This document shows, one piece after another, positions 1 to 64,000 of a stretch of 64,000 bases of DNA (position 1 is the stretch's first letter; the number at the start of each line of letters is the position of its first letter). The DNA comes from an uncultured Actinomycetota bacterium (GTDB taxonomy: Bacteria > Actinomycetota > UBA4738 > HRBIN12), in the NCBI GenBank assembly GCA_963746335.1, contig CAVVAK010000004.1, positions 530,825 to 594,824 on the forward strand. The letters run 5' to 3'. Below the pieces are notes generated by a model, which saw only the letters and a list, made by a program, of their open reading frames with translations, did not search any database and had not been told where the DNA came from. The translations under genes were made by a program, and so were the position numbers.

Positions 1-588
1 GTATGTGCCGAAGACCGGGAGGTGGAGCACGCGCCCCAGGAGTACACACTCGTCGAATCGGGGACTCTCGTACTCGTGGCACAGGATGGCGTCGCAGCCG
101 TGTCGGCGCAGCTCTCGAGCCACGGCAACGAGAGGCGTGGCCACGTAGGAGCTCACCGAGGAGACAACCGGCGATGTCAGCTCGAATCGATGTTGTGCAG
201 CACGGACCTTCCGATGTGCCCATGGGCTGGGGAAGAGGCAGACCGGGGCGCCCGTGGGTTCGTGGACGAACCGCTCGATCTCATCCGCTCTCGCCGAGGC
301 GAAGCACATGACGACACGAACGCCGGCGAGCTGCAGAGCCTGCACGTAGTTGAAGAGCCAACCGCCGGACAGCTCCGAACGGAACGTGTCGAGCGAGACA
401 CCGACCTTGTCCAACCAGTCCTCGATCCTGTCCCCCCCGCCGAAGAACGCGAGGGTGGGAGGAGTCGACGTCAGATCGGTCGACCTGACCGGCTCAGGAG
501 AGATGTCGGTCTGCACACGGGACAGCGTAGTGAGCCGGTTCGATGCACGGCTCCTCCACCCCCCAGATCCGACGGGAACAGCCTGCAC
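1..588 (-). CDS. glycosyltransferase (GT-B/GT4-like), N-terminal part; the 3' end runs off the window
   Basis: Absent from the ORF track because there is no stop inside the window. My minus-strand translation from GTG 588 (or GTG 516) reads ...TLAFFGGGDRIEDWLDKVGVSLDTFRSELSGGWLFNYVQALQLAGVRVVMCFAS...YVATPLVAVARELRRHGCDAILCHEYESPRFDECVLLGRVLHLPVFGTY. This looks like the N-terminal Rossmann half of a GT4-type enzyme. The + ORF 22..594 is its antisense shadow. Confidence 0.45.
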   Translation of the reverse strand, partial: MQAVPVGSGGWRSRASNRLTTLSRVQTDISPEPVRSTDLTSTPPTLAFFGGGDRIEDWLDKVGVSLDTFRSELSGGWLFNYVQALQLAGVRVVMCFASARADEIERFVHEPTGAPVCLFPSPWAHRKVRAAQHRFELTSPVVSSVSSYVATPLVAVARELRRHGCDAILCHEYESPRFDECVLLGRVLHLPVFGTY

Positions 589-626
589 CGGTGAGACGTC
601 TCGGTCGCTGACGGGAAGGGGCTCGG

Positions 627-2744
627 CTACTTGGCCTGGGCACTGATCACGTTGGACGGCTGGCTGTGGTTGCCTGCGTGGTCGAACGCGGAGACTCGAT
701 ACCAGTACTGGACCCTGCTCGCGGCGGTGAGGTCACTGTAGGACGTAGATGTGATCGTCGCGATGGACGTGAAGGGTCCAGAAGCGCCGGCGGTGCCCCG
801 CCAGACGATGTAGCCGGCGAGGCCACTTCCGCCAGCATCCGTTGACCCAGACCAGGAGAGGTTCACCTTGCCCTTGGCGGACGCTGCCTTGAGTCCGGAC
901 GGCGCGGTGGGGGACGTCGTATCCGGCGGTGCGGCGGTCGTCGCGGACGCGACCGGCGACGGCGCCGAGTCCCCACCGTCGCCCGTGGCCACCACTCGGT
1001 AGGAGTAGGTCGTACTCGCGGCGAGCCCCGTGTCGCTGTAGGAGGTGACCCCGGCGGCCGTGGTCGCCACCGGGCTCCACGTCGTCGTGTTGGTGGATCG
1101 CTCCACGCGGTACCCCGTCGCCTCTGTCACCGCGCTCCACGAGAGATCCACCCGGCTCGCCGAGACGGCCGTGGCCGTGAGCGAGGCCGGGGCCGGAGGC
1201 GGGGTCGGGGGCGGCGTGTTGGTCGTCGCGGAGGCGACCGGGGAGGGTGGTGAATCTCCCTCACCGTTCGTTGCCACCACCCGGTAGGAGTAGGGCGTAC
1301 TCGCGGCGAGGCCCGTGTCGCTGTAGGAGGTGACCCCCGCGGCCGGGCTCGCGATCGGGTTCCACGTTGCCGTATCGGTCGATCGCTCAACGCGGTACCC
1401 GGTCGCCTCTGTCACCGCGCTCCACGACAGATCCACCTGGCTCGTCGAGACGGCGGTGGCCGAGAGTGTGGCCGGGGCCGGAGGCGGACTCGGGGGCGGC
1501 GTGTTCGGGGTGAACACGACGTCGACCCAATAGTTCGTGTCGTGCTGCGGGGAGGGATCGCCGGGGATCGGGAACCCGTGGCCGGCACGGATCGCCCCGT
1601 TCCCGTTGATCGCGCCCTGGGATGGAAGTCGCAGGGGCGAGTTCACGACTTCGCGATCGCGGAAGTAGCCGACGTCCGCTGCGTAGCGACCCACCGGCGC
1701 GTAGTAAGACGCGATGTAGACCGTGTGTGCCTGCACCGGCACCGGCTGTGCGAACCTGACCTCTTGCCATCCACTCGAGGTTTCGTTGGTGAACGTCGCT
1801 TCACCCAACAACGATCCGGTCGCCGTCCAGAGACTCCCGATGTGAGTGCCGGTGTTGGCCGTGCCCTTGTAGAAGCGGACGCCGTCGATGAAACCGTCCT
1901 TCTCGGACCTGAACTTCACGCCGACCTCGACGGCCGCGGTGGAGGCGACCTGTGGCTGCGCGGGCGTGTCGCCCGGCCCCCAGACGCTGCAGGGACAGCT
2001 TCGGCTCGAGATCGGCGGAGGGACTTCCCGCATGCCGGCGAGCGTCGAGCTCCAGGCGGCCGCCATCTTGTCGTAGCCCCCCTGGTTCGGGTGGATGCCA
2101 TCGATCAGATCGGCTGTCGTGATCACCGGATACATGTCCAGGAACGAAACCTGTCTTCCCGCTGCCGCTTTGGCGGCCACGATCCCAGGGATCTCGGCGT
2201 TGTAGGCACGGGCGTCGGCGTCCAGCGCGGGATCCGCCAGCGGGGTGATCGACGCGACGACGAGTCGAGCGCTGGGTCTCGCATCCGTGATCAGGTCGAT
2301 GAGGGAGCTCAAGCGAGCCGGCGCAGCGGCGAGATCGAACTGCTGCAACACATCATTGGTTCCGATCTGGAGCAGAACGAACTCCGGCCGGAAATTCGTG
2401 ACGGAGGTCGGGGCCAGGGCAGCGAGTTGATCGATGCGGTAGCCCCGGTAACCCTCGTGATCCCGGTCGTAGAGGATCGGAGGCCCTGAGCGCTGAGAGC
2501 CGACCATGTCGGAGCTGTAGCGACCCACGACGAGGTTCTGCACGAGCGGAGGGCGATAGCCACCCCCACCGTTTCCTCCCGTGCCCCACGTGATGCTGTC
2601 CCCGAGTGGCATGATCCGGGTTGGGACCACGAACGAAGCAGCTTGAGCTGGCGAGGCAGCAAGCACGGCGAAAGAGGTCGCGAGCAGGAATACCAGCGTG
2701 GAGCGCGCCAACGCCCGTTGTCCGACCATCTTGATCGACGACAT
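627..2744 (-). CDS. secreted SGNH/GDSL hydrolase - DUF4082-like - 3x fibronectin type III protein
   Basis: Signal-like N-terminus (LVFLLATSFAVLAASPAQA). SGNH blocks are present: MPLGDSITWG, GTNDV, DGIHPN. The central region (GVKFRS..GVRFYKG..IASYYAP..NYWVDVVF) resembles DUF4082. Three C-terminal FN3 modules (LSWSAVTEATGYRVERS twice, LSWSGSTDAGGSGLAGYIVWR). Confidence 0.85.
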   Translation of the reverse strand: MSSIKMVGQRALARSTLVFLLATSFAVLAASPAQAASFVVPTRIMPLGDSITWGTGGNGGGGYRPPLVQNLVVGRYSSDMVGSQRSGPPILYDRDHEGYRGYRIDQLAALAPTSVTNFRPEFVLLQIGTNDVLQQFDLAAAPARLSSLIDLITDARPSARLVVASITPLADPALDADARAYNAEIPGIVAAKAAAGRQVSFLDMYPVITTADLIDGIHPNQGGYDKMAAAWSSTLAGMREVPPPISSRSCPCSVWGPGDTPAQPQVASTAAVEVGVKFRSEKDGFIDGVRFYKGTANTGTHIGSLWTATGSLLGEATFTNETSSGWQEVRFAQPVPVQAHTVYIASYYAPVGRYAADVGYFRDREVVNSPLRLPSQGAINGNGAIRAGHGFPIPGDPSPQHDTNYWVDVVFTPNTPPPSPPPAPATLSATAVSTSQVDLSWSAVTEATGYRVERSTDTATWNPIASPAAGVTSYSDTGLAASTPYSYRVVATNGEGDSPPSPVASATTNTPPPTPPPAPASLTATAVSASRVDLSWSAVTEATGYRVERSTNTTTWSPVATTAAGVTSYSDTGLAASTTYSYRVVATGDGGDSAPSPVASATTAAPPDTTSPTAPSGLKAASAKGKVNLSWSGSTDAGGSGLAGYIVWRGTAGASGPFTSIATITSTSYSDLTAASRVQYWYRVSAFDHAGNHSQPSNVISAQAK
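930..1499 (-). repeat. tandem duplication of a ~285-bp FN3-encoding unit (2 copies) inside the SGNH gene
   Basis: Amino acids 416-510 and 511-605 of the 705-aa protein align residue for residue (PPP(S/T)PPPAPA(T/S)L(S/T)ATAVS..VDLSWSAVTEATGYRVERST..GVTSYSDTGLAAST.YSYRVVAT). The DNA landmark GCGGCGTGTT recurs at 1211 and 1496, a period of 285. Confidence 0.85.
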
Positions 2745-2828
2745 CCCCGCTCCCCGCGAATCCGCGCCCTTCCGGGTGTTACCTTACCGGACATCGGGCA
2801 GATGGCCTACCCCCGATCGGGGGTAAGG

Positions 2829-3725
2829 TCAGGCGCGCGACCTCCTGGGAGCCCGATCTCTCATCCCGGCCAGGATGCCGGGCAGGAGTCCCCGAACCTC
2901 CCCCCGGCCCATCGCCACGAGCTGGGCATTCCCCGTCAGGAACCCTCGCAGCAGGAGCCACGGCGCTCGGACGAAGTCGCGAGCGGCGCGTCGAGCGATG
3001 AAGAGGTCGGCGCGGCGCAAATGCTTGCCGTAGAAGGCCCCCTGTCCGCGAGCGTAGCGCTCGTACAAGGCGGGAAGCATGTCGGTCGCTTGCCATGCGA
3101 GATGGGAGACGATGATGTCGGGGTCGTACACGATGGGCACGCCTGCCCGAAGGGCCCGATACGCCCAATCGTTGTCTTCCCCCGCGAGCCGGAGTGATGG
3201 GTGCTCGTCGAGATGGCCGATGCGCTCCAGCAAGGGGAGCGCGAAGGCCATGTTCGCCGGGAAGAGGACGTCTCGGTCGATCATCGGCCTTCGATAGACG
3301 GCGTGATCGAGCGAGGTCACGATCGTGAGGACGATGCCATCACCCTCAGGTTCGACCCTCCCGGTCAAGATCGAGCCGCTCACCTCCGGCAGACGGGAGG
3401 AGATCCTCTCCAACCAGCCCGTACCGACCCTGCAATCGTCATGGGTCGTCGCGACGAACGGCGTTCGGACACGTTCGAACCCACGGTTGGTGCCGGCGGC
3501 GATACCGGTCTCGCCGGATCGGAGGTGCGTGATCGGGAGGCCTCGGCCCTTCAGCTCATCAACCCACGTTGCCACGTCCGCGTTGGAGCCCTGATCCACG
3601 ATGATCAGTTCCGCCGGCCACATCGTTCCGCTCGCGATCGATCCGAGGCAGCCACGCAAGAGCGGTCGCCCGAGGGTCGGGATGACGACGCTGATGTCCT
3701 CGGCGACCGGCGGGATGTCACCCAT
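2829..3725 (-). CDS. glycosyltransferase family 2
   Basis: ISVVIPTLGRPLLRGCLGSI...IIVDQGS and a later GEDNDW block are typical GT-A/GT2. I chose ATG 3725 (MGDIPPVAEDISVV), which overlaps the upstream stop (3718) by 8 nt. The longer ORF-track N-terminus (to 4001) is Arg/Ser-rich overlap sequence. Confidence 0.8.
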   Translation of the reverse strand: MGDIPPVAEDISVVIPTLGRPLLRGCLGSIASGTMWPAELIIVDQGSNADVATWVDELKGRGLPITHLRSGETGIAAGTNRGFERVRTPFVATTHDDCRVGTGWLERISSRLPEVSGSILTGRVEPEGDGIVLTIVTSLDHAVYRRPMIDRDVLFPANMAFALPLLERIGHLDEHPSLRLAGEDNDWAYRALRAGVPIVYDPDIIVSHLAWQATDMLPALYERYARGQGAFYGKHLRRADLFIARRAARDFVRAPWLLLRGFLTGNAQLVAMGRGEVRGLLPGILAGMRDRAPRRSRA

Positions 3726-5169
3726 CGTTCTCCCATCCGGAGAGGAGATCGGAGAAGGAGAACACGCGATCGACATCCTGGGGATCGGGACACGAGCGAT
3801 CGTCCCAGGGTTCCCCGGCCAGCTTGAAACTGGCCCTTCTCCCGGAGTAGTAGTCGAGGGCATCTCGAGCCGCCCAGTCGTACACGAACTCGTGGAGCGC
3901 GAAGGCACCCCGTGGCGCCGGCTCGACCACCGTGCGTCGGACCCCACACACAGCGACCACCGCGTCGTCGGCGACCTCCTCGGCGATCCGCCTCGACGCA
4001 TAGGCCGTGAAGCTCGCGCTCTCGAGGCGGACCCAGACGCTCAAGCTCAGCGACAAGAGCGCTCCCGCCGCGAAGACTCCCACGACAGCACCCCACGATC
4101 GATAGCTCCGCCGAACCATGAGAGGACCGATCGTCGCGATCATCCCCGAGAGCACGAGCCAGGTGGGGGCGAAGAGCCTCGGGGACCCTTGATGCGGAAC
4201 GTTCAGGAACACCGGGATGTTGATCAGCGCGATGAGCCCGAGACCGGCGAGAAGGGTCCTCCATGCGCGGGTTCGGTCGCTCTCCGACGCCCCCGGCGTT
4301 GACAGGAGCATCGGACCGAGCCAGGAGCCCAGCAGGGCGCCGAGCGCGACGATGATCACGCTGGGAGGGAATGCCCACCGGACAGCCAGCGGGATCGAGT
4401 GGAACCCGAGACCGACAGCCGGGAACTCCACCAGGAATGCGGGGTCGCCGACCGCTCCCGCCACGCGTTCACCGAGCGTCAAGCGGAGCCGCGGATCACC
4501 CCCCGGCCACACGACGAAGGCGACCAGCAGCGCGGCGACCACGGCGATCGTGATGCCGAACGCTCGACGGCGATGTTCGGGCGGGGACGTCAACCACACG
4601 GCCAACGGCAGGGCGAGCAGGACCTGCTCGACCGACAGACCCGCTCCGGCCACGGCGAGAGCTGCCCAGACGTGCCGGCCGTTCCGGTGGAGCCGCAAGG
4701 CGGCGAGCGCCATGAGCAAGCCCAATGGCACGTGCATCGCCGCAGGCCACGATGCAGCCTCGGTACCGAGGGGCTGGAGGAGCCACAGCGCTGCCCCCAG
4801 CGAAGGCCACGCCCCCGGGACTCCGAGGTCCCGCAGCAGCCCTCGGAGGAGCACCGCGATCCCCAACGTCAGCAACAAGGGGATCGCGATCGCCACGCCG
4901 AACGGCAGATGCTGGCAGACCTCCGTCGTGATGACGATCTCCACGAGGTGCGCTCGACGCAGCGCACCGAGTCGTTCGAACGAATCGGCGAGGGTCGCCC
5001 CCAAGCCGGCCCGCTGCGGTTGGAGACAGTTGACGAAGTCGTCCGCGAGCGGCGCCCCGCGAAGGACGACCGGCAGGGAGATGGTCACGAATAGGATGGC
5101 GACGCCGATCAGCACGACCGTCCCGATCCGGATCGATCGTGCTTCCCCTGCCGGCTCGGGCGAGCTCAA
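3718..5169 (-). CDS. polytopic integral membrane protein, function unknown (polymerase or GT-C-like candidate)
   Basis: There are more than 10 hydrophobic segments after IRIGTVVLIGVAILFVTISLPVV. The ORF-track N-terminal 138 aa overlap the upstream GT2 and look non-coding. The proposed TTG start at 5169 forms a TTGA overlap with the stop at 5166. The start is uncertain. Confidence 0.6.
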   Translation of the reverse strand: MSSPEPAGEARSIRIGTVVLIGVAILFVTISLPVVLRGAPLADDFVNCLQPQRAGLGATLADSFERLGALRRAHLVEIVITTEVCQHLPFGVAIAIPLLLTLGIAVLLRGLLRDLGVPGAWPSLGAALWLLQPLGTEAASWPAAMHVPLGLLMALAALRLHRNGRHVWAALAVAGAGLSVEQVLLALPLAVWLTSPPEHRRRAFGITIAVVAALLVAFVVWPGGDPRLRLTLGERVAGAVGDPAFLVEFPAVGLGFHSIPLAVRWAFPPSVIIVALGALLGSWLGPMLLSTPGASESDRTRAWRTLLAGLGLIALINIPVFLNVPHQGSPRLFAPTWLVLSGMIATIGPLMVRRSYRSWGAVVGVFAAGALLSLSLSVWVRLESASFTAYASRRIAEEVADDAVVAVCGVRRTVVEPAPRGAFALHEFVYDWAARDALDYYSGRRASFKLAGEPWDDRSCPDPQDVDRVFSFSDLLSGWENDG

Positions 5170-6128
5170 CTCTCGTCGCACGGGCTCCCCTCGGCTCCCA
5201 CAAGGGCGTCGAGCCAGGCGCGGGCTTCGAGGATCCAGGGGTCGTGCTCGTTCGCCGGGTCGCCGAGCCGGGTCCGTCGGTTGGCGTAACCGGGCATCGA
5301 TGCGGCGACCACCACGCGCCCGATCGAACCGATGTCCCCGGCTCTGATGGCCCGCCCGTAGAGGCGAACCGCATCGGCTCGGCGGTCCTCCTGCAGGGCA
5401 CGCCATGCCGCCCACCGAAGATGCCTGACCCGATCCACGGTGATCCCGTGTCGCTCCGCCACGACATCCAACTGCCGGAGCATCGCGGCCGTGTCTCCGG
5501 CCGCGTTCTGTCGATGGTAGGAGACGGCCACGAGCGGGCTGGAGACCCAGTCTGGTGGCCCCGCGCGCGCCAAGCGGATCCACATGTCCCAGTCTTCGCT
5601 GCTCGTGAGCCCTGGATCGAAGGAGCCCGCTTCCGACAACGTGTCGACATGAACGACGACGCTCGAAGCGCTCCCCGGAACGGAGTTGTGGCGCTCGAGC
5701 TGCCGCACGACCTCGTCCGGAGGCGGTGGGGGACCGCCCGCGAAGATCCTCAGGTTGCCGTCGACCATCACGTCACCGGTGTAGGACCACATCCGTCCGC
5801 CCTTCGCCATGACGTCGAGCTGACGGGTGAGCTTGGTCGGCGCCCAGACATCGTCATCGTCCAGGAACGCGATCCAGCGGCCCTTCGCATCCGCGATGCC
5901 GACGTTGCGGGCTGCGCTCACTCCCCCCGACACAGCTCGCTTCAGGGATCGGATCCGTGGGTCCGAGATGCTCGTCACCATGCGCTCCGTCGCATCCGTC
6001 GATGCGTCGTCGACGATCAGGACCTCGAGATCGACGTCTCGCTGCGCCAACACGCTCCGCACCGCGATCTCGAGCCGCCGGCAACGGTTGCGGGTGGGGA
6101 TCACCACGCTCACGTTCGGTTCGCTCAA
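5166..6128 (-). CDS. glycosyltransferase family 2 (paralogue A of a four-member set)
   Basis: VSVVIPTRNRCRRLEIAVRSVLAQRDVDLEVLIVDDASTDAT, DDDD, SSEDWDMWIRLARAGPPDWV. The TTG start at 6128 gives a TTGA overlap with the stop of the deacetylase gene at 6125. Confidence 0.8.
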   Translation of the reverse strand: MSEPNVSVVIPTRNRCRRLEIAVRSVLAQRDVDLEVLIVDDASTDATERMVTSISDPRIRSLKRAVSGGVSAARNVGIADAKGRWIAFLDDDDVWAPTKLTRQLDVMAKGGRMWSYTGDVMVDGNLRIFAGGPPPPPDEVVRQLERHNSVPGSASSVVVHVDTLSEAGSFDPGLTSSEDWDMWIRLARAGPPDWVSSPLVAVSYHRQNAAGDTAAMLRQLDVVAERHGITVDRVRHLRWAAWRALQEDRRADAVRLYGRAIRAGDIGSIGRVVVAASMPGYANRRTRLGDPANEHDPWILEARAWLDALVGAEGSPCDES

Positions 6129-7069
6129 CCCTGGGGCCCGCGGTTCAGTCTGATGGCGGCGCCCACCAAGAGATCGTCCACCGCGAGGCGACCTGGCTCC
6201 CACCGTCCCAACAGGTAGGGGTCGTCGCGGGGATGCATCGGACGGGGCTGGCCCGTCCACGCGGCCTCATACCCAGCGTCCCGGATCCTGTTCGCGGTTC
6301 GCCGGTCCGCTTTACCGTGGGGATAGGCGAAATGGAGGAGCGGATGACCGACGAGGGTCTCCAGCTCCTTCCGTCCCTGCGCCAACGCCGCATCGAGCGC
6401 CCCATCATCCAGTCGAGTGAGGATCTCGTGGCGCAGGGTGTGGAAGCCGATGGCCATGTCCGCCGCGACCAGCGCCTCGATCCCGGAGCGATCGAGGTTG
6501 GGCGATGGGTCGTGGCTCTCCTCTTCGATGGATCTCTGCAGCGCGGGGTCGTTCTCGCATGCGGTCACGAGCGACTGCGCCCCTTCGCCTCGTCTGCCGA
6601 CGAGACGGCTGACTTCGTCCATCCCGCGAGTATCGATCAGCCGCTCGAGGATCTCGAACCAGTACGGACCGAGACCGACCAACGACCGCCCCGAGAGGAA
6701 GAACGTCGCTGGCGCACCGCGGTCGCGCAGGATCGGCAGGGCGTGATCGACATGGGTGACGAAGTCGTCGTCGAACGTCACGGCGAACCTCGGCCTCGCG
6801 CTCCGGCGCGCCTCCTGAAGGAGTGCTCGCAGCGGAACGATCTCGCCGACCTCTCCGAGCGCATCGAGTTGGCGACCCAAGACGTTCGCGGAGACGGACG
6901 GCACGATCTGGCCCGCGGGGCGTCCGTCCTGGTCGACCCGGTGGTAGACGAGCACCAGGCTCCGACCACGGAGCGCGCCGATCCTTCGAACCACCTCCCC
7001 GACGGGGGATGCTCGGAGGACGCGCTTGACCAAGGCATGGAACCCACCGCCGGCCGGCGGCGGGTTCAT
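6125..7069 (-). CDS. polysaccharide deacetylase (CE4/NodB-like)
   Basis: LVLVYHRV...FAVTFDDDFVTHVDHALPILRDRGAPATFFLSG...HTLRH...AYPHG are NodB-homology motifs. ATGA overlap with the upstream gene at 7066-7069. Confidence 0.85.
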   Translation of the reverse strand: MNPPPAGGGFHALVKRVLRASPVGEVVRRIGALRGRSLVLVYHRVDQDGRPAGQIVPSVSANVLGRQLDALGEVGEIVPLRALLQEARRSARPRFAVTFDDDFVTHVDHALPILRDRGAPATFFLSGRSLVGLGPYWFEILERLIDTRGMDEVSRLVGRRGEGAQSLVTACENDPALQRSIEEESHDPSPNLDRSGIEALVAADMAIGFHTLRHEILTRLDDGALDAALAQGRKELETLVGHPLLHFAYPHGKADRRTANRIRDAGYEAAWTGQPRPMHPRDDPYLLGRWEPGRLAVDDLLVGAAIRLNRGPQG

Positions 7070-8046
7070 GACGCCGGGGAGAGGCCGGCCGTCATCTCGG
7101 AGAGCTCATCGAGCCACACCTGCGCCTCGGCGGCCCATCCCTCGTCCCGCTCCCCGCGGATGAGGCGGAACACCCGGTCGGATCCGACGGCGGGATGCAC
7201 GAGCGCCACGGCCGCCCTGCCTACCGATCGGAGGTCGCCGATCGCGACCGCTCGAGCGTAGTGACGCACGGCGCGGCCACGGTCACCGGCGCGAAGACAG
7301 GTCCAGGCCGCTCGGCGGTGCATCGCAGCGCGGTCCACGGGGATACCGTACCTGGCGGCCAAGAGCTCGGGTTCGTGGATGATGGCGTTCGTCTCGACCG
7401 GGATGTTGCTGTGGTGGAACCGATACGCCACGAGCGGGTGAGGAACGTACGCGGGCGGGCCACTCCGCGCCAGTCTGATCCACATATCCCAGTCCTCCGT
7501 GCGCCGCAGCTCCGGATCGAATGGACCCGCCTCCGCGAGAACGTCGGCGCGCACCATCACGTTGGACGCACCGGTCGGCACAGGGTTGTAGCGGGGTAGG
7601 GCTTCCATGACCTCCTCGGGGCCGGGGGGACGGGAGGCGCTGAGGACCCGCAACGCTCGGTCGACGTCGACGTCGCCCGCGTAGACCCACGTCCGGTCGG
7701 CCGCCGTGACCGCCTCGAGCTGCTGGATCAACTTGTCCGGTGCCCAGAGATCGTCGTCGTCGAGGAACGCGATCCACTCCCCCTTCGCTTCAGCGATCCC
7801 GCGGTTCCTCGAAGCGCTCACGCCGCTCTGTGAAGGCTGCCGAAGCAGTCGTACCTCGCCGACGTCGGAGACGGCCTGAGCCGTGTCATCCGTCGACGCG
7901 TCGTCCACGACGATGACCTCGACGTCCACGCGGCGCTGCTGGAGCGCGGTGAACACGGCGAGCCTCAGCAGCTGTCGCCGGTTCCGGGTCGGAACGACGA
8001 TCGAGACGTCAGTCATCGGCACCAAGGTACTGGGAGGCATTACCAC
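7066..8046 (-). CDS. glycosyltransferase family 2 (paralogue B)
   Basis: VSIVVPTRNRRQLLRLAVFTALQQRRVDVEVIVVDDASTDDT, FLDDDD, RTEDWDMWIRLARSGPPAYVPHPLVAYRFH. The start could instead be ATG 8016 (MTDVSIVV). Confidence 0.85.
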   Translation of the reverse strand: MVMPPSTLVPMTDVSIVVPTRNRRQLLRLAVFTALQQRRVDVEVIVVDDASTDDTAQAVSDVGEVRLLRQPSQSGVSASRNRGIAEAKGEWIAFLDDDDLWAPDKLIQQLEAVTAADRTWVYAGDVDVDRALRVLSASRPPGPEEVMEALPRYNPVPTGASNVMVRADVLAEAGPFDPELRRTEDWDMWIRLARSGPPAYVPHPLVAYRFHHSNIPVETNAIIHEPELLAARYGIPVDRAAMHRRAAWTCLRAGDRGRAVRHYARAVAIGDLRSVGRAAVALVHPAVGSDRVFRLIRGERDEGWAAEAQVWLDELSEMTAGLSPAS

Positions 8047-8063
8047 CTGGGTATCCTCCGGCC

Positions 8064-8987
8064 GTGCGTCAGCTGCTGAAGATCTCGGCGGAGATGAGAG
8101 CGAGCCGACCGGTCTTCATCGTGGGAGAGGCGCGAAGCGGCACGAGCATCCTGTATCGGACGCTGCAGAAGCACCCGTCCTTCCGGCCCCTGCAGCCGGA
8201 CCTGACGGAAACGGAGATCTTCTCGCATCTCCGACGGACCTTCCTGTTCGGGAAGTCGTACCCGAAGTCCTTGTCGAAGTTCATGCTTCACGACGAGGTG
8301 CGGCATGAGCAGTTCCTCCGATCGATCCGCGTGATCCGCCTCGTGAGCCTGCTGTCCGTCCCGCTCAATCTGGTCGTTCGTGATCGGTCGGACCTCGTCT
8401 GGTACGGCGAACTCAACCACCTGCTCCTGCGGAGCTACTTCTTCCACGCGTGGCGGGCGAGGGGGTGCCGCAGACTCGTCGAGAAGACCCCGACGAACAC
8501 CGCGAACCTGCCTCGTCTCGAGAAGGCCTTCCCCGACGCTCGATTCCTATATGTCCACCGACACCCGATCGACGTCTTCACCTCGTACCGACGCCGTGCG
8601 AGGGACGATCCCCAAGCGGCCTGGGCCGCACGGCTCTCGCCCGAAGACTTCTGCACGACGTACGCAGCATCGACCTATCGGGTGCTCGGATGGGTCGCGG
8701 AACGCGCGAACCTCATGATGGTGCGGTATGAGGCGTTCACCTCGGATCCGGAGAGGGAGCTGAGAAGCATCTGCGGATCCCTCGGGGAGCCGTTCGACCC
8801 TGAGATGGTCCGGGAGCCCAACCCCGATCGCGGCCGGTGGCGGGGCGACCCCCACCTGTGGGGCGAGATCGTCCCGGTCACCAAGGACTGGCGCGAGCTG
8901 ATCGAGCCGGCCGAGGTCGACGTCATCCAGACCGCTCTTGCCGACGTGATGCGTCGGCTCGGCTACGAGCGTTATGCGTCTCCATGA
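8064..8987 (+). CDS. sulfotransferase family protein
   Basis: PVFIVGEARSGTSILYRTL resembles the 5'-PSB (PAPS phosphate-binding) loop. RLVEKTPTN...LYVHRHPIDVFTSY resembles the 3'-PB region of cytosolic-type sulfotransferases. Confidence 0.8.
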   Translation: MRQLLKISAEMRASRPVFIVGEARSGTSILYRTLQKHPSFRPLQPDLTETEIFSHLRRTFLFGKSYPKSLSKFMLHDEVRHEQFLRSIRVIRLVSLLSVPLNLVVRDRSDLVWYGELNHLLLRSYFFHAWRARGCRRLVEKTPTNTANLPRLEKAFPDARFLYVHRHPIDVFTSYRRRARDDPQAAWAARLSPEDFCTTYAASTYRVLGWVAERANLMMVRYEAFTSDPERELRSICGSLGEPFDPEMVREPNPDRGRWRGDPHLWGEIVPVTKDWRELIEPAEVDVIQTALADVMRRLGYERYASP

Positions 8988-9970
8988 TGGGCGAAGCCCA
9001 TCATGGAGAGCTCCGAAAGCCATGAGGACGCTTGCTGCCGCCACGCGATCTGCGCGAGAGGTGGCCGAGCGGGGATCGCGGGGAAGCGCCGCCGTGCCCG
9101 CCCTCTCGCCAGTGACCACCCGGCGCGCAGGACCTGCCTCGCCTCCCCCTGCAGGGCTGCCCGGACGAGATGTGACAGCGCCTCCCGTCGTCTCCCGGAG
9201 AGGAGACACTTGTGCGCCAGGTAGTGATGCAGGGCCCCTCGGTCGATCGTCATCCGATGCTTCTCCTCGAGGATGGCCGCCTCACGAAGGATGAGTCCGA
9301 TGTCGAGCGACGACTGTCCGGAGTGGATCCGATAGCCGACGAGGGGCTCGTCCGCGAACGCGGGGGGGCCGATGCGTGCCAGTCGGATCCACAGGTCCCA
9401 GTCCGCGAGGTTCACCAGACCGAGATCGAACACACCCGCTCGGGCGAGCGTCGCTCGCTCCACCAGCACCCCAGAACAGCCTCCTGGGATCACGCTCCAG
9501 CCCGGGAGTCGCGCCATGACCTCCCTCGGCACGGGGGGTGGAGTGCCGCCGGTGATCCGGCCGGCCTCGTCGATCTTGACGGCGCCCGCATAGACCCACG
9601 CCGAACGAGCATCTTCGGCTGCCTGGAGCTGGCGAGCCAGCTTCGTCGGCGCCCAGAGATCGTCGTCGTCCAAGAAGGCGATCCATCCACCGCGTGCTTC
9701 CTCGATACCTGTGTTGCGGGCCGCGCTGACTCCCTGGGCCTGGTCGTGGCGAAGGAGACGGACGCGAGGATCGCCCACCGAACGCACGGTCGCGGCCGTG
9801 TCGTCGGTCGATCCGTCGTCCACGACGACGATCTCCAGGTCGATGTCTCGCTGCCAGAGCGCACTTCGCAACGTCCTCATCAGCAGCTGGCTCCGATCGT
9901 GCGTCGGGATGACCACCGAGACGAGGGCGCTCGAGTCGGTCACCTCACACCCCGTCCGACCGCTCGGCAT
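8972..9970 (-). CDS. glycosyltransferase family 2 (paralogue C)
   Basis: VSVVIPTHDRSQLLMRTLRSALWQRDIDLEIVVVDDGSTDDT, FLDDDD, NLADWDLWIRLARIGPPAF. I chose ATG 9970; GTG 9943, just after the upstream stop, is an alternative. The ORF-track N-terminus (to 10279) overlaps the sulfotransferase gene. Confidence 0.8.
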   Translation of the reverse strand: MPSGRTGCEVTDSSALVSVVIPTHDRSQLLMRTLRSALWQRDIDLEIVVVDDGSTDDTAATVRSVGDPRVRLLRHDQAQGVSAARNTGIEEARGGWIAFLDDDDLWAPTKLARQLQAAEDARSAWVYAGAVKIDEAGRITGGTPPPVPREVMARLPGWSVIPGGCSGVLVERATLARAGVFDLGLVNLADWDLWIRLARIGPPAFADEPLVGYRIHSGQSSLDIGLILREAAILEEKHRMTIDRGALHHYLAHKCLLSGRRREALSHLVRAALQGEARQVLRAGWSLARGRARRRFPAIPARPPLAQIAWRQQASSWLSELSMMGFAHHGDA

Positions 9971-10943
9971 CACGATCGGTCCGCGCGAGACCCAGACGTT
10001 CCCGGAACGGCCGGGTGGTCGTTCCGATCGTCGTTCGCGCCCGATATCGCAACCTTCTGATGGCCGTGCGAGACGTCCAGGTCCCGTCTCGAGCGCGGTG
10101 GATCGCGATGTCATACGCGGTTCGGATGGGCTCGGCGATGCTGTCGTACCCGAGACGTCGAAGCTGCCGGCCGGCGATCCACTCGAATCGTTCATGCTGT
10201 GCTCGATCCCATGATCGCCACCGCTCGATGGGGTCGAAGTCCTCGCCCCGGGGAACGGGGTCCCAGTGGACGGAGTCATGATCGGGTCCGAAGTAGGTGG
10301 ATGAACCGCGAACAGGAAGTCGTTCGGCCGCCGCGAAGTCGAAATCCTTCTCGTCCAGGTCCAGGAAGCGGAGGAGGGGCGTGATTGAGCCGTGCAGATC
10401 CCGGATCAGATCCTCGTATCGAACGAGCAGGTACCGTCCCTCGTGCTCCCCGTGGTCGGTCGAGGTGAACCGGAGGATCTCGTCGGCGGCCGTGGCCCAA
10501 CTGCGAGCTGCCCGTTCGAACTCCCATCCGAACGTCGCCATGCATGACTGGGTGACCGACCGCCCGTCGCGGACGAGTATCACCAGTCGTGCGCGAGGGA
10601 AGAACGTGAAGAAGCGGTCGATGTGGCGAACGCTCGGGCTCTTCGTGAGCAGACGACGGTCCCGCTCATCCCAGAGGAACGAGAGAAGTCCATCGCCGAT
10701 CGAAGAGGAGAGCTCGTCGGCGAGATCATCCGGGAACTCGCCCCACCGGGGGTCCCATGAGGCCTCGACGGCTCCGACGAACTTCGCGAGATGGTCCGAA
10801 TGTTCCAGGAACAGGTCCTCGCGCACCGGGGGTCTCGCGGGAACGCATGCAGGATGGAGACGAAGGAGATCCCATAGATGATTCGTCCCGCTCCGCGGCA
10901 AGATACCGAGGATGAAGATGGGATCGGGAACCTTGGCGTCCAC
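9945..10943 (-). CDS. sulfotransferase family protein
   Basis: IFILGILPRSGTNHLWDLL (PSB loop) and LLTKSPS...LVILVRDGRSVTQS (3'-PB-like). The size and layout match sulfotransferase domain proteins. Confidence 0.8.
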   Translation of the reverse strand: MDAKVPDPIFILGILPRSGTNHLWDLLRLHPACVPARPPVREDLFLEHSDHLAKFVGAVEASWDPRWGEFPDDLADELSSSIGDGLLSFLWDERDRRLLTKSPSVRHIDRFFTFFPRARLVILVRDGRSVTQSCMATFGWEFERAARSWATAADEILRFTSTDHGEHEGRYLLVRYEDLIRDLHGSITPLLRFLDLDEKDFDFAAAERLPVRGSSTYFGPDHDSVHWDPVPRGEDFDPIERWRSWDRAQHERFEWIAGRQLRRLGYDSIAEPIRTAYDIAIHRARDGTWTSRTAIRRLRYRARTTIGTTTRPFRERLGLARTDRDAERSDGV

Positions 10944-11008
10944 GAGGACCGAGTTGTCTCCTCGCCCGGAGGGGTACGGATGGCTCCGCGCATGCTAACG
11001 GGTCGGCG

Positions 11009-12019
11009 TTGTGGCGGAACCTCCGACGACCGCGACGGGCCGCTCCACGATCGCCCTGGGGACTCTTCGTGACCGCGGTATCCGTGGTGCTTCCCACCCA
11101 CGACCGGAAAGAGTGGTTGCGACTCGCGCTGGCAACCGTTCTCTGGCAGCAGGGGGTGACCGTCGACGCGATCGTCGTCGACGACGGGTCGACCGACGGA
11201 ACCGCGGACATGGTGAGGAGCCTGGACGACCCGAGGGTCAGGGTCCTGCGGCACGATCGCGCGCTGGGAGTCAGCGTGTCACGCAATCACGGCGCCGACG
11301 AAGCGCTCCATGGATGGGTCGCGTTCCTGGACGACGACGATCTGTGGGCTCCGGATAAGTTGCAACGGCAGATCGACGCGGCCGAGCTCGGAGGCCTGGC
11401 TTGGGCGTACACGGGGTCGGTGAACGTGGGCGCGGACCTGGAGCTCGTCGGAGGAGCCCCTCCCCCCTCCCCTGAGAGGGTTGCTCGGAACATCTTCCAC
11501 TTCAACGCCGTCCCCGGTGGCGGGTCCAACGTCGTCGTTCGTCGAGACACGCTCCGGCGGGTCGGTCATTTCGACCACAGGCTCCGGAACACGGAGGACT
11601 GGGAGATGTGGATCCGTCTCACCGAGATCGGCCCGCCGGCATGGGTACCCGATCCTCTCCTCGCCTATCGGGTTCACCGGTTGAACGCATCCCTCGACAT
11701 CGCCGAGATCCTCGCGGGCGTGGAACTGATCGAACGGAACCATGGAACCGATGTCGACCGCGGGGTCCTTCACCGCTGGATCGCGGAGTCCTGTCTCCGG
11801 GCAGGTCGGCGCGGCGCGGCACTCAAGCATCTCGCGATCGCCGCCGGGCGAGGAGAGATCGTCGGTGTCGCGCGTGACCTCGGCGAGATCGTCCGTCGGC
11901 GGCTCGCACGCCGAGGCCTCCTCCCGCACCGACGTGGGCCGAGGCATCCGGATTGGGTCCTCCGCGCCGAACCGTGGCTCTCCAGGGTGCGCGCGATGGA
12001 TACCGAGCAGGAGACGTAG
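11009..12019 (+). CDS. glycosyltransferase family 2 (paralogue D)
   Basis: VSVVLPTHDRKEWLRLALATVLWQQGVTVDAIVVDDGSTDGT, FLDDDD, NTEDWEMWIRLTEIGPPAWVPDPLLAYRVH. Confidence 0.8.
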   Translation: MWRNLRRPRRAAPRSPWGLFVTAVSVVLPTHDRKEWLRLALATVLWQQGVTVDAIVVDDGSTDGTADMVRSLDDPRVRVLRHDRALGVSVSRNHGADEALHGWVAFLDDDDLWAPDKLQRQIDAAELGGLAWAYTGSVNVGADLELVGGAPPPSPERVARNIFHFNAVPGGGSNVVVRRDTLRRVGHFDHRLRNTEDWEMWIRLTEIGPPAWVPDPLLAYRVHRLNASLDIAEILAGVELIERNHGTDVDRGVLHRWIAESCLRAGRRGAALKHLAIAAGRGEIVGVARDLGEIVRRRLARRGLLPHRRGPRHPDWVLRAEPWLSRVRAMDTEQET

Positions 12020-12030
12020 CCGGAGGCGTC

Positions 12031-13311
12031 CTATCCCGATCCTGTAGCGACCGCCCCGGCCGCCGCGTTCGTCTCGGTCGCTCCTGCTCCCCGGGATTTC
12101 CGCTCCAAGGCGGGCCGTTCCACGTAGCGGTACGTCAAGGCCGCGAGCGCCACACCGATGACTCCGAGGATGAAGAGGTTCGCCCAGAATCCCGATTCCC
12201 CGGCGAACGTCATGCCGTGTTGATCCGCCCACCTCTGGAGGGGCTCGTGCCAGAGGAACAGGCTGTAGGAGACCAGACCGATCGCGACCAACACCCGCGT
12301 GCGCAGGATCCGTGTGACGATCGACGTCGAGAGATCCGCCGACGGGAGAACGACGACCGCGAGAAGCAACATCGCGGCGACGCCCGTCAGGGAGTCATAG
12401 AGGACGGCGCCCTGGTACGACGGGATGGCTCCCCGATCGACGAGAAGCACCGTCACGCACACGAGTGCCGCGAGGAACGTGTAGACCGGCACCCGCCACC
12501 ACCTCGGCAGCTCGAGGACACCGTCCTCGATGCCCACCATCACGATGGCAATGATCATCCCGTAGGCGAACAGATCGCAGTAGTTCAGGAAGCTTCTGAC
12601 CAGGATCGAGTGGGCCGTTCCGCTGTCGGGAGGCAGGAGGGTGGACGTCACCCCTGCCGTGACGAGGCTCACCCCGACGAGGAGCAGGGGCGGAGCCAGA
12701 ACCGCGAGGGTCCTGCCTTTCCTCGTCGCGGTTCGGGCCGAGGCGAAGGCGGCCAGCATCCCCAGGAACGGAAGCACGAGATAGAAGACGACCTCGACGG
12801 CAAGGGACCACACGGGGGCGATACCCGTATCGCGGGAATCGGCGAAATAGTTGTGGATCAGCGCCGCGTTCCGGAGCAGGACGGTGGGTTGGTCGACCAG
12901 TCTCCCGAGCTGGAGCTCCGTCGGAGAGACACGGACCAGTGCTGCGGGGAGGATGACCGCGGTCACGATCAGGATCACCCAATAGGCGGGGAGGATCCGC
13001 AGGGCTCGGTTCCGCAGATAGGTCCGGAGGTCCTGGAGCGGGCGTTCGTTGAGCACCCGGGACACGATCGGGCGGTAGAGAAGGAATCCCGACAACACGA
13101 AGAACAGCGTCACGCCGACGCGGAGATGGGGAAGGACGAAGCGACTCAGGTAGCCCAGGTTCGCGGCACTGCCGCCTGCCGCCGTGTAGAGCCAGTTGTG
13201 ATAGACGAGCACGGCGAGCACGGCGATCGCACGGAACCCCTCCACCCCGGCGAGACGCGTGGTCGTGCCGTCCGCCCTCGTGGGCACACGCGCGGGTGAC
13301 GCGAGGCTCAT
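12031..13311 (-). CDS. acyltransferase family 3 (membrane O-acyl/acetyltransferase)
   Basis: GVEGFRAIAVLAVLVYH at the N-terminus, followed by about 10 TM segments, is typical of Acyl_transf_3. ATGA overlap with the upstream gene at 13308-13311. Confidence 0.85.
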   Translation of the reverse strand: MSLASPARVPTRADGTTTRLAGVEGFRAIAVLAVLVYHNWLYTAAGGSAANLGYLSRFVLPHLRVGVTLFFVLSGFLLYRPIVSRVLNERPLQDLRTYLRNRALRILPAYWVILIVTAVILPAALVRVSPTELQLGRLVDQPTVLLRNAALIHNYFADSRDTGIAPVWSLAVEVVFYLVLPFLGMLAAFASARTATRKGRTLAVLAPPLLLVGVSLVTAGVTSTLLPPDSGTAHSILVRSFLNYCDLFAYGMIIAIVMVGIEDGVLELPRWWRVPVYTFLAALVCVTVLLVDRGAIPSYQGAVLYDSLTGVAAMLLLAVVVLPSADLSTSIVTRILRTRVLVAIGLVSYSLFLWHEPLQRWADQHGMTFAGESGFWANLFILGVIGVALAALTYRYVERPALERKSRGAGATETNAAAGAVATGSG

Positions 13312-14414
13312 GGCGCGTCGACGTTGGACGGGTCGGCGAGCCGAGGCGAAGCCACTCCGGGCTGCCGGTCGAAGAAGTCGCCGCTCTCGTCAGGCTCCGT
13401 TCGCGGGAACGACGGCCAGCCTTCGTCATCGGTGGATGGCGCGTCGCCCGCGGCAGCGCTCACCGGAGGCAGCGCGAGATACGCGAGGCGCCTGACCTCC
13501 CGCCGATTGCGGCACACGGAGTCGAGGATCAAGCCTGCCGTGAGACAGATGAACGCGACGATCTGGATCGAGGCGCTCAGCACCGCGGTCGGCAATCGAA
13601 GCACCAACCCGGTCGCGAGGAACTCCTCCACCACGACCGCGCCGAGCGCCACCGCGATGGTCGTGAGCGCAAGGGCGATCGCCGTGAAGAAGCGCAGAGG
13701 CCGCATCTCCTTGAACAGCAGGACCGCGGCGAGAGTGATCCGGATCCCGTCGCGGAGCGTTCGGAGCTTGCGCGCGGAATCCACGTGGCGCGCTCGGTAC
13801 GAGGTGGTCACCTCCGCGTACGGCAACCCGATCTCCGCGGTGTGCGCCGTGAGCTCCGTCTCGATCTCGAACCCGGTGAATCGGACCGGGAAGGTCTTCA
13901 CGAATCTGCGCGACAGCACGCGATATCCGGAGAAGACGTCCGTGAACCGTGTGCCGAACAACATCTTGAGGATCCTGTTGAACAGCCGGTTGCCCACGAC
14001 GTGACCACGTGGGAACGCGCTCCCTTCGGGACGACGGCAGCCGACGACCATGTCCAGGTTCTGATCGACGAGCAATCGCACCATGGCCGGGGAGGCGTCG
14101 GGGTCATACGTGCCGTCACCATCGGCCATCACGTAGACGTCAGCCTCGATGTCGGCGAACATGCGGCAGACGACACTGCCCTTCCCTCGCCGTGGCTCGC
14201 TCCGAACGAGGGCGCCCGCAGCCCTGGCCCGTTCGGCCGTGGCATCGGTCGAGGCGTTGTCGTACACGAAGATCCGGGCGCTCGGAAGCGCCGAACGGAA
14301 CCCGGCGACGACCTCGGCGATGGTGCGTTCCTCGTCTTGACAGGGCAGGAGCACCGCGACGCGCAGCTCGCCGCTCGGGCGGCCGTTCGGACGAGGCGTG
14401 GGGGCGTCAGTCAC
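13308..14414 (-). CDS. polyprenyl-phosphate glycosyltransferase (GtrB/ArnC/DPM1-like GT2 with C-terminal TM helices)
   Basis: VAVLLPCQDEERTIAEVV...VYDNASTDATAE...RGKGSVV...MADGDGTYD, then two C-terminal TM helices (FFTAIALALTTIAVALGAVVV, AVLSASIQIVAFICLTAGLIL). GTG 14414 overlaps the upstream stop by 8 nt. Confidence 0.85.
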   Translation of the reverse strand: MTDAPTPRPNGRPSGELRVAVLLPCQDEERTIAEVVAGFRSALPSARIFVYDNASTDATAERARAAGALVRSEPRRGKGSVVCRMFADIEADVYVMADGDGTYDPDASPAMVRLLVDQNLDMVVGCRRPEGSAFPRGHVVGNRLFNRILKMLFGTRFTDVFSGYRVLSRRFVKTFPVRFTGFEIETELTAHTAEIGLPYAEVTTSYRARHVDSARKLRTLRDGIRITLAAVLLFKEMRPLRFFTAIALALTTIAVALGAVVVEEFLATGLVLRLPTAVLSASIQIVAFICLTAGLILDSVCRNRREVRRLAYLALPPVSAAAGDAPSTDDEGWPSFPRTEPDESGDFFDRQPGVASPRLADPSNVDAP

Positions 14415-16506
14415 GGCGTGCCTCCAAGAGCAGGTTCTTCCCGATCCACCGACCGGTGATGCGATCGAGCGCTCGGCTGGACGGGAAGAGCCATTTATCA
14501 TATCGCGCAACGGACTTCGGGTTGAGTTCACCGTCCCTGGCCAGGAGCCGATACGCGAGGGCAGCGAAGAATCCGACACTATCGACGTACCGGCAACTGA
14601 CGACCCGGAAGCCTGCGCCGCGAACACGATCGCGCAAGAGCCGCAACCGGTAGCGGCGATGATGACCGACCCGGCGGTCCATCGCCGAGAACAGGATCTC
14701 GAAGGCCGGCACGTACAGGATCAGTCGGCCACCCGCATCCGTCACGGCGAAGAGCTGCCGGAGCGCTTCCTCGTCGTCCTCGATGTGCTCGAGGACGTTC
14801 AACGAGTAGACCGAGGCGAACGACGCTCGTCCGAGATCCCGGACTCCGGCGTCGACCGTGAACCCTTCTCGCTCCAGAGACCGGCGGAGCCGCGGGTCCG
14901 GCTCGATGCAACGGACGTCGACGCCTCGCTCGCGCAACCGGCGGGCGTGTGTCCCTGTTCCGGCCCCGAAATCGAGCACGGGACGCGAGGCATCGACGCG
15001 CGTCAGGACGGCGGAGGTCAGGAACTCGTTGTACGAACGAGCGGCTTCCATCGCCTCGAGGTTGGGCACCCCCTGATACGCGGCGGCCGAAGCGTCGAGC
15101 CTTTGCTCGACGGGCCGCTCGGATCGGACGATCTCGCGGAACGAGAGGCGAACCCGACGCCCGGCCACGACCGCAGCCAGCAACAGCAGCGTGGTCCCGA
15201 CGGCGCCCGCGATCAAGCCCTGGCGTCCGAGCGCCCTCATGGCCCCGAGCTGCCACAGGCTGAGCGTCCGCAGACGGTTGAGACCGTCTCGACGATCCTC
15301 GTAGGGATGGGCGATCGAGTAGCGCACGGCACTCGGAAGCAGTGCGAACTGGCGTGTCACCGAGGGACTCGACAGAGGCTGGGTATCGAGGAAGTGCGTC
15401 TCGGGGGGAGGGGGCGACACCTCGAGCAGCTGAGATTCAGGGGAAAGGAAGAAGGCCGGCAGGGAGACCAGGGCTCCGGCCACCAGGATGAGGACGGTGA
15501 TCATCCGACGCGATCCCTTCGACGCCCACGGACCGATCGCCGCGAGCGCCGGGATGAGTCCGGGCAGGAGCAGACGGGGGCCCCAGCACCACCCGCCGTG
15601 CCAGGAGAACCACGTGGCCGCCACGACGAACGTGATCGCGAGGTTCGCGGTGAGGAGCACGGACGTCCAGCGATCCCGCTGCCACAGGAGACGGAGCGCG
15701 AACGGCAGCAGGACGATCACTGGAGCGAACAGCAAGACGCTCTTCGTCGGCTCGAACAACAGGCCACGGGCTCCGGTGAGGAACGGGGTGGTGAAGCCGA
15801 CGTCCTGATACCCGAACCGCAAGGGATCGCCGAAGCGAACGGCGTTGTAGGCGAACATGGCCAGCACACCTGGGACGAGCCCTGCGGTGACCCGCCACGA
15901 TGCCGGCACACCGTCGCGCCGCCACGCGACGAAGAGGAATACCGGTACGAGAAGCAGCGTCTGGGGCCGGGTCAGCACGGCGAGACCCATCGCGAGACCC
16001 GCGGTGGCCGGCTTCCGTGCGAGCCAACGCTCGACGGCGACCACGAGACAGAGCACGACGAGCGGTTCTGAGAAGAACTCCTTGCTGTACGGCAGCATGA
16101 ACGTCCCGACCACCGCCCCTATCCCGACCAGGAGAGCCGCCCAGACGTCCGCTCCCATCCTTCTCCCGAGCCCGAAGAGCGCCACCACCAACGCCGCCGC
16201 GACGATCGGCATGGTGGAAGAAACCACCCCGGAGGAGATGAAGCCTCCGTGGCCGATGAGGCTCGTGATCGGTTTCGACAGGAGGTACGGGATGACGCCG
16301 ACGAGGGACAATCCCAATCCGTATCTGCCGTACTCCAGCCCGTCCGGTCCGGTCAAGGTGTTCCACGCATCGGGGATCGCGAACGTGTGCTCGTCGACCA
16401 TCGACTGCGTCACCGCGTACATGGTCCCGCCGTCGTATCCCGTCACCGTGCCCTGCTGGAACAGCAAGAAGACCGACGCCACGAACAGGAACAGCCAGAG
16501 GGCCAT
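14407..16506 (-). CDS. fusion protein: N-terminal polytopic GT-C-like (PMT_2/ArnT-like) glycosyltransferase plus C-terminal class I SAM-dependent methyltransferase
   Basis: The N-terminal ~470 aa have many TM segments (MALWLFLFVASVFLLF..., GRYGLGLSLVGVIPYLL). The C-terminal ~220 aa carry methyltransferase motif I VLDFGAGTGTHARRL, then SLNVLEHIEDDEEAL and GGRLILYVP. The start was chosen at ATG 16506. Confidence 0.75.
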   Translation of the reverse strand: MALWLFLFVASVFLLFQQGTVTGYDGGTMYAVTQSMVDEHTFAIPDAWNTLTGPDGLEYGRYGLGLSLVGVIPYLLSKPITSLIGHGGFISSGVVSSTMPIVAAALVVALFGLGRRMGADVWAALLVGIGAVVGTFMLPYSKEFFSEPLVVLCLVVAVERWLARKPATAGLAMGLAVLTRPQTLLLVPVFLFVAWRRDGVPASWRVTAGLVPGVLAMFAYNAVRFGDPLRFGYQDVGFTTPFLTGARGLLFEPTKSVLLFAPVIVLLPFALRLLWQRDRWTSVLLTANLAITFVVAATWFSWHGGWCWGPRLLLPGLIPALAAIGPWASKGSRRMITVLILVAGALVSLPAFFLSPESQLLEVSPPPPETHFLDTQPLSSPSVTRQFALLPSAVRYSIAHPYEDRRDGLNRLRTLSLWQLGAMRALGRQGLIAGAVGTTLLLLAAVVAGRRVRLSFREIVRSERPVEQRLDASAAAYQGVPNLEAMEAARSYNEFLTSAVLTRVDASRPVLDFGAGTGTHARRLRERGVDVRCIEPDPRLRRSLEREGFTVDAGVRDLGRASFASVYSLNVLEHIEDDEEALRQLFAVTDAGGRLILYVPAFEILFSAMDRRVGHHRRYRLRLLRDRVRGAGFRVVSCRYVDSVGFFAALAYRLLARDGELNPKSVARYDKWLFPSSRALDRITGRWIGKNLLLEARRD

Positions 16507-16569
16507 GCGCCGCTCGGAACCCTCGGGCGGTGGGACGTCTCGCACGCCACGACGATAATCGAGCCCGCG

Positions 16570-18048
16570 ATGGCCCCGATAGCCCAACACTCGGATGAGC
16601 GTCGAAGGAAGGGTGGTCCGGTTCGGGGTCGATGGGTTCCGCTCATCGGCATCGGGAGCGGGATGCTGTATCTCGCTCTGGCGGTCGCACAAGATGCGCT
16701 TCATCGCCCGCCTGTGGATGCCGAGCCGACGCTGGCTCCCTTCGTCGTCTACACGGCGGTCACCATCGGCCTGTTCGCGCTCTTCATCACGCTGCTCGTT
16801 CTGTGCGCGAGGTACGGACCGTTCACCCGCCGCCAGCGCGTGCTCGCGATCTCGTTCCCGATCGTGTTCAACGTGGCGTTCCTGTTCACTCCCCCGACCC
16901 TGTCCATCGACCTCCTCTCCTACATCTCACACGGCTACATCGAGACGACGATGGGCGGGAACCCGCTCGTGGAGCCGAGCTCGTCGGTAGCCGGCACGCC
17001 CCTCGGGACCGAGCTCCTGCGCTACGGCTGGCGGCCGGTTCACCCGGCATCGCCGTACGGGCCCGCGTGGACACGTGTCGAAGCCTCCGCCGCTCGTTCG
17101 TTCGATGATGCGCGGAGCCAGATGGTCGTGCTGAAGCTCGTCGTCGTGGCGGCGAGCCTCGGGACGGCTCTGCTCATCTGGTCGATCCTCGGCCGTGTGA
17201 GACCCGAGCTTCGCCTCCTCGGGACACTCGCGTACCTCTGGAACCCGATGATCGTCATGGAGCTCGCGGGCGACGGTCACAACGACGCCGTGATGGTGTT
17301 CTTCGTGCTGCTGGGGCTCTTCCTGACGATCGAGCGACGAGTCGTCGGAGGGATCGTCGCCACGTCGCTCGGGGCCCTGACGAAGTACGTGCCGATCCTG
17401 TTCTTGCCACTGCAGATCGCATGGATGTGGCGCACACGCCCGAGCACGAGTCGCTTCGCGGGCCGGGTGCTGGCCGGAGCCGCCGTGGCGGCGCTGCTGA
17501 CCGTGGGTCTGTACGCCGGCTATTGGGAGGGGTCCGATACGTGGACGGGCGTGCGGCTCGCAGGACGACCGGGCAGTACGGGATCGACCCAAACGATGAT
17601 CATCGAGCTCCTGTCACGGATCGTGTCGCCGGCATCGGTCGAGTCGTTCGTTCCCATCCTCGCCGTCCTCGGGCTGATCGCGTACGTGGGCTACCAGGCC
17701 CGGACCATCGCGGACGGAAGGGACCTGCTCACCGGATGCGCGGCCCTCGCCCTCGTCTACCTGCTCTTCATCTCGCCCAGCTACTGGCCCTGGTATGCCG
17801 TTCTGCCGGTCGCGCTCCTTGCTCTCGTGCCGACCGGCCCTTCGTTGCTCGTTCTTCTCGCCGTCTCGCTCGGCTCCCGTCTGGCCGCCCCGTTGGACCT
17901 GCTGTTCGTCCACGAACTCCTGAGTCGACGGGTGTTCTTCGCTCTCACGTGGATCCTCGGCCTCGGCATCCCCATGCTGGCATGGGGAGTGTCGAGGGTT
18001 CGGCCTCGCGGCCTCTCCTTCACTCCGGGGTCGTCACCGCGTCCTTGA
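16570..18048 (+). CDS. polytopic membrane protein, GT-C/DUF2029-like (polyprenyl-phosphate-sugar-dependent glycosyltransferase candidate)
   Basis: About 12 TM segments. LAYLWNPMIVMELAGDGHNDAVMVFFVLLGL and LTKYVPILFLPL resemble the loop motifs of DUF2029/mannosyltransferase-type GT-C proteins. The start is uncertain (ATG 16570 or 16663). Confidence 0.6.
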   Translation: MAPIAQHSDERRRKGGPVRGRWVPLIGIGSGMLYLALAVAQDALHRPPVDAEPTLAPFVVYTAVTIGLFALFITLLVLCARYGPFTRRQRVLAISFPIVFNVAFLFTPPTLSIDLLSYISHGYIETTMGGNPLVEPSSSVAGTPLGTELLRYGWRPVHPASPYGPAWTRVEASAARSFDDARSQMVVLKLVVVAASLGTALLIWSILGRVRPELRLLGTLAYLWNPMIVMELAGDGHNDAVMVFFVLLGLFLTIERRVVGGIVATSLGALTKYVPILFLPLQIAWMWRTRPSTSRFAGRVLAGAAVAALLTVGLYAGYWEGSDTWTGVRLAGRPGSTGSTQTMIIELLSRIVSPASVESFVPILAVLGLIAYVGYQARTIADGRDLLTGCAALALVYLLFISPSYWPWYAVLPVALLALVPTGPSLLVLLAVSLGSRLAAPLDLLFVHELLSRRVFFALTWILGLGIPMLAWGVSRVRPRGLSFTPGSSPRP

Positions 18049-19528
18049 GCGCGACCAGGATGACGTTCTTGCCGGCGGGCGGCTCACGAAGGACCCGTTG
18101 GATCAGGCGACTCAGCGGCACGATCAGACGATCGTAGCCCCACATGGTCGATCCCGAGATCTGGGTGCTGTGCAGCCATCGGTAGACGACCAGGTACGGG
18201 AGAACCCCCAAGAGATCGAAGTAGCGCACCGTCACGACCCGCAGTCCGGCTCCCTCTGCGATCCGACGAAGATGGTGCAGGGAGTAGCGGCGGTAGTGGC
18301 CGGCCTTGTGGTCCAGCCCGCTGTAGAGGCTCTCCAGGCCGGGTCCGAACACGAGGAGGGCGCCGCCGGGCCGCAGCGCGTCGGCTGCCAGCTGGAGCTC
18401 CCGCTCATCGTCGGCGATGTGCTCGAGCACGTTCACATAGAGCACGGCGTCGAAGGCACCCGCGAACCGCGTGCCGGAATCGGCGAGCGTTCCCTTCTCC
18501 GCCGTCACTCGCTCGGTCATCGCGGCGTACGCATCGAGACTGGCGAACAGGTTCTCGGCGGGCTCGAGCGAGACGATGGATGCGTCGGGGTGACGATCGA
18601 CGAGCTTGCGCGTGATCGTTCCCGTGCCGGCTCCGACCTCCAGGATGCGGCCGCGCACGTATGGCTCGAACTCCTCCAAGACCCAGTCGAAGAAGTACTT
18701 GCTCGCGGCGAGGCATTCGAGGTCGTCCTCGGCTTCGAAGTGGCCCACATCGAAGACTCGCCCGGAGGGCGCGAGCCGGCGCTCCCGTACGCGCTGCATC
18801 TCCTTCCGGAGTGCCAAGAGGTGAGAAGCGAACTCGCCCACGTCTCGGAGCGTGAGTCCGCCACCGCCGGCCCGTGGTTCGCGGTAGATGATCGGCGCCT
18901 CGGAGACCCGGTAGCCTTCCGCGATCGCCTTCGCGACGAACGTCGTGTGGACGCTGTACGGGTTGAGGGGCGTCCCGCTCAACTCGAGTTCGCGGATGAG
19001 CTCGGTCCTCGTGACGCGGAAGCTCGTGGTGGCGTCTCCGATCCTGGGGCTGCCCGTCACCCACCGGAACAACAGGTTGGCCGTACGCCCGAGGAACCAC
19101 CGGGAGAAACTCAGGCCCGGCGTGCCGCTTCCGCTGGTCCACCTCGAACCGATGACGACGTGGGCCTTGCGTGCGATCAGATGATCGATCAGGCCGGGGA
19201 TCTGCGTGGGATCGTGCCGCCCGTTCGCGTCCATCGTCACGACCAGGTCGGCTCTGCCGGCCTCCGATGTTCGGCGAAGCCCGTCGAGGAAGGCCTCGCC
19301 AGAGCCGGAGACCGGCGCCGGAACGGATGTGAGCGGGAGGCCCAGCTCTGCCGCGATCTTGCCGGCCGGCACCGCGTGCTCCCCACCGTCCAGGAGGAGG
19401 ACGTCCAGATCGATGTCGCGTGCACGCAACGCGTATGCGGCCACCGCCAGATCTCGGACGAGGGCTTCGATCGCGTCCTCCACACCGTAGGCGGGCAAGA
19501 CAACGGTGACGGCCTGAGGTGTCTTCAT
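18020..19528 (-). CDS. fusion protein: N-terminal GT2 (DPM1/polyprenyl-phosphate glycosyltransferase-like) plus C-terminal class I SAM-dependent methyltransferase
   Basis: VTVVLPAYGVEDAIEALV...LLLDGGE...TMDANGRHDP in the N-terminal half. ILEVGAGTGTITRKLV, VNVLEHIADDEREL and GGALLVFGP in the C-terminal half. The start was chosen at ATG 19528 (MKTPQAVTVV). Its 3' end overlaps the convergent gene by 29 nt. Confidence 0.8.
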   Translation of the reverse strand: MKTPQAVTVVLPAYGVEDAIEALVRDLAVAAYALRARDIDLDVLLLDGGEHAVPAGKIAAELGLPLTSVPAPVSGSGEAFLDGLRRTSEAGRADLVVTMDANGRHDPTQIPGLIDHLIARKAHVVIGSRWTSGSGTPGLSFSRWFLGRTANLLFRWVTGSPRIGDATTSFRVTRTELIRELELSGTPLNPYSVHTTFVAKAIAEGYRVSEAPIIYREPRAGGGGLTLRDVGEFASHLLALRKEMQRVRERRLAPSGRVFDVGHFEAEDDLECLAASKYFFDWVLEEFEPYVRGRILEVGAGTGTITRKLVDRHPDASIVSLEPAENLFASLDAYAAMTERVTAEKGTLADSGTRFAGAFDAVLYVNVLEHIADDERELQLAADALRPGGALLVFGPGLESLYSGLDHKAGHYRRYSLHHLRRIAEGAGLRVVTVRYFDLLGVLPYLVVYRWLHSTQISGSTMWGYDRLIVPLSRLIQRVLREPPAGKNVILVALKDAVTTPE

Positions 19529-19649
19529 CTCGTACGAGCTCCTGGGCGCGAGGGGACTCGGCGCGGGGTTGAGACGGTATCTGAGCGGCGTCGGCTTGCC
19601 CAGACCGGATCGGCGCGGATGCATCGCCGGCCGTTGCTACGGTATCCGC

Positions 19650-20772
19650 GTGCGCATCGCCCAGGTGGTACCCCGCGGCGAGCAGCCATGGTCGGGTGTG
19701 CTGACGGTCATCGTGCACCTCGCGTCGGCACTCGCCCGACGAGGCCATCAGGTGGATGTCTGGCAGTTGCATCGATGGTCGCCCGACGTGTACCGGGAGC
19801 AGCAGCGGCGGCTGGAGGCGGCCGGGGTCGCCCAGGTTCCACTGCTGCCGACGAGGCGGCTCGGCCCCGCAGCGGCGTCGTTGGCGAAGGAGCGCCAGAT
19901 CGACGTGGTCCACCTCCACGGCGCCTTCAATCGGTCCAACACCGCGGTTTCGCGGGCGCTTCGAGGCCCGTACGTGTTCTCCCCGCACAGCGGGTACGAC
20001 CCCGTGTCACTGACCCGCGGACGCGGCAGGAAGCTCGTCTACCGCGTGCTGTTCGAGCGAACGATGCTGATGCGCGCGGCGCTCCGGGTCGCCCTGACGA
20101 ACCAGGAGCTCGGACAGCTGCGCGCCGTGGGCGTGACCGGACCCATCGAGGTGATCCCCAACGGCGTCGAGGCGGCCCCCGACGATCTCGACCGCGACGA
20201 CGTTCCGTCACGAGCTCGGACTGTCGGCAGATCCCTTGCTGGCGGTGTTCGTCGGTCGTCTCGACGTCCACCGCAAGGGACTCGACGTGCTCGTCCGTGC
20301 GATCGCCGCGGCCCCGCCCTGGCATCTGGCCCTCATCGGTCCCCGGTTCCGAGATGTGGATCGCCTCGAGAGGATGATCGCGGACCTGGACACCGGCGAT
20401 CGGGTCCACCTCGTGGGAGAACGCCATGGTCGAAGCTTGCAGGAGAGCGTGGCCGCGGGGGACGTATTCATGTTGTTGTCGCGCTGGGAAGGGCTCCCCA
20501 TGGCACTGCTGGAGGCCCTCAGCCTCGGGAAGCCGGCGATCGTCAGTACGGTCGTCGAGCCATCGGTCGGCGTCGAAGCGGCCGGTGCGGGCTGGGCCGC
20601 GGACGAAGGTGAGGTTGCGCCGCTGCTGCGCGATCTCCAGGATCGAGGGAGAGGCGAACTGGTCCGCCGCGGCGCGGCAGCGCTCGGGCTGTCGAAGAGA
20701 TACGACTGGGATCTCGTTGCGGAACGGTACGAATCCGCGTATGAACGAGCACTCGGATCGGATAGCGGGTGA
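19650..20772 (+). pseudogene. GT4 glycosyltransferase interrupted by one +1 frame break near 20202-20206 (true pseudogene or sequence error)
   Basis: N-terminal half, from GTG 19650: VRIAQVVPRGEQPWSGVLTVIVHLASALARRGHQVDVW. At ...LDRDDV the sense continues one base downstream as FRHELGLSADPLLAVFVGRLDVHRKGLDVL...LLSRWEGLPMALLEALSLGKPAIVS, the classic GT4 C-terminal half. Confidence 0.75.
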
Positions 20773-22348
20773 CGTGGTGAACGAACCGGTGCTCGGCGAG
20801 ACGCCAGACGCCGGTCACGACCCGAGGCAGGAACACGCTTCCGCCGTTGTGTCCCGCTACCACCCGTGTCCGAGATGGCTGGCACTCACGTTGATCGTCA
20901 CCGCCGCTCTCGTCTTCGTCGCCTGGCTCTTCCTGGCCGCAGCGCACATCGACGACCGGTACCAGCTCGATCATGTGTCCGGTGCCCGGATGGCCCTGGC
21001 GCAGTCCTTCGATCGCGGCACGCTCTATCCCGAGCTGTACGACGGTCGGACCTACGGGGGCACCAGGTTCATGCCGCTCCCGATCGTGCTCCACGGTCTG
21101 ACGGCCCGAATGACGGGCGAATACCTCGTCGCAGGCAAACTCCTCGGTTACGCGGCGACGCTCGGTCTCCTTGCGACCATGATGATCCTCCTGCGGCGCG
21201 GCCGGTGCCCGCTCCCCTATGCCCTGATCCTCGCCGCCCTCGTCCTGACGACGTCGACGGGATCCGACGGCTCGATGAACATGCGCGCCGACGTCCTGCC
21301 GCTCGTCCTCCAGGTACTGGCTGTCTGGATCGTCGCGAGCACGCCCCGTCCCGCCGCCACGATGGGCGCGGCCGCTCTGGCTGCCCTTGCCCTCGTTTCG
21401 AAGTTGAGTGCCGTGTGGGCGCCGGTCGCGATCGTCATCTGGCTGCTTCGGCGCGATCGGAAGCGACTGGCGGTGTTCTCGTCCGCGTACGTCGCGATCT
21501 CTGGAGCGCTCCTGCTCCTGTTCATCGGCCTCAGTGACGGACGGTTGGTCGAGAACGTCTTCGGTCTGTCCACATCGGGCATCACGGGCCTCCGATCGAT
21601 CCTGCTAGCGCCGTACCGATCGATGCACCTGCTGGTCGGGGAGGCGACGGCCGCCTGGGCCCTGATCCCGCTCGCCGGTCTCGCCGCGTGGGTCGCGATC
21701 AAGGACCGGCGGGGGTCCATCTATCAGGTGAGCTTGCTCTGTGCGACGGCGGTCCTTCTGATCGTGCTCACCGACGTCGGGACCGGTGGGAACCAGCTGA
21801 TCGACATCGTGGTACTGATCGCGCTCGTGGTCGGGGAGTTCGCGGCTCGGGTGCGGGCCGGCGTGCCGCGGATCGGACCGGCGGCGCCGGTGCTGGGGAC
21901 GGCCATCGGGCTCGTGTTGCTGTGGGCGACCTTCAGCGGGTTCATCGTCACGCTCGCCCCGGAGTTGGAGGCGATGGTCAGCGCCGAGGCGTCGTTCACG
22001 AAGACACCCTTGTCGGGCCTCGCCACGTCCCACACGTCGGTGCTCTCCGAGGATCCCTACGTGCCGATCTCACTCGGTCAGGTGCCCGTCGTGCGCGATC
22101 CGTTCATGCTGCCCAGGTTGGCCCAGCGGCAGCCCGACGCCGTCCCCGACCTCATCGATCGGATCGAGGACCAGGAGTTCGACCTCGTCATCCTGGTCGA
22201 ACCTCTCGAGCCCCTCGATCGCACCTGGTGGAGCGAGCTCGATCTCGGCACTCCGGTCGTGCAGGCGATCTCGCGCGCGTACTCGTACTCGGGGAGGGTC
22301 CAGGGCTATCACGTGTACGAGCCGCGTGAGGAGGGTTCCCTGCCGTGA
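20741..22348 (+). CDS. polytopic membrane protein (GT-C-like candidate)
   Basis: More than 10 TM segments after WLALTLIVTAALVFVAWLFLAAA. An early loop, GARMALAQSFDRGTLYPELYDGRTYGGTRFMPLP, is reminiscent of ArnT/PMT-type first periplasmic loops. Start at ATG 20741, or GTG 20774 just after the GT4 stop. Confidence 0.6.
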   Translation: MNEHSDRIAGDVVNEPVLGETPDAGHDPRQEHASAVVSRYHPCPRWLALTLIVTAALVFVAWLFLAAAHIDDRYQLDHVSGARMALAQSFDRGTLYPELYDGRTYGGTRFMPLPIVLHGLTARMTGEYLVAGKLLGYAATLGLLATMMILLRRGRCPLPYALILAALVLTTSTGSDGSMNMRADVLPLVLQVLAVWIVASTPRPAATMGAAALAALALVSKLSAVWAPVAIVIWLLRRDRKRLAVFSSAYVAISGALLLLFIGLSDGRLVENVFGLSTSGITGLRSILLAPYRSMHLLVGEATAAWALIPLAGLAAWVAIKDRRGSIYQVSLLCATAVLLIVLTDVGTGGNQLIDIVVLIALVVGEFAARVRAGVPRIGPAAPVLGTAIGLVLLWATFSGFIVTLAPELEAMVSAEASFTKTPLSGLATSHTSVLSEDPYVPISLGQVPVVRDPFMLPRLAQRQPDAVPDLIDRIEDQEFDLVILVEPLEPLDRTWWSELDLGTPVVQAISRAYSYSGRVQGYHVYEPREEGSLP

Positions 22349-23631
22349 CGACACGGAACGTCGAGCGTGCCGGGAGTGTTCGGAGCACGCTCGAGCGGAG
22401 GCTCCTCACCATCCTGACGTACCGCCCGGACATCGACGGGCGACTCCTCGTCGTCGCCGTGCTCGGGGTGTACTTCCTCGTGGTTGCCGTTCCGCGGTTC
22501 CTGTGGAACGTCGACGTCTGGCCCCGGCTGGGTGTCCCTTCCGGGCCTTCGCTGTTCTTCGACACGAGGAACCTCACGGCCGCCCTGGAATGTCGGCGAC
22601 TCGGCTTCGATCCATTGGTCCAGAACCCCTGCGACCCCTGGGGGAGGCCGCTCAACTACCCTCGCGTGTGGCTCGCTCTCCGCTGGTTGGGACTGAACCA
22701 GTCCCACACCGTCGCCCTCGCCCTCCTGTTCATCATCGTGTTCCTCGGGTCGATCCTCCTCCTGACGGGACGGGTCAGCCTCGGCAGAGGGAGTCTGGTG
22801 GCTCTGGCCGTCTGTTCCCCGTCCGTCATGTTCGCGATCGAGCGGGCGAACGTGGACATCGTCGTGTTCACCCTGATGGTTCTCGCGGTCCTCGCCTGGC
22901 GGGTCCGCAGCCGCTGGGCGGAGGTCGCAAGTCCGTTCGTCGTCCTCGTCGCCGCGACCGCGAAGATCTACCCGGTCTTCGCGCTCCCCGCCTACCTCTT
23001 CCTGCGCCGGCGCAGCGCCGCGATCGTCGCCGTCGTGTGTGCTGCTCTGTTCGCCCTCTACGCGTTGGTGACGATCGGAGACATCCAGGCGGTGGCGGCG
23101 GTCGCACCACAGGGCGAGCTCCACGCGTTCGGGGCCAGGATCCTTCCGGCTGCCATCTACCACCGGTTCATCCCCGACCGGTGGCAGGGTGGAGCGATCA
23201 CGAAGCAGCTCCTCGTCATCGTCCCCCTGCTCGCGGCCGCCCCACTCGTGTGGTTCCCGGGACGTCGGCGACGCCCTGCGGCCGACCGGGGAGCCGACAC
23301 CCCCACCCGCCTCGCGTTCTTCGCGGGATCGATGATCTTCTTGGGGACCTTCGCGATCGGCAACAACTTCGACTACCGGCTCGTGTTCCTGCTTCTCACA
23401 CTTCCTCAGCTCTTCGATTGGGTCACCGCGGAGCCACGCGATCCTCGTGCGTGGCTGGCCGGCATCGCGACGATCATCGTCGTGTCCCTTCTGTGGATCG
23501 GAGCCCTCTCGGAGCCACTCCTGCTGATGGACGAGTTGGTGACGTGGGCGGCGGTCGGCGTGTTGGTGGCACTCCTCGCAGCGTCCGTACCCTCGGTCCG
23601 CACGATCCTGGCCACGATGCGGCCAGACTGA
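22345..23631 (+). CDS. polytopic membrane protein (DUF2029/GT-C-like candidate)
   Basis: The GTG start forms a GTGA overlap with the upstream stop. About 10 TM segments; AATAKIYPVFALPAYLF resembles the K-(Y/P)-P loop of DUF2029 proteins. Confidence 0.6.
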   Translation: MTTRNVERAGSVRSTLERRLLTILTYRPDIDGRLLVVAVLGVYFLVVAVPRFLWNVDVWPRLGVPSGPSLFFDTRNLTAALECRRLGFDPLVQNPCDPWGRPLNYPRVWLALRWLGLNQSHTVALALLFIIVFLGSILLLTGRVSLGRGSLVALAVCSPSVMFAIERANVDIVVFTLMVLAVLAWRVRSRWAEVASPFVVLVAATAKIYPVFALPAYLFLRRRSAAIVAVVCAALFALYALVTIGDIQAVAAVAPQGELHAFGARILPAAIYHRFIPDRWQGGAITKQLLVIVPLLAAAPLVWFPGRRRRPAADRGADTPTRLAFFAGSMIFLGTFAIGNNFDYRLVFLLLTLPQLFDWVTAEPRDPRAWLAGIATIIVVSLLWIGALSEPLLLMDELVTWAAVGVLVALLAASVPSVRTILATMRPD

Positions 23632-23702
23632 TCCGGCTCGGGGGATCGCCGGGACGCGTATCCTGACCTCCTCGCACGATCGCGGAATCGGGAGCATCGG
23701 AC

Positions 23703-24635
23703 GTGTCCTTCGAGAAGGTGGATCTTCCTCGGAACATCGACGAGCCTGCTCGCGAGGCGTTGCCGGCAAGGGCGTCGGCCGGCGCGATCGTCTCGACGGC
23801 GCGCCCGCGACAGTGGGCGAAGAACGTCCTGGTGTTCGGGGCGCCTGCCACGGGCGGCGTCCTCACCGACCCCGCCGCGCTCGCCTCCACCATCGCCGCC
23901 TTCATCGCCTTCTGCCTCGTCGCGAGCGGCGTGTATTTCTTCAACGACATCGCCGATGCGTCCACGGACCGCCTGCATCCGACGAAGCGGTTCCGCCCGG
24001 TCGCGGCGGGCCAGATGTCCCGCTCGCTGGCGGCCTCGCTCGGTGCCCTGCTGATCGCCGTCGGCTTGGCGGTCGGGGCGTGGGGTGGCGGCGCGGCCCT
24101 GCTCGGCGTCCTGGCGGGCTACGTCGGACTCTCCGTCGCCTACATGCTCGTGCTCCGCGACATCGCCCTGATCGATCTCGCGGCGATCTCTGGTGGATTC
24201 CTGCTCCGCGCGGTCGCGGGCGGTGTCGCCACCGACGTGCCGCTCTCGATGTGGTTCTTGATGGTCGCCGGCTTCGGCTCACTCTTCCTCGCCGCTGGCA
24301 AGCGCCACGCGGAGTACGTGCAGCTCGGCGACGCGCGCGCCGACCATCGCAAGAGCTTGCGGGAGTACTCGGAGCCGTACCTCCGCTACGTCCAGTACGC
24401 CTCCTCGACGGTGGTCATGGCCGCGTACGCGCTGTGGGCATTCGAAGGCGTCGCCGGCGGGAGCCTCTGGTCGGAGCTCTCGATCATCCCGTTCGTGCTC
24501 GGCATCTTCCGCTACGCACTCCTCCTCGAGCACGGCCGAGGGGCTGCTCCGGAAGAGGTCGTCCTCAGCGACGTCCCGCTGTTGGCGCTCGGGGCGGCGT
24601 GGATCGTGCTGGTCGCCACCGGGGTCTACGCGTGA
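23703..24635 (+). CDS. decaprenyl-phosphate 5-phosphoribosyltransferase (UbiA prenyltransferase superfamily, Rv3806c-type)
   Basis: [15 protein letters not shown] and [26 protein letters not shown] match the NDxxDxxxD / HPTKRxRP signature of DPPR synthases. About 8 TM segments. Confidence 0.8.
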
Positions 24636-24681
24636 ACGAGCGTCACGGTCCCTCGTCGGCCGTCACCGCAGGGTAGTCACG

Positions 24682-25617
24682 ATGTCACGGGCGCTCGTCA
24701 CGGGCGGAGCGGGTTTCCTCGGATCCCACCTCTGCGATCGCTTGATCGCCGAGGGCTGGGACGTGGTGTGCGTCGACTCCTTGCTCACGGGACGCGAAGA
24801 CAACATGGGACAGCTTCTCGGACACGAACGGTTCGAGTACATGGCCTACGACGTGACGGAACCGTTCGCGTTCGACGGCGAGCTCGACCGCGTGCTCCAT
24901 CTGGCCTCACCGGCGTCTCCCGTGGACTATCTGCGGTGGCCGATCGAGACCCTGCGGGTGGGCGCCCTCGGAACGCTCCATGCACTGGAGCTCGCCCGGG
25001 CGAAGGAGGCGACCTTCTTCCTCGCCTCGACATCCGAGACGTACGGCGATCCGCTGGTCCACCCGCAACCCGAGACCTACTGGGGCAACGTCAACCCGGT
25101 CGGTCCGCGCAGCGTGTACGACGAGGCCAAGCGATACGCCGAGGCCGCGACCATGGCCTACCACCGCGCACATGGGCTTCCCGTGAGCATCGCGAGGATC
25201 TTCAATACCTACGGCCCGCGGATGCGACGCAAGGATGGTCGGGCCGTGCCCACGTTCATCCAGCAGGCGATGGCCGGGGAGCCGTTGACGGTCCACGGCG
25301 ACGGGACACAGACGCGCTCGCTCTGTTTCGTCGACGACCTCATCGAAGGGCTCTATCGCCTCATCGAGTCCGAGCAGGTCGGTCCCGTGAACGTCGGCAA
25401 CCCCAACGAGATCACCGTCATGCAACTCGCTGAAGCGATCCGGGACGCCGCAGGCAGCTCGTCGCCGATCGTGAACGTGGAGCGGCCCGTCGACGATCCC
25501 GAGATGAGGCGCCCCGACATCTCGTTGGCTCGAGAACTGCTGGGATGGGAACCGGCCGTTCCGCTCGCCGACGGCCTCGCCCGCACGATCGGCTGGGCGA
25601 AGACGGCATGGGCCTGA
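24682..25617 (+). CDS. uxs: UDP-glucuronate decarboxylase (UDP-xylose synthase), SDR family
   Basis: [18 protein letters not shown] (GxxGxxG), [11 protein letters not shown] (YxxxK), NTYGPRM and [14 protein letters not shown] are the UXS-type pattern. 311 aa. Confidence 0.85.
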
Positions 25618-26258
25618 CGTCCAGGCGTGCACCGATGAACGCAGGCAAGGCAGCTCGGAAGGGTGCGTTCGTGCTGATCGTCGGGCCCGACGGCACGGGC
25701 AAATCGACGCTCGCCCAGGGACTGGTGGATGCGACGAGACACGAGTTCCCGCATGTGATCCACATGCATTGGCGCCCCGGCTTGCTGCCTCGACCCGGCG
25801 GTCTCGTCGGGATCGAAGCCGGCGATCCGACCGATCCGCACGCGCGAGAGCCACACGGATCGTTCCTCTCTCTGCTGTTGCTCGCGTACCACTGGCTCGA
25901 CTTCTTCCTCGGGACGTGGCTGCGGATCGTGCCGGCCAGATCACGGGGAGGCTTGGTCGTGATGGAGCGCGGGTGGTTGGACATCGCGGTCGACCCGCGG
26001 AGATATCACCTCGCGCTCCCTCGGAAGCTCGTGGAGCGGCTCGGACGCCTCCTCCCCGCACCGGACCTCGTGGTCGTTCTCTACGCGGAGCCCGAAGCTC
26101 TAACCCGACGGAAGGCAGAGCTTCCCACCCAGGAGCTCTCCAGGCAGATGGCGCGCTGGCGTCAGATCACGTTCCCAGCCCGCACGACCAGGTTGTTCCT
26201 GGATGCCTCCGAGAGTGCGGATCGACTCCTCGAGCAGGTGAGTCGCGCGGTGCTGTAG
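25608..26258 (+). CDS. P-loop NTPase, thymidylate-kinase-like fold; function unknown
   Basis: Walker [20 protein letters not shown]. No other motif recognised. Start at ATG 25608 (10-nt overlap with uxs) or ATG 25635. Confidence 0.55.
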
Positions 26259-26320
26259 TCTCCAACCTTCCTCGGCTACCGCCTTGAGCCACTCCCCCCG
26301 ACGTCGATACGTGGAGGCGT

Positions 26321-27860
26321 ATGGCATATCCGAGACCCGGTCTGGTTCGGATCTTCACGCTCACCACGTTGGTCATCGTGCTCACACTGGGTCTGAGCGC
26401 CATGCCGGCGCCCGCCCTCTCAGCACCCCAGGGCGCCACGACGCGTGCCGTGCAGTCGGCGATCAGGGCTCAGATCCTCGCGAGGTGCGGGCCGACGAAC
26501 TGTCTCCCGGCCGTGGGACCCCGGAGGGGCATCGGGTGTCCTTCGGGATCCGTCAGACTTCGACCCGGACGGCGTCTTCAGGCCGCGATCGATGCGAAGC
26601 CCGGGGGGACAGCCTTCTGCTTCAGGGCGGGGACCTACCGCCTGAGGCGCCCGCTCCTCCCGAAGAGCCACGACGTGTTCGTTGGGCAGTACGGCGCGGT
26701 CCTCAAGGGATCGAAGAGGGTCACGGACTGGACGAAGCGGGGGGCCTATTGGGTAGCGACCGGCCAATGGCAACAGAACGAGGTGGTGAGCGGCGTGCCG
26801 TGTCAAGCGGGCATCGAGTGCAACCGTCCGGAGGGCGTCTTCCTCGGGAACAGGGCACTCGTCCAGGTGCCGACCCTTTCCGCGGTCCGGACGGGACGGT
26901 TCTTCTTCGACTATCCGCGTGACAGGATCTACATCGCGGATGACCCCCGTGGCAGGCGCGTCGAGGCCTCTATCGCCGAGGGCGCATTCCGGGCGACCCA
27001 TCATCCTGCACGGGGCGTGGTCATCAAGAACCTGATCATCGAGAGGTTCGCGAACCCCAGCCGAACCGGCGTGATCTTCAACACGAACGACCCGGGGTGG
27101 GTGGTCGCCAACAACGAGATCGCCATGAACCACGGCATCGGGATCCTGCACAACGACGGAGCGACGATCAGGAACAACCACATCCATCACAACGGCCAGC
27201 TCGGCGTGAGCGGATACCGGTCGGCCGGAGTCCTCGTTCTCAACAACGAGATCGCGTGGAACGCGATCGGCGGCTTCGCGGGCTGGGAAGCGGGCGGTGC
27301 CAAGTACGTGGCAACCACCGGACTCACCATCAGTGGCAACTACGTCCACGACAACCGGCATCACGGCTTGTGGACCGACACGGACAACGTGAACACCCGA
27401 TACGTGCGCAACACCGTCGTGCGCAACAGGGGAAGTGGCATCTTCCACGAGAACGCCTACGGTTGCGTCATCAGAGGCAACTACATCGCCCGCAATGGCG
27501 GCGGACGGCATCCTCCTCAGCTCCTCATCGAACGTGGAGGTGTTCGAGAACTCCGTGGCACTCAATCGTGACGGGGGGATCCACCTCTTCATCGACGGCG
27601 CATCGGGTCATGACCTATCCGACAACTCCATCCACGACAACGTGATCAGGATGCGTGACGGAACCTCCAACGGCATCACGACGATGAACGTGACCGATCC
27701 GCTCAGCTACTCCATCTCGAAGAACAACAGATTCAGAGGGAACTCCTACGTCGTGCCGCGGCTTCTGCAGCCGTACTGGTACTGGGAGGACACCCCGAAG
27801 ACATGGCACCAGTGGCAAGTCGCGGGTCAGGACCTCACCGGCACGATCCGCCTGCCCTGA
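26321..27860 (+). pseudogene. secreted right-handed beta-helix (PbH1 repeat) protein with one +1 frame break near 27497-27507
   Basis: Signal/TM segment IFTLTTLVIVLTLGLSAMPAPALSA. Repeated coils: NNEIAMNHGIGIL, IRNNHIHHNGQLGVSG, VLNNEIAWN, ISGNYVHDNRHHGLW, VRNTVVRNRGSGIF, IRGNYIARNG. The sense then continues in the next frame as DGILLSSSSNVEVFENSVALNRDGGIHLF...NRFRGNSY. Confidence 0.7.
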
Positions 27861-28010
27861 CGCGGCCTGTCCTCGTGTACTCCGCTGGGCTTCCCCGGAT
27901 GGGCCGCTGCGTAGTCGAGTCCAGGCCCGCCTATCGGGATAGTTACGCATCAAGAATCAACTCTCCTCGGCCGATGAAAGGGGGACAGCCAGAAGGGGAG
28001 AGAAGCGGTC

Positions 28011-29796
28011 ATGAGGGACTTTTCGCCGAGTGTTCCAGAGTGGATCTTGCTCTCCGAGGCCGCCTTCCTCACCGGCGAAAGCGAAGCATCGATCTTGGAG
28101 CTCGTTCGCTCGGGACGGATCGAAGCCCGGCAGGTCGAGAAGCACGACGCGGATCCGAGGCTCCTCCTCCTTCGAGCGAGTGATGTCCAAGACCTCGAGC
28201 GGCTGCGTTCTCTCGACGGAGAAGTCTTCAGCTTCAGCCCCGAACAGCAGAGCCCGGCCCTCGAAACGCGAGCAGCCGTCCACACCCCGTATCGGATCTC
28301 CGTAGGTCGCTTCGCGGCGGCTGCCGCGGTCATCGTCGTCTTGATCGCCAGCAGCGTCGGACTTCCCACCGGCATCTCCCAAGCGGTCGATGTCCTGTTC
28401 GTCCGCGGCACCAAGGTGCAGAAGCCTCGACCGACATGCAAGGGAACCAGCGCCAGGTGCGCGCCCCTGCCCAACCCGATCCCGTCGCCAAGTCCGACTC
28501 CGTCTCTCAGTCCGTCGCCGAGCCCGAGCCCATCACCCAGCCCCTCATCGAGCCCGAGCCCTTCGCTCAGTCCGAGTCCGAGTCCGAGTCCGAGTCCGTC
28601 GCTGAGCCCGAGCCCGTCGCCGAGACCGAGCCCGTTGCCAAGCCCGTTGCCGAGTCCCCCGCCAACCGGGAGCCTCGGTCGGGGACCGGAGGCGGCGATC
28701 ACCTGTCCCGCCGGGGCCGTTGCACATCGCTCCCGGCGCGAGCATCCAGAACGCGGTGAACGCGAATCCTGCGGGAACAGCCTTCTGTCTGGGCGACGGC
28801 GTTCACCAGGTTCCTTCACCGATCACGCCCAAGACCGGCGACAGCTTCACGGGCGAGTTCGGCGCGGTGCTCGATGGGACCGGCACGGCCTTCAGAGCCA
28901 CCCACAACTTCGAAGGTCTCATCAACGCGCACAACCAGAACATCGACGACGTGACCATCCGCAACTTGGTCATCCGTGACTCGGCCAGAACGCGGCGTAT
29001 CCACGCCTACCAGGACTATTCGGATGGATGGGTCGTCGAGAACAACGAGTTCGTGAACAACGGCATCGGCCATCTCCCATGGCAATACCTTCCAGATCCG
29101 CCGCAACCTCGTCCATGACAACTGGCAGTACGGCATCGCTTGCTACACAGTGCCATGGCTCCGTGATCGAGGACAACGACTTCTCATTCAACGCTTCCCG
29201 TCGTTCCGAGTTCCCCGGCGACGCCGGCGCGTCGAAGTGGATGGCCGCGCCGAACACCGTCGTCCGCGACAACAACTTTCATGACAACTATGGCTCGGGC
29301 ATCTGGTTCGACTTCGATAACTGCGGCCATCCTGATCGAGGGCAACCGCATCACCGACAACCAGGGCAGCGGCATCTTCTACGAGATGAGCGGCCAGGGC
29401 ATCATCCGCAACAACGTGCTTGCGCGGAACAGTCGCGAAGACATCTATCTGTCGGAAGCCTCGGGCGTGGAGGTCTACGGGAACACCGTCGAGACCCTGA
29501 AGAAGGGCATCTCCCTCTTCATCGACATGTCTCGCGGCTACGCTCTCCAGAACAACTTCATCCACGACAACAGCGTGACCGTCTTGCCGGTTTCGGGAAC
29601 ATGGGCGGTCGGGATGACGTGTCTGAACATGACATCGTCCAACTGCTTCAACTACCACACGAGCCACAACAACCGATTCGAGCGGGGCGCCTACGACGTT
29701 CCTAACCCCGCGGCAGACTATTGGTTCGTCGGCAACGCTCGGCAATTCCCGGGATGGCAGTCGCTCGGATTCGATCCCACCGGGTCGGTTCGCTAG
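28011..29796 (+). pseudogene. HTH (excisionase/MerR-like) - TM - Ser/Pro linker - beta-helix protein; paralogue of 26321..27860, with four +1 frame breaks
   Basis: ATG 28011 is preceded by GGGGAGAGAAGCGGTC (SD-like). HTH-like WILLSEAAFLTGESEASILELVRSGRIEARQV; TM VGRFAAAAAVIVVLIASSVGL; (SP)n linker. ITCPAGAV|HIAPGASIQNAVNANPAGTAFCL aligns with the paralogue IGCPSGSVRLRPGRRLQAAIDAKPGGTAFCF. Frame breaks by my reading are at about 28722, 29071, 29144-29157 and 29328. Confidence 0.65.
28464..28664 (+). repeat. low-complexity Ser-Pro coding repeat, including 5x AGTCCG at 28569..28598
   Basis: Encodes LPNPIPSPSPTPSLSPSPSPSPSPSPSSSPSPSLSPSPSPSPSPSLSPSPSPRPSPLPSPLPSPPP. The perfect hexamer run AGTCCG x5 is visible in the DNA. 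Confidence 0.9.
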
Positions 29797-29996
29797 CCGA
29801 GTAGGTCGCTTCGAGAGATCACGTCGCCCTCGACCGTGACGGCTCAGCCTTAGCCAGCCGCCCCGGCCAGGATAGGGGAACCCCCAGAGCCGCCTCGTCG
29901 ATCCGCCACCCATCAAGACAGCCTGCTCTTGCGTAGCGTGGTCGGCTTGCGGCACTATCGGTTCTCTATGCGAATGGTATCGGCGGGCGGAGGCGC

Positions 29997-30854
29997 GTGG
30001 TGTTCCTGGCAACGAGGATCAAGAGAAGGTGGTCAAACACCACGGCTATCGCGCGCTTCATCTGGACCCACCCGGCGAATCAAGGCCGACGCCTTCGCCA
30101 ACTTGTTCGATCCGCTGCGTTCGAGATCGATGGCCGCTACTTCCGTCGGCGGCGGCGCCTGATCCGCGTTGGTAGATCGCGGATGTGGGCGGATCACGCC
30201 TTCGACAGCTCAGTCTTCGCCTTCCATGGATGGCCCGTCAATTGGAACGACATGCACGCGTGGCGCCGGCATCTCCAGCCAGGAGATCTGTTCGTTGACG
30301 TTGGCGCCAACATCGGCGCGTACACGCTGTGGGCTGCGGAGGAAGGAGCCGAAGTCATCGCCGTTGAGCCGAACGGTCCAGCATGCGATCGACTTCGGGA
30401 GCACATCGAGCTCAATGATTACGTCGACAAGGTAACCGTCATCTGCGCCGCTGCCGGGGCGGCTCCAGGAGTTGCGCGGATGACAGACTCATTCGATTCG
30501 GCGAACCACCTGATCTTCGACGACGGGGAAGGGGACGTCCGTGTCGAGACCATCGATGAGATCGTGGGAAGTCGACCGATCGCTGGGATGAAGGTCGACG
30601 TGGAGGGCGCAGAACGCCTCGTCCTGCAGGGTGCAGAGCGAGCGTTGAAGGAACAACGGGTCGGCTTGCTCCAATTGGAATGGAACGCGCTGTCCCGGGA
30701 TCTTCTCGGGGAAGATCGGACTCCGGTGGCAGACCTCCTGCGAGAGAGTGGATACGGGTTCTTCTATCCAGACGAGAGCGGGTCATTGCACCCGGTGTCG
30801 GAGCCCGCTTCCCATCCGGGAGCACGCGACGTATTTGCGGCTCCCATCGCCTGA
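29997..30854 (+). CDS. FkbM-family SAM-dependent methyltransferase
   Basis: LFVDVGANIGAYTLWAAEEGAEVIAVEPNGPACDRLREHIELN and MKVDVEGAERLVLQGA are the Methyltransf_21/FkbM signature. Confidence 0.85.
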   Translation: MVFLATRIKRRWSNTTAIARFIWTHPANQGRRLRQLVRSAAFEIDGRYFRRRRRLIRVGRSRMWADHAFDSSVFAFHGWPVNWNDMHAWRRHLQPGDLFVDVGANIGAYTLWAAEEGAEVIAVEPNGPACDRLREHIELNDYVDKVTVICAAAGAAPGVARMTDSFDSANHLIFDDGEGDVRVETIDEIVGSRPIAGMKVDVEGAERLVLQGAERALKEQRVGLLQLEWNALSRDLLGEDRTPVADLLRESGYGFFYPDESGSLHPVSEPASHPGARDVFAAPIA

Positions 30855-31135
30855 CTCGGAAGCTGGCGCCAGGGCTCGGCGATCTTGGACGAGGTCATGC
30901 CCTCAGATCTGCCAGTTCGTCCATGTGCGACTGACTGAGAGATCTCTAGGCGGCTGCTGACGAAACGCGACGAGCTCAAGGAGCGAGAAGTTCCTCGAGG
31001 AGTGTCATACGCCTCGTTCTCGGTCACCCCTCTCGATCTGAAGGCGAGTGGTAGGTTTGTTTCATTGATGCTCGCCCCAGTTTCCGATTGCTCCACGTGT
31101 GCTCCCGCGACGACACATGAGAAGCCGCGTGCAGC

Positions 31136-32254
31136 GTGGAGCGACCCATCACATGGGAATCAGCCTTGAGGATCGTTCACTACTACCCGCGCGCATCTGT
31201 GGGAGATGGAGGATGTTCATATGCAGTACGCGGGTGGGCAGCTGCCGTCGCCGGTACGGGAGCGCAGGTTGTCGTCGCGTTCGATCGGCTTGGAGAGCAT
31301 CCAGAGGCCCCGGGAGTTCAGTGGGAACAGGTGCCACATCGACGACGCGGCGGACTTCGCTCCGTTGATGCCCTCAACGATGTGGTGATCGGCGCGGACT
31401 TCCTGGTGCTTCACTCAGGGTGGGTCTATCACAACGTGCAAGCCGCCAAGATCGCTCGCGGATCCGGGGTCCCCTACGTCCTCACGCCTCATGGCGCCTA
31501 CGACCCGAACCTGATGCGGAGACGGAGGGTGCTGAAGCGCCTCTGGTGGACGCTCCTGGAAGAGGAGCTCGTGTCTCATGCGGCGGCCATCCATGTCTTC
31601 TACGAAGAGGAACGCGCCCTCCTTGCGGGTCTCGGTTACGCCGGCAAGGTGATCGTCGCCCCCAACGGCGTGACCATCCCGGATCTCGCCGCGGATGGGG
31701 GAGCGACGAAAGACTACGTCCTGTGGATGGGTAGATTCGACATCGAGGTCAAGGGGATCGATCTCCTCCTCCGCGCACTGGCGTCCCTGCCGGCAGATAC
31801 CCGGCCCCCGGCACGGTTGCATGGCCCGGATTGGCGCGGTGGCAAGCGACAGGCGATCGAACTCGTGCGCACCCTCGGGCTCGAGGGATCAGTCACGATC
31901 GGTCCTCCTGTTTACGGGGCGGACAAGTGGGATACCCTGAGCAATGCTCGTCTCTTCGTCTTTCCATCCAGGTGGGAGGCGCAAGGTATCGCCGCTCTAG
32001 AGGCAGCTGGCATCGGAGTGCCGGTGGTTGCGACCGGCAGTACGTTCCTCGGGCGCCAGCTCGCCAGGGAGGGCGCTGCCCTACCCGCTGACGACAACGC
32101 TGAAAGTATCGGCTCTGCCTTGATGCGGGGTTGGTCTTCGGACACGACATCGATAGGACTGAACGGTTCTCGGCTCGTGAGAGAAGTGTTCTCATGGAGT
32201 GCGGTTGCCGATAGCTATCTTCGACAACTCGAGCCCATCCGTGATGAGATCTGA
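31136..32254 (+). CDS. GT4 glycosyltransferase
   Basis: LRIVHYYPRA...GG, MGRFDIEVKGIDLLLRAL, LFVFPSRWEAQGIAALEAAGIGVPVVAT. The real start is probably TTG 31166 (L-RIVHYYP). Confidence 0.8.
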   Translation: MERPITWESALRIVHYYPRASVGDGGCSYAVRGWAAAVAGTGAQVVVAFDRLGEHPEAPGVQWEQVPHRRRGGLRSVDALNDVVIGADFLVLHSGWVYHNVQAAKIARGSGVPYVLTPHGAYDPNLMRRRRVLKRLWWTLLEEELVSHAAAIHVFYEEERALLAGLGYAGKVIVAPNGVTIPDLAADGGATKDYVLWMGRFDIEVKGIDLLLRALASLPADTRPPARLHGPDWRGGKRQAIELVRTLGLEGSVTIGPPVYGADKWDTLSNARLFVFPSRWEAQGIAALEAAGIGVPVVATGSTFLGRQLAREGAALPADDNAESIGSALMRGWSSDTTSIGLNGSRLVREVFSWSAVADSYLRQLEPIRDEI

Positions 32255-33044
32255 TGACTCATCGAGCCTCTGGCTTCCCCTGCTCCGTACGTTGACGGAG
32301 ACGAGTACCCACTGGGGCGTATTGAAGAACGCCGATAGGGCGCTCGAGGGGATGGGCGACATCGACTCCGTCGCACCGAGAGAGGACTGGGCGCAACTCG
32401 AGCGCTGTCACCGGGATTGGGCGTCATCGAACGGAGCCATCGCGACGATCGCATGCACTCACACTCCCGGTCTACTCATCCTCCTCGCCGTCTTGCCTGG
32501 ACAAGAATCTCTCCTTCAGCTCGATCTCTTCTCAGATTGCTACTGGAGGGGAAGCACACTGTTTTCGGCGCGGCAACTTGGTCCGCTGATGACGAAGGAT
32601 CCGCGAGGATTCAGGCGAGTGAGACCCGGGGCGGAAGGGGTGGTCCTTCTTCTCCTCAACGGCACTCGGTGGGGAGCACGGCCCGACACGGCGACCCTGT
32701 TGAAACGACGAGTACCCGACTTGCTGAGAGAAGATCCAGAAGGCGTTGCGGCGACGGCTCGCGTCCTCGGGGCACCTAGGGTCTTGAGCGTGGCCTCGGC
32801 TGTCCAGAACGACGAGTGGGCGACGACATCGATCCTTTCACTCGAAGTGCGCGCCCTCGCTCGGTCGCTGTTGTGGCCCCGAGAACTTGTCGGAAGGATC
32901 CTCTGGCGCAGCAGGGCGCACGCGCGGGTGTGTCCTGTGGACCGAGCCCTTGACGATGATCGACGCATCCCGGCTGATCTCGATACCTGGTTCCGCTCGA
33001 TCGAGGCCCAAGGAACCTCCCAGCACCAGGTGGTCCGCTTCTAG
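32244..33044 (+). CDS. hypothetical protein (possible nucleotidyltransferase-like fold)
   Basis: ATG 32244 overlaps the GT4 stop by 11 nt. The only motif-like string is EGMGDIDSVAP. Coding is inferred mainly from operon position and length. Confidence 0.4.
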   Translation: MRSDDSSSLWLPLLRTLTETSTHWGVLKNADRALEGMGDIDSVAPREDWAQLERCHRDWASSNGAIATIACTHTPGLLILLAVLPGQESLLQLDLFSDCYWRGSTLFSARQLGPLMTKDPRGFRRVRPGAEGVVLLLLNGTRWGARPDTATLLKRRVPDLLREDPEGVAATARVLGAPRVLSVASAVQNDEWATTSILSLEVRALARSLLWPRELVGRILWRSRAHARVCPVDRALDDDRRIPADLDTWFRSIEAQGTSQHQVVRF

Positions 33045-33084
33045 TTCTTGAGGGGTCACCCGAAGCGCAATGCGACTCGGAACC

Positions 33085-34418
33085 TCATGCAAGCTCTGAG
33101 CGAGGTGGAGCATTCGCCCGATGAGAGGTTTCTCCATGCTCACGAAGCGCTCGAGAGAACTGCCACCAGGCGATCGGTATCCGGAGGCAACCCGCGGCTG
33201 CCAATCCCCAGGCGGCGCCTTCGGCATCCGCAATAGAAGCCCCTATGAGGGCGCACGTGATGATCGCAAGAGCGTCGATGCACCTCGCTCGGAGACTTCT
33301 CTTCGCTGCTGCGAGCGAACGGAGGCCCGCCATCGCCCCGTAGGCCAGTCCGATCGCCACCATGGCGATCGAGAGGGGAAGCAGAACGCTCCGCGCGCCA
33401 TCCCAGTTCCTACCCAGGAGGGCACTCCCGATGCCTTCGGGAAGAACCAGAAGCACCACCCCCCAAACCAGCGCACCGGATGCCAGTCCGAGCGGAGATC
33501 CAGCGGCTGGCTTTCAGGAGACGATGAGGAGACTCCTGGAGCAATCGCACGCCTTCCGGAACCGTCACCAAACCCGCCCCTCCGAACAAGATGTTGAGAG
33601 GCCCGAGAGCGGTCTGCCCGGCTCGCAAACGCCCTAGCTGAGCCAATCCGGTCAGGCCGCCGACCCCGAACAACGTGAGGCTCTGGGTGCCAGTGGTCAC
33701 GGCGAACTCCGCGAGGAATCGCGGGACGAGGTCACGTTGGTGCCTGACCCATTCGATTGACCCAGTGGGACTGTTCGGCAACAACTTCAGCTGTGCGAGC
33801 CCTACGAGGGATGCGAGGGATCCGGCGGTCGCCCACGAAAGTGTGAACCACGCCACGGTCGGATGGCTCGTGAGAGTCACGAGCCAGAAGCCAACGAGCA
33901 TCGTGACGGCCCATGTGACATCGTTGAGAAGAGCAGCGCCTCCTCGTCCACGAGCGAAGAACGCGAAGCGACACGTGTCCTGCACGAGCAAGAGTGGAAG
34001 CGCGACGCCGAGGATCACCAAGGATGACCCCGAGCGAGCCCCCCACGACGCCGCCTGCGATCAGGCTACCGAGCCCCACCAGAGCACCAGCCGCGAAGGC
34101 CATGCCAGACGCCAGCTTCACACCTTCGCGCCATCGGAGCTCTGAGACGGAGCTGTATCGAACGACGAGTGGCTCCCCTGCCAGCGCACGGACGGCGCCG
34201 AGCGAGAGAGTGAAGGTCGCGTAGGCCAAGCTGAAAGCGCCGAAATCCGCGGGACTCACGGCCCTTGCCACAAGTGCTACGAGGAGGAAGTTCGTGACGC
34301 TGGAGAGCAACTGGTCACCCAGACCCCAACCGAACCGCCGCAGTGTCCCGAGGAGGCCCGGTTTCGGGCCATCGATCGTGGAGAAGGCTCCGGTCTCTTC
34401 AGGTCTGGATATCGTCAA
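33085..34418 (-). pseudogene. wzx: Wzx-type polysaccharide flippase (MOP/PST family) with two +1 frame breaks
   Basis: Three consecutive minus-strand ORFs (33732..34511, 33410..34021, 33085..33459) join into one multi-TM protein: LRRFGWGLGDQLLSSVTNFLLVALVARAVSPADFGAFSLAYA ... GVILG|ILGVALPLLLVQDTCRFAFFARG ... RLLKAS|AGSPLGLASGALVWGVVLLVLPEGIGSALLG. Breaks are near 34010 and 33503-33510. Proposed start is TTG 34418. Confidence 0.7.
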
Positions 34419-35552
34419 CTCAGAGCCGCTCCGGTACGCACTCTCGATGTTGAGGAGTCCTTGCTCTGGCGAATACAGGTTCGACCAGGTCTGCCACCCC
34501 GCTTCGCCCATCCGCTCTGACTCAGCGTCGTCGAGAAGCCTATCGGCGCCCCGGATCCACGCTCCGGGATCGATCGGGTGGGAGCACCAAACCGGTCACT
34601 CCATCCTGAACGATCTCGGGGAGCCCACCCGCGCGACTCGCCAGGACAGGAACGCCTGCGGCATAAGCTTCCTGGACTACCCTCCCCGCTCCCTCGTGCC
34701 AGAGGGATGGCAAAGGACAGCGCGAGCCCCTCTGAGAAGCGCGGGCACCTGGTCAGGCTGAACGGTCCCCCGAAACTCGACGTTCTGTGGTGCGGCGCCT
34801 CGCAAACGAGATGCTTCGGGTCCGTCACCGATAATCAGCAATCTGGCCTTCATCAGCCTCCATGTATCTACGAGTTGCGTCAGGCCCTTCTCTGGCGTCA
34901 ACCGGCCGAGATACATGAAGTAATCACCCGCCCCTTCTCGCGGCTCAGCCGGCCACGTGAAGTGCGGCTTCACGACCATCTGATCGGTCGAGAAACCGCC
35001 TTCAACGTGCTTCTGTCGCACGAAATCGCTGATAGCGATGTACAGGCGGATACGCTCGAATGTGCGGATCGCCTTGTGAACGACAAGTGATGAGGCGAGT
35101 GCGGCGCTGGCCGCAGTTGAGTCTTGATAGCAGCTGTGAAGGACCCCAGGCCATGGAACACGGCCGATGCAGTCCTCGCAGATCTTCCCGTCGCGGAACA
35201 GTGTCGCGGGAAGACAGAGGAATCGGTAGTTGTGGAGTGTGACGACGACGGGTGCCCCCCCGACAGCCCTGATCACGGCGGGCGAAAGAGCAGGGAAGAG
35301 GTTGTGACAATGCACGATGTCCGGTTGCCGCTCCTTGATGCGGCGCTTCACTTCAGCGGCAGCCTCGTTGGACCAGATGGTGCCAAGGCCTGCACGGATC
35401 AGATCCAGCCCAGATGGCTGACCGAGTGCGGGAGTAAAGAGGTCGACTTGGTGGCCAGCTTCAGAGAGAAGGCGCGCCTCATCCTCGACGACACGATTTT
35501 CTCCGGAAGCCGGTCCAGAGCGGTACCGCGAGTGGAGGATCAAGATCCTCAC
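34419..35552 (-). pseudogene. GT4 glycosyltransferase with one -1 and one +1 frame break and no in-frame stop before the flippase
   Basis: MRILILHSRYRSGPASGENRVVEDEARLLSEAGHQVDLF...YLGRLTPEKGL... then ...AVLC|PSLWHEGAGRVVQEAYAAGVPVLASRAGGLPEIVQDGVTGLVLPPD|DPGAWIRGADRLLDDAESERMGEAGWQTW. Breaks are near 34705-34716 and 34566-34576. The 3' end is undefined. Confidence 0.7.
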
Positions 35553-35666
35553 TACCGGTTTCCTGCCCAGCCAGTTCCCAAGCAGACTGAATCACCAGGA
35601 CCCACCTCAGCCTCACGCTCGTCACGAGACATCCCTGAGCGACCTATCCCTTCTGATGGAGCGTCT

Positions 35667-37139
35667 CTAGAGACGTCTAGCGACGGGGGCCGGAGCGACC
35701 GAGTTCGAGGCGTCAGCATACTGGGCGAGCTCAAACCTCTCATCGCCGTCCGAACCCAGGAAGTTTCGCTGCGCCAGGATGGGAGCGTGTAGCAACACGA
35801 GTGTCACGAACCCCACTCCCGGGAACGCCAGCGTCTCAGACGCGACTGATGCGACAACCAGGAACGCAAGAGGGGCGACCACCAGGGCTGGATTCACGAT
35901 GGAACGCCGGGAACGGATGTGGATCAGCAGATAGAGGATGTCTGCGATCGCGAGCACCGGTCCGAGGATCCCGATGGCGAGGAGCAACTCGAGCCAGGAG
36001 CTGTGGGCAGTGCCTGCCCATTCCACCTGAGTGGGAAGGATCACCCTCGCAGCGCCATATCCGAAGCCCGTGAACCACCTTCCGGCGTCGCTGATCAGAT
36101 CGATCGAGAGCACCCAGAGGGGGATACGCCCGTTGAGGGAAGTAAGACCTTGGCTCGTCTCACCTCGCGACAGGTACTCCACGATCTCGGGCGCTGCGAC
36201 GACGACGAGCGAGACGAGTGCCACCGCGTAGTAGACAAGACCGAGGATCTTCGTCAGCGGCCTGGTTCGGCCCATCCACCAGAACATCACCGCAAGTGCA
36301 ACGAGCAAAGCCGCCATCACCGTCCGCGTTTGTCCCAGGTAGAGACCTACGGCGAGCAAGAAGATACGGAACCAATAGCCGGAGGCACGGAGACGGAGAA
36401 AGGACCTGCCGCAGGCGCCGAGCACGAGAAGAGCCAGACCCATGTACAGCGAAGCGACGATGGGGTGCATCCCCGGCCATGAGAATCGTGGCTCCTTCCA
36501 GAAGCCTGTCGCGAACCCGACCAGGACGAGGACGGTCACGACTCGAACGAACAGTGCGAACGTTTCCCTCCAGATGGCCGCCGCCCGTTCCGGAGATGAA
36601 AGCCATATCCGAACCATCAGCAGAGCGAGACCGATGGGAACGAGAAGTTGACACGCTCGTACGAAGGTGAACAACGGCACGAGGGACCACGCGGTCGACG
36701 CCAACGCGATCAACGGCCAGATCACCACAGGCCCCATCCGTAAGCGCCTGGGGTCCCGGGCTATCAATACATTCCTGGATTGCAGGACGAGTCCCGCCAC
36801 GAGCATGTAGGTGAGCACTTGGATGAAACTCTCGATAGACGTCGACGAGATGCTCGTGTCGAGAGGATCGCGGCTTCCGAACTTGAAGTCAGGTGTGAGG
36901 GATAGCGCTATCCATGCGTACGGGATCCAGCCGTAGTTGGAGAGGAATTTCCAACGGTGCCCATCGAGGAAGACGATCGACGTGATGAGCACTGCCGCCG
37001 CGAGCGCGACGGCCACCCGCCCAGACTTGAGAGCGTAGATCCCTGCCAGAGCGGCGACCACGAGGACGGCGATCCACACACCAACCGCGCTCAGGTCTCT
37101 TCCTCCGCCATTCGGGCCTGGGACCTTGGACTTGATCAT
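35667..37139 (-). CDS. O-antigen polymerase/ligase family membrane protein (Wzy-like)
   Basis: About 12 TM segments and a Wzy_C-like loop: SLNGRIPLWVLSIDLISDAGRWFTGFGYGAARVILPTQVEWAGTAHSSWLELLLAIGILG. Confidence 0.75.
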   Translation of the reverse strand: MIKSKVPGPNGGGRDLSAVGVWIAVLVVAALAGIYALKSGRVAVALAAAVLITSIVFLDGHRWKFLSNYGWIPYAWIALSLTPDFKFGSRDPLDTSISSTSIESFIQVLTYMLVAGLVLQSRNVLIARDPRRLRMGPVVIWPLIALASTAWSLVPLFTFVRACQLLVPIGLALLMVRIWLSSPERAAAIWRETFALFVRVVTVLVLVGFATGFWKEPRFSWPGMHPIVASLYMGLALLVLGACGRSFLRLRASGYWFRIFLLAVGLYLGQTRTVMAALLVALAVMFWWMGRTRPLTKILGLVYYAVALVSLVVVAAPEIVEYLSRGETSQGLTSLNGRIPLWVLSIDLISDAGRWFTGFGYGAARVILPTQVEWAGTAHSSWLELLLAIGILGPVLAIADILYLLIHIRSRRSIVNPALVVAPLAFLVVASVASETLAFPGVGFVTLVLLHAPILAQRNFLGSDGDERFELAQYADASNSVAPAPVARRL

Positions 37140-37153
37140 TCGTGCTCTCGCCT

Positions 37154-38408
37154 TCAGCCCACGATGCCGTCGATGGTTGATGCTGGCGCCTCGGGACCTG
37201 CTTGAAACGTCTTGGACGAGACCCGCTCCTCATGTACCTCGAAGAGATGAGGCAGGCGCGTCTCGAGAAGCTTACGTATGCGCGCGGCGCTGCTGTCGAT
37301 GTCGGGGTGTGCGTGGATCGGAGCATGGGCAGCATCCCTCACGGTCTGTGCGAGATCGGCAACGGTTCTCGACACATCGGTCGGGATGACTCCCGTTCCC
37401 CCGATCTCGGGTGGTCCTCCGCGATGCAGGCACACGACGGGCAAACCCGCAGCCAGGGCTTCCGCTACGACGAATCCGCCCTCGTCGTGGATGCTGGGGA
37501 AGAGAAGCACATCCTGCTTCGCCACGCATCAGCTCCTCAACCCGAGAGTCAGAGATCCATCCGAGGAACCGCACGCGATGCTCCACGCCCAGTTTCCTGG
37601 CGAGGCGCTTCAGGCGTGGCCGGTCCGAGCCGCTTCCGCAGATGATCAGGGCCCATCCATCGAGTTTCACCAGAGCGCGGAGCGCCAGAGCCACTCCCTT
37701 CCAGGGGAGCAGGCGTCCCACGAACAAGGCTGTTGGTTGTGGCCGACGCGGCGCGGCGCGTGCGATCGGTCGCGGCCGATCAAGGACCACGTGCGGGAAG
37801 ACGACCGTCTTTTCCTGATGCCGGGCAGGGAGCCACGTACGGGTCTCGGGATTCTGCACCAAGATCAGATCGGCGCGCCACCAGGGCAGTCTGGCCAGCG
37901 GATTGGCATACCGAGCGACGGCTCGCGCGGAAGCCCGCGCCGCCTCGAAGATCGCACCGCGGATGCCGAGCACGCTGACGAGGTTCCAATCCATCCCCAC
38001 GCCCCCACCGACGGGTCCATAGATGAATGGACGACGGAGGAGAGGTGCGAGCGCCCCCAGCCATGCGTTCGCCCATGTCAGATGCCAGACCACATCGAAG
38101 GAGACACCTCGGGAGAGAGCACGTGCTCGCCGGAGGGCGGCCACCTGCCAAAGGAGGTAGTAGAGCCTCGCGCCCTTGGCCCCACGCTTCCAGGAGCGCG
38201 CCCGCTCCGGCAGGTCGACGTATTCGAAGTGCAGTCTCCCCTTCTCAGGGACTTGCGGAAGAGCCGCCTCGATCACACTTCTGTTGCTCTCTCGAGTGAT
38301 CACCCACACCTCAGCGAAGCGGGCAAGCATGCGCGACCAGATCCATCCGGCTCCGGGCTCCGACCCCTTGTCGGGTTCACACGCATACGCGAATACGAGC
38401 ACACGCAT
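37154..38408 (-). pseudogene. GT4 glycosyltransferase with one +1 frame break near 37520-37526
   Basis: MRVLVFAYACEPDKGSEPGAGW...ALFVGRLLPWKGVALALRAL...RVEELMR| then the next frame reads AKQDVLLFPSIHDEGGFVVAEALAAGLPVVCLHRGGPPEI. Confidence 0.75.
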
Positions 38409-38491
38409 CTGCTGAGCCTCTCACACGGCGTTGAGCAGGGATACGGACCTTTGGTCGTCCTTCAGGGCGAGGCTGGAGACCCGCTGGAGAG

Positions 38492-39433
38492 CTAGGGTCC
38501 CAACCGGCCCAACATCTTGGTGCGGACGCGTGCGCCACGCTTCGGGCCCTCCGGATCCGACGTGGCCATGCTGATCCGAAGGTATTCACGCAGGAAGTGC
38601 GAGCTCTCACGCGCGTCGACCTTCGAGCCGGCGGCATAAGCCCCGATGGCCGCTCCCACCCATCCCTTCCCCTTCAGCCCGTCCAAGATCGTCTGAGTAA
38701 GAGGCCTTCGCAATTCGGAGTTCGACTGGACCAGGTAGTGGAAGAGGTCGTAATAGGGTGGGGCACCCGTATGGGAACTCTCCCAATCCACCAACCCCCA
38801 TTCGCGCTCCGTCGGGATGAGGTTCCACGGCGCGAAGTCCCCATGCGCGACGCCGCTCGTCCCGCCATCGACAGAGGTTCGATCGAAGAAGGTCCCAAGC
38901 GCGAACGCCACGTCCTCCGGAAGTCGCCATGGGGATGCCCGGGGCCGCCAATCGATGGCCTTGAAGACCAGCACACCTTCGGAGTGATCCAGCAACGTCG
39001 GCGGGAGCAACGGTGGTGGGAGCAGCGATCCGGACACTTCTATGGAGTCTTTCTCCTTCGAGAGGGCTCCGGCGCCTACGGTGTCTCTTGCCACCTTCAC
39101 GAACGCCACCGGTGTCCCATCCTGCTCGAAGACGAGCGCTAGGAACCGGCCGGGATGATTCGCTCTCGCCACCGCAAGTCCACCGCCCCGGGGAACGAGG
39201 GGACCCGCCGCCTCCCACACTTCCCTGGGTATGAGGCCGAAGCCTCGGAGGAAGCGGAATGCCCCTTGACCGGCGAGGGCACGGGCCATCTCCCAGCCGA
39301 TGCGGCTTCGAAACGTCACCGGGAAGTAGACGGAGAGGCCTGCCCCCGCGTGCGTCGGCGGCTGCCTCGGAAGGAACCACCGCGGCGAACGCCACCATGG
39401 CAGCGCCACCCAATCGGGGCCGGGGTCAGGCAC
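38492..39433 (-). CDS. aminoglycoside-phosphotransferase/choline-kinase-like (APH family) kinase
   Basis: GVAHGDFAPWNLIPTEREWGLVDWESS matches the HGDxxxxN...D catalytic/Mg loop of APH-fold kinases. GTG start. Confidence 0.7.
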   Translation of the reverse strand: MPDPGPDWVALPWWRSPRWFLPRQPPTHAGAGLSVYFPVTFRSRIGWEMARALAGQGAFRFLRGFGLIPREVWEAAGPLVPRGGGLAVARANHPGRFLALVFEQDGTPVAFVKVARDTVGAGALSKEKDSIEVSGSLLPPPLLPPTLLDHSEGVLVFKAIDWRPRASPWRLPEDVAFALGTFFDRTSVDGGTSGVAHGDFAPWNLIPTEREWGLVDWESSHTGAPPYYDLFHYLVQSNSELRRPLTQTILDGLKGKGWVGAAIGAYAAGSKVDARESSHFLREYLRISMATSDPEGPKRGARVRTKMLGRLGP

Positions 39434-39841
39434 CGTGTTCGGGACCCACCCAGTTGCATGAAGGCCCGACGAGTCGCCCGTAGAAGACGTGATCCTTCAC
39501 AGCCACCCTAGCGACTCGGCGAGCGCACCGGAGACGCCGCGATCCGCAACCTGACATGGGGAACTTGTGGCTCCCTCGCCGGGGAATGTTCTCAGGGCTC
39601 ACGATCACATGGTAGACGCCTCGCTGACGCTGAACGTCATACGCGTGCCACGTGAGGACTCTTATGGTGCGAAGGAGATCGTCAGGGCGACTGAGTTTCG
39701 GATACGCCGCGGTCTCTCTCGAGAGAGCCCTCTGGTCCTCATGTAGCATTGCATCCGCGGCGAGCGGCACCACCGACACGGATCATGTAGTTCGGAGGCG
39801 AACCAGGATGGTTCTGAGGGGCAGGCTAGCCGTACCCAGGA

Positions 39842-40990
39842 TTGGCCGATCTCTGTTGGGGACAAGATGTGGCACCGTGGGATCCCGTGCTCAAGCCCCA
39901 TAGACTCGGCATCTGGCCGACGCTTCCACCAACCAGATGGAGGCGGAAGTCATCCCCGTTGCCGTTCCCGTTAGAGGAACCGGGCTTCCGCTTGTATTCG
40001 CGCGCGCGCCACGGCCTCTGGCAGGGAGTGGGAGCACTCGGCCTCGGCCAGGGCGACTCGGTGCTCGCGCCCGCCTACCATCATGGATCCGAGATCGAGG
40101 CCCTCCAAAGAGCCGGGATCCATTGCCGCTTCTACGAGGTGGATGAGGATCTGCAACCCGATGAAGGCCGTCTTGAGGAGTTGCTGAGCCCGGATGTCCG
40201 AGCCCTCTACTTGATCCACTACTTCGGCGTCCCTCAAGCCGCAGACAGGTGGCGGCAGTGGTGTGATCGACACGACCTTCTGCTCATCGAGGACGCAGCG
40301 ATGGCCTTCCTCGCAAGCTGGGATGGTCGTCCTGTGGGGTCGTTCGGCGATCTCGCGATCTTCTGCTTGTACAAGTCCTTCGCTCTCCCCGATGGCGGAG
40401 CGGTGATCTGTTCGGCCCGATCGATGTCGGGGCCAAGGAGAGCTCCAAGGGCTTCGGGTCTACGCAGCTCGATGAGGCGAACAGGTTCGTGGCTCGAGCA
40501 ACGATCGAGCTTCGTGTCGACCCTTCATGGGATGGTCGACGGAGATCTCGAGCGGGAATGGGACCCGGACTTGAAGCTTGGAGATCCTTCTACTCCCGCG
40601 GCGCGGATGACGAGCGTACTCATCCCTCGACTCGTGGACCCGGCGGCAGCGGAGCGTCGTCGATCCAACTACCGCTTCCTCGAGGGAGAGCTTGGTGATC
40701 GATTGCATCCCTTGTTCTCATCCATCCCGGACGGCGCCTCCCCGGCCGCTCTCGTATTCCGAATGGACGGCGATGAACAACGCAGGGCTCGTAGCGAGCT
40801 CCGCCAGCGCGGAGTACGGCTCGACAACTTCTGGTTGACACCTCATCCGTCTGTACCAGATGAGGGATCCGAACGTTCGCGATCCTTTCGATCCTCCGTT
40901 GTTGGCTTGCCCGTGCATCAGGAGCTGAGGGACGTGGATCTGGAACAGATCGTGACGTCCGTGAAGGCTTCGCTCCGAACGTCGGTCTAG
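39842..40990 (+). CDS. DegT/DnrJ/EryC1/StrS-like PLP-dependent aminotransferase
   Basis: VLAPAYHHGSEIEAL, LLLIEDAAMAFLASWDGRPVGSFGDLAIFCLYKSFALPDGGAVI (candidate PLP lysine in YKSF). The true start may be downstream of 39842. Confidence 0.65.
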   Translation: MADLCWGQDVAPWDPVLKPHRLGIWPTLPPTRWRRKSSPLPFPLEEPGFRLYSRARHGLWQGVGALGLGQGDSVLAPAYHHGSEIEALQRAGIHCRFYEVDEDLQPDEGRLEELLSPDVRALYLIHYFGVPQAADRWRQWCDRHDLLLIEDAAMAFLASWDGRPVGSFGDLAIFCLYKSFALPDGGAVICSARSMSGPRRAPRASGLRSSMRRTGSWLEQRSSFVSTLHGMVDGDLEREWDPDLKLGDPSTPAARMTSVLIPRLVDPAAAERRRSNYRFLEGELGDRLHPLFSSIPDGASPAALVFRMDGDEQRRARSELRQRGVRLDNFWLTPHPSVPDEGSERSRSFRSSVVGLPVHQELRDVDLEQIVTSVKASLRTSV

Positions 40991-41021
40991 GCACCCGAAT
41001 CCTGTCCCGGCATGTCCGTGT

Positions 41022-42185
41022 TCATCGGCGGGCTCGAAGGCGTCCCCGGATGGCCTTCAGGCGCCGCAGGGCGCGTGGAGATAGTCGTCGGGATGCCATC
41101 TGCCGGATGACACGCGCTTTCGTTGATGTGTGAAGAGCGACCACGGTGAACTGCGTGCGGAGAAGACGTCGCGACCGTGGGGCAAGGTCGACGTTTTCTA
41201 CCGCGTCCTCTCCGTCGGCGAACGTGTACTTGTAGTTCTGTCCGCCAGGACCGAGGTCCACCACTCGATCACCGACTGTCCACGCGTGCTGGATGGCAGC
41301 CCGGACAGTTTCGATGGCGGGGCCATAGGGAGCCCAGCGAGGATCGAAGCCGCCGAGCCAATACGAGAGCGTGCCGCCCGCTCCTACGAACAAGTGCGAA
41401 CTGACCGGATCTCCTCCCGCCTCGATCGACCAAAGACGGAGTCGACCCAACGGAGCCAGTTGATGTGCAGCGTCGGCCAACATCGCTTCGATGCGAGGGG
41501 TGAGAACGCCGGAGCCTCCTTTCCTCTCCCAGCGCTCGTGATGGAGCATGGCAAAGTCACGAAGTCCCGCCACGACCTCCTCCTCTGATTCCGCCAATCG
41601 AGCCACGGCGCCACGCTCCTCCAGACGTCTCCTGCGTCGTCGGAACTCCGCGCGACGATGTCGGCTGAGGTCCGCGAACCAGTCGTCGTAGGTTCCGTGC
41701 TCTAGCGTGAGGCGAGGAGCCCGCATCCGAGAACCCCTCCAGACCCGAGCGCCTCGCGGTGAGACGTCGCCGACCCCCAGCAAGGCCGGCCATGGCGAAC
41801 CGACGGGCAGCCCGTGGAAGGAGATCACGTCAGCGGTGGGGCTCCCGGCAGCCAGTGCCTCTGAAGCGAGGGAAGCGACCTGAGGCTCGGATCCAGCTTT
41901 GGCGAGGGGTTCTGTGTTAGCCGCGATAGTCGACGCGAGCAGTCGATACCTAACGATCCCAACGCGGGTTCGCTCCGCGAAGAACGGCAGGACGCCCGCG
42001 AGCTCATCGTCCTCCCACACCGCGACGATCCTCAGCGTGGCCCTGCGCGGCCGAGCCTGCCGCCACCATGCCAACATCCAGCCCGGCGACGAGAAGGGGC
42101 GAGCTCGCGCGACGGCAAGAGCATCCCACCCGCCCTGGAGGGACTCCGCCGTACTGAGCTCGTCGATCACCTGGGTACGCCACAT
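41022..42185 (-). CDS. GNAT-fold acyltransferase, CelD/BcsL (FemAB-like) family
   Basis: N-terminal LQGGWDALAVARARPFSSPGWMLAWW and C-terminal SYWLGGFDPRWAPYGPAIETV...VDLGPGGQNYKYTF follow the Acetyltransf_6/CelD pattern. Confidence 0.7.
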   Translation of the reverse strand: MWRTQVIDELSTAESLQGGWDALAVARARPFSSPGWMLAWWRQARPRRATLRIVAVWEDDELAGVLPFFAERTRVGIVRYRLLASTIAANTEPLAKAGSEPQVASLASEALAAGSPTADVISFHGLPVGSPWPALLGVGDVSPRGARVWRGSRMRAPRLTLEHGTYDDWFADLSRHRRAEFRRRRRRLEERGAVARLAESEEEVVAGLRDFAMLHHERWERKGGSGVLTPRIEAMLADAAHQLAPLGRLRLWSIEAGGDPVSSHLFVGAGGTLSYWLGGFDPRWAPYGPAIETVRAAIQHAWTVGDRVVDLGPGGQNYKYTFADGEDAVENVDLAPRSRRLLRTQFTVVALHTSTKARVIRQMASRRLSPRALRRLKAIRGRLRARR

Positions 42186-42318
42186 GGCTCCGCAGCGGGC
42201 AGGGTAGCGTGGATCCGAAAATCCTTGGCGCCGAGGTCGTCCGGCCCGATGCCATCGCTGGACCAGCCCCGGGGATGGTCCTGGCTTCGGTCAGCGACGA
42301 CGGCTAAGCTCCGAACGC

Positions 42319-44352
42319 ATGTTCGAGGACCTGAATCCGGAGCAGCAAGCCGCCGTTCGGCACGGCGAGGGACCGCTGCTCATCGTTGCGGGCGCCGGGA
42401 GCGGCAAGACGATGACCCTTGCCGCTCGGGTGGCTTCGTTGATCGAACGAGGCGTTCGCCCCGAGCGGATCCTGCTCCTCACGTTCAGCAGACGCGCCTC
42501 GCGCGAGATGGTCTCGCGAGCGGCTCGCCTGGGCACGAGCGACACGGGCCGCGTCTGGGGCGGAACGTTCCACGCGATCGGGAACCGCCTGCTGCGTCTC
42601 CACGGTCGCGCGCTCGGTCTCACCCCCGACTTCACGGTCCTCGACCAAGCCGACGGGGCCGACGTGATGAACCTGCTCCGTGACGAGCTCGGATACTCGG
42701 CCCGCGAGCGGCGCTTCCCCCGCAAGGACACGCTCGCGGCGATCTACTCGCGAACGGTGAATGCGGGCGAGCAGCTGACCAGCGTGTTGAAACGCCATTA
42801 CCCCTGGTGTCTCGACGAGGCCGAGGGGATCCGCGAGATCTTCCGGGCGTACACCGAGCGCAAACGGCAGCAGCATGTCCTGGACTACGACGACCTCCTG
42901 CTGTTCTGGAAAGCCCTCGCCACATCACCCGCGACGAGGTCGCAGCTCGCCGCGATGTTCGAGCACATCCTGGTCGACGAGTACCAGGACACGAACGCGC
43001 TGCAGGCCGACATCCTCGAAGGGATGCGGCCTGCTGCGGGCCCGCGGAACCTCACCGTCGTGGGCGACGACGCGCAGGCGATCTACGGCTTCCGCGCGGC
43101 GACCGTGAAGAACATCCTCCGGTTCCCCGAGCGCTTCCCGGACGCAACGATGGTCAAGCTCGAACGCAACTATCGTTCGACGCCGCCGATCCTCGCGGCG
43201 TCGAACGCGGTGATCGCGCTCAGTCCGCAACGGCACGAGAAGACCCTTCGGCCCACACGGCCCGGCGAGGGACGGCCGGTCCTTCGGGCGTGTCTCGATG
43301 AGGCCGAGCAGAGCGATGCCGTGTGCCGCGCGGTCCTGGAACACCGTGAGCAAGGCGTTCCCTTGAAGGCGCAGGCGGTCCTCTTCCGCGCCGCGTACCA
43401 CTCGGATCACCTCGAGGTGGAGCTCGCCCGGAGGAACATCCCGTTCATCAAGTACGGGGGACTGAAGTTCATGGAGGCGGCGCACGTGAAGGACGCGCTC
43501 GCGTGCCTCCGCATCCTGGAGAACCCGCTGGACGAGGTGAGCTGGTTCCGGGTGCTGCAGCTCCTGGACGGCATGGGCCCGGCCTCGGCGCGGCGGCTCA
43601 TGGAGGAGCTCGAGGTGCGGCGCGGTGAGGACGCGGACGCGGCGTCGCCGCTCACCCGGTTCCTCGACGAACCCGTCGCGGTGCCGAAAGGCGCCGCGCA
43701 GGGGATCCGGGAGCTGCGCCTCGCCCTCGGCGACTGCCTCGACGGCGACGCGCTCCCGCCGGCAGGACAGCTCGCGAGGCTCAGGACCTTCCTCGAGCCC
43801 GTGATCGCTCAGAAGTACGACGCCGCCGCATCGCGCGTCCGCGACCTTGAGCAGCTCGAGCTCCTCGCCTCGGAATCGAGCTCACGCGGGCAGTTCCTCG
43901 CCGACCTCACGCTCGACCCGCCGTCGTCCACCGGGGACCTCGCGGGTCCGCCGCACCTGGACGAGGACTACCTGATCCTCTCGACGATCCACTCCGCCAA
44001 GGGCCTCGAGTGGGACGTCGTCCATGTGATCCACGCGGCCGACGGCATGATCCCCTCGGACATGTCCACCGGCGACGACGACGAGATCGAGGAGGAGCGC
44101 CGTCTCCTGTACGTGGCGCTCACCCGCGCGCGAGACGCGCTTCACGTGACCTACCCGCAGCGCTACTACCGCAGACCCAAGGGCCTCGAGGATCCTCACT
44201 CGTACTCGCAGCGGTCCCGGTTCCTGCCCGAGGACGTGCTGGAGCACTTCGACGTGATCGGGCCGCAGGTCATCACCGTTCCCGACGACGGCGCACCCGT
44301 GACCGCAGCGGCGGACGTCGACGCGTTCCTCGCCGGCCTCTGGGCCGACTGA
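42319..44352 (+). CDS. UvrD/Rep/PcrA-family ATP-dependent DNA helicase
   Basis: LNPEQQAAVRHGEGPLLIVAGAGSGKTMTL (motifs Q/I), ILVDEYQDTN (II), VVGDDAQAIYGFRAA (III), LERNYRS (IV), LSTIHSAKGLEWDVV (V), LLYVALTRAR (VI). Confidence 0.9.
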   Translation: MFEDLNPEQQAAVRHGEGPLLIVAGAGSGKTMTLAARVASLIERGVRPERILLLTFSRRASREMVSRAARLGTSDTGRVWGGTFHAIGNRLLRLHGRALGLTPDFTVLDQADGADVMNLLRDELGYSARERRFPRKDTLAAIYSRTVNAGEQLTSVLKRHYPWCLDEAEGIREIFRAYTERKRQQHVLDYDDLLLFWKALATSPATRSQLAAMFEHILVDEYQDTNALQADILEGMRPAAGPRNLTVVGDDAQAIYGFRAATVKNILRFPERFPDATMVKLERNYRSTPPILAASNAVIALSPQRHEKTLRPTRPGEGRPVLRACLDEAEQSDAVCRAVLEHREQGVPLKAQAVLFRAAYHSDHLEVELARRNIPFIKYGGLKFMEAAHVKDALACLRILENPLDEVSWFRVLQLLDGMGPASARRLMEELEVRRGEDADAASPLTRFLDEPVAVPKGAAQGIRELRLALGDCLDGDALPPAGQLARLRTFLEPVIAQKYDAAASRVRDLEQLELLASESSSRGQFLADLTLDPPSSTGDLAGPPHLDEDYLILSTIHSAKGLEWDVVHVIHAADGMIPSDMSTGDDDEIEEERRLLYVALTRARDALHVTYPQRYYRRPKGLEDPHSYSQRSRFLPEDVLEHFDVIGPQVITVPDDGAPVTAAADVDAFLAGLWAD

Positions 44353-44405
44353 GCGAGCAGCGCTTCCGACCACGTCGCGCCGTCAGGAGGGATACGCTTC
44401 GCGCC

Positions 44406-46037
44406 ATGGCTCCTCCGGGTGAGCGTGAGCACGTCCTCGTCGCCGTCTTGTTCACCGACATCGTCGGGTCGACCGAGCTGGCGGCGGAGATGGGCGACGA
44501 GGCTTGGAAACGTCTCCTCCAGGAACACCACTCGATCGTGCGCCGCCTCGTGAAGAACGGCGGCGGTCGCGTCGTGGACACCGCGGGCGACGGCGTCTTC
44601 GCGGTGTTCGACCGTCCGGCGGCGGCGATCCGATGCGCCTTCCACGCGACCCGAGCCGTTCGAGAGATCGGTATCGAGGTCCGCGCCGGCGTTCATTTCG
44701 GGGAGAGCGAGTCGGCCGGCGGCAAGGTAAGCGGGATCGCCGTGCATACGGCGTCTCGTGTCATGTCCCTCGCCCAACCCGGGGAGGTCCTGGTCACGGG
44801 GACCGTGAAGGACCTCGTCGCCGGCAGACGGATCATCGTGTCCGACCGCGGCGCACACGAACTGAAGGGGATCCCCTCCACCTGGCAGGTGTTCAGCATC
44901 GAGGAGGTGGAGGGAAGTCGAACGGGGCCTCCGGTCGACCCGGCGGAGGCGGCGGAGCGTCGAGGCAGGTTCGCTCGAGGGAAGGCTTCACCCCGCAGGG
45001 TCCGAGTGATCGCCGGCCTCCTGGCTGTCGTGACGATCGTGGTTGCGTCCGTCGCCCTCATCCGCGACGGGGAGCGCCCCTCGTCGGGGCCACTGCCGCA
45101 ACGAAGCCTCGTGCGATTGGATCCGTCGACGGACGAGCGCATCCGCATCCCCGTCGGCGAGGCCCTCACGAGCGTCGCCACGGGGGAGGGATCGGTCTGG
45201 GTGGTCTCGAACGCCGACAGACGCCTCTACCGCATCGATCCTTCGACCTCGAAGGCGACCGCCCACGTGGACCTCGATGGACGGCCGAACGAGGTCAGCG
45301 TCGGAGAGGGAGCCGTGTGGGTGACGACGTCGACCGATCTGTTCCGTATCGATCCCGTGTCCAACGACGTGACGCTCCGGTCACGCCTCGGCGGTTGCCC
45401 GGAGCAGGAAGCGTGCACGACCGACGTCGTCGTTACCGACGGGTCCGTCTGGGCCATCCACTACGACAGCCGCCGACTCATGGAGTTCGATCCGGCCCGT
45501 GACAACGAGATCCGAAGGTTCCGACTGGAGGCCCCACCGGTCGCGCTCGCGGCCGGCGACGGTGCCGTCTGGATCCTCCTAGATGGCCTCGAGCCCACGG
45601 TCGTGCGGATCGACACCTCATCCGGGCTGATGTCATCGCACACATTGCCAGCCGGATCCGCTCAGACGCGATGTCTCGACCGCGACGTCGGACTGGCCTA
45701 CGCCGCGGAGCTGTGCGGGGCGATAGCGGTCGGAGAACGGTCCGTCTGGGTCGCAACGACGGGACTCTTCGCGTCGGAGCTCTGGCGACTCGATCCGGCC
45801 ACTGGACGGCTGGTCGGGACCCCGCGATCGTTGGACTGCTGTGTGATGGCGATGGTCGCTTCCGAGGAGGAGCTCATCGATCAGCTCTGGATCGGGCTCT
45901 CGGCCGGCGATCTGGCGATCGTCCCGGAGGCGATCGGGGAGCAGCGGGAGGCGCTCCCGGTGGGCGGCACGATCACCGACGTGGCCATCGGATACGACGC
46001 CGCCTGGGTCACGGTCCACGATCTGCCGGGCGCGTGA
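44406..46037 (+). CDS. class III adenylate/guanylate cyclase with a TM segment and a C-terminal repeat (beta-propeller-like) domain
   Basis: VLFTDIVGSTELAAEMGDEAWKRLLQEHH...VDTAGDGVFAVF...RAGVHFGE is the cyclase homology domain. TM VIAGLLAVVTIVVASVALI. This is followed by repeated ..G.VWV...RIDP.. units. ATG 44406 was chosen because the ORF-track start at 44010 lies inside the helicase gene. Confidence 0.8.
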   Translation: MAPPGEREHVLVAVLFTDIVGSTELAAEMGDEAWKRLLQEHHSIVRRLVKNGGGRVVDTAGDGVFAVFDRPAAAIRCAFHATRAVREIGIEVRAGVHFGESESAGGKVSGIAVHTASRVMSLAQPGEVLVTGTVKDLVAGRRIIVSDRGAHELKGIPSTWQVFSIEEVEGSRTGPPVDPAEAAERRGRFARGKASPRRVRVIAGLLAVVTIVVASVALIRDGERPSSGPLPQRSLVRLDPSTDERIRIPVGEALTSVATGEGSVWVVSNADRRLYRIDPSTSKATAHVDLDGRPNEVSVGEGAVWVTTSTDLFRIDPVSNDVTLRSRLGGCPEQEACTTDVVVTDGSVWAIHYDSRRLMEFDPARDNEIRRFRLEAPPVALAAGDGAVWILLDGLEPTVVRIDTSSGLMSSHTLPAGSAQTRCLDRDVGLAYAAELCGAIAVGERSVWVATTGLFASELWRLDPATGRLVGTPRSLDCCVMAMVASEEELIDQLWIGLSAGDLAIVPEAIGEQREALPVGGTITDVAIGYDAAWVTVHDLPGA

Positions 46038-46112
46038 ACCCACTCGGACCCGTGTCCGTACCCCTACCGTCGCGGAAGGACGCGCCTTCCGCATCGAGGG
46101 GAGGACGATCAC

Positions 46113-46568
46113 ATGCACCGAGCCCATCGCCGCATCGCCGCGGTGTTCCTGCTCCTCACGCTGGCGGCACTGGCCTTCGCCTTGCCGGCCTCCGCGGGCG
46201 GGCGTCCGTACACGACCTCGCTCACCGGGGCTGCCGAGCGGCCGGACCCCGGCGATGCCGACGCCACGGGATCCGCACGCGTCACCGTGAACCCCGGGAC
46301 CCGGATGGTCTGCTGGTCCGTCTCCGTAGAGGGCGTCGACCTGCCGCTCGTCGCCGCGCACATCCACACGGGGAACGCGAACGTCGCGGGACCGCCCACG
46401 ATCTTCCTGATCCCGGCGGGTGAGACGGATGCCGACGGGGTCCTCGAGGGGTGCGCGACCGTCGATCGGACGCTGGCGCTCGGACTGATCCTCCACCCCG
46501 AGGACTATTACGTGAACGTGCATACGACCCTGTTCCCGGCCGGAGCCGCCCGAGGACAGCTCGGCTGA
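46113..46568 (+). CDS. secreted CHRD domain protein
   Basis: Signal peptide AAVFLLLTLAALAFALPASA. AAHIHTGNANVAGP and YYVNVHTTLFPAGAARGQL are CHRD hallmarks. Confidence 0.8.
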   Translation: MHRAHRRIAAVFLLLTLAALAFALPASAGGRPYTTSLTGAAERPDPGDADATGSARVTVNPGTRMVCWSVSVEGVDLPLVAAHIHTGNANVAGPPTIFLIPAGETDADGVLEGCATVDRTLALGLILHPEDYYVNVHTTLFPAGAARGQLG

Positions 46569-46586
46569 GCATCCACGGTTCGTGGT

Positions 46587-46612
46587 GTCGGCGGCCCGAA
46601 CGGGCCGCCGAC
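46587..46612 (+). terminator. GC-rich hairpin just after the CHRD gene (putative intrinsic terminator)
   Basis: GTCGGCGGCCC-GAAC-GGGCCGCCGAC: a perfect 11-bp stem with a 4-nt loop, 19 nt after the stop at 46568. It is followed by CCACCCTTATCC, only a weak T tract. Confidence 0.5.
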
Positions 46613-46632
46613 CCACCCTTATCCTTGACCGT

Positions 46633-47283
46633 GTGGATGCCGTCCTGCTCGACCTCTACGACACGCTCGTCCGCACCCGCTGGGGACAGCTCTCCGAGCG
46701 CATCACGGCGGAGCTCGGCATCGAGAAAGCCGAGCTCTTCCGCGCCTACGACGTGACCAGGGCGGCCAGGGGAGTCGGCACCTACGGGAGCGTCGAGGGC
46801 GACATGACCGCGATCGTCGAGGCGGCGGGCCTCGACCCGGAACCTGCGTTGCTCCAGCGGCTGTTGGTCATGGAGCGTGAGTTCTCCGCCACGGGAGTCG
46901 AGCTCTGGGAGGACTCCCTACCGGTCCTGCGGGAGCTTCGCGGGCGCGGCGTCAGGTCGGCCCTGATCAGCAACTGCTCTCATTCGACGAGACCCATCGT
47001 CGACCGTCTCAAGATCGCCGAGGAGTTCGACGAGATCCTGCTGTCGTTCGAGGTCGGGTTGCATAAGCCGGATCCCGAGATCTACCGGGAAGCGCTCCGG
47101 CGCCTCGGCGACGTCGCACCCGGACGCACCGTGTTCGTGGACGACCAGCCGGCCTACTGCGACGGGGCAGCGGCCCTCGGGATCGAGACCTTCCTGATCG
47201 ACCGCTCGGGCGACGGCACGCCGGATCTCAACGGTCACCGGGTGATCCCGGACCTCCGCCCGTTGCTATCCGTAGGCGCCTGA
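46633..47283 (+). CDS. HAD-superfamily hydrolase
   Basis: VDAVLLDLYDTLV (DxDxT-type motif I), SNCS (II), VFVDDQ (IV). GTG 46633 is preferred over 46582 because the hairpin at 46587..46612 sits in the longer N-terminus. Confidence 0.8.
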   Translation: MDAVLLDLYDTLVRTRWGQLSERITAELGIEKAELFRAYDVTRAARGVGTYGSVEGDMTAIVEAAGLDPEPALLQRLLVMEREFSATGVELWEDSLPVLRELRGRGVRSALISNCSHSTRPIVDRLKIAEEFDEILLSFEVGLHKPDPEIYREALRRLGDVAPGRTVFVDDQPAYCDGAAALGIETFLIDRSGDGTPDLNGHRVIPDLRPLLSVGA

Positions 47284-48127
47284 GCCGGACCCAGCCCCGG
47301 CGTCGGCCAGCGCCTTCGTCATGTCCGTCACCTCGGAGGGGCGGGGGATCTCGATGTCGACCGGCTCGCCGAAGTTCGAATACTCCACGGTCATCTCCAT
47401 GAGGGCTTCCTCGGCCCCCGGGACGAGCTTCCCGAAGTCCATGCTGATCCGTTGCCGGCGCGGCAGTCCCTCTCCGTCGATCCAGATCTCGAACGGGATC
47501 TTCTCGCCGACCCCGAGCGACTCGAACTGTTCCACCACCATGCCGAGCTGCTCCTTGGTCGCGGCGTCGACGTCCTTGCTGACGGCGTCGGTGAAGCCCT
47601 CGAGCACCTTCTTCAGATCGAGCGTGCCCACGTAGTGCGTCGTAGAAACCCCCTGGAGCTGCTGCTCCCCGGAGTCCTTCACGTCGAACACGCCGGCGAA
47701 CAGGCCGATGTAGGCTAGAGGGATCCGTGGTGCCGGTCCCGAATCCGCCGAACTGCGCGGCGGCGGCCGGATCCATCTTCGACGGATCCATGCTGACCCA
47801 GTCCGTCCCGGCGTCTTCGAAGACCGGCGACCGCATGTACACCACGCCGTCGTCCATCAGCAGCTGCATCTCGCCGCCGAGCATCCCGAGGTCCATCGTC
47901 ATGTCGATCCGCTTGTGTGCGTTGTCCACGTCTGCCTCGCCCGAGAAGGAGAGTTCCTCTCCGGCCGCCGACACCGACATCTCGAGCTCCTGGTGGAGGG
48001 TCTCGACCTCGTAGACGGCCTTCATGGCGTTCAGCACGGCGTCTCTCGGGTTGACGGGAGAGGAGCCTTCGGCACAGGCCCCGAGGAGGACGCTCGAGAC
48101 GGCGAGGGCAGCCAGCAGTTTCTTCAT
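47266..48127 (-). pseudogene. lipoprotein (LolA/LppX-like fold suspected) with one +1 frame break near 47712-47720
   Basis: MKKLLAALAVSSVLLGAC is a lipobox. ...AQFGGFGTGTTDPSS| then the next frame reads YIGLFAGVFDVKDSGEQQLQGVSTTHYVGTLDLKKV... Confidence 0.65.
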
Positions 48128-48161
48128 GAGGCCATCATCGGCAGGAAACACCGGACTGCAG

Positions 48162-49113
48162 TCAGTGGCAAGAACCGCTTCCGCGGTCGGTGAACGTGGG
48201 CTGGCCCTCTGCGGAGATCCACTGATAGACCCATCCGTGGGGCGCAACAGAAAGATCGAGGAACCCGAACGCCTTCGACTGCCCTCGGGCGAAGATCTCG
48301 GGACGCGTGTGGAAGTTCCCGAAGTCGTTGAGATTCCGGCCTCCGGTGCCGACCACGAACTGGGTGAGCCCGCGGTCGGGATCGAAGCGGCCTTGCTGGT
48401 CGGCCGGCTGCCAGCGCGAGTAGTTGTGGTTGTGGCCCGTGAGCACGAGGTCGGCATCGTGTGCGTACAGCAGGTCCCAGAGGGGCTTCGACCTCAAGAG
48501 CTCGTAGTCGTTCGTCCAGTCGGCGTTCTGGTACTTGAGCCAATCCCACCGGGGGTGATGCCAGAACGCGAGCGTACAGAGGGCGTCGCTGTTCTCCAGG
48601 TCCTGGGCCAGCCACGAATGCTGAGGCGACCCGGCAAGGCATGCCAGGCCCCCCGCGCGGCAGATCGTCGAGTCGAGGGACACGATGTGCCATTCCCCCA
48701 GGTCGAAGGAGTAGGAGCTGGCCGGGGCGAGCGCGCCGAAGTAGCGGAAGTAGCCGGCGGCGCCGGGGTCGCCGTACTCATGGTTACCGGGCGCGGGTGC
48801 CGTGGTCGGGAGGAGGTCGCCGAAGTACACGTCGAAGTTCTCGACGAAGTCCTCGTAGATCCCGTACTCGTACTGGATGTCGCCCAGGAGCAGCACCTTG
48901 TCGTAGTTGCCGCGCCCCGATGCCGGCCGCCACGTCGTCGTACTGACACACGCTCCGGTTCATGGCCGGGGGGTTCTTGCACGCGATGTCGCCGACGGCC
49001 GCGATGCCGCGGGATCGTGGTCCCGGCCTGGGCGGACGCGGCTCGATCGAGCGCGCCCACGACACCGCGAGCGCCAGTACGGCCAGCATCGAGACGAGGG
49101 CGGTGCGTCGCAT
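48162..49113 (-). pseudogene. secreted metallophosphoesterase with one +1 frame break near 48908-48915
   Basis: MRRTALVSMLAVLALAVSWA...IAAVGDIACKNPP...QYDDVAAGIGA| then the next frame reads GNYDKVLLLGDIQYEYG...APGNHEYG...LTGHNHNY (calcineurin-like motifs GD, GDxxY, GNHE, GHxH). Confidence 0.7.
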
Positions 49114-49174
49114 CGTGCGGGGACGGTAGCCGGGGCGACCTCCGCCGGTCAATCCGCTCGGGAGGATCCATCGG

Positions 49175-49852
49175 TCAGCGGAGGTCGTCGAGGGCGTCGG
49201 CGATCGGCTTGCGGATCCCCGTGAAGAAGGGGGTCTCCACCTTGGTGAAGAGACGCGTCTTCGAGTCACGCAGCCTCCGGATGCAGTCCACGAGGGCATC
49301 CAGCTCGTCGGTCTCGAAGGCGAGGATCCATTCCCAGTCGCCCAGACCGAAGGCGCTGGTCGTGTTGGCGAGGACCCCCGGGAATTCCCGGCCCAGCACG
49401 CCGTGCTCGGCGAGCAGCTCGCCACGCTCCTGCGCCGGGAGGAGATACCACTCGGGCGTGCGGACGAACGGGTAGACGCAGAGGTACGTGCGAGGGGCCT
49501 CACCTCGTACGAACGCGGGTTGGTGGTCGGGCGTGAACTCGGCGGGCTTCACGAGGCCCATCAACGACGCGACCGGATCCAGGAAGTCGCCGGCGCGGGT
49601 CCGCCGGAACTCGACGACGAACCGCTGGAGATCCTCGGCCGAGCCGGCGGTCAGCCACAGCACGAGATCGGCGTCGGCTCGGAACCCGACCGTCGAATAC
49701 GAACCACGGACGTCCACCCGGCCGGCCCAATCCTTGAACAGGGTCTCGATCTCCTCCGCGGCGTTGCCGAGGGCGTCGTCCTCGAAGAGCTCGGCACGCA
49801 GCTCCGGGCTCGCGGCGAACACGGGGTACAGGGCGTAGATCGTCTCGGTCAT
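49175..49852 (-). CDS. hemQ: coproheme decarboxylase (chlorite-dismutase family, HemQ/ChdC)
   Basis: MTETIYALYPVF...YLCVYPFVRTPEWYLLPAQERGELLAEHG...FGLGDWEWILAFE is the HemQ pattern. ATGA overlap with hemY at 49849-49852. Confidence 0.85.
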   Translation of the reverse strand: MTETIYALYPVFAASPELRAELFEDDALGNAAEEIETLFKDWAGRVDVRGSYSTVGFRADADLVLWLTAGSAEDLQRFVVEFRRTRAGDFLDPVASLMGLVKPAEFTPDHQPAFVRGEAPRTYLCVYPFVRTPEWYLLPAQERGELLAEHGVLGREFPGVLANTTSAFGLGDWEWILAFETDELDALVDCIRRLRDSKTRLFTKVETPFFTGIRKPIADALDDLR

Positions 49853-51201
49853 GCCGGCTCCTTCCGAGGGGCGCCCGCATCTTCGAGCACCTTCGAGGCA
49901 GTCCCTTCGGCGGCGCGGGCGAGGTCCGACACGCCGACCCCGTCGAAGGAGCTCCCGACGAGGACGATACCCGGCGGCAGAGCTTCGCGGATCCGGCGGA
50001 CGCGATCGAGGTGTCCGAGCTCGTACTGAGGCATCGCACGCCACCATCGGTGGACGCGCGACGCCGAGGGCTCAGGGAGATCGAGGACTGCGCTCAGGTG
50101 CCGCGCGCAAGCCTCGACGATGTCCCGGTCCGGCGCGTCGAGCACATCCTCGTCGCCCGCGCCGCCCACGAAGCAGCGCACGATCGCACGGTCCCCGAAG
50201 CGCTCGTCCGGCCACTTCCGGGAGAGGAAGGTGGCGGCGGTCATCGGGGCCTTCCCGCGGGGGACGACGAACCCGGTCCCGTCCGGAAGCGCGTCGGCGG
50301 TCCCGGATGGGTAGGCGAGGAAGACGACGCCGGTCGAGACCGAGCGGATGGCAGAGAGATCCATCGGAGCCGCCTCACCGAGGAGCGCGGCCGCCGCGTC
50401 CGCGCCGCACGCGAGCACCACCGCGTCGACCTGCTCGGACCCGTCGATGAGCCGGACCTCGTGATCGCCGACGCTCGTGACCTCGGCGCCCGTGCGAACA
50501 CGGTCCCCCAGGGCATCGCTGAGGGCGTCGACCAGCTCCCGCATCCCGCCCGAGGGCCGAAGGAACAGTGGCCCGGGTTCGCCGCGTCGCGCAGACCGCT
50601 GCGCCGCCTGCGCGCCGCGGATCAGGCTCCCCTGGGTCTGCTCCCACGCGAGGAGCTCCGGGAAGGTCGCCGACGCCGACAGCCGGTCGACGTCGCCGGC
50701 GTGGAGACCCGCGAGCAGCGGCGCGATCGCCAGGTCGGTGGCTTCGTCGCCGAGCCGGCGACGAAGCAGCTCGCCGAGCGTCTCCTCGTCACCGTCGCGC
50801 CGCTTCCGCTTCACGAGATCCCCGAGAGCCCGAGCCCGTCCCCGCCGCGACAGCCCCGGCCATCGGAGCACGTCGCCCACGTCTCCCGGGATCCCGAAGG
50901 CGGTGCCGCTCAGGTACGGGACCAACCCCGTGTCCGTCCAGAGCGACGCGCCCGAGGCTCCCGGCGCGATCAGCTTCAGCCCGAGCCGGCGGCACAGGTC
51001 GGCGCCCCACGGCTTCCTCGCCGCCAGCGAGTCGGGACCGGGCTCCAGCCAGAGATCACCGACCTCGACCGGAGGAGCGACGATCCCTCCGGAGAAGGCG
51101 GCCCGTTCGAACACCACGGGATCCGCCCCCGCCCGCTCCAGATGGAAGGCGGTGGCGAGTCCGGCGACACCGCCGCCGACGACGGCGATCCGGTCGCTCA
51201 C
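49849..51201 (-). CDS. hemY: protoporphyrinogen/coproporphyrinogen III oxidase (HemY/CgoX)
   Basis: RIAVVGGGVAGLATAFHLERAG (FAD dinucleotide fold), size and operon context. GTG 51201 forms a GTGA overlap with the hemH stop. The longer ORF-track N-terminus overlaps hemH. Confidence 0.85.
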   Translation of the reverse strand: MSDRIAVVGGGVAGLATAFHLERAGADPVVFERAAFSGGIVAPPVEVGDLWLEPGPDSLAARKPWGADLCRRLGLKLIAPGASGASLWTDTGLVPYLSGTAFGIPGDVGDVLRWPGLSRRGRARALGDLVKRKRRDGDEETLGELLRRRLGDEATDLAIAPLLAGLHAGDVDRLSASATFPELLAWEQTQGSLIRGAQAAQRSARRGEPGPLFLRPSGGMRELVDALSDALGDRVRTGAEVTSVGDHEVRLIDGSEQVDAVVLACGADAAAALLGEAAPMDLSAIRSVSTGVVFLAYPSGTADALPDGTGFVVPRGKAPMTAATFLSRKWPDERFGDRAIVRCFVGGAGDEDVLDAPDRDIVEACARHLSAVLDLPEPSASRVHRWWRAMPQYELGHLDRVRRIREALPPGIVLVGSSFDGVGVSDLARAAEGTASKVLEDAGAPRKEPA

Positions 51202-52169
51202 GCCCCCGGCACCTCGGCGAGGTGGTCGCGCACCACCTCGGCGAGCACATCGAGGTACGAGGGTTCGGCGTTCGGCATCTCCGTGCGTGCGAACCGGATC
51301 CCGGCGCCCTCGGCCACGGTCTTCGCCTCGATGTCGAGGTCGTAGAGGATCTCGAGGTGATCGGCCACGAACCCGGCGGAGCACACGACCACGGCGGGGC
51401 GACCCATCGCCGCGGCCTCGAGGATCGCCTCCTCGACCGGCGGGCCCCACCAGGGATCGGGTGTGCGACCCGCGCTCTGCCACGCGATCCCGAAGCGCTC
51501 GAGGCCGAGGGTCGCGGCCACGAGGTCGGCCGTCTCCTGGAGGCCGTCGCGATAGCGGCAGGAGTCGGCACAGTCGCACGTCTTGCATCGGAGCGAACCG
51601 TCCCCCAGGACGCGCGTCGGGAGCGAGTGCGCGGTGAACAGGACCATCGCTTCGTCTCGCTCCTCAGGAGGAAGACCCGCGAGCACATCCGACACCCGTG
51701 TCGCCAAGAACTTCACGAACGACGGGTGCGCGTGGTAGCTGCGGACGAACGAGAACATAGGGCCGTCGCCCAACGCATCCAGCGCGCCGCGGACGCGTTC
51801 CACGTAGGTCTCCACGGACATCCCCGACCAGTGCGGCGCCATCACGATGCCGACCGCCTGCTCGACTCCATCGGCGCGCATCTGCCCCAGGGCGTCGGCG
51901 ATGGACGGGGGCGAGTGCTTCATCCCGAGGTACGCGCGATACACCGTCTCGTGGCCGTTCAGCCGATCGACGAGTCCTTCCGCCTGAGCCCTGGTCGTGT
52001 CCAGCAGCGGGAACACGTTGCCGATCGCCGCGTAGCGGTCCGTGAGCTCCGCGAGATGCTCCGGCGAGGGCGCGCGCCCGCCGCGGATGTCGGTGTAGTA
52101 GCGCTCGATGTCGTCCGGCCCGCTCGCGGTGCCGTACGCCATCACCAACACGCCCACCGGTGCGCTCAC
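51198..52169 (-). CDS. hemH: ferrochelatase (coproporphyrin ferrochelatase type)
   Basis: VGVLVMAYGTASGPDDIERYYTDIRGGR...MKHSPPSI...LFTAHSLP...GFVADHLEILYDLDIE. GTGA overlap with hemE. Confidence 0.9.
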   Translation of the reverse strand: MSAPVGVLVMAYGTASGPDDIERYYTDIRGGRAPSPEHLAELTDRYAAIGNVFPLLDTTRAQAEGLVDRLNGHETVYRAYLGMKHSPPSIADALGQMRADGVEQAVGIVMAPHWSGMSVETYVERVRGALDALGDGPMFSFVRSYHAHPSFVKFLATRVSDVLAGLPPEERDEAMVLFTAHSLPTRVLGDGSLRCKTCDCADSCRYRDGLQETADLVAATLGLERFGIAWQSAGRTPDPWWGPPVEEAILEAAAMGRPAVVVCSAGFVADHLEILYDLDIEAKTVAEGAGIRFARTEMPNAEPSYLDVLAEVVRDHLAEVPGA

Positions 52170-53212
52170 GAGCCCGCCCGTCCCGTCTCCGCGTGGACCA
52201 GGTCCACCAACCGCTGCAGGTTCTCGACCGGCGTGTCGGGGAGCACGCCGTGGCCCAGGTTGAAGACGTGTCCGGGTCCGCCTGCGGCGCGAGCGAGGAC
52301 GTCGCGTGCCTTCCGCTCGACGGCGTCCCAGGGGCCGAGCAGGACCGCGGGATCCAGGTTCCCCTGGATCGCGTGGTCGTGGCCGATCGACGCCCAGGCG
52401 TCATCGAGCGGGACGCGGTGGTCGACGCCGAAGGCGTCGCCCCCCGCGTCGCGCATCAGATCAAGGAGATGGCCGGTCCCCACCCCCGAGTGGATCGCCG
52501 GCACATCCGTGCCGGCGATCCCCTCGAACACCCTCGCCGTGTGAGGGAGCACGAAGCGGCGATAGTCGTCTCGGTCGAGCGTTCCCACCCACGAATCGAA
52601 GAGCTGGACCGCGTGCACGCCGGCGTCCACCTGTGCCCGGAGGTGTGCGACCACGACGTCAGCGAGGGTCCCCATGAGCTCATCGAAGAGGGCGGGGTCC
52701 GCGTACATCATCGCTTTGGTGCGGGCGAAGGTTCGACTGGGCTCCCCTTCGATCAGGTAGCTCGCGAGCGTGAACGGTGCCCCCGAGAACCCGATGAGCG
52801 GCACCTCGAGCTCCTTCACGAGCAACCTGATGGCCTCCGAGACGAACGGTTCGTCCACGTCCGGGTCGAGCCCGCGCAGACGTGCCACGCCGCCGGCATC
52901 GCGGATCGGCTCGTCCATCACGGGACCCCGCCCGGCCTCGATCCGCACTGGCACGCCGATCGCGGCGATCGGGACCATGATGTCGGAGAACAGGATGGCC
53001 GCATCGAGCTGCATGCGCCGGAGCGGCTGCAGCGTCAGCTCGAGCACGTGTTCCGGGCGGCGGCACGTCTCCAGGATGTCCGTGGAGCCGCGGAGCTCCC
53101 GGTACTCGGGCAGGTATCGGCCCGCCTGACGCATGAACCACACGGGGGTGCGGTCCACGGCCTCACGCCTGAGCGCGCGCAACAGAAGGTCGTTCGAAGG
53201 GGTTCCGGTCAC
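52166..53212 (-). CDS. hemE: uroporphyrinogen decarboxylase
   Basis: LLRALRREAVDRTPVWFMRQAGRYLPEYRELR...ILFSDIMVP...FNLGHGV are the URO-D signatures. Confidence 0.92.
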   Translation of the reverse strand: MTGTPSNDLLLRALRREAVDRTPVWFMRQAGRYLPEYRELRGSTDILETCRRPEHVLELTLQPLRRMQLDAAILFSDIMVPIAAIGVPVRIEAGRGPVMDEPIRDAGGVARLRGLDPDVDEPFVSEAIRLLVKELEVPLIGFSGAPFTLASYLIEGEPSRTFARTKAMMYADPALFDELMGTLADVVVAHLRAQVDAGVHAVQLFDSWVGTLDRDDYRRFVLPHTARVFEGIAGTDVPAIHSGVGTGHLLDLMRDAGGDAFGVDHRVPLDDAWASIGHDHAIQGNLDPAVLLGPWDAVERKARDVLARAAGGPGHVFNLGHGVLPDTPVENLQRLVDLVHAETGRAGS

Positions 53213-53216
53213 ACCC

Positions 53217-54803
53217 TCAGGATACGGAGCGTGACGTCGGCGCCGGAGCCTGGCTCTCGGAGCCGACCGCGTCGGCGAGGGCGACTCCGAAGATCGTGCG
53301 GGCCGGCCGCGGGAACCGGATGCGGAACGCGGCGCCGCCTCCCGGTGCCTCCTCGGCTCGGATCGTGCCGCCCATCGCCTCGACGAGCCCCTCGACGACC
53401 GAGAGCCCCAGGCCGAGACCGTGTCCGTTCATCGCGTCGAGGCGCTGGAATCGGTCGAAGACCTTCTCCCGATCCGCCTCCGCGACCCCACGGCCGTCGT
53501 CGAGGACGGAGAGCCAGACGTGCTCGGCCTCGCCGGCGACCTCGATCCTGACCGGAGGACGACCGTACTTGAATGCGTTGTCCACGAGGTTGTCGAGGAT
53601 GCGGCGGAGGTACGCGCGATCGCAGACCACCACAGCCGCGTGCGGCGACGTGACCTGGACCTCTCGATCGAGCAGCTCCTGGTCCGCCGCCGCCTCACGG
53701 ACCACCCTCGTCAGGTCGACCGGCTCCAGCCGACGCGCGGCTTCTCCGCGCTCCAGCTCGGCGGCGACCAACAGATCCTCCAGCATGGTCCCGAGTTGCA
53801 ACGCCGCCAGCTCGACCGTGTCTTCGAGCTCCCGGCGATGCTCCTCCATCTCGGGCTTCCGGGCGGAGGCGATCGCCCCGATGATCGAGGCGATCGGTGC
53901 ACGGAGCTCGTGACTGACCAGCGCGACGAACTGGCTCTTCATGCGGTCGAGATGCGTGAGCTCCTCGACCTGCGACCGCTCGACCTCGTAGAGGCGGGCG
54001 TTCGCGATCGCGGCGGCGGCCTGCTCTGCGAAGAGCGATACCGCGCGGAGGTCGAACTCCGTGAAGACCCGATCGCCGGAGGAGTTCACGTTCAGGACCC
54101 CGAGCAGCTCGTCCCGGTGGACGAGCGGCGCGCTGATGGCACTGTGCACGCCTCGATCGTTCGGCACGAGTCCGGGGAAGTCGCCCGAGTCGGCCTTGCC
54201 CTGCACGAGGAGCGCTTCTCTCGACTCGGCGACGTGGCCCGCGATCCCTTCGCCGAGCAGCACCCGGCGACCGACCGCGAGCTCGTTGCCGTGCGCGCAG
54301 GAGACGACGAGCTCGTCGTTCTCGCGCAACATGACCGAACCGCTGTCGCTGCCCAGCAACTCGATGGCGCTTCCGAGCATCGTGTCCAGGACGACGGAGA
54401 GCTCGAGGACGTCGTTCATGGCCTTCCCCGCTTCGAGCAGCAGCTGCACCTCGCGGAGGCGGTTGGACAGCGCCGTCGTCAACACCCGCTCGTCGATCAG
54501 GAGGCGGGAGAGCTTGCGGAGATGGCGTTCCTTCTCGATCGCGTAGACGCTGAACGCGACGCTCAAGAGGACGATCGCGATCCGCATGACCGGCGTGCCG
54601 GCGAAGACCCGCGTGACGCTCGTCTGCCACGTCGACACGAACACGACGCCGAGCGAGATCGAAACGAGCAGGATCGCGGTGAGGATCCACAGCTGCAGTC
54701 GGCGGCGCTCGACGGCTTCGAGGGAGGGCGTGCGGAAATCGCGCAGGCCGGCCACGCGGGCCTCCTGCCTGATCCGCTCTGCTACGCGCTCGTCATCCGT
54801 CAT
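53217..54803 (-). CDS. membrane sensor histidine kinase with a GAF domain
   Basis: Two N-terminal TM segments. GAF-like SGSVMLRENDELVV...GIAGHVAESREALLV...SAISAPLVHRDELLGVLNV. H-box FVALVSHELRAPI. N/G boxes DNLVDNAFKY, DDGRGV, GHGLGLGLS. Confidence 0.85.
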   Translation of the reverse strand: MTDDERVAERIRQEARVAGLRDFRTPSLEAVERRRLQLWILTAILLVSISLGVVFVSTWQTSVTRVFAGTPVMRIAIVLLSVAFSVYAIEKERHLRKLSRLLIDERVLTTALSNRLREVQLLLEAGKAMNDVLELSVVLDTMLGSAIELLGSDSGSVMLRENDELVVSCAHGNELAVGRRVLLGEGIAGHVAESREALLVQGKADSGDFPGLVPNDRGVHSAISAPLVHRDELLGVLNVNSSGDRVFTEFDLRAVSLFAEQAAAAIANARLYEVERSQVEELTHLDRMKSQFVALVSHELRAPIASIIGAIASARKPEMEEHRRELEDTVELAALQLGTMLEDLLVAAELERGEAARRLEPVDLTRVVREAAADQELLDREVQVTSPHAAVVVCDRAYLRRILDNLVDNAFKYGRPPVRIEVAGEAEHVWLSVLDDGRGVAEADREKVFDRFQRLDAMNGHGLGLGLSVVEGLVEAMGGTIRAEEAPGGGAAFRIRFPRPARTIFGVALADAVGSESQAPAPTSRSVS

Positions 54804-54927
54804 GCATCAGGCTCCCTCACAAGCATCGGAAGGTCCGGCATTGGGATTAAGCACGGAGAACTACCCATCCCGACCGTTTCGAAGGCGGCTGCCACGATCG
54901 GATCCATCATCGCTCGGAGGACGAGCG

Positions 54928-55014
54928 CGGGAGGAGTGGGATTCGAACCCACGAGCGAGTTGCCCCGCTAACGGTTTTCAAGACCGTCGCCTTCGTCCGC
55001 TCGGCCATCCTCCC
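54928..55014 (-). tRNA. tRNA-Ser (anticodon UGA), long variable arm, no encoded CCA
   Basis: The reverse complement reads GGGAGGATGGCCGAGCGGACGAAGGCGACGGTCTTGAAAACCGTTAGCGGGGCAACTCGCTCGTGGGTTCGAATCCCACTCCTCCCG. Acceptor GGGAGGA/TCCTCCC; anticodon stem ACGGT/ACCGT with loop CTTGAAA; T-arm GTGGGTTCGAATCCCAC. Confidence 0.9.
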
Positions 55015-55073
55015 GTAGGGAGGGTACGTCAGGTCTCTGGAGTCCGGACCGCAGGCCAGGGTACGCTTTCCCG

Positions 55074-57272
55074 ATGTCCGACACGCCCGACGATCGACCG
55101 GAGCTCGGGCCGCCGATGGATCCGTTCGCCTCGCGGTTGCGCACCCGCGAGCTCGTCGAACAGCTCCCCGTGGTCGTCTTCGTCGACACCGACGAACTCC
55201 GGTCGGCGACGGTGTACATCAGCCCCAACGCGGAGAAGGTCCTCGGTCATCCGCAGGAGAAGGTGATCGAGAACCCCGGGCTCTGGTACCGGTCGATCCA
55301 TCCTGATGATCGGGATGGATTCTGGCGGAGCTGGGAAGACGCATGGAGGAGAGGAACCCCGTTCCACGCGGAGTACCGGATGCGGCGCCCCGACGGGGAA
55401 GAGGTCTGGGTCCGGGAGTCCAGCGTCCTGGTGCTCAGCGAGTCGGGACACCGGCTGGCGTGGCAAGGGGTGATCGAGGACATCACGGCAGAGAAGCTTT
55501 CCGAGGAGGGCGTTCGCGCCTCGGAGGCCCGCTACCGCGCCCTCATCGAACGGGTGCCCGCGGTCGTCTACGAGATGGACCCCGATGACGAACGCCGAAC
55601 GCTCTACGTCAGTCCGCACGTGGAGCAGGTGCTCGGCTACACGCGAGCGGAATGGCTCGATCAGCCCGACATCTGGATCGAGCTCCTTCACCCCGACGAT
55701 CGAGAGGTCGTCCTTGCCCATCACGACCGGCACAGTCAGACGGGAGAGCCATGGGACGTTGAATACCGCTTGATCGCGAGCGACGGCAGGGTGGTCTGGG
55801 TGCACGATCGCGCGATCCTGATGGGCGGACGCGAGCGTGGGGGTGCCGCCTGGCACGGGGTCATGATCGACATCACGACCGAACACGACGCCAGGGAGAT
55901 GCTGGAGCTCCACAAGGAGGATCTCGAACGACGCGTCGCCGAGCGCACGAACGAGCTGCAAGACGCCAACGAGTTGATGGCCCTCGAGATCGGCGAGCGC
56001 CGACGGATGGAGGACGAAGTTCGGCAGGTGGAGGAGCGGTACCGCCGGCTCGTCGAGAACATGCCCGGCATCGCCTACATCTGGGAAGTGCGTCCGGGTG
56101 TGCCCCGCGCGTTCGGCTACGTGAGTCCTCGACTCCAGGATGTGCTCGGCTTCACGACCGAGGAATGGCAGGCCTCGAACCGCATCCACCCTCACGATCA
56201 AGAACGGGTGGAAGAGGCCCTCGCCCGGAGCTCTCGCTCTGGCGAGTCGTTCCTGATGGAGTACCGCTTCCTCGCGAAGGACGGCAGCGTCGTCTGGGTA
56301 CTCGACCACGCGTCCCTGATCTCGCGGGGCGAGGGTGGGGAGCCCTCGTCGTTCCAAGGGGTGATGCTCGACGTCACGGCGCAGAAGGATGCGGAGTCGA
56401 AAGCGGAAGAGGCAGAGATCCGCTTCCGCACCCTCACCGAACGCGGCCCGGCCGTCATCTACACCTTCCAGCTGGTCTACCGAGAGGGAGACGCGCAACC
56501 ATCCCTCGGTTCGACCTACATCAGCCCCCAGGCGGCCGAGCTCGTTCGCTACCCCGTCGACCACTGGCGCAACAAGGCCGAGATCTGGTTCGAGATGATG
56601 CACCCCGACGATCGCGAGCGCGTCGCGCGACTCACCACAGAACGCACCTGGCGGACCGGCGAGCCCTGGACGATCCGGTACCGGATGATCCGCTCGGACG
56701 GATCAGTGATCTGGCTCCTGGATACGGGCCGGATGCTGGAGCGTGACGAGCTTGGAAGACCATGGGCCTTCCAGGGCATCCTGCTCGACGTGACAGAGGA
56801 CGAGGAGGCGAAAGCACGCCTCGAGGCCTCCGAACGGGACCAGCGGGACGCGCTCGAGGGCGCGCTGGCGATCCCGTGGTCCGAAACCATCGATCCGGAT
56901 ACGGGGTTCGAGCGATACACGTACATCGGGTCGAAGGCGTTCGACATCTTCGGCTACACACCCGAGGAGCTGATGGTCGATCGCAAGCATTTCCCTCGGA
57001 TGGTCCATCCCGACGATCGGGCGCACGTGAGGAAGAACATGTCTCGCTCCAACGACACTGGGATCTGGGAAGACACCTACCGGATCCTCCGGCGTGACGG
57101 GGGGATCCGATGGATCCATTCCTTCGGTCGTCGGGTCACCCCGGCGGGTTTGACCCCGGAGGTATGGCACGGCGTCGCGGTCGACGTGACCGCCACCCAC
57201 GCGGAGCCGGAGACACGGCACGGGGCTCAGGAAAGGGATCGGCGCTCGTCCGTCGAGAACCCGGCGCGCTAG
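55074..57272 (+). CDS. multi-PAS protein (five tandem PAS/PAC modules plus a coiled coil); no recognisable output domain
   Basis: Five repeats of the pattern ..Y(V/I)SP....(V/L)LG(Y/H/F)..EE......W...(I/L)HPDDR......... ..EYR(M/L/F)...DG..(V/I)W(V/L).D. The segment RRVAERTNELQDANELMALEIGERRRMEDEVR is coiled-coil-like. Confidence 0.8.
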   Translation: MSDTPDDRPELGPPMDPFASRLRTRELVEQLPVVVFVDTDELRSATVYISPNAEKVLGHPQEKVIENPGLWYRSIHPDDRDGFWRSWEDAWRRGTPFHAEYRMRRPDGEEVWVRESSVLVLSESGHRLAWQGVIEDITAEKLSEEGVRASEARYRALIERVPAVVYEMDPDDERRTLYVSPHVEQVLGYTRAEWLDQPDIWIELLHPDDREVVLAHHDRHSQTGEPWDVEYRLIASDGRVVWVHDRAILMGGRERGGAAWHGVMIDITTEHDAREMLELHKEDLERRVAERTNELQDANELMALEIGERRRMEDEVRQVEERYRRLVENMPGIAYIWEVRPGVPRAFGYVSPRLQDVLGFTTEEWQASNRIHPHDQERVEEALARSSRSGESFLMEYRFLAKDGSVVWVLDHASLISRGEGGEPSSFQGVMLDVTAQKDAESKAEEAEIRFRTLTERGPAVIYTFQLVYREGDAQPSLGSTYISPQAAELVRYPVDHWRNKAEIWFEMMHPDDRERVARLTTERTWRTGEPWTIRYRMIRSDGSVIWLLDTGRMLERDELGRPWAFQGILLDVTEDEEAKARLEASERDQRDALEGALAIPWSETIDPDTGFERYTYIGSKAFDIFGYTPEELMVDRKHFPRMVHPDDRAHVRKNMSRSNDTGIWEDTYRILRRDGGIRWIHSFGRRVTPAGLTPEVWHGVAVDVTATHAEPETRHGAQERDRRSSVENPAR

Positions 57273-58549
57273 TCAGAGGATCTCGGCGTGAGCACCCGGG
57301 CACGCTCCGGGAGGTACGGGTGCAGTTTCTCCGGGATCTCGACGCTCCCGTCCGCCCGCTGGTGGTTCTCCATGATCGCGATCAGCGTTCGGCCGATCGC
57401 GGTCGCGGTGCCGTTCAGCGTGTGGGGGACCTCGACGTCGCCTGCGCCTCGACGCATGCGCGTCTGGGCTCTCCGCGCACCGTAGTCCGTGTAGTTCGAG
57501 CAGGAGGTGAGCTCGCGGTACCTGCCCTGGGGAGGGAGCCAGGCCTCGATGTCGTACTTCTTCGCCGCAGCACTCCCGAGGTCCCCGGCCGCGATGTTGA
57601 CCACGCGGTACGGGATCTCGAGATTCCCGATGATCCTCTCTTCGATCGCGAGGAGACGTTCGTGCTCGTCCCACGACGTCTCCGGCGTCGCGAAGGAGAA
57701 CATCTCGACCTTGTCGAACTGGTGCACCCGGAACATCCCGCCGAGGTCCTTGCCGTACGAACCGGCTTCACGGCGGAAGCAGGTGGAGTAGCCGGAGTAG
57801 CGGATCGGGAGCTCGGCCTCCTCCAGCATCTCGCCGGAGTGGAACGCGGCGAGAGGCACCTCGGACGTTCCGACGAGATACAGCTCATCGGGGGTCGTCA
57901 CGTAGATGTTCACCTCGTCGGTCGGGAGGAACCCGCTCGCATACATCGCTTCCTCGCGCACCAAGACCGGCGGGATCATCGGCACGAAGCCGTCCTCGAC
58001 GAGGATATCCATCGCGTGTCGCATGAGTGCGAACTGGATGAAGACGAGGTCGCCCATCAGGTAGACGAACCTCGATCCCGATGTCCGGGCGCCGCGCTCG
58101 GTGTCGAGGACCCCGAGCATCGCCCCGAGCTCCGCGTGATCGCGCGGCTCGAAGTCGAAGGTCGGCGGCTCGTCGTGGTTGCGCTTCACCTCGACGGCGT
58201 CTTCCTCCGTGAAGCCGTCCGGCGCGCTCTCGTGCGGAGCGTTCGGGGTCTCCGCGAGCAGACGGCGCAGGTCCTCCTCCGCCTCCGCCAGCTGCGGCTC
58301 GAGCTCCTTCAGCTCGGCGGAGACCTTCGCGACCTCGTCTATCAGCTTCTGCTTCTCATCGCCCTCCGCGGCGCCGATCGCTTTGGACGCGCGATTCTGC
58401 TCCGCTCGCAGCTCCTCGACCCGTGCGGTCAGCGATCGACGCCGCTCGTCGGCTTCCAGCAACCGGTCGACCGCGTCGGCGAGGTTCCGCCTCGCGAGGG
58501 CGGCACGGAACGGATCAGGGTCCTCCCGGATCCGCTTGATGTCGAGCAA
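57269..58549 (-). CDS. serS: seryl-tRNA synthetase
   Basis: (TTG)LDIKRIREDPD...class II motifs FRVHQFDKVEMF, GTSEVPLAAFH, TLNGTATAIGRTLIAIMENHQ. The start is a TTG codon. Confidence 0.95.
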   Translation of the reverse strand: MLDIKRIREDPDPFRAALARRNLADAVDRLLEADERRRSLTARVEELRAEQNRASKAIGAAEGDEKQKLIDEVAKVSAELKELEPQLAEAEEDLRRLLAETPNAPHESAPDGFTEEDAVEVKRNHDEPPTFDFEPRDHAELGAMLGVLDTERGARTSGSRFVYLMGDLVFIQFALMRHAMDILVEDGFVPMIPPVLVREEAMYASGFLPTDEVNIYVTTPDELYLVGTSEVPLAAFHSGEMLEEAELPIRYSGYSTCFRREAGSYGKDLGGMFRVHQFDKVEMFSFATPETSWDEHERLLAIEERIIGNLEIPYRVVNIAAGDLGSAAAKKYDIEAWLPPQGRYRELTSCSNYTDYGARRAQTRMRRGAGDVEVPHTLNGTATAIGRTLIAIMENHQRADGSVEIPEKLHPYLPERARVLTPRSSD

Positions 58550-58963
58550 CTACGGGACCTTGACTTCCGGCTCGTCCCGCTTCTCCTCGGTCTTCTGGGG
58601 GGGCGCGACCTGTGCGCGACCACCCTCCGGCGGGGACGAACCGTCCATGATGCTCTGCCCGTGGAACACGCCGCCCTCCTCCACCACGAGGGTCTTGGAC
58701 GTGATGTTGCCGTCGATCCGGCCGCCCCGGGCGAGGTGTGCCTTGCCCTTGACCTGGATCGAACCCTTGAAGCGACCGGCGATGCTGACGTTCTGCGCGC
58801 GGATGTCGGCCTCGACCTGGCTCTGGGGAGACAGCGCGACATCGCCCTCCGCGTTGATCTGCCCTTTCACCTGCCCATCGATCCGGAGGTTCCCGGCCGA
58901 GACGACGTTGCCCTCCAGCCTGGCTCCGGCGCCGACGATCGTGACCTCTCCCTCTTCTGCCAT
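58550..58963 (-). CDS. bactofilin family cytoskeletal protein
   Basis: TIVGAGARLEGNVVSAGNLRIDGQVKGQINAEGDVALSPQSQVEADIRAQNVSIAGRFKGSIQVKGKAHLARGGRIDGNITSKTLVVEEGGVFHGQ is the DUF583/bactofilin beta-helix repeat. ATG 58963 is preferred over 59035. Confidence 0.8.
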   Translation of the reverse strand: MAEEGEVTIVGAGARLEGNVVSAGNLRIDGQVKGQINAEGDVALSPQSQVEADIRAQNVSIAGRFKGSIQVKGKAHLARGGRIDGNITSKTLVVEEGGVFHGQSIMDGSSPPEGGRAQVAPPQKTEEKRDEPEVKVP

Positions 58964-59034
58964 GACTGCCTCCGTTCGTTCGTGGGCCGGACCGCCGTCG
59001 GCGCCCCGGCCTCCCACGTCTTCCCGCCGCCGCA

Positions 59035-59556
59035 TCAGCCGGCCTCCACGTCCGCCTGACCCTCACCCAGCGCCCGGCGGATCGCTTCCTCTTCTTCGAG
59101 GGAGAGGTTGTGCGAGCTCGTCCCCTGCGTCACCGGTTTCGCGTAGACCCTGGTCTCCTGACGCCCGTTGATCGAGGTGAGCACGACGCCGTTGCCATGA
59201 TCGTCGAGCAGCGCGCACGAGAACGAGAGCCGGCCACCGACGTCCTCGAACGCGTCGTAGCGGAGCAGGGCCACCTTCCGCACCGATCCCTCGATCTGCG
59301 TCTGCTGCTTCTTGCCGCCCGCGTGGAGGGCTCGGATCGCGCGCTCCAGGCGCTGGATCTGCTGGCTCTGGCCCTGGAGGATCCCTCGGAGCGTCTCGTC
59401 GAGGCGGACCCGCCCACCGACGGCCGCTCCGGCTCGCCCGGCGTTGGCGATCGCGTACAGCACGGCCACGACGGACAAGCCGATCGCCACCAGGGCGACC
59501 AGCGTGAGGGTGGAGCGCGACAGCTCCAACGCGGCGATGTGTGCGGATGTGGGCAT
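59035..59556 (-). CDS. DUF4446-like protein (N-terminal TM, coiled coil, C-terminal conserved domain)
   Basis: TM LTLVALVAIGLSVVAVLYAI. The C-terminal VALLRYDAFEDVGGRLSFSCALLDDHGNGVVLTSINGRQETRVYAKPV matches what I recall of DUF4446. Confidence 0.65.
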   Translation of the reverse strand: MPTSAHIAALELSRSTLTLVALVAIGLSVVAVLYAIANAGRAGAAVGGRVRLDETLRGILQGQSQQIQRLERAIRALHAGGKKQQTQIEGSVRKVALLRYDAFEDVGGRLSFSCALLDDHGNGVVLTSINGRQETRVYAKPVTQGTSSHNLSLEEEEAIRRALGEGQADVEAG

Positions 59557-59617
59557 CTACGTGGGGTTTCGCGGGAAGCCCGAGTATACGCCGCTCGCCC
59601 TCACCGCCTCGGTCGAT

Positions 59618-61099
59618 CTACGAACCGAACCCGAACCACATCTCGGTATCGATCCCATGCCATGGTGGCACCGAGACCGTTCGAGCTCCCGGCACCCCTC
59701 CGAGGATCACCTCGCGCAGCTCGGCGTCGTTGGACGGATCGGCATCGAACAGCGCGCCGGCCGGATTGGCCCGTACCTCGATCCAGTACGACCCGTTGGG
59801 GACGTTCGTGATGTTGAAGGACTGTCCGGGAACGAACTGGTAATAGGTGTCGCCCCAGCCCGCCGGCAGGACCTCGCGGATCCATATCGAGGTGGGGCCA
59901 CCACATCGGCTGAAGTCGAGGTGATCCGGCTGCCACACCGCGCCGTCGGCAGTGAGGTCGATCGGATCGGTGGGCGCGAGGCAGAACGCCTGCTTGCGGC
60001 TCCGGATCGCCACCTGGGCGGAGTCGAGGAGTCGATATCGAGCGAACTGGAGGAAGTGCCAGTGCTGATGACCGTCGCGGTGATCGAAGTGGAAGGAGCC
60101 GACCGGCGCCCGTCCGACCACGACGCCGTCTTCGAGGAAGTACTGATACGCGTCCATCCGATCCTCACCGACGGCGCGGAAACCCTCCACGACGAGTGAG
60201 GCGGGTCCTCGATCCCACACGTCGGCACCGAACTGGAGGTAGTCCCGGCCGCGTCGGTGCGACGTCACGATCGCGTACGCGGGCAGGGCAACCAGGTCGG
60301 GCAGCGTGGACGGATCGGGATCCGACGTGTCGACCGCGGGCGTCAACGCGCGGCGCTCCTGCGTCTCCGCCGGCGCAGCCGGCCGGCCGCAGAACTCGCA
60401 ATCCGATCCCGTCCGGATGCGGACCGCGACTCGGACCACGGCGTCCTCGAGCGCGATGTCGAACAGCTCCCGGTAGCGAGGAGCGATCGAGACCTTCGCC
60501 ACGTACCGGCCGTCGGGGACGCGAACCCCGGCGTTGGACAACAGCGGAGCGACGGCCCACCCTTGATCGACGCCCCAGACCGCTCCCAGGGTGAGCGGAT
60601 TCGAGCCACACCCCGACGGGTAGGTCGGGTCGAACGGCCCCGAGTCGTCGACGCGCTCCACCTCCCATCCGGCGGGGCACGCGTCCGACACCCTCCGCCT
60701 GAGCTGGACGCCGCCGCGGTCGAAGAGCTCGAAGACGAGGAAGCGATCCAGGCCGAACCACCCTTCGAGGATGTCGGCCGGGAGCTCTTCGAGGTGCACG
60801 GCACCCGGACCGTGGATCGCCTGGTAGACGCGGACGGGATCGTCGTACGTCTCGCGACGGACGCGGAGCTCGAACGGCGCGTCTCGCGCGAAGAGCGAGA
60901 CACCCAGGAGCTCCAGAGACACCGGCTCTCTGCCGTATCGGAACAGGTCCACGGACGCGGAGGCAGCTCTGAGTCCCAATCGAGGGATCCCCGGCGGGGC
61001 CGCCGTCGCCGGAGCGGAGACGAGCGGAAGGACGAGCGAGATCGCCACGAGGAGGAGCGGAGACCGTCGAAGCGTCGACACGGTGACCCCCTGTCGCAT
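59618..61099 (-). CDS. secreted lysyl-oxidase-like (LOX catalytic domain) protein
   Basis: Signal LLLVAISLVLPLVSAPATA. FHFDHRDGHQHWHF parallels the LOX Cu site (W)HSCHQHYH. RKQAFCLAPTD parallels HKASFCLEDT (the LTQ lysine). GQSFNITNVPNGSYWIEVRANP parallels [22 protein letters not shown]. Confidence 0.65.
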   Translation of the reverse strand: MRQGVTVSTLRRSPLLLVAISLVLPLVSAPATAAPPGIPRLGLRAASASVDLFRYGREPVSLELLGVSLFARDAPFELRVRRETYDDPVRVYQAIHGPGAVHLEELPADILEGWFGLDRFLVFELFDRGGVQLRRRVSDACPAGWEVERVDDSGPFDPTYPSGCGSNPLTLGAVWGVDQGWAVAPLLSNAGVRVPDGRYVAKVSIAPRYRELFDIALEDAVVRVAVRIRTGSDCEFCGRPAAPAETQERRALTPAVDTSDPDPSTLPDLVALPAYAIVTSHRRGRDYLQFGADVWDRGPASLVVEGFRAVGEDRMDAYQYFLEDGVVVGRAPVGSFHFDHRDGHQHWHFLQFARYRLLDSAQVAIRSRKQAFCLAPTDPIDLTADGAVWQPDHLDFSRCGGPTSIWIREVLPAGWGDTYYQFVPGQSFNITNVPNGSYWIEVRANPAGALFDADPSNDAELREVILGGVPGARTVSVPPWHGIDTEMWFGFGS

Positions 61100-61178
61100 G
61101 TCCCGCGGTCGTCCGCGAGAGGGGTCCGACGATAGCGGGCGTCGCCGGGGTTCCGCTAGGGGGCTACCCCTGACGCGC

Positions 61179-61265
61179 TGGTGGGCGAGGGGGGAGTTGA
61201 ACCCCCACCCGGGTTACCGGACACGGACCTGAACCGTGCGCGTCTGCCAATTCCGCCACTCGCCC
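61179..61265 (-). tRNA. tRNA-Leu (anticodon CAG), long variable arm, CCA encoded
   Basis: The reverse complement reads GGGCGAGTGGCGGAATTGGCAGACGCGCACGGTTCAGGTCCGTGTCCGGTAACCCGGGTGGGGGTTCAACTCCCCCCTCGCCCACCA. Anticodon stem CACGG/CCGTG with loop TTCAGGT. Confidence 0.9.
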
Positions 61266-61290
61266 GAGGGCCGATTCATCGTAGCAGCGG

Positions 61291-61329
61291 CCCTTCGGCC
61301 GGCCGACCGTAGGTCGGCCGGCCGAAGGG
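61291..61329. repeat. perfect 18-bp-stem inverted repeat (3-nt loop) between tRNA-Leu and the fhaA-side genes
   Basis: CCCTTCGGCCGGCCGACC-GTA-GGTCGGCCGGCCGAAGGG, checked base by base with no mismatch. Confidence 0.9.
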
Positions 61330-61368
61330 ACGAACGGTGAGGCGGACCGGACTACCGACGAGGGACCT

Positions 61369-61743
61369 ATGCAGTCTCCGGCACGTCTTGTCGATGTCGA
61401 AGGAAGGATGAGCGATCGAGCACGGGTCGACTTCGACGAACTCATGCGCCACCTGATGGTGCTGGGATTCGCGGCCCTCACGGCCTGGACGGTCGTATCG
61501 ACCACCGGCCTCGCGCTCGGCGTCGTGCGGATCTCGCCTCACGCCACGCTCCGATTCCTGTTGGCGATCCTGGTTCTGGTGTTCGCACGCCGCACGTACT
61601 GGGAGCTGCAGGAATGGCGCTGGCGGCGCCTCCCACCCGACGAGCGGTTCGGGTTCGCGAGCCCGATCTGGGAGCACGCCCGCGCGTCGGAGCTGGACTT
61701 CGCACGGATCGCCGGCGAGGGGATCGAGGAACCCCGGCGGTAG
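61369..61743 (+). CDS. hypothetical small membrane protein
   Basis: Two hydrophobic segments (LMVLGFAALTAWTVVSTTGLALGVV, LRFLLAILVLVFA), sitting upstream of fhaA. No motif recognised; a long antisense ORF (61276..62805) covers the same DNA. Confidence 0.35.
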   Translation: MQSPARLVDVEGRMSDRARVDFDELMRHLMVLGFAALTAWTVVSTTGLALGVVRISPHATLRFLLAILVLVFARRTYWELQEWRWRRLPPDERFGFASPIWEHARASELDFARIAGEGIEEPRR

Positions 61744-61788
61744 GATAGGTTCGAAGCGCGTTCCACCCCACGCGCTCATCGGAACGAC

Positions 61789-62469
61789 GTGCCGATCCTC
61801 CGCGATTTCGAACGACGCCTCGGTGGACTCGTCGAAGGCCTGTTCTCCAAGGCCTTCCGCAGCGGCGTGCAACCCGTCGAGATCGCGAAGCTCATCATGC
61901 GGGAGATGGAGGCGGGTCGCAGCGTCGGGGTCTCCGAGGTGTGGGCGCCCAACCGGTTCGAGCTTTCCCTGTCGCCCGAGGACGCCACTCGCTACGAGCA
62001 GGCCGAAGCGGCCATCGTCTCCGAGCTGAGGCGCGTGATCCGAGAATCCGCAGCCGAACACGGGTGGGGTCTCGTGGGTCCGCCCGAGGTCGAGTTCGTG
62101 GTCGACGAGAACCTGAAGAGGGGCGACCTGGCCTGTGTCGCGTCCCTCGTCGAAGGGGAAGACGACGAGCGCACGGGAGGTGGGCGTGGATCGGTCGTGG
62201 TGTACGAGGACGGCGACGAGCGCACCCTCGCACTCACCTCCGACACGGTGACGATCGGCCGGCTGGCCGACTGCGACGTCGTGCTCAAGGACAAGGGAGC
62301 ATCCCGCAAGCACGCGCAGCTCAAGCTGCGGGACGGAACGTGGACGCTCACCGACCTCGGATCCACCAACGGAACGCGGCTCAACGGACAGACGGTGCAG
62401 TCGAGGGACCTCGCCGACGGGGACAAGATCACGATCGGCACGACGGTGATCGAGTTCCGGAGGGCCTAG
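61789..62469 (+). CDS. fhaA: FhaA-like protein (DUF3662 N-terminal domain plus C-terminal FHA domain)
   Basis: (GTG)PILRDFERRLGGLVEGLFSKAFRSGVQPVEIAKLIMREME is the DUF3662 start. C-terminal FHA: TIGRLADCDVVLKDKGASRKHAQLKLRDGTWTLTDLGSTNGTRLNG. Confidence 0.85.
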   Translation: MPILRDFERRLGGLVEGLFSKAFRSGVQPVEIAKLIMREMEAGRSVGVSEVWAPNRFELSLSPEDATRYEQAEAAIVSELRRVIRESAAEHGWGLVGPPEVEFVVDENLKRGDLACVASLVEGEDDERTGGGRGSVVVYEDGDERTLALTSDTVTIGRLADCDVVLKDKGASRKHAQLKLRDGTWTLTDLGSTNGTRLNGQTVQSRDLADGDKITIGTTVIEFRRA

Positions 62470-62961
62470 ATGTCGCGGATCGTGGTGCTCGCCGACGCGA
62501 TCACACCGTTCGCCCTGTCGGCGCTCAAGTACGGATTGTTCGCCCTCCTGTTCCTCTTCATCTGGCGTTCGATGCGTTGGGTCGTCCGCGGGTTGTCGGT
62601 CGCGGAGGCGTCGGCCGCCGCTGAACGCGGCGGCCGACGCCCCCGCGACACCACCCCGACCCTCCCTCCCGGTCCCTCGACCCTGCTGGTGCAGGGACAC
62701 TCGGACGCGAAGCCGAGGACGGTGAAGCTCTCGGCGAGCATGACCGTGGGCCGGGCGCCCGAGTGCGAGCTCCGTCTGGAGGACACCTACACCTCGCAGC
62801 AGCACGCGCGTCTGTTCGCGAAGAACAACTCATGGTTCGTGGAGGACCTCGGCTCCACGAACGGCACCTTCGTGAACGAGCAGAAGCTGGCCGCCCCGGC
62901 GATGCTCCAGCCCGGCGACAAGGTTCGCGTGGGCCAGACGATCATGGAGCTGCGACGGTGA
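62470..62961 (+). CDS. fhaB: FhaB/FipA-like membrane-anchored FHA domain protein
   Basis: N-terminal TM ALSALKYGLFALLFLFIWRS. FHA: TVGRAPECELRLEDTYTSQQHARLFAKNNSWFVEDLGSTNGTFVNE. Confidence 0.85.
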   Translation: MSRIVVLADAITPFALSALKYGLFALLFLFIWRSMRWVVRGLSVAEASAAAERGGRRPRDTTPTLPPGPSTLLVQGHSDAKPRTVKLSASMTVGRAPECELRLEDTYTSQQHARLFAKNNSWFVEDLGSTNGTFVNEQKLAAPAMLQPGDKVRVGQTIMELRR

Positions 62962-64000
62962 AGGTCGAGGTCGGGTCCGCCACCGACATCGGCCGCGTCC
63001 GCGAACGCAACGAGGACTCGGTTCTGGTGGATCCGCCCCTGTACGTCGTCGCGGACGGGATGGGCGGCCATCGCGGCGGCCAGGTGGCCTCCCAGGTGGC
63101 CCTGGAGACCATGGAGACGCTCGCCGGCGAGGGCCGGGGTTCCCTCGCGGAACACGTTCGCAGGGCGAATCGCGCGGTGTGGGACCGTTCGGAGGAGGAC
63201 GCGCAACTGTCGGGGATGGGGACGACGCTGACGGCGGCGCGGATCGAAGGAGCCAGCGCCCTGCTCGCCCACGTCGGCGATTCACGGGCCTATCTGCTCC
63301 GCGACGGCGTGCTCCGCCAGCTCACGAACGATCACACGCTGGTGGCGCGGATGGTGAAGTCTGGCGAGATCACCGAGGCCGAGGCCGACGTCCACCCTCA
63401 CAAGAACGTCCTCACCCGCGCGCTCGGGACCGACGAGGAGGTCGAGGTCGACGAGGACTCGATCGCGTTGGCCGACGGCGACCGGCTGCTGCTCTGCAGC
63501 GACGGCCTCACCGGCATGGTCACCGAGGATCAGATCCAGGCCATCCTCGAGAACAGCGACCAGCCGCAACAGGCCGCCGACCGGCTGGTGAAGGCAGCGA
63601 ACCGGGCGGGCGGCATCGACAACATCTCGGTCGTGGTGATCGATGCGATCGGCGAGGAGGGCACGGCCGGCGCCGGCCGGCGGGTCGCCCCGCCGTCCGG
63701 GCGAACGCTCGGGCGCTGGGGGCTCCGCGCCGGCCTCGCGCTCCTGATCGTGGTCGGGCTGCTCTTCGCCGGTCGTTGGTGGTTGGACCGTCAGTGGTAC
63801 GTCGGCCCCTCCGATGGGAGCGTCGCCCTGTTCCAGGGCATCCCGCTCACGGTCCTCGGCTACGACCTCGGTCACCCCGTCGAGGTGCACGAGGACGTTC
63901 CCGCCGGTGAGGTCCGTGAGCTCGCCGACACCTACCCGGCGTTCGATGACGGCATCCCGGTGATCGACCGCGAGGACGGGACCGAGCTCATCGAGGACAT
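62958..64000 (+). CDS. pstP: PP2C-family Ser/Thr phosphatase (PstP-like), membrane-anchored; the 3' end is beyond the window
   Basis: Not in the ORF track (no stop in the window). My translation from GTG 62958 (GTGA overlap with fhaB) reads VKVEVGSATDIGRVRERNEDSVLVDPPLYVVADGMGGHRGGQVAS...GMGTTLTAA...HVGDSRAYLLRDG...LLLCSDGLTGMV...GGIDNISVVVID, then a TM segment LRAGLALLIVVGLLFAG. Confidence 0.9.
   Translation, partial: MKVEVGSATDIGRVRERNEDSVLVDPPLYVVADGMGGHRGGQVASQVALETMETLAGEGRGSLAEHVRRANRAVWDRSEEDAQLSGMGTTLTAARIEGASALLAHVGDSRAYLLRDGVLRQLTNDHTLVARMVKSGEITEAEADVHPHKNVLTRALGTDEEVEVDEDSIALADGDRLLLCSDGLTGMVTEDQIQAILENSDQPQQAADRLVKAANRAGGIDNISVVVIDAIGEEGTAGAGRRVAPPSGRTLGRWGLRAGLALLIVVGLLFAGRWWLDRQWYVGPSDGSVALFQGIPLTVLGYDLGHPVEVHEDVPAGEVRELADTYPAFDDGIPVIDREDGTELIED

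Follow-up and report, generated by a model that had tools for sequence, protein, structure and literature searches.

In Halobacterium, a tetrasaccharide is assembled on Dol-P, sulfated there by two sulfotransferases and methylated, and then flipped (PMC11980604). Pentofuranosylation by a DPPRS-type synthase together with a GT-C enzyme has a precedent (PMC11127046), as has a modified-pentose lipid donor, in MtxS (PMC12088412). The locus described here, at 1 to about 26.3 kb of a 64,000-nucleotide stretch (the window) from an uncultured soil member of Actinomycetota, would likewise sulfate and methylate a lipid-linked glycan in the cytoplasm, for which Halobacterium is the precedent. An analogy with mycobacterial AG/LAM, drawn in an earlier reading of the sequence alone (the sequence-only reading), is loose because neither DprE1 nor DprE2 was found in it; a pentose, if derived from DPPR, is more likely to be ribofuranose than the arabinofuranose of AG/LAM. 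No characterised cluster equivalent to the locus was found, in agreement with that reading, which did not recognise a described system. The locus is genuine, conserved, and uncharacterised, with familiar parts in a combination that, like three of its membrane enzymes, is undescribed. On balance, we regard it as a modular locus for a cell-envelope glycan built in two compartments, the product most likely being a sulfated, methylated cell-surface sugar polymer whose synthesis is divided between the two sides of the membrane.

Gene content of the locus

Genes were called by third-position GC, by Pfam, NCBIfam, and PDB searches, and from gene calls on near-identical contigs. Every gene inventoried in the sequence-only reading was recovered in the same place or within a few codons of it, and the block is almost gap-free as described, with intergenic gaps of at most about 285 bp across 1–26.3 kb and genes that overlap or abut even at module borders. 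The window edge cuts through the gene of the conserved protein g01 (1–588, minus strand), which has no Pfam or NCBIfam match; its orthologues (50–58% amino acid identity) sit beside GT2 genes within related clusters (L004, L005, and L088), indicating that part of the locus is missing on the left. A domain search of 1–27.5 kb bore out the reported absence of Wzx, Wzy, and ABC exporter, and gave no GtrA, MATE, or phosphoglycosyl-transferase domain. Several steps need genes elsewhere, as the locus itself contains no flippase, priming phosphoglycosyl transferase, DPPR phosphatase, DprE1/E2, LCP ligase, or PAPS-synthesis gene.

Lipid-phosphate sugar synthases

Domain matches support the earlier proposal of lipid-linked donor synthases and identify three. 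The AglJ/DPM1-like GT2 g13 (13308–14414, minus) is of the polyprenyl-phosphate hexose synthase type; its best family match is NCBIfam AglJ (TIGR04182, 5.1e-58), with further matches to NCBIfam Dol-P-hexose transferase and PpgS and to Dol-P-Man synthase in the PDB (1.2e-7), and it has two C-terminal TM segments (residues 244–262 and 278–296). In g16 (18020–19528, minus), a DPM1/AglJ/PpgS-like GT2 (Pfam Glycos_transf_2, 3.5e-6, 27.5 bits, cut-off 23.3; NCBIfam AglJ 1.1e-9, PpgS 7.4e-9, Dol-P-hexose transferase 2.7e-8) is fused to a SAM methyltransferase (Methyltransf_23, 7.2e-15); the protein is kept at 64–96% amino acid identity in L001, L084, L086, and L088. Judged by sequence, g20 (23703–24635, plus) is a bona fide decaprenyl-phosphate phosphoribosyltransferase (DPPR synthase, UbiA family), matching the NCBIfam equivalog NF008978 (2.7e-100; 335.5 bits, above the cut-off of 207) and aligning over its whole length with the solved DPPRS (PDB 8j8j, 3.3e-65). 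The neighboring UDP-glucuronate decarboxylase (UXS) g21 (24682–25617, plus) aligns over residues 3–305 with human UXS1 (PDB 4gll, 1.4e-102), the runner-up family being GalE (6e-37); it adjoins the GT87-DPPR synthase pair only in the closest relatives and is an optional member.

GT-C identity of the polytopic membrane proteins

The five polytopic proteins, counted as four or five in the sequence-only reading, which spoke of multiple GT-C-like ones, fall into two firm assignments (g15, g19), one that is structurally supported (g04), and two suggested by weak signals (g14, g18). The MptA/MptB/GT87-type g15 (16570–18048, plus) passes Pfam GT87 (4.3e-6; 27.1 bits, cut-off 25) and matches NCBIfam alpha-1,6-mannopyranosyltransferase A below cut-off (6.3e-12); its orthologues bear the precomputed PF26314 MptA_B_family. 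The GT87-family g19 (22345–23631, plus) passes the same Pfam cut-off (1.3e-7; 32.1 bits) and, in every case where the sequence reaches beyond g19 (the window, L001, L083, L086, L087, and L088), has the DPPR synthase directly after it. The orphan g04 (3718–5169, minus) has no Pfam or NCBIfam match, and its family is small and isolated, with 108 representatives among 1.84 billion. The best Foldseek PDB matches of its AF2 model (pLDDT 89.4, pTM 0.90) are nearly all GT-C enzymes, namely PglB, ALG12, STT3, AglB, PimE, and Pmt4, at probabilities of 0.92–1.00, TM 0.30–0.45, and E ≥ 1.3e-3; these matches are moderate, with best TM values of 0.42–0.45. A transporter fold was rejected, transporters scoring probabilities below 0.35.

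The polytopic GT-C-like domain of g14 (14407–16506, minus; about residues 1–465) precedes a SAM methyltransferase (about 480–699; Methyltransf_23, 8.7e-13), and the protein matches the NCBIfam LA_3751/LA_3752 putative glycosyltransferase (3.4e-10). The fold search with its AF2 model (pLDDT 87) was swamped by the methyltransferase domain, and its family gives weak matches to ALG3 (17 of 51 members), YfhO (5 of 51), and PMT_2 (3 of 51). For g18 (20741–22348, plus), an orphan with no Pfam match of its own, 15 of 40 family members match PMT_2 weakly (best 1.5e-4) and one homologue carries the NCBI name 'glycosyltransferase family 87 protein'; by its sequence g18 is probably a GT-C enzyme. GT-C enzymes have acidic residues right after TM1, and the families of g04, g14, and g18 all have invariant acidic residues there, including a DD (D43, D44) in g04 and, beside an equally invariant H69, D72 and D77 in g18. 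The g13 and g14 genes overlap by 8 bp; 46 of 82 loci have a g13-like GT2 beside the g14-family gene, in one or the other of two arrangements, and some g14 homologues are GT2-fused (P0045, P0049), the pattern expected of a donor synthase and its transferase.

Soluble glycosyltransferases and decorating enzymes

The five soluble GT2s and one GT4 listed earlier are all present, but the GT4 is not intact. The GT2s (Pfam Glycos_transf_2) are g03 (2829–3725, minus; 1.2e-12), which adjoins g04 in L001, L004, L005, L011, and L088, g05 (5166–6128, minus; 1e-28), g07 (7066–8046, minus; 5.9e-29), with PglI (5.8e-21) and chondroitin synthase (9.1e-19) as closest PDB relatives, g09 (8972–9943, minus; 5.7e-33), whose top NCBIfam matches, TuaG-like and EpsD-like, are below cut-off, and g11 (11069–12019, plus; 3e-27). 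The GT4 g17 (19569–20772, plus) is split into two frames, with the N domain at 19569–20612 (Glyco_transf_4, 2e-22) and the C domain at 20236–20772 (Glyco_trans_1_4, 1.8e-19), by a 1-bp insertion in the assembly (an extra G at about 20197–20200) relative to L001 and L002; without the extra base it is a 373-aa protein identical to its L002 counterpart at 372 of 373 positions.

The sulfotransferases g08 (8064–8987, plus; Sulfotransfer_3 1.8e-29, Sulfotransfer_1 1.3e-8) and g10 (9945–10943, minus; Sulfotransfer_3 7.2e-23; orthologues in L001, L004, L005, L009, and L011), the deacetylase, and the methyltransferase domains all lack signal peptides. The two methyltransferase domains noted earlier are present, both as C-terminal fusions, to polytopic g14 and to GT2 g16. 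The CE4 polysaccharide deacetylase g06 (6125–7069, minus; Polysacc_deac_1, 4.9e-18), kept with g05/g07 in all related clusters, is cytoplasmic, with no signal peptide, TM segment, or hydrophobic N terminus. PAPS-type sulfotransferases and SAM methyltransferases draw on cytoplasmic cofactors, and together with the missing export signals this rules out the earlier placement of sulfate and methyl addition outside the cytoplasm; by this logic, these enzymes and the deacetylase must act before export, while the donor or intermediate is lipid-linked inside the cell. The acyltransferase-3 (AT3) g12 (12031–13311, minus; Acyl_transf_3, 1.8e-26), with 10 TM segments and a weak SucT-like match (2.6e-10) far below cut-off, occurs only in the window and L002. 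The secreted SGNH/GDSL hydrolase g02 (627–2744, minus) combines Lipase_GDSL_2 (2.3e-19), DUF4082 (2.6e-45), and two fn3 domains (4.1e-22) behind a signal-peptide-like N terminus. Both AT3 and SGNH are peculiar to this strain and the contig that is 99% identical to it; g02 is absent from the relatives' loci, although GDSL proteins do accompany the Vicinamibacterales version.

Conservation and modularity

Across metagenome contigs and MAGs of other Actinomycetota, the modules are co-conserved at 45–70% amino acid identity, and they are partly kept in Vicinamibacterales/Acidobacteriota, so the genes of the block are not neighbors by chance. The single 26-kb block of the sequence-only reading is co-conserved but not indivisible, as modules are reshuffled between genomes, and the GT87-DPPR synthase pair (g19–g20) is confined to a narrower lineage. 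All relatives are uncultured.

Proposed pathway and alternatives

From the domain identities, fusions, synteny, and the modeled g04 fold, we infer a step order, substrates, acceptor, and donor methylation, the cytoplasmic placement of steps following from cofactor logic and the missing export signals. Inside, g13, g16, and g20 (from PRPP) would make lipid-phosphate monosaccharide donors, while a lipid-linked glycan would be extended by the soluble GT2s and the GT4, de-N-acetylated by g06, and sulfated by the two PAPS-type sulfotransferases. Most plausibly, the methyltransferase domains of g16 and the cytoplasmic C terminus of g14 O-methylate lipid-linked sugars before export. After flipping to the outer face, the GT-C-type g04, g14, g15, g18, and g19 would transfer sugars to the growing glycan, with g20 and either g19 or possibly g18 forming a pentofuranose side-chain module, ribofuranose by default. 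Acyl groups would be added outside, in this strain only, by AT3, which the secreted SGNH protein may assist. A lipoglycan, a wall polysaccharide, and a glycoprotein glycan are all conceivable as the product.

A haloarchaeal-type en-bloc pathway is an unlikely but credible alternative, in which g13 primes a polyprenyl-monophosphate oligosaccharide instead of making a monosaccharide donor. The soluble GT2s and the GT4 would extend it, de-N-acetylation, sulfation, and methylation would take place on the lipid in the cytoplasm, and after flipping an OST-like GT-C (g04 or g14) would pass it en bloc to a protein or the wall. The remaining GT-Cs would add final sugars outside, in the manner of AglS. 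Such a pathway would account for the absent phosphoglycosyl-transferase primer and agrees with AglJ as best match of g13, the weak AglG resemblance of g09, the oligosaccharyltransferases PglB, STT3, and AglB that make up most of the top g04 fold matches, and the doubly sulfotransferase-modified, methylated Dol-P tetrasaccharide of Halobacterium (PMC11980604). However, g13 scores under the AglJ cut-off (196.8 versus 325 bits), only about 100 residues of g04 lie outside the membrane, with no OST-type WWDYG motif seen among its conserved positions, and the tight association of the g14 family with g13-like GT2s, as neighbors or in fusions, which also occurs in genomes with no window-type soluble GT2s detected nearby, better fits a simple donor/transferase pair.

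That reshuffling of modules also raises the slightly more doubtful reading of several independent neighboring systems, for example an LM-like mannan module (g13–g15), a sulfated GT2-built polymer (g03–g11), and a pentofuranose side-chain module (g16–g20). L088 joins g03–g07 directly to g16–g20, with g13–g15 missing from that stretch, g19–g21 are not within 10 kb in L004 and L005, the g13/g14 pair stands alone in Thermoleophilia, and a lower-GC Wzy-type cluster adjoins the locus. A single two-compartment pathway is favored over this by the orphan families g03–g07, g10/g11, g14, and g18, which travel together in Actinomycetota and Vicinamibacterales, by the genes that overlap or abut over module borders, and by the lack of a primer or exporter belonging to any module. 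It is very unlikely that any orphan polytopic protein (g04, g18, or the N-domain of g14) is not a glycosyltransferase and instead fills the gap left by the absent flippase, polymerase, or ligase (Wzy/WaaL-like or other), which would imply fewer lipid-linked monosaccharide transfers than first proposed. The locus lacks an exporter or flippase gene, the g14 and g18 signals are weak, and one homologue of g04 gives a borderline Wzy_C match (E 0.15), but the g04 model resembles GT-C enzymes rather than transporters, MFS or other, the acidic residues after TM1 are GT-C-like in all three families, and the repeated weak matches of the g14 and g18 families are only to the GT-C families ALG3, YfhO, and PMT_2.

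Flanking genes

The small P-loop protein g22 (25671–26258, plus), with weak AAA/P-loop and dTMP-kinase-like matches alone, was found only in the window and L002; like g02 it is not conserved with the block, and it is probably outside the system. Just beyond the end of the block as first delimited lies g23 (26321–27571, plus), a secreted right-handed beta-helix protein (Beta_helix, 5e-18) that has a signal-peptide-like N terminus and may be a glycan hydrolase or lyase. The second, lower-GC Wzy-type cluster extends over 27.5–42 kb, and the stretch at 33.7–37.1 kb encodes a Wzy_C protein and a Polysacc_synt fragment.

Gene content and sequence quality of the locus

Gene calling by third-position GC, cross-checked against the gene calls on two related contigs, gave 22 genes (g01–g22 in map order) within 1–26.3 kb of the window, with intergenic gaps of no more than ~285 bp. 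The GC content is 66–69% over 1–26 kb and drops to 62–64% over 26–42 kb. All genes listed by the sequence-only reading were found in this interval. They comprise five soluble GT2s (g03, 2829–3725; g05, 5166–6128; g07, 7066–8046; g09, 8972–9943; g11, 11069–12019), two sulfotransferases (g08, 8064–8987; g10, 9945–10943), a CE4 deacetylase (g06, 6125–7069), an acyltransferase-3 (AT3; g12, 12031–13311), a GT2 with two C-terminal TM helices (g13, 13308–14414), a GT2-methyltransferase fusion (g16, 18020–19528), a GT4 (g17), a UbiA-family enzyme (g20, 23703–24635), an extended SDR (g21, 24682–25617), a secreted SGNH-DUF4082-fn3 protein (g02, 627–2744), and five polytopic membrane proteins (g04, g14, g15, g18, and g19). 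The two methyltransferase domains listed there are present, but both are parts of fusions rather than free-standing proteins. Domain searches of 1–27.5 kb agree that this interval encodes no Wzx, Wzy, or ABC exporter, and returned no GtrA, MATE, or HAD protein and no priming phosphoglycosyl transferase; the interval thus lacks what defines a Wzx/Wzy- or Wzm/Wzt-type locus. The short gaps leave no room for a small flippase of the GtrA family. The small P-loop protein g22 was considered as an APS kinase or ABC ATPase and rejected, as it gives a bare P-loop signal only and is not conserved. A promoter and terminator scan returned nothing beyond shuffled expectation, and megablast of 13.3–24.6 kb against plasmids gave no match.

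The window edge truncates the leftmost gene, g01 (1–588), whose orthologues lie within the clusters of relatives, and the locus therefore extends further to the left. The GT4 gene is split, with the N domain in the frame of 19569–20612 and the C domain in 20236–20772, and alignment with two relatives places one extra G at ~20197–20200. With one base deleted, the gene reads through to give a 373-aa protein, and 372 of these 373 residues agree with the protein of a relative. The window shares 99.36% identity with ENA contig ERZ25039588:contig_31991 (24 gap columns across 21.9 kb), and many genes of that contig are broken or fragmented. These differences suggest that one or both sequences contain indels from long-read assembly, and because of them the GT4 indel may stem from the assembly instead of marking a true pseudogene.

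Lipid-phosphate sugar synthases and UDP-glucuronate decarboxylase

The UbiA-family enzyme g20 is by sequence a DPPR synthase (DPPRS). It scores 335.5 bits against NCBIfam NF008978, above the curated equivalog cut-off of 207, and matches the solved decaprenyl-phosphate phosphoribosyltransferase 8j8j over residues 21–308 with an E value of 3.3e-65. The 310-aa protein has seven hydrophobic segments and consists of a UbiA domain alone; an exact-protein look-up gave no record. No member of the mycobacterial DPA-type set (FAD-oxidase/DprE1, DprE2, PAP2 phosphatase) was found among the genes scanned across the 64-kb window, nor do these genes lie beside DPPRS in three related loci (L001, L087, and L088); they could be encoded at other places in the genome. 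Arabinofuranose is therefore not indicated. The adjoining SDR, g21, is a UDP-glucuronate decarboxylase (UXS), with an E value of 1.4e-102 to human UXS1 compared with 6e-37 for the next SDR family. Given this match among PDB sequences, assignment of g21 as DprE2 or as an ORF13-type epimerase was considered and set aside.

The closest family of g13 is AglJ, the haloarchaeal dolichyl-phosphate hexose synthase, matched at 5.1e-58 but under the equivalog cut-off. It has further relatives in Dol-P-Man synthase, Dol-P-hexose transferase, and PpgS, and its GT2 domain followed by two TM segments at 244–296 gives it the layout of a GtrB-like GT2. The GT2 half of g16 weakly matches the same lipid-phosphate sugar synthases as g13.

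GT-C character of the polytopic proteins

The proposal that the five polytopic proteins are GT-C enzymes held for g15 and g19, which pass Pfam GT87, and was supported for g04 by a GT-C-like model; the N-domain of g14 and g18 give weak sequence signals. The Pfam GT87 scores are 27.1 bits for g15 and 32.1 bits for g19, at a cut-off of 25. Both proteins share with the GT87/MptA-MptB type of GT-C, besides the Pfam score, a polytopic structure and an acidic first outer loop, in which the invariant acidic residues are D114 in g15 and D73, D89, and D97 in g19. Orthologues of g15 carry the PF26314 MptA_B_family domain in precomputed annotation, and g15 had no match among PDB sequences.

Neither g04 (3718–5169) nor 40 relatives gave a Pfam or NCBIfam match. 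An AlphaFold2 model of g04 built with 40 homologues reached a pLDDT of 89.4 and a pTM of 0.90, and a Foldseek search of the PDB with it placed almost exclusively GT-C proteins at the top (PglB, ALG12, STT3, AglB, PimE, and Pmt4), with probabilities of 0.92–1.00 but TM scores of only 0.30–0.45 and E values of 1.3e-3 or higher. Comparison with transporters gave probabilities below 0.35 and TM scores of ~0.1, with one low-probability transporter amid the best matches. The protein has nine hydrophobic segments and an invariant D43-D44 pair directly after TM1. On the model, g04 probably has a GT-C fold, the scores being moderate. Its family is small and isolated, with 108 representatives at E ≤ 1e-3 among 1.84 billion.

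The model of g14 (14407–16506) has a pLDDT of 87, but the top 50 matches of the full-length fold search are methyltransferases only, which leaves the membrane domain unscored; the family profile likewise matches only methyltransferases among PDB sequences. A methyltransferase domain is present in 25 of the 51 family members. Weak matches were obtained to ALG3 (17 of 51 members), YfhO (5 of 51), and PMT_2 (3 of 51), and g14 itself matches NCBIfam LA_3751/2, a "putative glycosyltransferase," at 3.4e-10. The residue D25 after TM1 is nearly invariant. The weak family matches, D25, and the context of a GT2 partner indirectly support the N-domain of g14 as a putative GT-C membrane domain. For g18 (20741–22348), 15 of 40 family members match PMT_2 weakly (best 1.5e-4), one homologue is named GT87 by NCBI, and H69, D72, and D77 after TM1 are invariant. 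Profile-profile comparison of the five families with hhalign was negative throughout (probability < 4%), even between g15 and g19, both of which are Pfam GT87; because of this last result and the shallow alignments, these negatives are uninformative and do not argue against relatedness.

Conservation and modular organization

Anchoring on the g14 family yielded 80 genome loci, onto which all window proteins were mapped. The closest genome match, "uncultured Actinomycetota bacterium MFD02840.bin.1.414" (94% aa), has g03–g11 and g13–g21 in order and is without AT3, the SGNH protein, and g22. Two distant Actinomycetota MAGs (L004 and L005), at 42–68% aa to the window proteins, retain g01, g03, g04, g05 or g07, g06, the sulfotransferases, g09, g11, g13, g14, g15, and the GT4; L004 additionally retains g18 and part of g16, and g19–g21 are absent within 10 kb in both. 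A Vicinamibacterales (Acidobacteriota) MAG (L011) retains g03–g06, g10, g11, the membrane domain of g14, and g18. Interspersed with the conserved genes of this MAG (3453–12209) are one additional PMT_2-like polytopic protein and three proteins of the GDSL/SGNH type, the latter echoing the SGNH protein at 627–2744 of the window.

On metagenome contigs that contain g19, g16–g18 lie upstream, usually including the GT4 g17, and g20 lies directly downstream, down to 60% aa, as far as each contig extends. Wherever a contig runs past g19, g20 follows directly (the window, L001, L083, L086, L087, and L088). The g16–g20 stretch is sometimes joined directly to g03–g07 (L088) or to g13–g14 (L084). UXS is not always attached downstream of DPPRS, the position being taken by a sulfotransferase in L088. 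In L087, an EvdMO1/WbdD-like sugar O-methyltransferase (2227–3177, opposite strand) replaces UXS downstream of DPPRS; methyltransferases recur around the DPPRS module in differing forms.

In 46 of 82 loci, the g14-family gene adjoins that of a g13-like GT2. The two genes have the same direction in the lineage of the window and are divergent, ~100–160 bp apart, in 40 Solirubrobacterales/Thermoleophilia-type loci. In the divergent pairs (L013–L057 and similar; also "uncultured Actinomycetes"), a g14 membrane domain without methyltransferase stands opposite a g13-like GT2 (~30% aa), and this pair forms a widespread two-gene unit with no described function. Paraconexibacter sp. AEG42_29 is a cultured carrier of a g14-family membrane protein. 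Two homologues of ~880 aa (P0045 and P0049) fuse a GT2 domain to a g14-type membrane domain, compared with the methyltransferase fusion in g14 of the window, and these are alternative fusions around one membrane core.

Since the loci of relatives keep its genes together, the block is not a chance juxtaposition, as the gene-neighborhood comparison proposed for the locus makes clear. Its description as a single 26-kb unit does not hold, however: the block is a mosaic composed of four or more modules, namely A (g03–g07), B (g13–g15), C (g16–g20), and D (the sulfotransferases and GT2s of g08–g11).

Comparison with known systems

The components are of known kinds, namely DPPRS, GT87 and MptA/B proteins, a Gtr-like GT2/GT-C pair, Arn-like logic, and AT3. 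The literature searched contained no equivalent characterized cluster with this architecture, in line with the view that the combination is not a described system. The mycobacterial and corynebacterial assembly of LM, LAM, and arabinogalactan (Ppm1, MptA/MptB, PimE/Rv2181, Rv3806c) resembles the locus in its UbiA-family DPPRS, strongly related to the solved mycobacterial enzyme, in MptA/B- and GT87-type GT-Cs, in polyprenyl-phosphate sugar synthase GT2s, and in the Actinomycetota host. In contrast, the window lacks DprE1/DprE2, an Rv3807c-type phosphatase, Emb/Aft-type arabinosyltransferases, and GlfT, three of its five polytopic proteins belong to orphan families, and its sulfotransferases, CE4 enzyme, and methyltransferase fusions have no counterpart in the mycobacterial system. 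The DPPRS module is moreover missing from the loci of more distant relatives.

Kelly et al. (2024) described a three-component pentofuranosylation system of a PPPRS-PRP synthase, a MATE flippase, and a GT136 GT-C (PMC11127046). Here too a gene for a PRPP-dependent polyprenyl phosphoribose synthase adjoins a GT-C gene (g20/g19), an arrangement kept down to 60% aa, and the default product would be a ribofuranose side chain. Unlike in that system, g20 has no fused phosphatase domain, neither a phosphatase nor a MATE flippase lies nearby, the adjoining g19 scores as GT87-like with the Pfam models, and the neighboring SDR is a true UXS and apparently not an ORF13-type lipid-sugar epimerase. The g13–g14 pair, a GT2 with C-terminal TM helices translationally coupled to a polytopic partner, resembles Gtr and CsbB-YfhO systems (GT-A synthase, GtrA flippase, GT-C), but the locus is without a GtrA-type flippase and the GT-C-like partner is of an undescribed family with a cytoplasmic methyltransferase domain in about half of its members. 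The Arn pathway of lipid A aminoarabinose shares enzyme logic with the locus (a UXS/ArnA-like decarboxylase, an ArnC-like GT2 for a lipid-P-sugar, an ArnD-like cytoplasmic CE4 working on that lipid-linked sugar, and a GT-C transferase), whereas no aminotransferase or formyltransferase is present in 1–27 kb and the ArnC similarity is very weak (E 1e-3). Lipid A is excluded as the target provided that the host is a monoderm actinobacterium, which its affiliation suggests. The putative sulfated EPS locus wps-1 of Actinoplanes missouriensis, also a glycan locus of an actinobacterium, likewise encodes two sulfotransferases and a methyltransferase, but it is Wzx/Wzy/Wzz-dependent, whereas the present locus has GT-C proteins instead (PMC13390465).

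Proposed mechanism and alternative readings

We consider it somewhat probable that the locus as a whole works in two compartments. UDP-sugars, PRPP, PAPS, and SAM are cytoplasmic, and the sulfotransferases, the deacetylase, the soluble GTs, and both methyltransferase domains carry no export signal, which fixes the topology. On the cytoplasmic face, the glycan would be assembled, de-N-acetylated, sulfated, and methylated. There g13 would supply a hexose lipid-phosphate donor, g16 a lipid-phosphate donor possibly O-methylated by its own fused methyltransferase, and g20 a phosphoribose donor that would give ribofuranose once dephosphorylated. After flipping, up to five GT-C enzymes would transfer the sugars outside. 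The g14 consensus has arginines before TM1, so its N terminus is placed in the cytoplasm by the positive-inside rule; the C-terminal methyltransferase would also be cytoplasmic, judging from its need for SAM. The product of g13 may be methylated by the cytoplasmic domain of g14 and then used outside by its GT-C domain, a scheme suggested jointly by the g14 fusion, the 8-bp overlap of this gene with g13, and the GT2-fused homologues in relatives. The primer, flippases, DPPR phosphatase, ligase, and PAPS synthesis would have to be encoded outside the locus. Among known precedents, a Dol-P-linked tetrasaccharide is sulfated by two sulfotransferases and methylated in Halobacterium (PMC11980604), a polyprenyl phosphoribose synthase and a GT-C carry out side-chain pentofuranosylation (PMC11127046), and MtxS synthesizes a lipid donor that carries a modified pentose (PMC12088412).

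An en-bloc pathway of haloarchaeal type, in which g13 as an AglJ-like enzyme does the priming, would account for the missing primer and for the oligosaccharyltransferase-like fold matches of g04. Haloarchaeal N-glycan assembly (AglJ/Agl28, AglS, AglB; PMC11980604) also shares with the locus AglJ itself as best family match of g13, several soluble GT-As, two sulfotransferases, methyltransferase activity on a cytoplasmic-side lipid-linked glycan, and a lipid-P-sugar-dependent GT-C acting outside. The locus differs from it in its bacterial host, in having no AglB/PglB-type oligosaccharyltransferase signature and no identified flippase, and in its many more GT-C-like proteins. We regard the en-bloc pathway as unlikely. 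That the locus is a glycan island of independent neighboring systems, a reading to be set beside both its modular make-up and the joint recurrence of its genes in relatives, is about as unlikely. In the most far-reaching reading of the locus, which we think improbable, the conserved core would represent the dolichyl-monophosphate pathway of haloarchaea in bacterial form, and its chemistry would be glycosaminoglycan-like. A GT2 of the AglJ type would prime a polyprenyl-monophosphate-linked oligosaccharide, which would be extended, N-deacetylated, sulfated, and methylated in the cytoplasm and delivered by undescribed GT-C families, one of them fused to the methyltransferase of its substrate, giving a sulfated glycan at the cell surface, shared by uncultured Actinomycetota and Acidobacteriota of soil. 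That one or more of the orphan polytopic proteins are instead a flippase or polymerase is very improbable; the 51 members of the g14 family gave no repeated match to any transporter or polymerase family, and the transporter comparisons of g04 scored low.

Several features of the locus are new. The three orphan GT-C-like families without Pfam models (g04, g14, and g18) are candidate new GT-C families. The fusion of a methyltransferase to a GT-C in g14 and to a GT2 (polyprenyl-P-sugar synthase) in g16 is also new, neither having been described in the literature searched, and both suggest methylation of lipid-linked sugars ahead of their export. Likewise new are the pairing of a GT87-type enzyme with DPPRS without DprE1/E2, phosphatase, or MATE flippase, which would bring a new GT-C family and a new phylum into the recently defined pathway of pentofuranose side chains, and the association with sulfotransferases across two phyla. 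According to a 2026 paper, cyanobacteria are so far the only known bacterial source of sulfated polysaccharides, and Actinoplanes is emerging as a further case (PMC13390465). The conservation of a two-sulfotransferase locus in uncultured Actinomycetota and Acidobacteriota that are abundant in soil points to widespread unseen sulfated envelope glycans, with possible effects on soil aggregation, desiccation tolerance, phage adsorption, and metal binding. The biology of the locus is plausible and widespread in soil metagenomes; we infer its product, its acceptor, and several of its steps, and its close carriers are all uncultured.

Flanking regions

A second glycan cluster, with a GC content of 62–64% compared with 66–69% in the locus, occupies 27500–42200. 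It encodes an FkbM methyltransferase (29997–30854), three GT4s (31136–32254, 34677–35552, and 37272–38408), a weak Polysacc_synt fragment (33732–34511), a Wzy_C/O-antigen-ligase-like protein (35667–37139), an APH/kinase-like protein (38492–39433), a DegT aminotransferase (39842–40990), and a GNAT/FemAB-like protein (41022–42185), a composition like that of Wzx/Wzy clusters such as Actinoplanes wps-1. Because its coding potential is poor, frameshifts or horizontal acquisition are possible. This Wzy-type cluster was considered as the exporter for the locus, which is unlikely given its lower GC content and its absence from beside the locus in the 94% relative.

Further downstream, an adenylate/guanylate cyclase domain fused to beta-propeller-like repeats (DUF5074/DUF6923) is followed by a CHRD-domain protein (44406–46568). 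The genes for hemQ (chlorite-dismutase family), protoporphyrinogen/coproporphyrinogen oxidase, ferrochelatase, and uroporphyrinogen decarboxylase stand in a row at 49175–53212, and this row is the coproporphyrin-dependent haem branch, which is typical of monoderm bacteria. The flanks also hold SerRS. The stretch 58550–63998 contains bactofilin, DUF4446, a lysyl-oxidase-like protein (weak match), tRNA-Leu, FhaA, an FHA protein, and a PP2C phosphatase leaving the window. The FhaA-FHA-PP2C run, which we take to be the start of the conserved actinobacterial fhaA-fhaB-pstP cell-division cluster, supports an Actinomycetota chromosome.

Follow-up and report, generated by a model that had tools for sequence, protein, structure and literature searches.

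The region described here lies in a 64,000-nucleotide stretch of DNA from an uncultured Actinomycetota bacterium (the window, at its full length), and we consider it, with a probability of around 0.6, to be the core of an old, horizontally shared accessory cassette for glycan assembly, a figure that includes the proposal of a sulfated glycan exported by an ABC transporter. The sulfated-glycan reading, taken from the gene content, is supported but unproven.

A Subfamily of GT2 Glycosyltransferases with a Helical Tail

Pfam searches agreed with an earlier note on this DNA in the placement of four GT2 glycosyltransferases, two sulfotransferases and a deacetylase. All four GT2 proteins matched PF00535 (E 1e-27 to 6e-33): GT2_1 (5166..6128, minus strand, 320 aa; 1e-28), GT2_2 (7066..8046, minus strand, 316-326 aa depending on the start; 5.9e-29), GT2_3 (8972..9970, minus strand, 323-332 aa; 5.7e-33) and GT2_4 (11009..12019, plus strand, around 316 aa; 3e-27). 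The more likely start of GT2_3 is ATG 9970 or GTG 9943, and that of GT2_4 is GTG 11069 over 11009; the GT2_4 orthologue in locus L102 is called at 315 aa. The four-fold expansion described earlier holds inside the window, but the total is seven within 17 kb, with three extra paralogues on contig C4 (C4:525563-530059, 0.8-5.3 kb upstream of the window start), alongside a second CE4 deacetylase gene. The other window copies are 39-46% identical to GT2_1 in full-length alignments, and BLASTP between copies gave E values of 1e-56 to 1e-91, a similarity far above chance. The motifs quoted in the note (VS.V.PT, DDDD.WAP.KL, DW..WIRL, GPP, H, the DR tail and a C-terminal W) were found to be invariant. 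Its view of the copies as paralogous, linkage-specific transferases gained support, as the DXD and DW motifs of the catalytic region are kept in seven of seven copies, and therefore all of them look active as judged by motifs.

The subfamily consists of a GT-A domain followed by a six-helix tail of around 100 aa, as shown by the AF2 model of GT2_2 (pLDDT 93, pTM 0.91; GT-A domain at 1-200, tail at 209-309). Foldseek matched this model to GT-A GT2 enzymes (AvpGT, TarP, WrtF, K4CP), with a full-length TM of about 0.6 and high rmsd, and found no counterpart of the tail among solved structures. The tail is rare, being matched by 75 of 1.84 billion cluster representatives, and it occupies the C-terminal end wherever the matched protein is full-length (around 300-330 aa). 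The best solved profile match is KfoC, the E. coli K4 chondroitin polymerase (PDB 2z86/2z87; 3e-39, both K4CP domains). KfoC, PglI/AvpGT, TarP and WrtF are GT-A GT2 enzymes acting on lipid- or polymer-linked acceptors, and share with the tailed proteins the fold, the DXD motif and a D-W/D-Y motif at the catalytic-base position; KfoC differs in being a bifunctional polymerase, whereas the tailed GT2s are single-domain 320-aa proteins.

Organization of the Cassette and Export Context

In the window, GT2_2, a CE4 deacetylase, GT2_1, a membrane protein (X) and a further glycosyltransferase (GT2') form an operon whose genes overlap at their start and stop codons. ST2-GT2_3 is divergent from GT2_4, and a GT2 plus one modifying gene recurs with a periodicity of around 1.9 kb. 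The NodB-type CE4 polysaccharide deacetylase (6125..7069, minus strand; PF01522, Polysacc_deac_1, 4.9e-18) overlaps both flanking GT2 genes (ATGA and TTGA) and has no evident signal peptide. All 8 aligned orthologues keep its metal/catalytic motifs, T-F-D-D and H-T-x-x-H, unchanged, and among solved structures the closest entry bears the title "Polysaccharide deacetylase" (4wcj).

X (3718..5169, minus strand) is a polytopic membrane protein of around 483 aa with a small C-terminal soluble domain, whose start overlaps the GT2_1 stop (TTGA) and which matched no Pfam family. Its AF2 model (pLDDT 74, pTM 0.76) is all-helical, with around 13 long helices, and the top 10 Foldseek matches in the PDB were all PglB/STT3 oligosaccharyltransferases, although weak (E 4e-3 to 6e-2, TM 0.34-0.40); from these weak matches of a medium-confidence model, X is tentatively taken as GT-C-like. 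Orthologues with 52-65% identity occupy the equivalent position in L004, L006, L007, L008, L010, L012, L102, L103 and L104. GT2' (2829..3725, minus strand, around 298 aa; PF00535, 2.3e-12) is translationally coupled to X through the start/stop overlap ATGGGTGA at 3718-3725, and falls outside the seven-member subfamily, with no BLASTP match to any of the seven tailed paralogues at 1e-5. Its orthologues (58-62% identity) directly follow X in L004, L006, L007, L008, L010, L012 and L103.

The minus-strand gene string is ended by a GDSL/SGNH esterase of secreted type (627..2744, minus strand), in which Pfam recognized DUF4082 and fn3 domains; its equivalent in L102 is a 706-aa gene with the same domains at the matching position. 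The window start cuts a GT4 glycosyltransferase gene (3' part at 1..732, minus strand; whole gene C4:530039-531556), whose whole ORF matches Pfam Glyco_trans_1_4 (6.6e-31) and Glycos_transf_1, and homologues of which (48-57% identity) adjoin the cassette in L040, L009, L010, L102 and the same-genus genome G015. Following GT2_4 in the locus, a membrane O-acyltransferase of the Acyl_transf_3 family (12031..13311, minus strand; PF01757, 1.8e-26) also has its counterpart at the matching position in L102.

The same locus also encodes an ABC exporter of the Wzm/Wzt type, which has a carbohydrate-binding Wzt_C domain and lies 9-11 kb upstream, as well as a Wzz-type protein, a WecG/TagA-family transferase and a UDP-sugar dehydrogenase. 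We infer from proximity only that Wzm/Wzt is the exporter of the cassette; in L111 an ABC exporter immediately adjoins the cassette. Against this assignment, a Wzz/BY-kinase lies close by in the genome studied here, as does a separate Wzy locus. Because no LCP ligase was found near the locus, a "wall" polysaccharide cannot be claimed.

Sulfotransferases and PAPS Supply

The two sulfotransferases, ST1 (8064..8987, plus strand, 307 aa; PF13469, 1.8e-29) and ST2 (9945..10943, minus strand, 332 aa; PF13469, 7.2e-23), belong to unrelated subfamilies of Sulfotransfer_3 and are not BLAST-level paralogues, with the 5'-PSB loop alone in common (39% over 41 aa). ST1 has 316 homologues with E <= 1e-10 (54-99% identity among the 120 matches listed), with PVFI.GEARSGTS, EKTPTN and HRHP.D...SY.RR as invariant motifs, and the best PDB match of its profile is the CurM sulfotransferase (4gbm, 1.6e-12). 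ST2, encoded directly upstream of GT2_3, has orthologues (45-68% identity) adjoining tailed GT2s in L004, L006, L007, L009, L010, L012, L040, L102, L104 and G015. Its motifs K(S/T)PS, LVRDGRSV.QS and VRYEDL are invariant in 8 aligned rows, and PRSGTN is present in 7, the L040 row being without the N-terminal part. The sulfotransferase families are syntenic with tailed GT2s in more than 10 loci.

No APS kinase is encoded in the window, as the earlier note had remarked of PAPS-synthesis genes in general, and a search of the genome for cysC located the sole copy on contig C6, beside an APS-reductase-type CysH. A Sat-type ATP sulfurylase was not found in this assembly, a MAG that is 79% complete; of 31 relatives, 29 have APS kinase and 27 have Sat, and both CysC and Sat thus belong to the core of the order. 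Related cassettes have PAPS genes of their own, as cysD-cysN-cysC among the cassette genes in L103 and as a cysN-cysC frame at the cassette edge in L040. The capacity to make PAPS is not specific to the cassette, since genes for APS kinase and for Sulfotransfer_3 proteins are widespread in the order as a whole. The sulfated repeat unit suggested in the note is plausible, and was strengthened by the PAPS-binding motifs, the linked PAPS-synthesis genes and the genomic cysC, although it is still something that we infer.

Even in a cassette that makes a glycan, the sulfotransferase-like proteins could have a lipid, a small molecule, a menaquinone-like cofactor or a protein as their substrate, or what they decorate could be a glycolipid or an oligosaccharide linked to protein instead of a polymer. 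Characterized actinobacterial sulfotransferases do act on glycolipids, as the mycobacterial Stf enzymes do, an action mentioned in PMC8205485. The nearest solved relatives of the window proteins act on polyketide intermediates and protein tyrosine (CurM ST, TPST), and in L110 an ST1 homologue is found outside any GT2 cassette. Moreover, X may resemble oligosaccharyltransferases, as its model suggests, and seven single-domain GT2s suit a long defined oligosaccharide equally well as a repeat unit. Nevertheless, ST2 is a direct neighbor of tailed GT2 genes in 10 or more loci, spanning 3 phyla or more, ST1 accompanies the cassette in 6 of the 7 contexts read, and Wzm/Wzt with its Wzt_C domain, the Wzz-type protein, the WecG/TagA-family transferase and the UDP-sugar dehydrogenase point to a polymer, making such other targets unlikely.

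That both homologues are inactive or repurposed, the product being an ordinary non-sulfated polysaccharide, is quite improbable. The missing ATP sulfurylase, the dispensability of ST1 in G015 and an uncertain assignment of the catalytic base would fit it. By contrast, the 5'-PSB, 3'-PB and K-(S/T)-P motifs, with the PAPS-binding residues whose absence the note had named as refuting its reading, are mostly invariant and are kept on alignment in both families even between diverged orthologues, and the PAPS genes within or beside two related cassettes and the core status of Sat and CysC also argue for sulfation.

Origin and Distribution of the Cassette

The earlier proposal that local duplication produced the GT2 set was contradicted by a maximum-likelihood tree, in which each window copy groups with a different orthologue group, containing Acidobacteriota, Vicinamibacteria or other MAG proteins (UFBoot/SH-aLRT). 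The sister of GT2_2 is an Acidobacteriota protein from L004 (100/95); the GT2_1 orthogroup includes the Vicinamibacteria L005 and G009 (99/94), GT2_1 being 91% identical to the same-genus G015 copy; GT2_3 has L010 in its orthogroup (100/98), joined by Acidobacteriota and Micromonosporaceae members (99/96); and GT2_4 groups with L010 (98/94), nested in a clade with 8 Acidobacteriota proteins (100/99). Forcing the tailed copies of the genus into a single clade cost 176 lnL units (AU test, p = 3e-5). The subfamily thus split long ago into several orthologue groups. In-situ tandem duplication and divergence of the four (seven) GT2s in this lineage is scarcely credible: the adjacency and common architecture of the copies, their periodicity, the weak pairing of upstream copies b and c (96/6) and the lineage-specific duplications seen in Acidobacteriota loci inside the GT2_4 orthogroup would favor it, but the window copies are 50-60% identical to proteins of other phyla versus 39-51% to their neighbors, the operon order is the same across phyla, and the DNA carries no trace of recent duplication, since the copies reach a similarity of only 68-77% in the segments that are conserved best and share no near-identical stretch. 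A locally amplified gene family was accordingly rejected by the tree, the AU test and the cross-phylum gene order.

The order common to several phyla is GT2-deacetylase-GT2-X-GT2' and ST2-GT2 / GT2, and the same operons were found in Actinomycetota, in Acidobacteriota/Vicinamibacteria and in MAGs labelled Alphaproteobacteria. Some MAG labels could be binning errors, yet L005, L007 and L012 are on contigs of 0.37-1.4 Mb. L102 is fully collinear with the window locus, ST1 included, and L104, L111 and L112 are further syntenic loci. The G015 locus is collinear as well, but ST1, a variable insert, is missing from it where the GT2_2 orthologue meets that of GT2_3. Identity in the GT2_3/ST2/GT2_4 block of G015 is 73-79%, compared with 87-95% in the flanks. 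Within the genus, the tailed family is carried by 2 of 18 genomes, a patchy presence that makes the cassette accessory.

Comparison with Known Systems

The Nod-factor pathway (NodC-NodB-NodH with NodPQ) yields short lipo-chitooligosaccharides by means of a single processive GT2. The cassette resembles this pathway in combining GT2s, a cytoplasmic NodB-type de-N-acetylase, putatively PAPS-dependent sulfotransferases and, in some loci, dedicated PAPS genes, but differs in its seven non-processive-type soluble GT2s, its polymer-export genes and the absence of a NodA-type acyltransferase. NCBIfam NoeE matched ST1 in the P-loop only (23 bits, cut-off 500).

Loci for sulfated bacterial polysaccharides are already known: synechan, a Vibrio CPS and, as a prediction, Actinoplanes wps-1. 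The synechan xss cluster of Synechocystis sp. PCC 6803 encodes eight glycosyltransferases and two sulfotransferases of distinct subfamilies, with sulfation presumably taking place in the cytoplasm while the unit is lipid-linked (PMC8205485). The many glycosyltransferases with two distinct sulfotransferases per cluster are a shared trait, and synechan is the sole cited case with both genetics and a sulfated product, whereas the window cassette is known from genes alone. The xss cluster is Wzx/Wzy-dependent and on a cyanobacterial plasmid; the window cassette, in contrast, has neither Wzx nor Wzy and has Wzm/Wzt in the same locus, uses one tailed GT2 subfamily in multiple old paralogues, and adds a CE4 deacetylase and a GT-C-like membrane protein.

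The sulfated CPS cluster of Vibrio sp. KMM 8419 is ABC-transporter-dependent, with sulfotransferases and a dedicated cysNDC copy, a combination that its authors call a hallmark of sulfated polysaccharide synthesis (PMC11641403) and that is paralleled in L103 and L040. Unlike the window cassette, its CPS structure is solved, its export is of the Gram-negative Kps type, its glycosyltransferases are of other kinds by their names in that paper (RfaB, BcbE and others), and cysNDC is within the cluster, cysDN being absent from the window's own locus.

The statement in the note that no sulfated actinobacterial locus had been described is dated, as wps-1 of Actinoplanes missouriensis, with two sulfotransferases of different families, was predicted in a 2026 paper to make a sulfated EPS, and its knock-outs have a phenotype (PMC13390465). 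Like the window cassette, wps-1 brings such a sulfotransferase pair into an actinomycete polysaccharide cluster, but it is of the Wzx/Wzy type, encodes a GH26 enzyme, a kinase-like protein and a methyltransferase, and is, by the paper's description, without an expanded GT2 family, a CE4 deacetylase or X. A second locus of the window (30-42 kb; Wzy_C, APH-like kinase, FkbM methyltransferase, GT4) looks more wps-1-like than the cassette does, judged by domain content.

Proposed Assembly of the Glycan

In the proposed pathway, each tailed GT2 would add one specific sugar or linkage onto a polyprenyl-phosphate-linked glycan on the cytoplasmic side of the membrane, the CE4 enzyme, without an evident signal peptide, would take off an N-acetyl group, and before export the cytoplasmic ST1 and ST2 would sulfate sugar positions using PAPS as the donor, with ST1 as a strain-variable add-on. 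PAPS would come from the core Sat ATP sulfurylase and CysC APS kinase of the lineage, CysC being free to serve sulfation because cysteine synthesis here uses an APS-type CysH. The finished sulfated chain would leave through the Wzm/Wzt (Wzt_C) exporter, and could be further modified outside the cell by GT-C-type enzymes (X, GT87/MptA-like), the O-acyltransferase and the esterase. Given the great age of the copies and the occurrence of the entire block in distant soil bacteria, the block probably represents a mobile kit for making a sulfated sugar polymer of the cell surface.

The tailed GT2 subfamily

The seven frames that the earlier note had proposed, four GT2 glycosyltransferases, two sulfotransferases and a deacetylase, were all translated cleanly and scored above the Pfam cut-offs. 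With the Glycos_transf_2 profile (PF00535), GT2_1 (5166-6128, minus strand), GT2_2 (7066-8046, minus), GT2_3 (8972-9970, minus) and GT2_4 (11009-12019, plus) gave 96-115 bits (cut-off 23.3), and the NodB-type deacetylase CE4 (6125-7069, minus) reached 65.7 bits with Polysacc_deac_1 (cut-off 23.1). The four GT2 proteins can be aligned end to end at 39-46% identity (E between 1e-56 and 1e-91 in copy-versus-copy BLASTP), and each of the four sequence blocks described for them, including the C-terminal tail of about 100 residues, was invariant in the alignment. The proposed expansion is thus a real paralogy, but its four-fold count was too low, since seven members of the tailed subfamily were detected when the entire assembly (2.58 Mb in 10 contigs, 79% complete) was searched by six-frame BLAST, all of them within C4:525.5-542.8 kb of the same contig and three just before the window start. 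The other GT2 genes of the window, at 2829-3725, 13308-14627 and 18020-19624, fall outside this subfamily. The assignment of the genome to Actinomycetota is backed by three WhiB genes, a family that was matched only in Corynebacterium when 14 control genomes were searched.

An AlphaFold (AF2) model of GT2_2 (pLDDT 93, pTM 0.91) showed a GT-A domain followed by a six-helix bundle. In a Foldseek search against the PDB this model produced 513 matches at E <= 1e-3, of which the best 50 were all GT-A glycosyltransferases (for 6p61, TMt 0.90 and rmsd 2.2), in such a way that the Rossmann-like fold of the GT-A class is present; in the same search no solved counterpart of the six-helix tail was found. 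When the tail alone was compared with 1.84 billion cluster representatives, only 75 proteins were matched, so the subfamily is a narrow one; the tail lies at the C-terminal end wherever the match is a full-length protein of around 300-330 residues, and many of the other matches are short fragments. Among solved proteins, the profile of the seven copies had as its best match both domains of the E. coli K4 chondroitin polymerase (K4CP; 3e-39), followed by PglI/AvpGT and, lower down the list, by heparosan synthase. The DDDD (DXD) and D-W motifs, whose aligned counterparts in K4CP are DSDD and D-Y-D, are invariant in the seven paralogues and in 41 family members, and because of this all the copies look catalytically competent as judged from their motifs. 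No named NCBIfam equivalog was found for either the GT2s or the sulfotransferases, for which only sub-threshold matches such as MftF, EpsD, TuaG and NoeE were obtained.

Organization of the locus

Five minus-strand genes, GT2_2, CE4, GT2_1, the membrane protein X (3718-5169) and GT2' (2829-3725, a GT2 of a different type), form a run with overlapping stop and start codons, these being ATGA at 7066-7069, TTGA at 6125-6128, TTGA at 5166-5169 and ATGGGTGA at 3718-3725, all read on the minus strand. The sulfotransferase ST2 (9945-10943, minus) is directly followed by GT2_3, and GT2_4 is divergent from ST2, with a probable GTG start at 11069 that leaves a spacer of 125 bp. The other sulfotransferase, ST1 (8064-8987, plus), runs towards GT2_3, and the two genes overlap slightly at their 3' ends. 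Between 5760 and 9733 the three GT2 genes of the minus strand follow one another at spacings of 1900 and 1909 bp, because each of them is paired with one modifying gene of about 0.95 kb (CE4, ST1 or ST2), so that this stretch has a regular two-gene period of transferase plus modifier.

The CE4 motifs T-F-D-D and H-T-x-x-H, containing the Asp-His-His metal triad and the catalytic Asp, were invariant in eight orthologues and paralogues, and direct reading of the N-terminus revealed no evident signal peptide. In the heparan-sulfate-type N-deacetylase/N-sulfotransferase scheme, de-N-acetylation and N-sulfation are coupled on one GlcN residue; here, the deacetylase and sulfotransferase genes are separate and not adjacent to each other, CE4 lying between GT2_2 and GT2_1 and ST2 beside GT2_3 and GT2_4. 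In three related loci from other sources (L005, L008 and L013), CE4 is found without a sulfotransferase within the locus DNA examined.

Upstream of the window there are genes for a second CE4 deacetylase and a methyltransferase, an ABC-2 permease and an ABC ATPase with a Wzt_C domain, a Wzz/BY-kinase-type protein, a UDP-sugar dehydrogenase and an epimerase, a WecG/TagA-family transferase and a Bac_transf initiating transferase. The core is followed downstream by an O-acyltransferase, GT2-methyltransferase fusions, GT87/MptA-like GT-C proteins, a UbiA-type prenyl-phosphate transferase and an epimerase/dehydratase. The presence of a UDP-sugar dehydrogenase in the locus, together with the resemblance of the GT2s to chondroitin polymerase, hints at a uronic acid in the product.

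The GC content is 66-69% over positions 1-26 kb, and a separate, lower-GC locus of Wzy type occupies 26-42 kb. Within the latter, the region 29997-42185 encodes an FkbM methyltransferase, GT4s, Wzy_C, an APH-like kinase and a DegT aminotransferase; by domain content it resembles wps-1 of Actinoplanes (PMC13390465), and no sulfotransferase was seen in it. By the crude measure of third-position GC, the cassette genes (5166-12019) have values of 0.75-0.82, lower than the 0.85-0.89 of the housekeeping genes at 42-64 kb, which fits either a foreign origin or low expression.

Age and origin of the GT2 copies

The earlier note had attributed the GT2 set to local duplication followed by divergence. 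One genome per species was scanned with the two most conserved peptide motifs of the family, and 496 relatives were confirmed. The closest ones belong to MAGs of Acidobacteriota/Vicinamibacteria, several of them on contigs of 0.37-1.4 Mb, to other Actinomycetota MAGs, to a Micromonosporaceae MAG and to one MAG labelled as Alphaproteobacteria. Many of these related loci carry several tailed GT2s together with an ST2-type sulfotransferase and CE4, and the gene order of the window is kept in them. Thus, in L004 the order is GT2 (equivalent to GT2_2)-CE4-GT2 (GT2_1)-X-GT2'-GT2 (GT2_4)-ST2, and in L010 the pair ST2-GT2_3 is divergent from GT2_4, as in the window.

In an IQ-TREE phylogeny of 51 full-length members, each of the four window proteins fell in an orthogroup of its own with proteins from other phyla. 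As supports (UFBoot/SH-aLRT), GT2_2 grouped with L004 at 100/95; GT2_1 with L005 and the same-genus genome G009 at 99/94; GT2_3 with L010 at 100/98, inside a mixed clade (99/96); and GT2_4 also with L010 at 98/94, inside a clade that holds eight Acidobacteriota proteins (100/99). A lineage-specific tandem amplification would place the paralogues as each other's closest relatives, which they are not: forcing the four copies and their same-genus orthologues into a single clade cost 176 log-likelihood units and was rejected by the AU test with p = 3e-5, a value somewhat optimistic as the group was chosen after a quick tree, although the margin is large. Compared as DNA, the copies reach only 68-77% similarity in the segments where they match best, and repeats of the kind expected from recent copying are absent. 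Local duplication is therefore refuted, since the copies fall in different orthogroups. The GT2 paralogues are old by their phylogeny, and the block has been moved, or kept, as a unit.

Distribution within the genus

The tailed GT2 family was found in only two of the 18 species genomes of the same genus, with five copies in G015 and two in G009, the latter on a contig of 5 kb, which makes the cassette an accessory element of this genus. The G015 locus (L099, on contig G015:C10) follows the gene order of the window, its proteins being 87-95% identical, apart from three differences. The orthologues of GT2_2 and GT2_3 are adjacent (L099 15681-17874), ST1 (8064-8987 in the window) being missing between them; the block GT2_3/ST2/GT2_4 is only 73-79% identical, compared with the 87-95% of the flanking genes; and one divergent GT2 is found in place of the three upstream copies. 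The drop in identity between block and flanks suggests that the GT2_3/ST2/GT2_4 module was replaced by recombination, and within the genus ST1 is polymorphic for its presence or absence. The gene order of the window is also found on a metagenome contig (L102), ST1 included (83% identity). Mosaics of this kind are usual among surface-glycan loci.

Sulfotransferases ST1 and ST2

Both proteins scored well above the Sulfotransfer_3 cut-off of 27 bits (104 bits for ST1, 82.4 for ST2). ST1 has 316 homologues at E <= 1e-10, and the 120 listed among them are 54-99% identical to it and about 280-350 residues long. Its 5'-PSB loop PVFI.GEARSGTS, the EKTPTN motif and the 3'-PB motif HRHP.D...SY.RR were invariant in 18 homologues, and the family profile had the CurM sulfotransferase as its best match (1.6e-12), followed by tyrosylprotein and cytosolic sulfotransferases with the motifs aligned. 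The ST2 orthologues keep PRSGTN, K(S/T)PS, LVRDGRSV.QS and VRYEDL; of these, K(S/T)PS and VRDGRSV.QS are invariant, and PRSGTN is kept in the seven orthologue rows that cover the region, which the row of locus L040 does not include. The 5'-PSB loops of both proteins align to the PRSGS loop of CurM, and their K-(S/T)-P and 3'-phosphate motifs to its DKSPTY and VRHPYSVIES. The lack of PAPS-binding residues would have spoken against the sulfotransferase assignment, and on alignment these residues (5'-PSB, 3'-PB and K-(S/T)-P) are present and conserved in both. As candidates for the catalytic base (Glu/His after the PSB loop), a conserved E-T (E49/T50) is found in ST1 and R-E-D-L-F in ST2 where CurM has P-E-L-H, in a part where the HMMER alignment is weak. 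As ST1 and ST2 have only the PSB loop in common, they represent two separate subfamilies.

Among seven genomic contexts of ST1 homologues, six (L102, L103, L104, L105, L111 and L112) contain tailed GT2s and X, and L110 does not. In L103, a called gene of 463 residues (7958-9349, minus) carries part of a GT2 N-terminus (residues 1-96) joined to an ST2-like segment (residues 211-342), and adjoins a truncated tailed GT2 of 248 residues; it results from a frameshift, a fusion or a misassembly of that contig.

Sulfotransfer_3 proteins were found in 27 of the 31 species genomes of the order (G001-G030 and the present one), with up to 13 matches per genome and often clustered on one contig, as in G021:C79 and G019:C6. 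A third copy of the present genome lies at C5:108401-109108. Sulfotransfer_3 is thus general in the order and does not serve as a marker correlated with the cassette.

PAPS supply

As the earlier note had stated, the window contains no genes for PAPS synthesis. The search for cysDN/cysC in the rest of the genome was only partly positive, as one stand-alone cysC was detected, and neither CysD/CysN nor Sat was found in this 79%-complete assembly. The APS kinase scored 203 bits, and 209.5 with TIGR00455 (cut-off 138.7). A CysN-CysC fusion was considered because of the frame of 620-647 residues around it; this frame has no GTPase domain, so its length is an artefact of the high GC content, cysC being a gene on its own.

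Among the relatives, Sat is present in 27 of 31 genomes (16 of the 17 of high quality) and the APS kinase in 29 of 31, both being core genes of the order. CysD/CysN was found in none of the 31, the ATP sulfurylase of the lineage being of the Sat type, and the gap in our assembly is best explained by the missing 21% of the genome. The APS kinase is found with or without the cassette and is no better a marker for it than Sulfotransfer_3; as both are general in the order, the capacity for PAPS is available and not specific to the cassette.

With a CysH of the APS-reductase type, cysteine synthesis needs no APS kinase, following the branch-point logic of mycobacteria. The CysH of this organism scores as the thioredoxin-dependent APS-reductase type and adjoins a sulfite reductase and CysG, so by this analogy the APS kinase would be dispensable for cysteine synthesis. 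Two such cysH genes are present in the genome, one at C1:198293-198379, cut by the contig end, and another at C4:616854-617702, around 22 kb past the window end and beside the sulfite reductase and CysG genes.

In the related locus L103, cysD-cysN-cysC (4239-6932) are placed inside the cassette, with a GT2 gene and two sulfotransferase genes as neighbours, and an edge frame of L040 (3-1262) matches CysN and CysC. The CysC proteins of the two loci, whose sources are labelled differently, are 74% identical. These two cassettes with PAPS genes are the strongest link of the cassette to PAPS synthesis. The combination of glycosyltransferases, sulfotransferases and cysNDC was called a hallmark in the structurally solved sulfated capsule of Vibrio (PMC11641403).

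Membrane protein X, export and assembly

X (around 483 residues) matched no Pfam family. Its AlphaFold model was of medium confidence (pLDDT 74) and its best ten PDB matches in Foldseek were all PglB/STT3 oligosaccharyltransferases with weak scores, so X is called GT-C-like only tentatively. It is always followed by the GT2' of 298 residues.

Attachment to the wall through a local LCP ligase finds no support in the locus, as the four LCP genes of the genome are all on other contigs. A Wzx/Wzy-dependent cluster of the xss/wps-1 type was also considered; no Wzx or Wzy was found among the genes from C4:509 kb to position 26 kb of the window, and the only Wzy_C gene (35667-37139) is part of the separate lower-GC locus. 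An ABC transporter is encoded 9-11 kb upstream of the window, where the permease (Wzm) matched ABC2_membrane at 4.3e-19 and the ATPase (Wzt) matched ABC_tran plus Wzt_C, the latter with a sub-threshold score of 22.6 bits (cut-off 30.4). In L111, Wzm and Wzt (with Wzt_C) directly abut the GT2 and sulfotransferase genes. We infer that Wzm/Wzt carries the glycan of the cassette.

Read from the observed gene content, motifs, fold, synteny and phylogeny, the assembly mechanism would be as follows. The glycan would be assembled at the cytoplasmic face, carried on polyprenyl phosphate, with one linkage made by each GT2 orthogroup; CE4, having no evident signal peptide, would de-N-acetylate one residue, and ST1 and ST2 would sulfate the glycan with cytoplasmic PAPS. 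Export would take place through Wzm/Wzt, and outside the cell the glycan would be modified by GT-C enzymes, by an SGNH esterase and by the acyltransferase. The product may be wall-linked, capsular or free, or it may be an oligosaccharide that X transfers.

Discussion

Animals and algae have sulfated polysaccharides in central roles, and among bacteria such polymers are documented mainly in cyanobacteria and a few marine Gram-negatives, the sulfated surface glycans and Nod factors of rhizobia being other established sulfated products. In actinomycetes, the only sulfated polysaccharide case known to us is a prediction made in 2026. Clusters for sulfated bacterial polysaccharides have been established for synechan (PMC8205485) and for the capsule of Vibrio (PMC11641403), and the actinomycete one has been predicted (PMC13390465). 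Judging by their published descriptions, these known sulfated clusters lack the combination of multi-copy tailed GT2s, CE4 and X that sets the present cassette apart. No paper describing the cassette was found in our literature search, which is no proof that none exists.

The sulfated repeat unit that the earlier note had predicted from the interleaved sulfotransferases is strengthened by these comparisons, always as a prediction from sequence. A more specific reading, to which we give a probability of about one in five, is that the cassette makes a sulfated, partly de-N-acetylated, uronic-acid-containing, GAG-like heteropolysaccharide, assembled in the cytoplasm by single-domain GT2s related to chondroitin polymerase, and exported by the ABC route, and that the cassette itself spreads among soil Actinomycetota, Acidobacteriota and Proteobacteria.

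The evolutionary result counts by itself, as neighbouring look-alike genes are here no evidence of a recent local duplication. The analysis also offers a compact gene set shared across phyla (the tailed GT2 orthogroups, CE4, X, GT2', ST1 and ST2), sulfotransferase families that hold hundreds of environmental proteins, none of them characterised, and a link between the cassette and PAPS synthesis that can be tested. Provided that its product is sulfated, the cassette would help to find soil producers of sulfated glycans and would supply biotechnology with glycan sulfotransferases. Material described as "sulfated GAG-like" has reportedly been detected repeatedly in the EPS of environmental biofilms; if the GAG-like reading is true, the cassette would be a genetic source of that material, and the order to which this organism belongs, with Sulfotransfer_3 in 27 of 31 genomes, would be a major source of sulfated glycans that has gone unrecognised.

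Follow-up and report, generated by a model that had tools for sequence, protein, structure and literature searches.

Where does a SAM-dependent methyltransferase act when it is joined to a membrane glycosyltransferase whose active site is expected to face outwards? This question is raised by a locus of an uncultured actinobacterium, analysed here as a window of 64 kb (the whole stretch of DNA considered), in which two genes fuse a glycosyltransferase to a class I methyltransferase (MT) and lie on both sides of a membrane protein gene. Bacterial surface glycans often contain O-methyl sugars, yet SAM is not available beyond the cytoplasmic membrane; to our knowledge, no route has been described by which methyl-sugars enter glycans that are decorated after export. 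The initial annotation proposed that sugar transfer and O-methylation are physically coupled, on the lipid-linked donor in the fusion with a GT2 domain and on the acceptor in the fusion with a GT-C domain, and raised a question of topology in the second case. The locus appears to belong to a large cell-envelope glycan cluster, whose polymer would be built or decorated outside the cell from polyprenyl-phosphate-linked donors. The features considered are collected in Table 1.

Table 1. Genes and domains of the locus (positions within the 64-kb window).
Feature	Position	Strand	Remarks
GtrB/AglJ-like polyprenyl-phosphate glycosyltransferase	13308..14414	(-)	368 aa; Pfam GT2
GT-C-MT fusion gene	14407..16506	(-)	699 aa + stop; single uninterrupted ORF
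MT1, class I SAM methyltransferase domain	14410..15078	(-)	residues ~477-699; predicted cytoplasmic
ArnT-fold GT-C domain	15118..16506	(-)	residues 1-463, ~12 TM helices; Foldseek, helix map
GT87/MptA-B-like GT-C membrane glycosyltransferase	16570..18048	(+)	PF09594 27.1 bits; divergent from GT-C-MT gene
GT2-MT fusion gene	18020..19528	(-)	502 aa + stop; single uninterrupted ORF
MT2, MT1 paralogue	18023..18715	(-)	residues ~272-502; Methyltransf_23
DPM-synthase-fold GT2 domain	18773..19528	(-)	residues 1-252; non-canonical DAN-GRHD motif
Polytopic membrane protein, family not assigned by Pfam	20426..22348	(+)	9 hydrophobic segments
Second GT87-like GT-C	22345..23631	(+)	PF09594 E 1.3e-7
UbiA-family prenyl-phosphate phosphoribosyltransferase-like + SDR epimerase	23703..25617	(+)	PF01040 5e-18, PF01370 2e-48

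Domain architecture and integrity of the fusions

The C-terminal part of the GT-C-MT protein, which follows a flexible linker (residues 467-476), matches Methyltransf_23 with 49.0 bits (Pfam cutoff 27, E 7.5e-13) between residues 501 and 637, the region that includes VLDFGAGTGTHARRL. In the AF2 model (pLDDT 89.9) it has a class I fold, whose Foldseek matches include AtmM, RebM and TleD, and a PDB sequence search with the GT-C-MT protein as query matched only the MT. The N-terminal part had been labelled PMT_2/ArnT-like. That label holds by fold and by transitive homology and not as a direct Pfam match: PMT_2 (PF13231) was not found at E<=0.01, and the NCBIfam match to the LA_3751/3752 putative GT-C (2.8e-10, 39.6 bits) lies below its cutoff of 200. 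PF13231 is present on distant homologues (P0115-P0120, 28-31% identity, E~1e-27), and the model resembles ArnT (5f15/5ezm, Foldseek E 2.6e-6, prob 1.0), with TM-scores of 0.36 and 0.44 which are low because the MT domain was included in the query. In the homologue alignment D25 and G26 are invariant columns placed directly past TM1, in the first outer loop; with its many membrane passes and this conserved acidic position the domain has the traits by which GT-C enzymes of the ArnT/PMT_2-like kind are recognised.

In the GT2-MT protein, the DPM1-like GT2 and the class I MT already recognised in the initial annotation are borne out by Pfam, profile and fold. MT2 scores 55.8 bits against Methyltransf_23 (cutoff 27, E 6e-15) and the N-terminal domain 27.7 bits against Glycos_transf_2 (cutoff 23.3); the latter is similar to Pyrococcus DPM synthase (5mlz) by profile (E 1.2e-12) and by fold (E 3.4e-14), and its fold is also close to that of ArnC (9asc, E 4e-11). 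No transmembrane (TM) helix or C-terminal anchor was found by hydropathy or in the AF2 model (pLDDT 82.9), and the MT domain takes the place of the TM hairpin. The DXD motif is non-canonical, D100-A-N102-G-R104-H-D106 instead of the DAD-LQH of DPM synthases, and a census of 55 sequences gave asparagine at position 102 in 44, threonine in 10 and aspartate in one, the canonical DAD being kept in distant GT2-MT fusions. Since the second aspartate of the motif is missing (N/T102, R104), the synthase activity of this protein is uncertain.

The three ORFs, that is, both fusions and the gene between them, are uninterrupted, and the fused frames are maintained in many independent clusters. Full-length GT-C-MT orthologues form 33 protein clusters (53-94% identity), and full-length GT2-MT proteins with >=60% identity fill more than 120 (665 hits); these sequences come from different samples and assemblers, and both fusions recur in the closest MAG (94% nucleotide identity). 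True GT2-MT fusions with the canonical DAD were also found in MAGs of Acidimicrobiia, Lentisphaerae and Proteobacteria, only L004, L021, L024 and L025 being counted. Other tblastn candidates (L006, L007, L009, L010, L012, L014, L029 and L036, from Pyrinomonadaceae and other MAGs) are adjacent genes or broken frames rather than single ORFs, and they were therefore excluded from the count.

It is very improbable, then, that either fusion, or both, arose in assembly or annotation through a lost stop codon or an indel joining neighbours, although sister lineages do have GT-C and MT as separate overlapping genes. In Nitriliruptorales and in another MAG the order is GT-C, MT (17-bp overlap) and GtrB-like GT2, and this unfused arrangement is the ancestral one. 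Besides, a sibling assembly, 99.94% identical, has a 1-bp indel in the GT-C-MT gene, at 14838/14839 of the window, that frameshifts MT1; the indel disrupts the MT domain and does not part the two domains. In another relative (L056) the GT-C is fused to GtrB and MT1 is absent. These two cases mean either that MT1 is dispensable or that the sibling assembly is wrong.

Placement of the methyltransferase relative to the membrane

The AF2 secondary structure, together with a tally of loop charges over 66 homologues, gives 12 membrane helices for the GT-C-MT protein with both termini inside. Short loops rich in K/R occur on one side only, and the linker past TM12 is also K/R-rich. Kyte-Doolittle windows had given overlapping and ambiguous TM calls for these helices and were superseded by this procedure. 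The weak point of the helix map is the region 65-116, which could be read as a long TM2 plus a juxtamembrane helix or as three passes.

On this model the MT domain is predicted to lie on the cytoplasmic side. In agreement with it, standalone GT-C orthologues terminate past the equivalent last helix, and in one relative (P0040) a cytoplasmic GtrB-like GT2 is fused at the point equivalent to the MT1 junction. The apparent paradox of a SAM-dependent domain on an outward-facing enzyme is thus dissolved, because TM12 brings the chain back to the cytoplasm; a GT-C can carry a cytoplasmic C-terminal domain without topological difficulty. The idea that the GT-C fusion methylates the acceptor is not supported, as the MT would lie opposite to the catalytic loop of the GT-C and to any extracytoplasmic acceptor, which by the same model would be out of its reach. 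Related to this, a GtrB-like synthase is the conserved partner of GT-C-MT, and a donor rather than an acceptor is therefore the likelier substrate of MT1.

In the window this partner lies immediately downstream, and its GTG start overlaps the GT-C-MT stop by 8 bp. The protein matches AglJ TIGR04182 (3e-58, below cutoff), has two C-terminal hydrophobic (TM) segments by hydropathy, and is 51% identical to the GT2 that adjoins a standalone MT in L028; the gene is also called in L055.

The methyltransferase family and its gene neighbourhoods

The resemblance between the two methyltransferase domains, which had been noticed from short motifs, reflects paralogy: MT1 and MT2 are 35% identical over 204 aa (E 2e-33) and both have the NVLEHI.DDE and GG.L motifs. 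Both C-terminal regions are above the Pfam cutoff for SAM methyltransferases, the GxGxG motif I is intact, the AF2 models show alternating strands and helices, and Foldseek relates them to many class I enzymes with probability 1.0. AtmM and RebM, two sugar O-methyltransferases, rank among the best fold matches, and methyltransferases of phosphoethanolamine, of prenyl diphosphate and of small molecules score about as well; the class I fold does not reveal the substrate. The family comprises 1513 hits at E<=1e-10 from several phyla. Its invariant residues (G514/G516/G518, E573, H574, D578, D610, H615, R617, R618 and Y619), including the Arg-Arg pair, are kept across standalone and fused members. 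No characterised member was found in the literature searched, and MT1 had no tblastn match among the phages and plasmids of the collections searched.

Most MT1-like proteins are standalone, with about 230 aa and 50-70% identity. In all five long contigs sampled the MT directly follows a GT2 of 240-335 aa (L059 has the short form of 240 aa, the rest have 305-335 aa), and stop and start overlap in three of them; a GT2-GtrA-MT order occurs in two of the five, and in one of these an STT3-like GT-C comes next. The GT2/MT pairing is also present in L028, L026, L030 and L033. The MT is fused to GtrA in four proteins (P0442, P0454, P0482 and P0488), to a GtrB-like GT2 in P0285, and elsewhere to DPMS-like GT2 and GT-C, so that both architectures of our locus recur across lineages alongside further ones. 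The minimal modules consist of three or four genes without other genes for polymer synthesis. Taken together, fusions that arose repeatedly and independently and the conserved adjacency of the genes strongly suggest, at the level of sequence, that glycosyl transfer and methylation are functionally coupled. The coupling initially proposed is therefore retained on the grounds of conserved single-ORF fusions, their repeated independent origin and adjacency, but without the acceptor role of the GT-C fusion.

The gene between the two fusions, first described as DUF2029-like, is a GT87 (PF09594, formerly DUF2029), although its score exceeds the cutoff of 25 only marginally; PF26314 (MptA_B_family) is recorded in precomputed Pfam data on a protein identical to its product. 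Its start may be 16663 rather than 16570, as in the gene call of L055, and its position is conserved in L001, L056, L057, L063 and L064. The 640-aa membrane protein encoded further along has no Pfam match and its best NCBIfam match reaches only 0.002; translation probably begins about 140 codons further in. This gene is syntenic in L001, L002 and L003, and at the equivalent position of L056 there is a 451-aa gene, also without Pfam match. The genes for the UbiA-family protein and the SDR epimerase look like a third lipid-linked donor branch, comparable with the three-component systems for pentofuranoses (PMC11127046). The cluster has, besides the GtrB-like gene, at least seven further GT2 genes (Pfam), two sulfotransferases, a deacetylase and an acyltransferase. 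GtrB-like synthase and GT-C genes are present. A search of the 64-kb window by ad hoc HMM, phmmer and tblastn gave no GtrA, which related modules do have; Wzm/Wzt were not found there by tblastn or phmmer.

Proposed role and comparison with known systems

The reading that we prefer, to which we would give about an even chance (0.5) from the sequence data, is that the MT methylates the polyprenyl-phosphate (Pren-P) sugar donor while this is still at the cytoplasmic face; flipping and transfer by the GT-C would follow. MT1 and MT2 would be donor-tailoring methyltransferases, fused to different components of a Gtr/Arn-type system: MT1 to the cytoplasmic C-terminus of a GT-C, in translational coupling with the GtrB/AglJ-like synthase, and MT2 directly to a DPM-synthase-like GT2 devoid of TM helices. 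A Pren-P-sugar would be made by a GT2 at the inner face, and the adjacent MT would O-methylate the lipid-linked sugar with cytoplasmic SAM, with H615/R617/R618/Y619 and E573/H574/D578 as candidate residues for phosphate binding and catalysis. The methylated donor would then be flipped, and the fused ArnT-like domain or a neighbouring GT87 would transfer the methyl-sugar to the glycan outside. The fusions may serve for co-localisation or channelling at the membrane. We infer the Pren-P-sugar substrate, the O-methylation chemistry and the order of the steps; methylation of the lipid-linked donor, already suggested for the GT2 fusion, stays the best reading of it. For the tailoring of a lipid-linked monosaccharide before flipping, ArnD, DprE1/E2 and the Und-P-ribose epimerase are precedents. 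Several observations speak against the donor model: the degenerate DXD of GT2-MT, the lack of a detected GtrA in the window, the absence of MT1 from L056 and its frameshift in the sibling assembly, the silence of the class I fold on the substrate, and the fact that the cytoplasmic product of the other GT2s could be the substrate instead.

On another reading the MT methylates an Und-PP-linked oligo- or polysaccharide that is assembled in the cytoplasm and would serve as acceptor once exported, and fusion provides a membrane anchor only. The methyl group could then be a chain-terminating cap as in the WbdD/WsaE systems, terminal methylation being known to set chain length in ABC-dependent O-antigen pathways. 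The many cytoplasmic-type GT2s, sulfotransferases, deacetylase and acyltransferase of the cluster agree with this, as do the Wzm/Wzt-type ABC exporter genes that adjoin the module in L063. It is nevertheless unlikely, since it explains neither the specific fusions to GtrA, GtrB-like GT2 and GT-C nor why, in minimal modules, the MT gene immediately follows that of a GtrB-like GT2; moreover, neither fusion has a WbdD-like kinase or coiled coil by Pfam, NCBIfam or AF2. There is only a small chance that the MT has a non-sugar target, be it the polyprenyl phosphate carrier, the head group of a phospholipid or a partner protein, or that it is a SAM-sensing or regulatory domain tuning the attached glycosyltransferase. 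The fold matches to phosphoethanolamine N-methyltransferases, UbiG and FPP methyltransferase would suit such a role, and the non-canonical DXD would agree with a GT2 domain that binds without catalysing; on the other hand, the catalytic-looking residues (E573, H574, D610, H615, R617, R618 and Y619) are kept in standalone and fused proteins alike, and gene linkage ties the family to sugar loading and not to the synthesis of the carrier.

If donor methylation is extended to the family as a whole, the MT might be a 'fourth component' of lipid-carrier glycosylation, which makes Pren-P-(O-methyl)sugar at the inner face for a GT-C to install methyl-sugars outside; we hold this only tentatively, at somewhat under even odds. 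The GT-C-MT protein would then be two-faced, methylating the lipid-linked sugar inside and transferring it outside, and the methylated donor could cap the chains of polymerising GT-Cs such as the flanking MptA/B-like proteins. A methyltransferase in a Gtr/Arn-type donor pathway would be a simple and general source of methyl-sugars outside, and methylation would join deformylation and epimerisation as a way of tailoring lipid-linked donors. The minimal GT2-(GtrA)-MT-GT-C operons are directly testable systems and possible parts for glycoengineering.

Several known systems share features with this locus. WbdD (E. coli O8/O9a) and WsaE of Geobacillus, the latter a genuine MT-glycosyltransferase fusion, also have a SAM methyltransferase physically coupled to glycan biosynthesis, but they act on the growing cytoplasmic Und-PP-linked polymer, terminate chains and have no link to GtrA, GtrB or GT-C. 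AglP of Haloferax volcanii is a SAM methyltransferase that acts on a dolichol-phosphate-bound glycan before flipping, and the GT2s of the window resemble AglJ; the target of AglP is a hexuronic acid belonging to the lipid-linked oligosaccharide used in N-glycosylation, and no specific sequence kinship to MT1 or MT2 is claimed. As in the Ppm1 and MptA/MptB system of mycobacterial and corynebacterial lipomannan, a DPM-synthase-like GT2 adjoins GT87/MptA-B-family GT-Cs in an actinobacterium; however, the partner of Ppm1, fused or separate, is an Lnt-like membrane domain and not an MT, the DXD is degenerate here, and the host is uncultured and distantly related.

In the Arn pathway of lipid A aminoarabinose, ArnD deformylates the lipid-linked sugar at the cytoplasmic side ahead of flipping and GT-C transfer; DprE1/E2 likewise tailor a lipid-linked monosaccharide. 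An ArnC-like GT2 and an ArnT-fold GT-C, as judged by fold matches, are common to the Arn pathway and to our locus, whereas the tailoring proposed here is methylation. ArnT crosses the membrane 13 times and its C-terminal domain is periplasmic, in contrast to the approximately 12 helices and cytoplasmic C-terminal MT of GT-C-MT, which is not a direct member of the ArnT family by sequence. Polyprenyl-phosphoribose three-component systems (GT136) use an Und-P-ribose epimerase as auxiliary enzyme to tailor the lipid-linked donor (PMC11127046). As in these systems, and in the conversion of DPR to DPA in mycobacteria, a cytoplasmic auxiliary enzyme would diversify the donor ahead of the GT-C, and the window has its own UbiA, SDR epimerase and GT87 genes at 22345-25617; the auxiliary enzyme is an epimerase there and an MT here, and the GT-C families differ.

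A further close parallel is with the GtrA/GtrB/GtrC systems (also CsbB/GtcA/YfhO and GacI/GacJ/GacL), where a GT2 loads a sugar onto Pren-P within the cell, a small flippase turns it over and a polytopic GT-C attaches the sugar to a glycan outside. The window has a GtrB-like GT2 and several GT-Cs, and related loci are GT2-GtrA-MT-(GT-C) operons. Unlike Gtr-type systems, no GtrA was found in the window and a dedicated SAM methyltransferase is added, which can be a protein of its own or be joined to any one of the three components. No methyltransferase was described in three-component or GT-C donor pathways in the literature searched, and the system looks like a three-component glycosylation variant with an integrated MT.

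The two fusion proteins

The three open reading frames claimed by the initial annotation are all present and uninterrupted in the window (see table). In the Pfam scan, the C-terminus of the fusion GT-C-MT (residues ~477-699) matches the SAM-methyltransferase model Methyltransf_23 with 49 bits (cutoff 27); this domain is named MT1. The fusion GT2-MT joins an N-terminal GT2 domain (27.7 bits; cutoff 23.3) to a second Methyltransf_23 domain, MT2 (55.8 bits). A profile match (E 1.2e-12) and a fold match (E 3.4e-14) relate the GT2 domain to the Pyrococcus dolichyl-phosphate mannose synthase; ArnC is also among the fold matches, and the proposed DPM1-like GT2-methyltransferase composition holds. The resemblance already noticed between MT1 and MT2 amounts to 35% identity (E 2e-33) and runs through the C-terminal tail; they are paralogues. 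The DUF2029-like membrane protein described between the fusions is a GT87 protein by Pfam, and precomputed annotation assigns PF26314 (MptA_B_family) to an identical protein. As for the PMT_2/ArnT-like label of GT-C-MT, its N-terminal 460 residues gave no direct Pfam PMT_2 match, and the NCBIfam LA_3751/3752 putative glycosyltransferase family was matched below cutoff; the label is nevertheless supported by homologues bearing PF13231 (E~1e-27) and by the high-confidence AF2 model (pLDDT 89.9), whose N-terminal part matches ArnT (5f15/5ezm; Foldseek E 2.6e-6, probability 1.0).

Features of the window and of the GT-C-MT protein
Feature	Position	Remarks
Envelope-glycan cluster, large	2800-25600	
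Polysaccharide deacetylase	6125-7069	
Two Sulfotransfer_3 genes	8064-8987; 9945-10943	
Acyl_transf_3 gene	12031-13311	between GtrB-like GT2 and next GT2
GtrB/AglJ-like GT2	13308-14414	AglJ model 3e-58; start overlaps GT-C-MT stop by 8 bp
GT-C-MT	14407-16506(-)	699 aa
GT87 (ex-DUF2029) protein	16570-18048(+)	
GT2-MT	18020-19528(-)	502 aa
Conserved membrane protein	20426-22348	640-aa ORF; 9 hydrophobic segments
GT87-like GT-C, UbiA-family prenyl-phosphate transferase, SDR epimerase, in series	22345-25617	
TM1 of GT-C-MT	residues 2-15	from AF2 secondary structure
First outer loop of GT-C-MT, long	residues 17-86	juxtamembrane helices; invariant D25/G26
TM12 of GT-C-MT	residues 428-463	then Arg-rich stretch and disordered linker 467-476, then methyltransferase

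The whole of GT-C-MT is covered by 33 protein clusters (90% level) with 53-94% identity, and the best 120 of the 665 matches to GT2-MT are all full length and at least 60% identical. The closest genome, an uncultured Actinomycetota MAG of the Microflora Danica set, shows 94% identity to the window at the DNA level (96% for the GT2-MT protein) and is collinear with it over 22 kb, both fusions being intact. Each fusion is thus genuine and not a lost stop codon; an artefact is extremely improbable, since the fused frames are kept in all those clusters and matches. Both are in themselves ordinary operon fusions. In the 50%-identity representative library one cluster only (P0021) spans GT-C-MT, and therefore this fusion is confined to a narrow clade.

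In the GT2 domain of GT2-MT (window 18773-19528), residues 100-106 read D-A-N/T-G-R-H-D and not DAD-LQH, with Arg104 invariant at the position of the metal-binding Gln in DPM synthase. This motif is common to the whole actinobacterial GT2-MT clade and suggests that its fused GT2 may be metal-independent or non-catalytic, whereas distant true fusions with strong GT2 scores, in MAGs of Lentisphaerae (L024), Proteobacteria (L025) and Acidimicrobiia (L021), retain the canonical DAD; polytopic membrane proteins adjoin those of L024 and L025. In a 62%-identical Actinomycetota MAG (L002, 10001-10766) the GT2 domain of the homologue aligns in two frames, which is a frameshift or assembly error of that record.

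Membrane topology of GT-C-MT

The helix layout was taken from the AF2 secondary structure, with residues numbered on the 699-aa translated sequence. Beyond the first outer loop the helices are arranged in pairs, with short K/R-rich loops (RR115-116, ARK163-165, RRD196-198, RDR277-279, KGSRR330-334) on one side only, and the loops of the opposite side (134-146, 226-261, 299-310, 354-427) are highly conserved and K/R-poor. The model gives a predicted 12-pass, N-in and C-in arrangement, least certain at residues 65-116. Homologues agree with it: a K/R-rich N-terminal extension is frequent, standalone GT-C orthologues stop just past the same last helix, and in the protein P0040 a nucleotide-sugar-using GT2 is joined where GT-C-MT has its methyltransferase. 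A SAM enzyme must be cytoplasmic. Because of this layout and the three agreeing features MT1 is placed in the cytoplasm, which settles the topology question raised earlier: GT-C-MT would have one active site per membrane face, with no paradox. An extracytoplasmic acceptor is therefore out of its reach, and acceptor methylation by this fusion, as previously proposed, is not supported.

The methyltransferase family and its surroundings

A search with MT1 alone gave 1513 matches at E<=1e-10, the nearest being standalone proteins of ~230 aa (50-70% identity). Four of the 1513 are GtrA fusions (PF04138 plus methyltransferase; P0442, P0454, P0482, P0488) and one is a GtrB-like GT2 fusion (P0285); every one of the three canonical components is found joined to the family in one lineage or another. 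The neighbours of five standalone members, all on long contigs, were looked up. A GT2 lies directly upstream in all five (240 aa in contig L059, 305-335 aa in the other four), the methyltransferase overlaps the stop of the upstream gene in three, and the order is GT2-GtrA-methyltransferase in two. One of the latter modules is followed by a 613-aa protein matching an STT3-type GT-C family (1.7e-17), and in the other contigs polytopic proteins with 7-12 hydrophobic segments flank the module. One operon of an Alphaproteobacteria MAG (L028) holds a PMT_2-like GT-C, a second polytopic protein, a GtrB-like GT2 (51% identical to the GtrB/AglJ-like GT2 of the window) and a methyltransferase (43% to MT1). 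Owing to these fusions and neighbours across lineages, the family behaves as an accessory to Gtr/Arn-type lipid-carrier glycosylation.

GxGxG, E573, H574, D578, D610, H615, R617, R618 and Y619 are invariant in all contexts, and the last strand is preceded by a conserved insertion of three helices that includes a hydrophobic one (DSxGFFAALxYR). R617 and R618 may together clamp a phosphate, and the hydrophobic helix may be in contact with the membrane or the prenyl chain. In the databases the members go by generic names ('SAM-dependent methyltransferase', 'methyltransferase domain-containing protein'), and the literature search found neither a characterised member nor a paper on such a module.

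What is practically the same organism was assembled a second time (ENA ERZ25039588 contig_31991, in L055 at ~4669; 99.94% identical). That assembly carries a single additional C, inserted between window positions 14838 and 14839, which shifts the frame of MT1 after residue 556 and yields a 642-aa protein (P0003). The insertion disrupts the methyltransferase domain and does not split the domains apart; it is an indel error of long-read sequencing or else a decay of MT1 at strain level. L063, a Nitriliruptorales MAG, and L064 share the order divergent GT87, 502-aa GT-C, 249-253-aa methyltransferase, GtrB-like GT2, the separate GT-C and methyltransferase genes overlapping by 17 bp; this is the unfused precursor of GT-C-MT in sister lineages. 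All module parts are separate genes in L057, and in L056 the GT-C is fused straight to the GtrB-like GT2 (P0040), MT1 being absent. Wzm/Wzt-type ABC exporter genes (Wzt_C domain) adjoin the unfused module at L063 1-1646, which hints that the decorated polymer may be exported by an ABC-dependent route.

MT1 and MT2 are the only family members in the window (~67% G+C), and neither GtrA nor Wzm/Wzt was detected in its 64 kb. The glycan cluster contains at least seven further GT2 genes and two GT87 genes; the GT87 gene between the fusions is convergent with GT2-MT, their 3' ends overlapping by 29 bp (18020-18048). Judging from the sulfotransferase and deacetylase genes, the glycan is probably also sulfated and N-deacetylated. 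The Acyl_transf_3 gene is found in the window and L055 and missing from the 94%-identical MAG L001, which indicates recent gain or loss. The initial ~140 codons of the 640-aa ORF (20426-20840) are Arg/Cys/Ser/Trp-rich and not protein-like, and the L056 counterpart has 451 aa; the true start is probably well downstream. The series that ends the cluster looks like a polyprenyl-phospho-pentofuranose donor branch, by analogy with the polyprenyl-phosphoribose and pentofuranose donor systems described (PMC11127046). At the cluster edge (627-2744) a 705-aa protein combines GDSL lipase, DUF4082, fibronectin-III and Ig-like domains. Positions 26000-42000 have 62-64% G+C (66-72% on either side) and possibly represent an acquired island, the first gene of which (26321-27571) encodes a beta-helix/NosD-like protein.

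Proposed role and known systems

The methyltransferase fold does not identify the substrate. In the best reading (probability about 0.5), each methyltransferase would act at the cytoplasmic face on the product of its partner GT2, a Pren-P-sugar, and methylate it, the methylated donor would be flipped, and a GT-C would transfer it outside. The analysis shows the domain identities, their conservation, the location of the methyltransferase inside the cell and the genetic linkage, whereas substrate, chemistry and order of steps are what we infer. Caveats to this reading are the altered DXD motif of the fused GT2 and the close relatives with MT1 absent or broken. It is rather unlikely that the methyltransferase instead caps a cytoplasmic Und-PP-linked polymer, and more doubtful still that its substrate is not a sugar or its role is regulatory. 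The family-wide link of these methyltransferases is a testable lead on the route by which methyl-sugars reach extracytoplasmic glycans.

Donor tailoring before the flip is known for ArnD and DprE1/E2. The Und-P-ribose epimerase is another case (PMC11127046). The proposed system works in the manner of the three-component pathways of the Gtr, Arn and pentofuranose types, whose lipid-linked donors are sometimes tailored before the flip; it differs from them in its tailoring chemistry and in its physical fusions.
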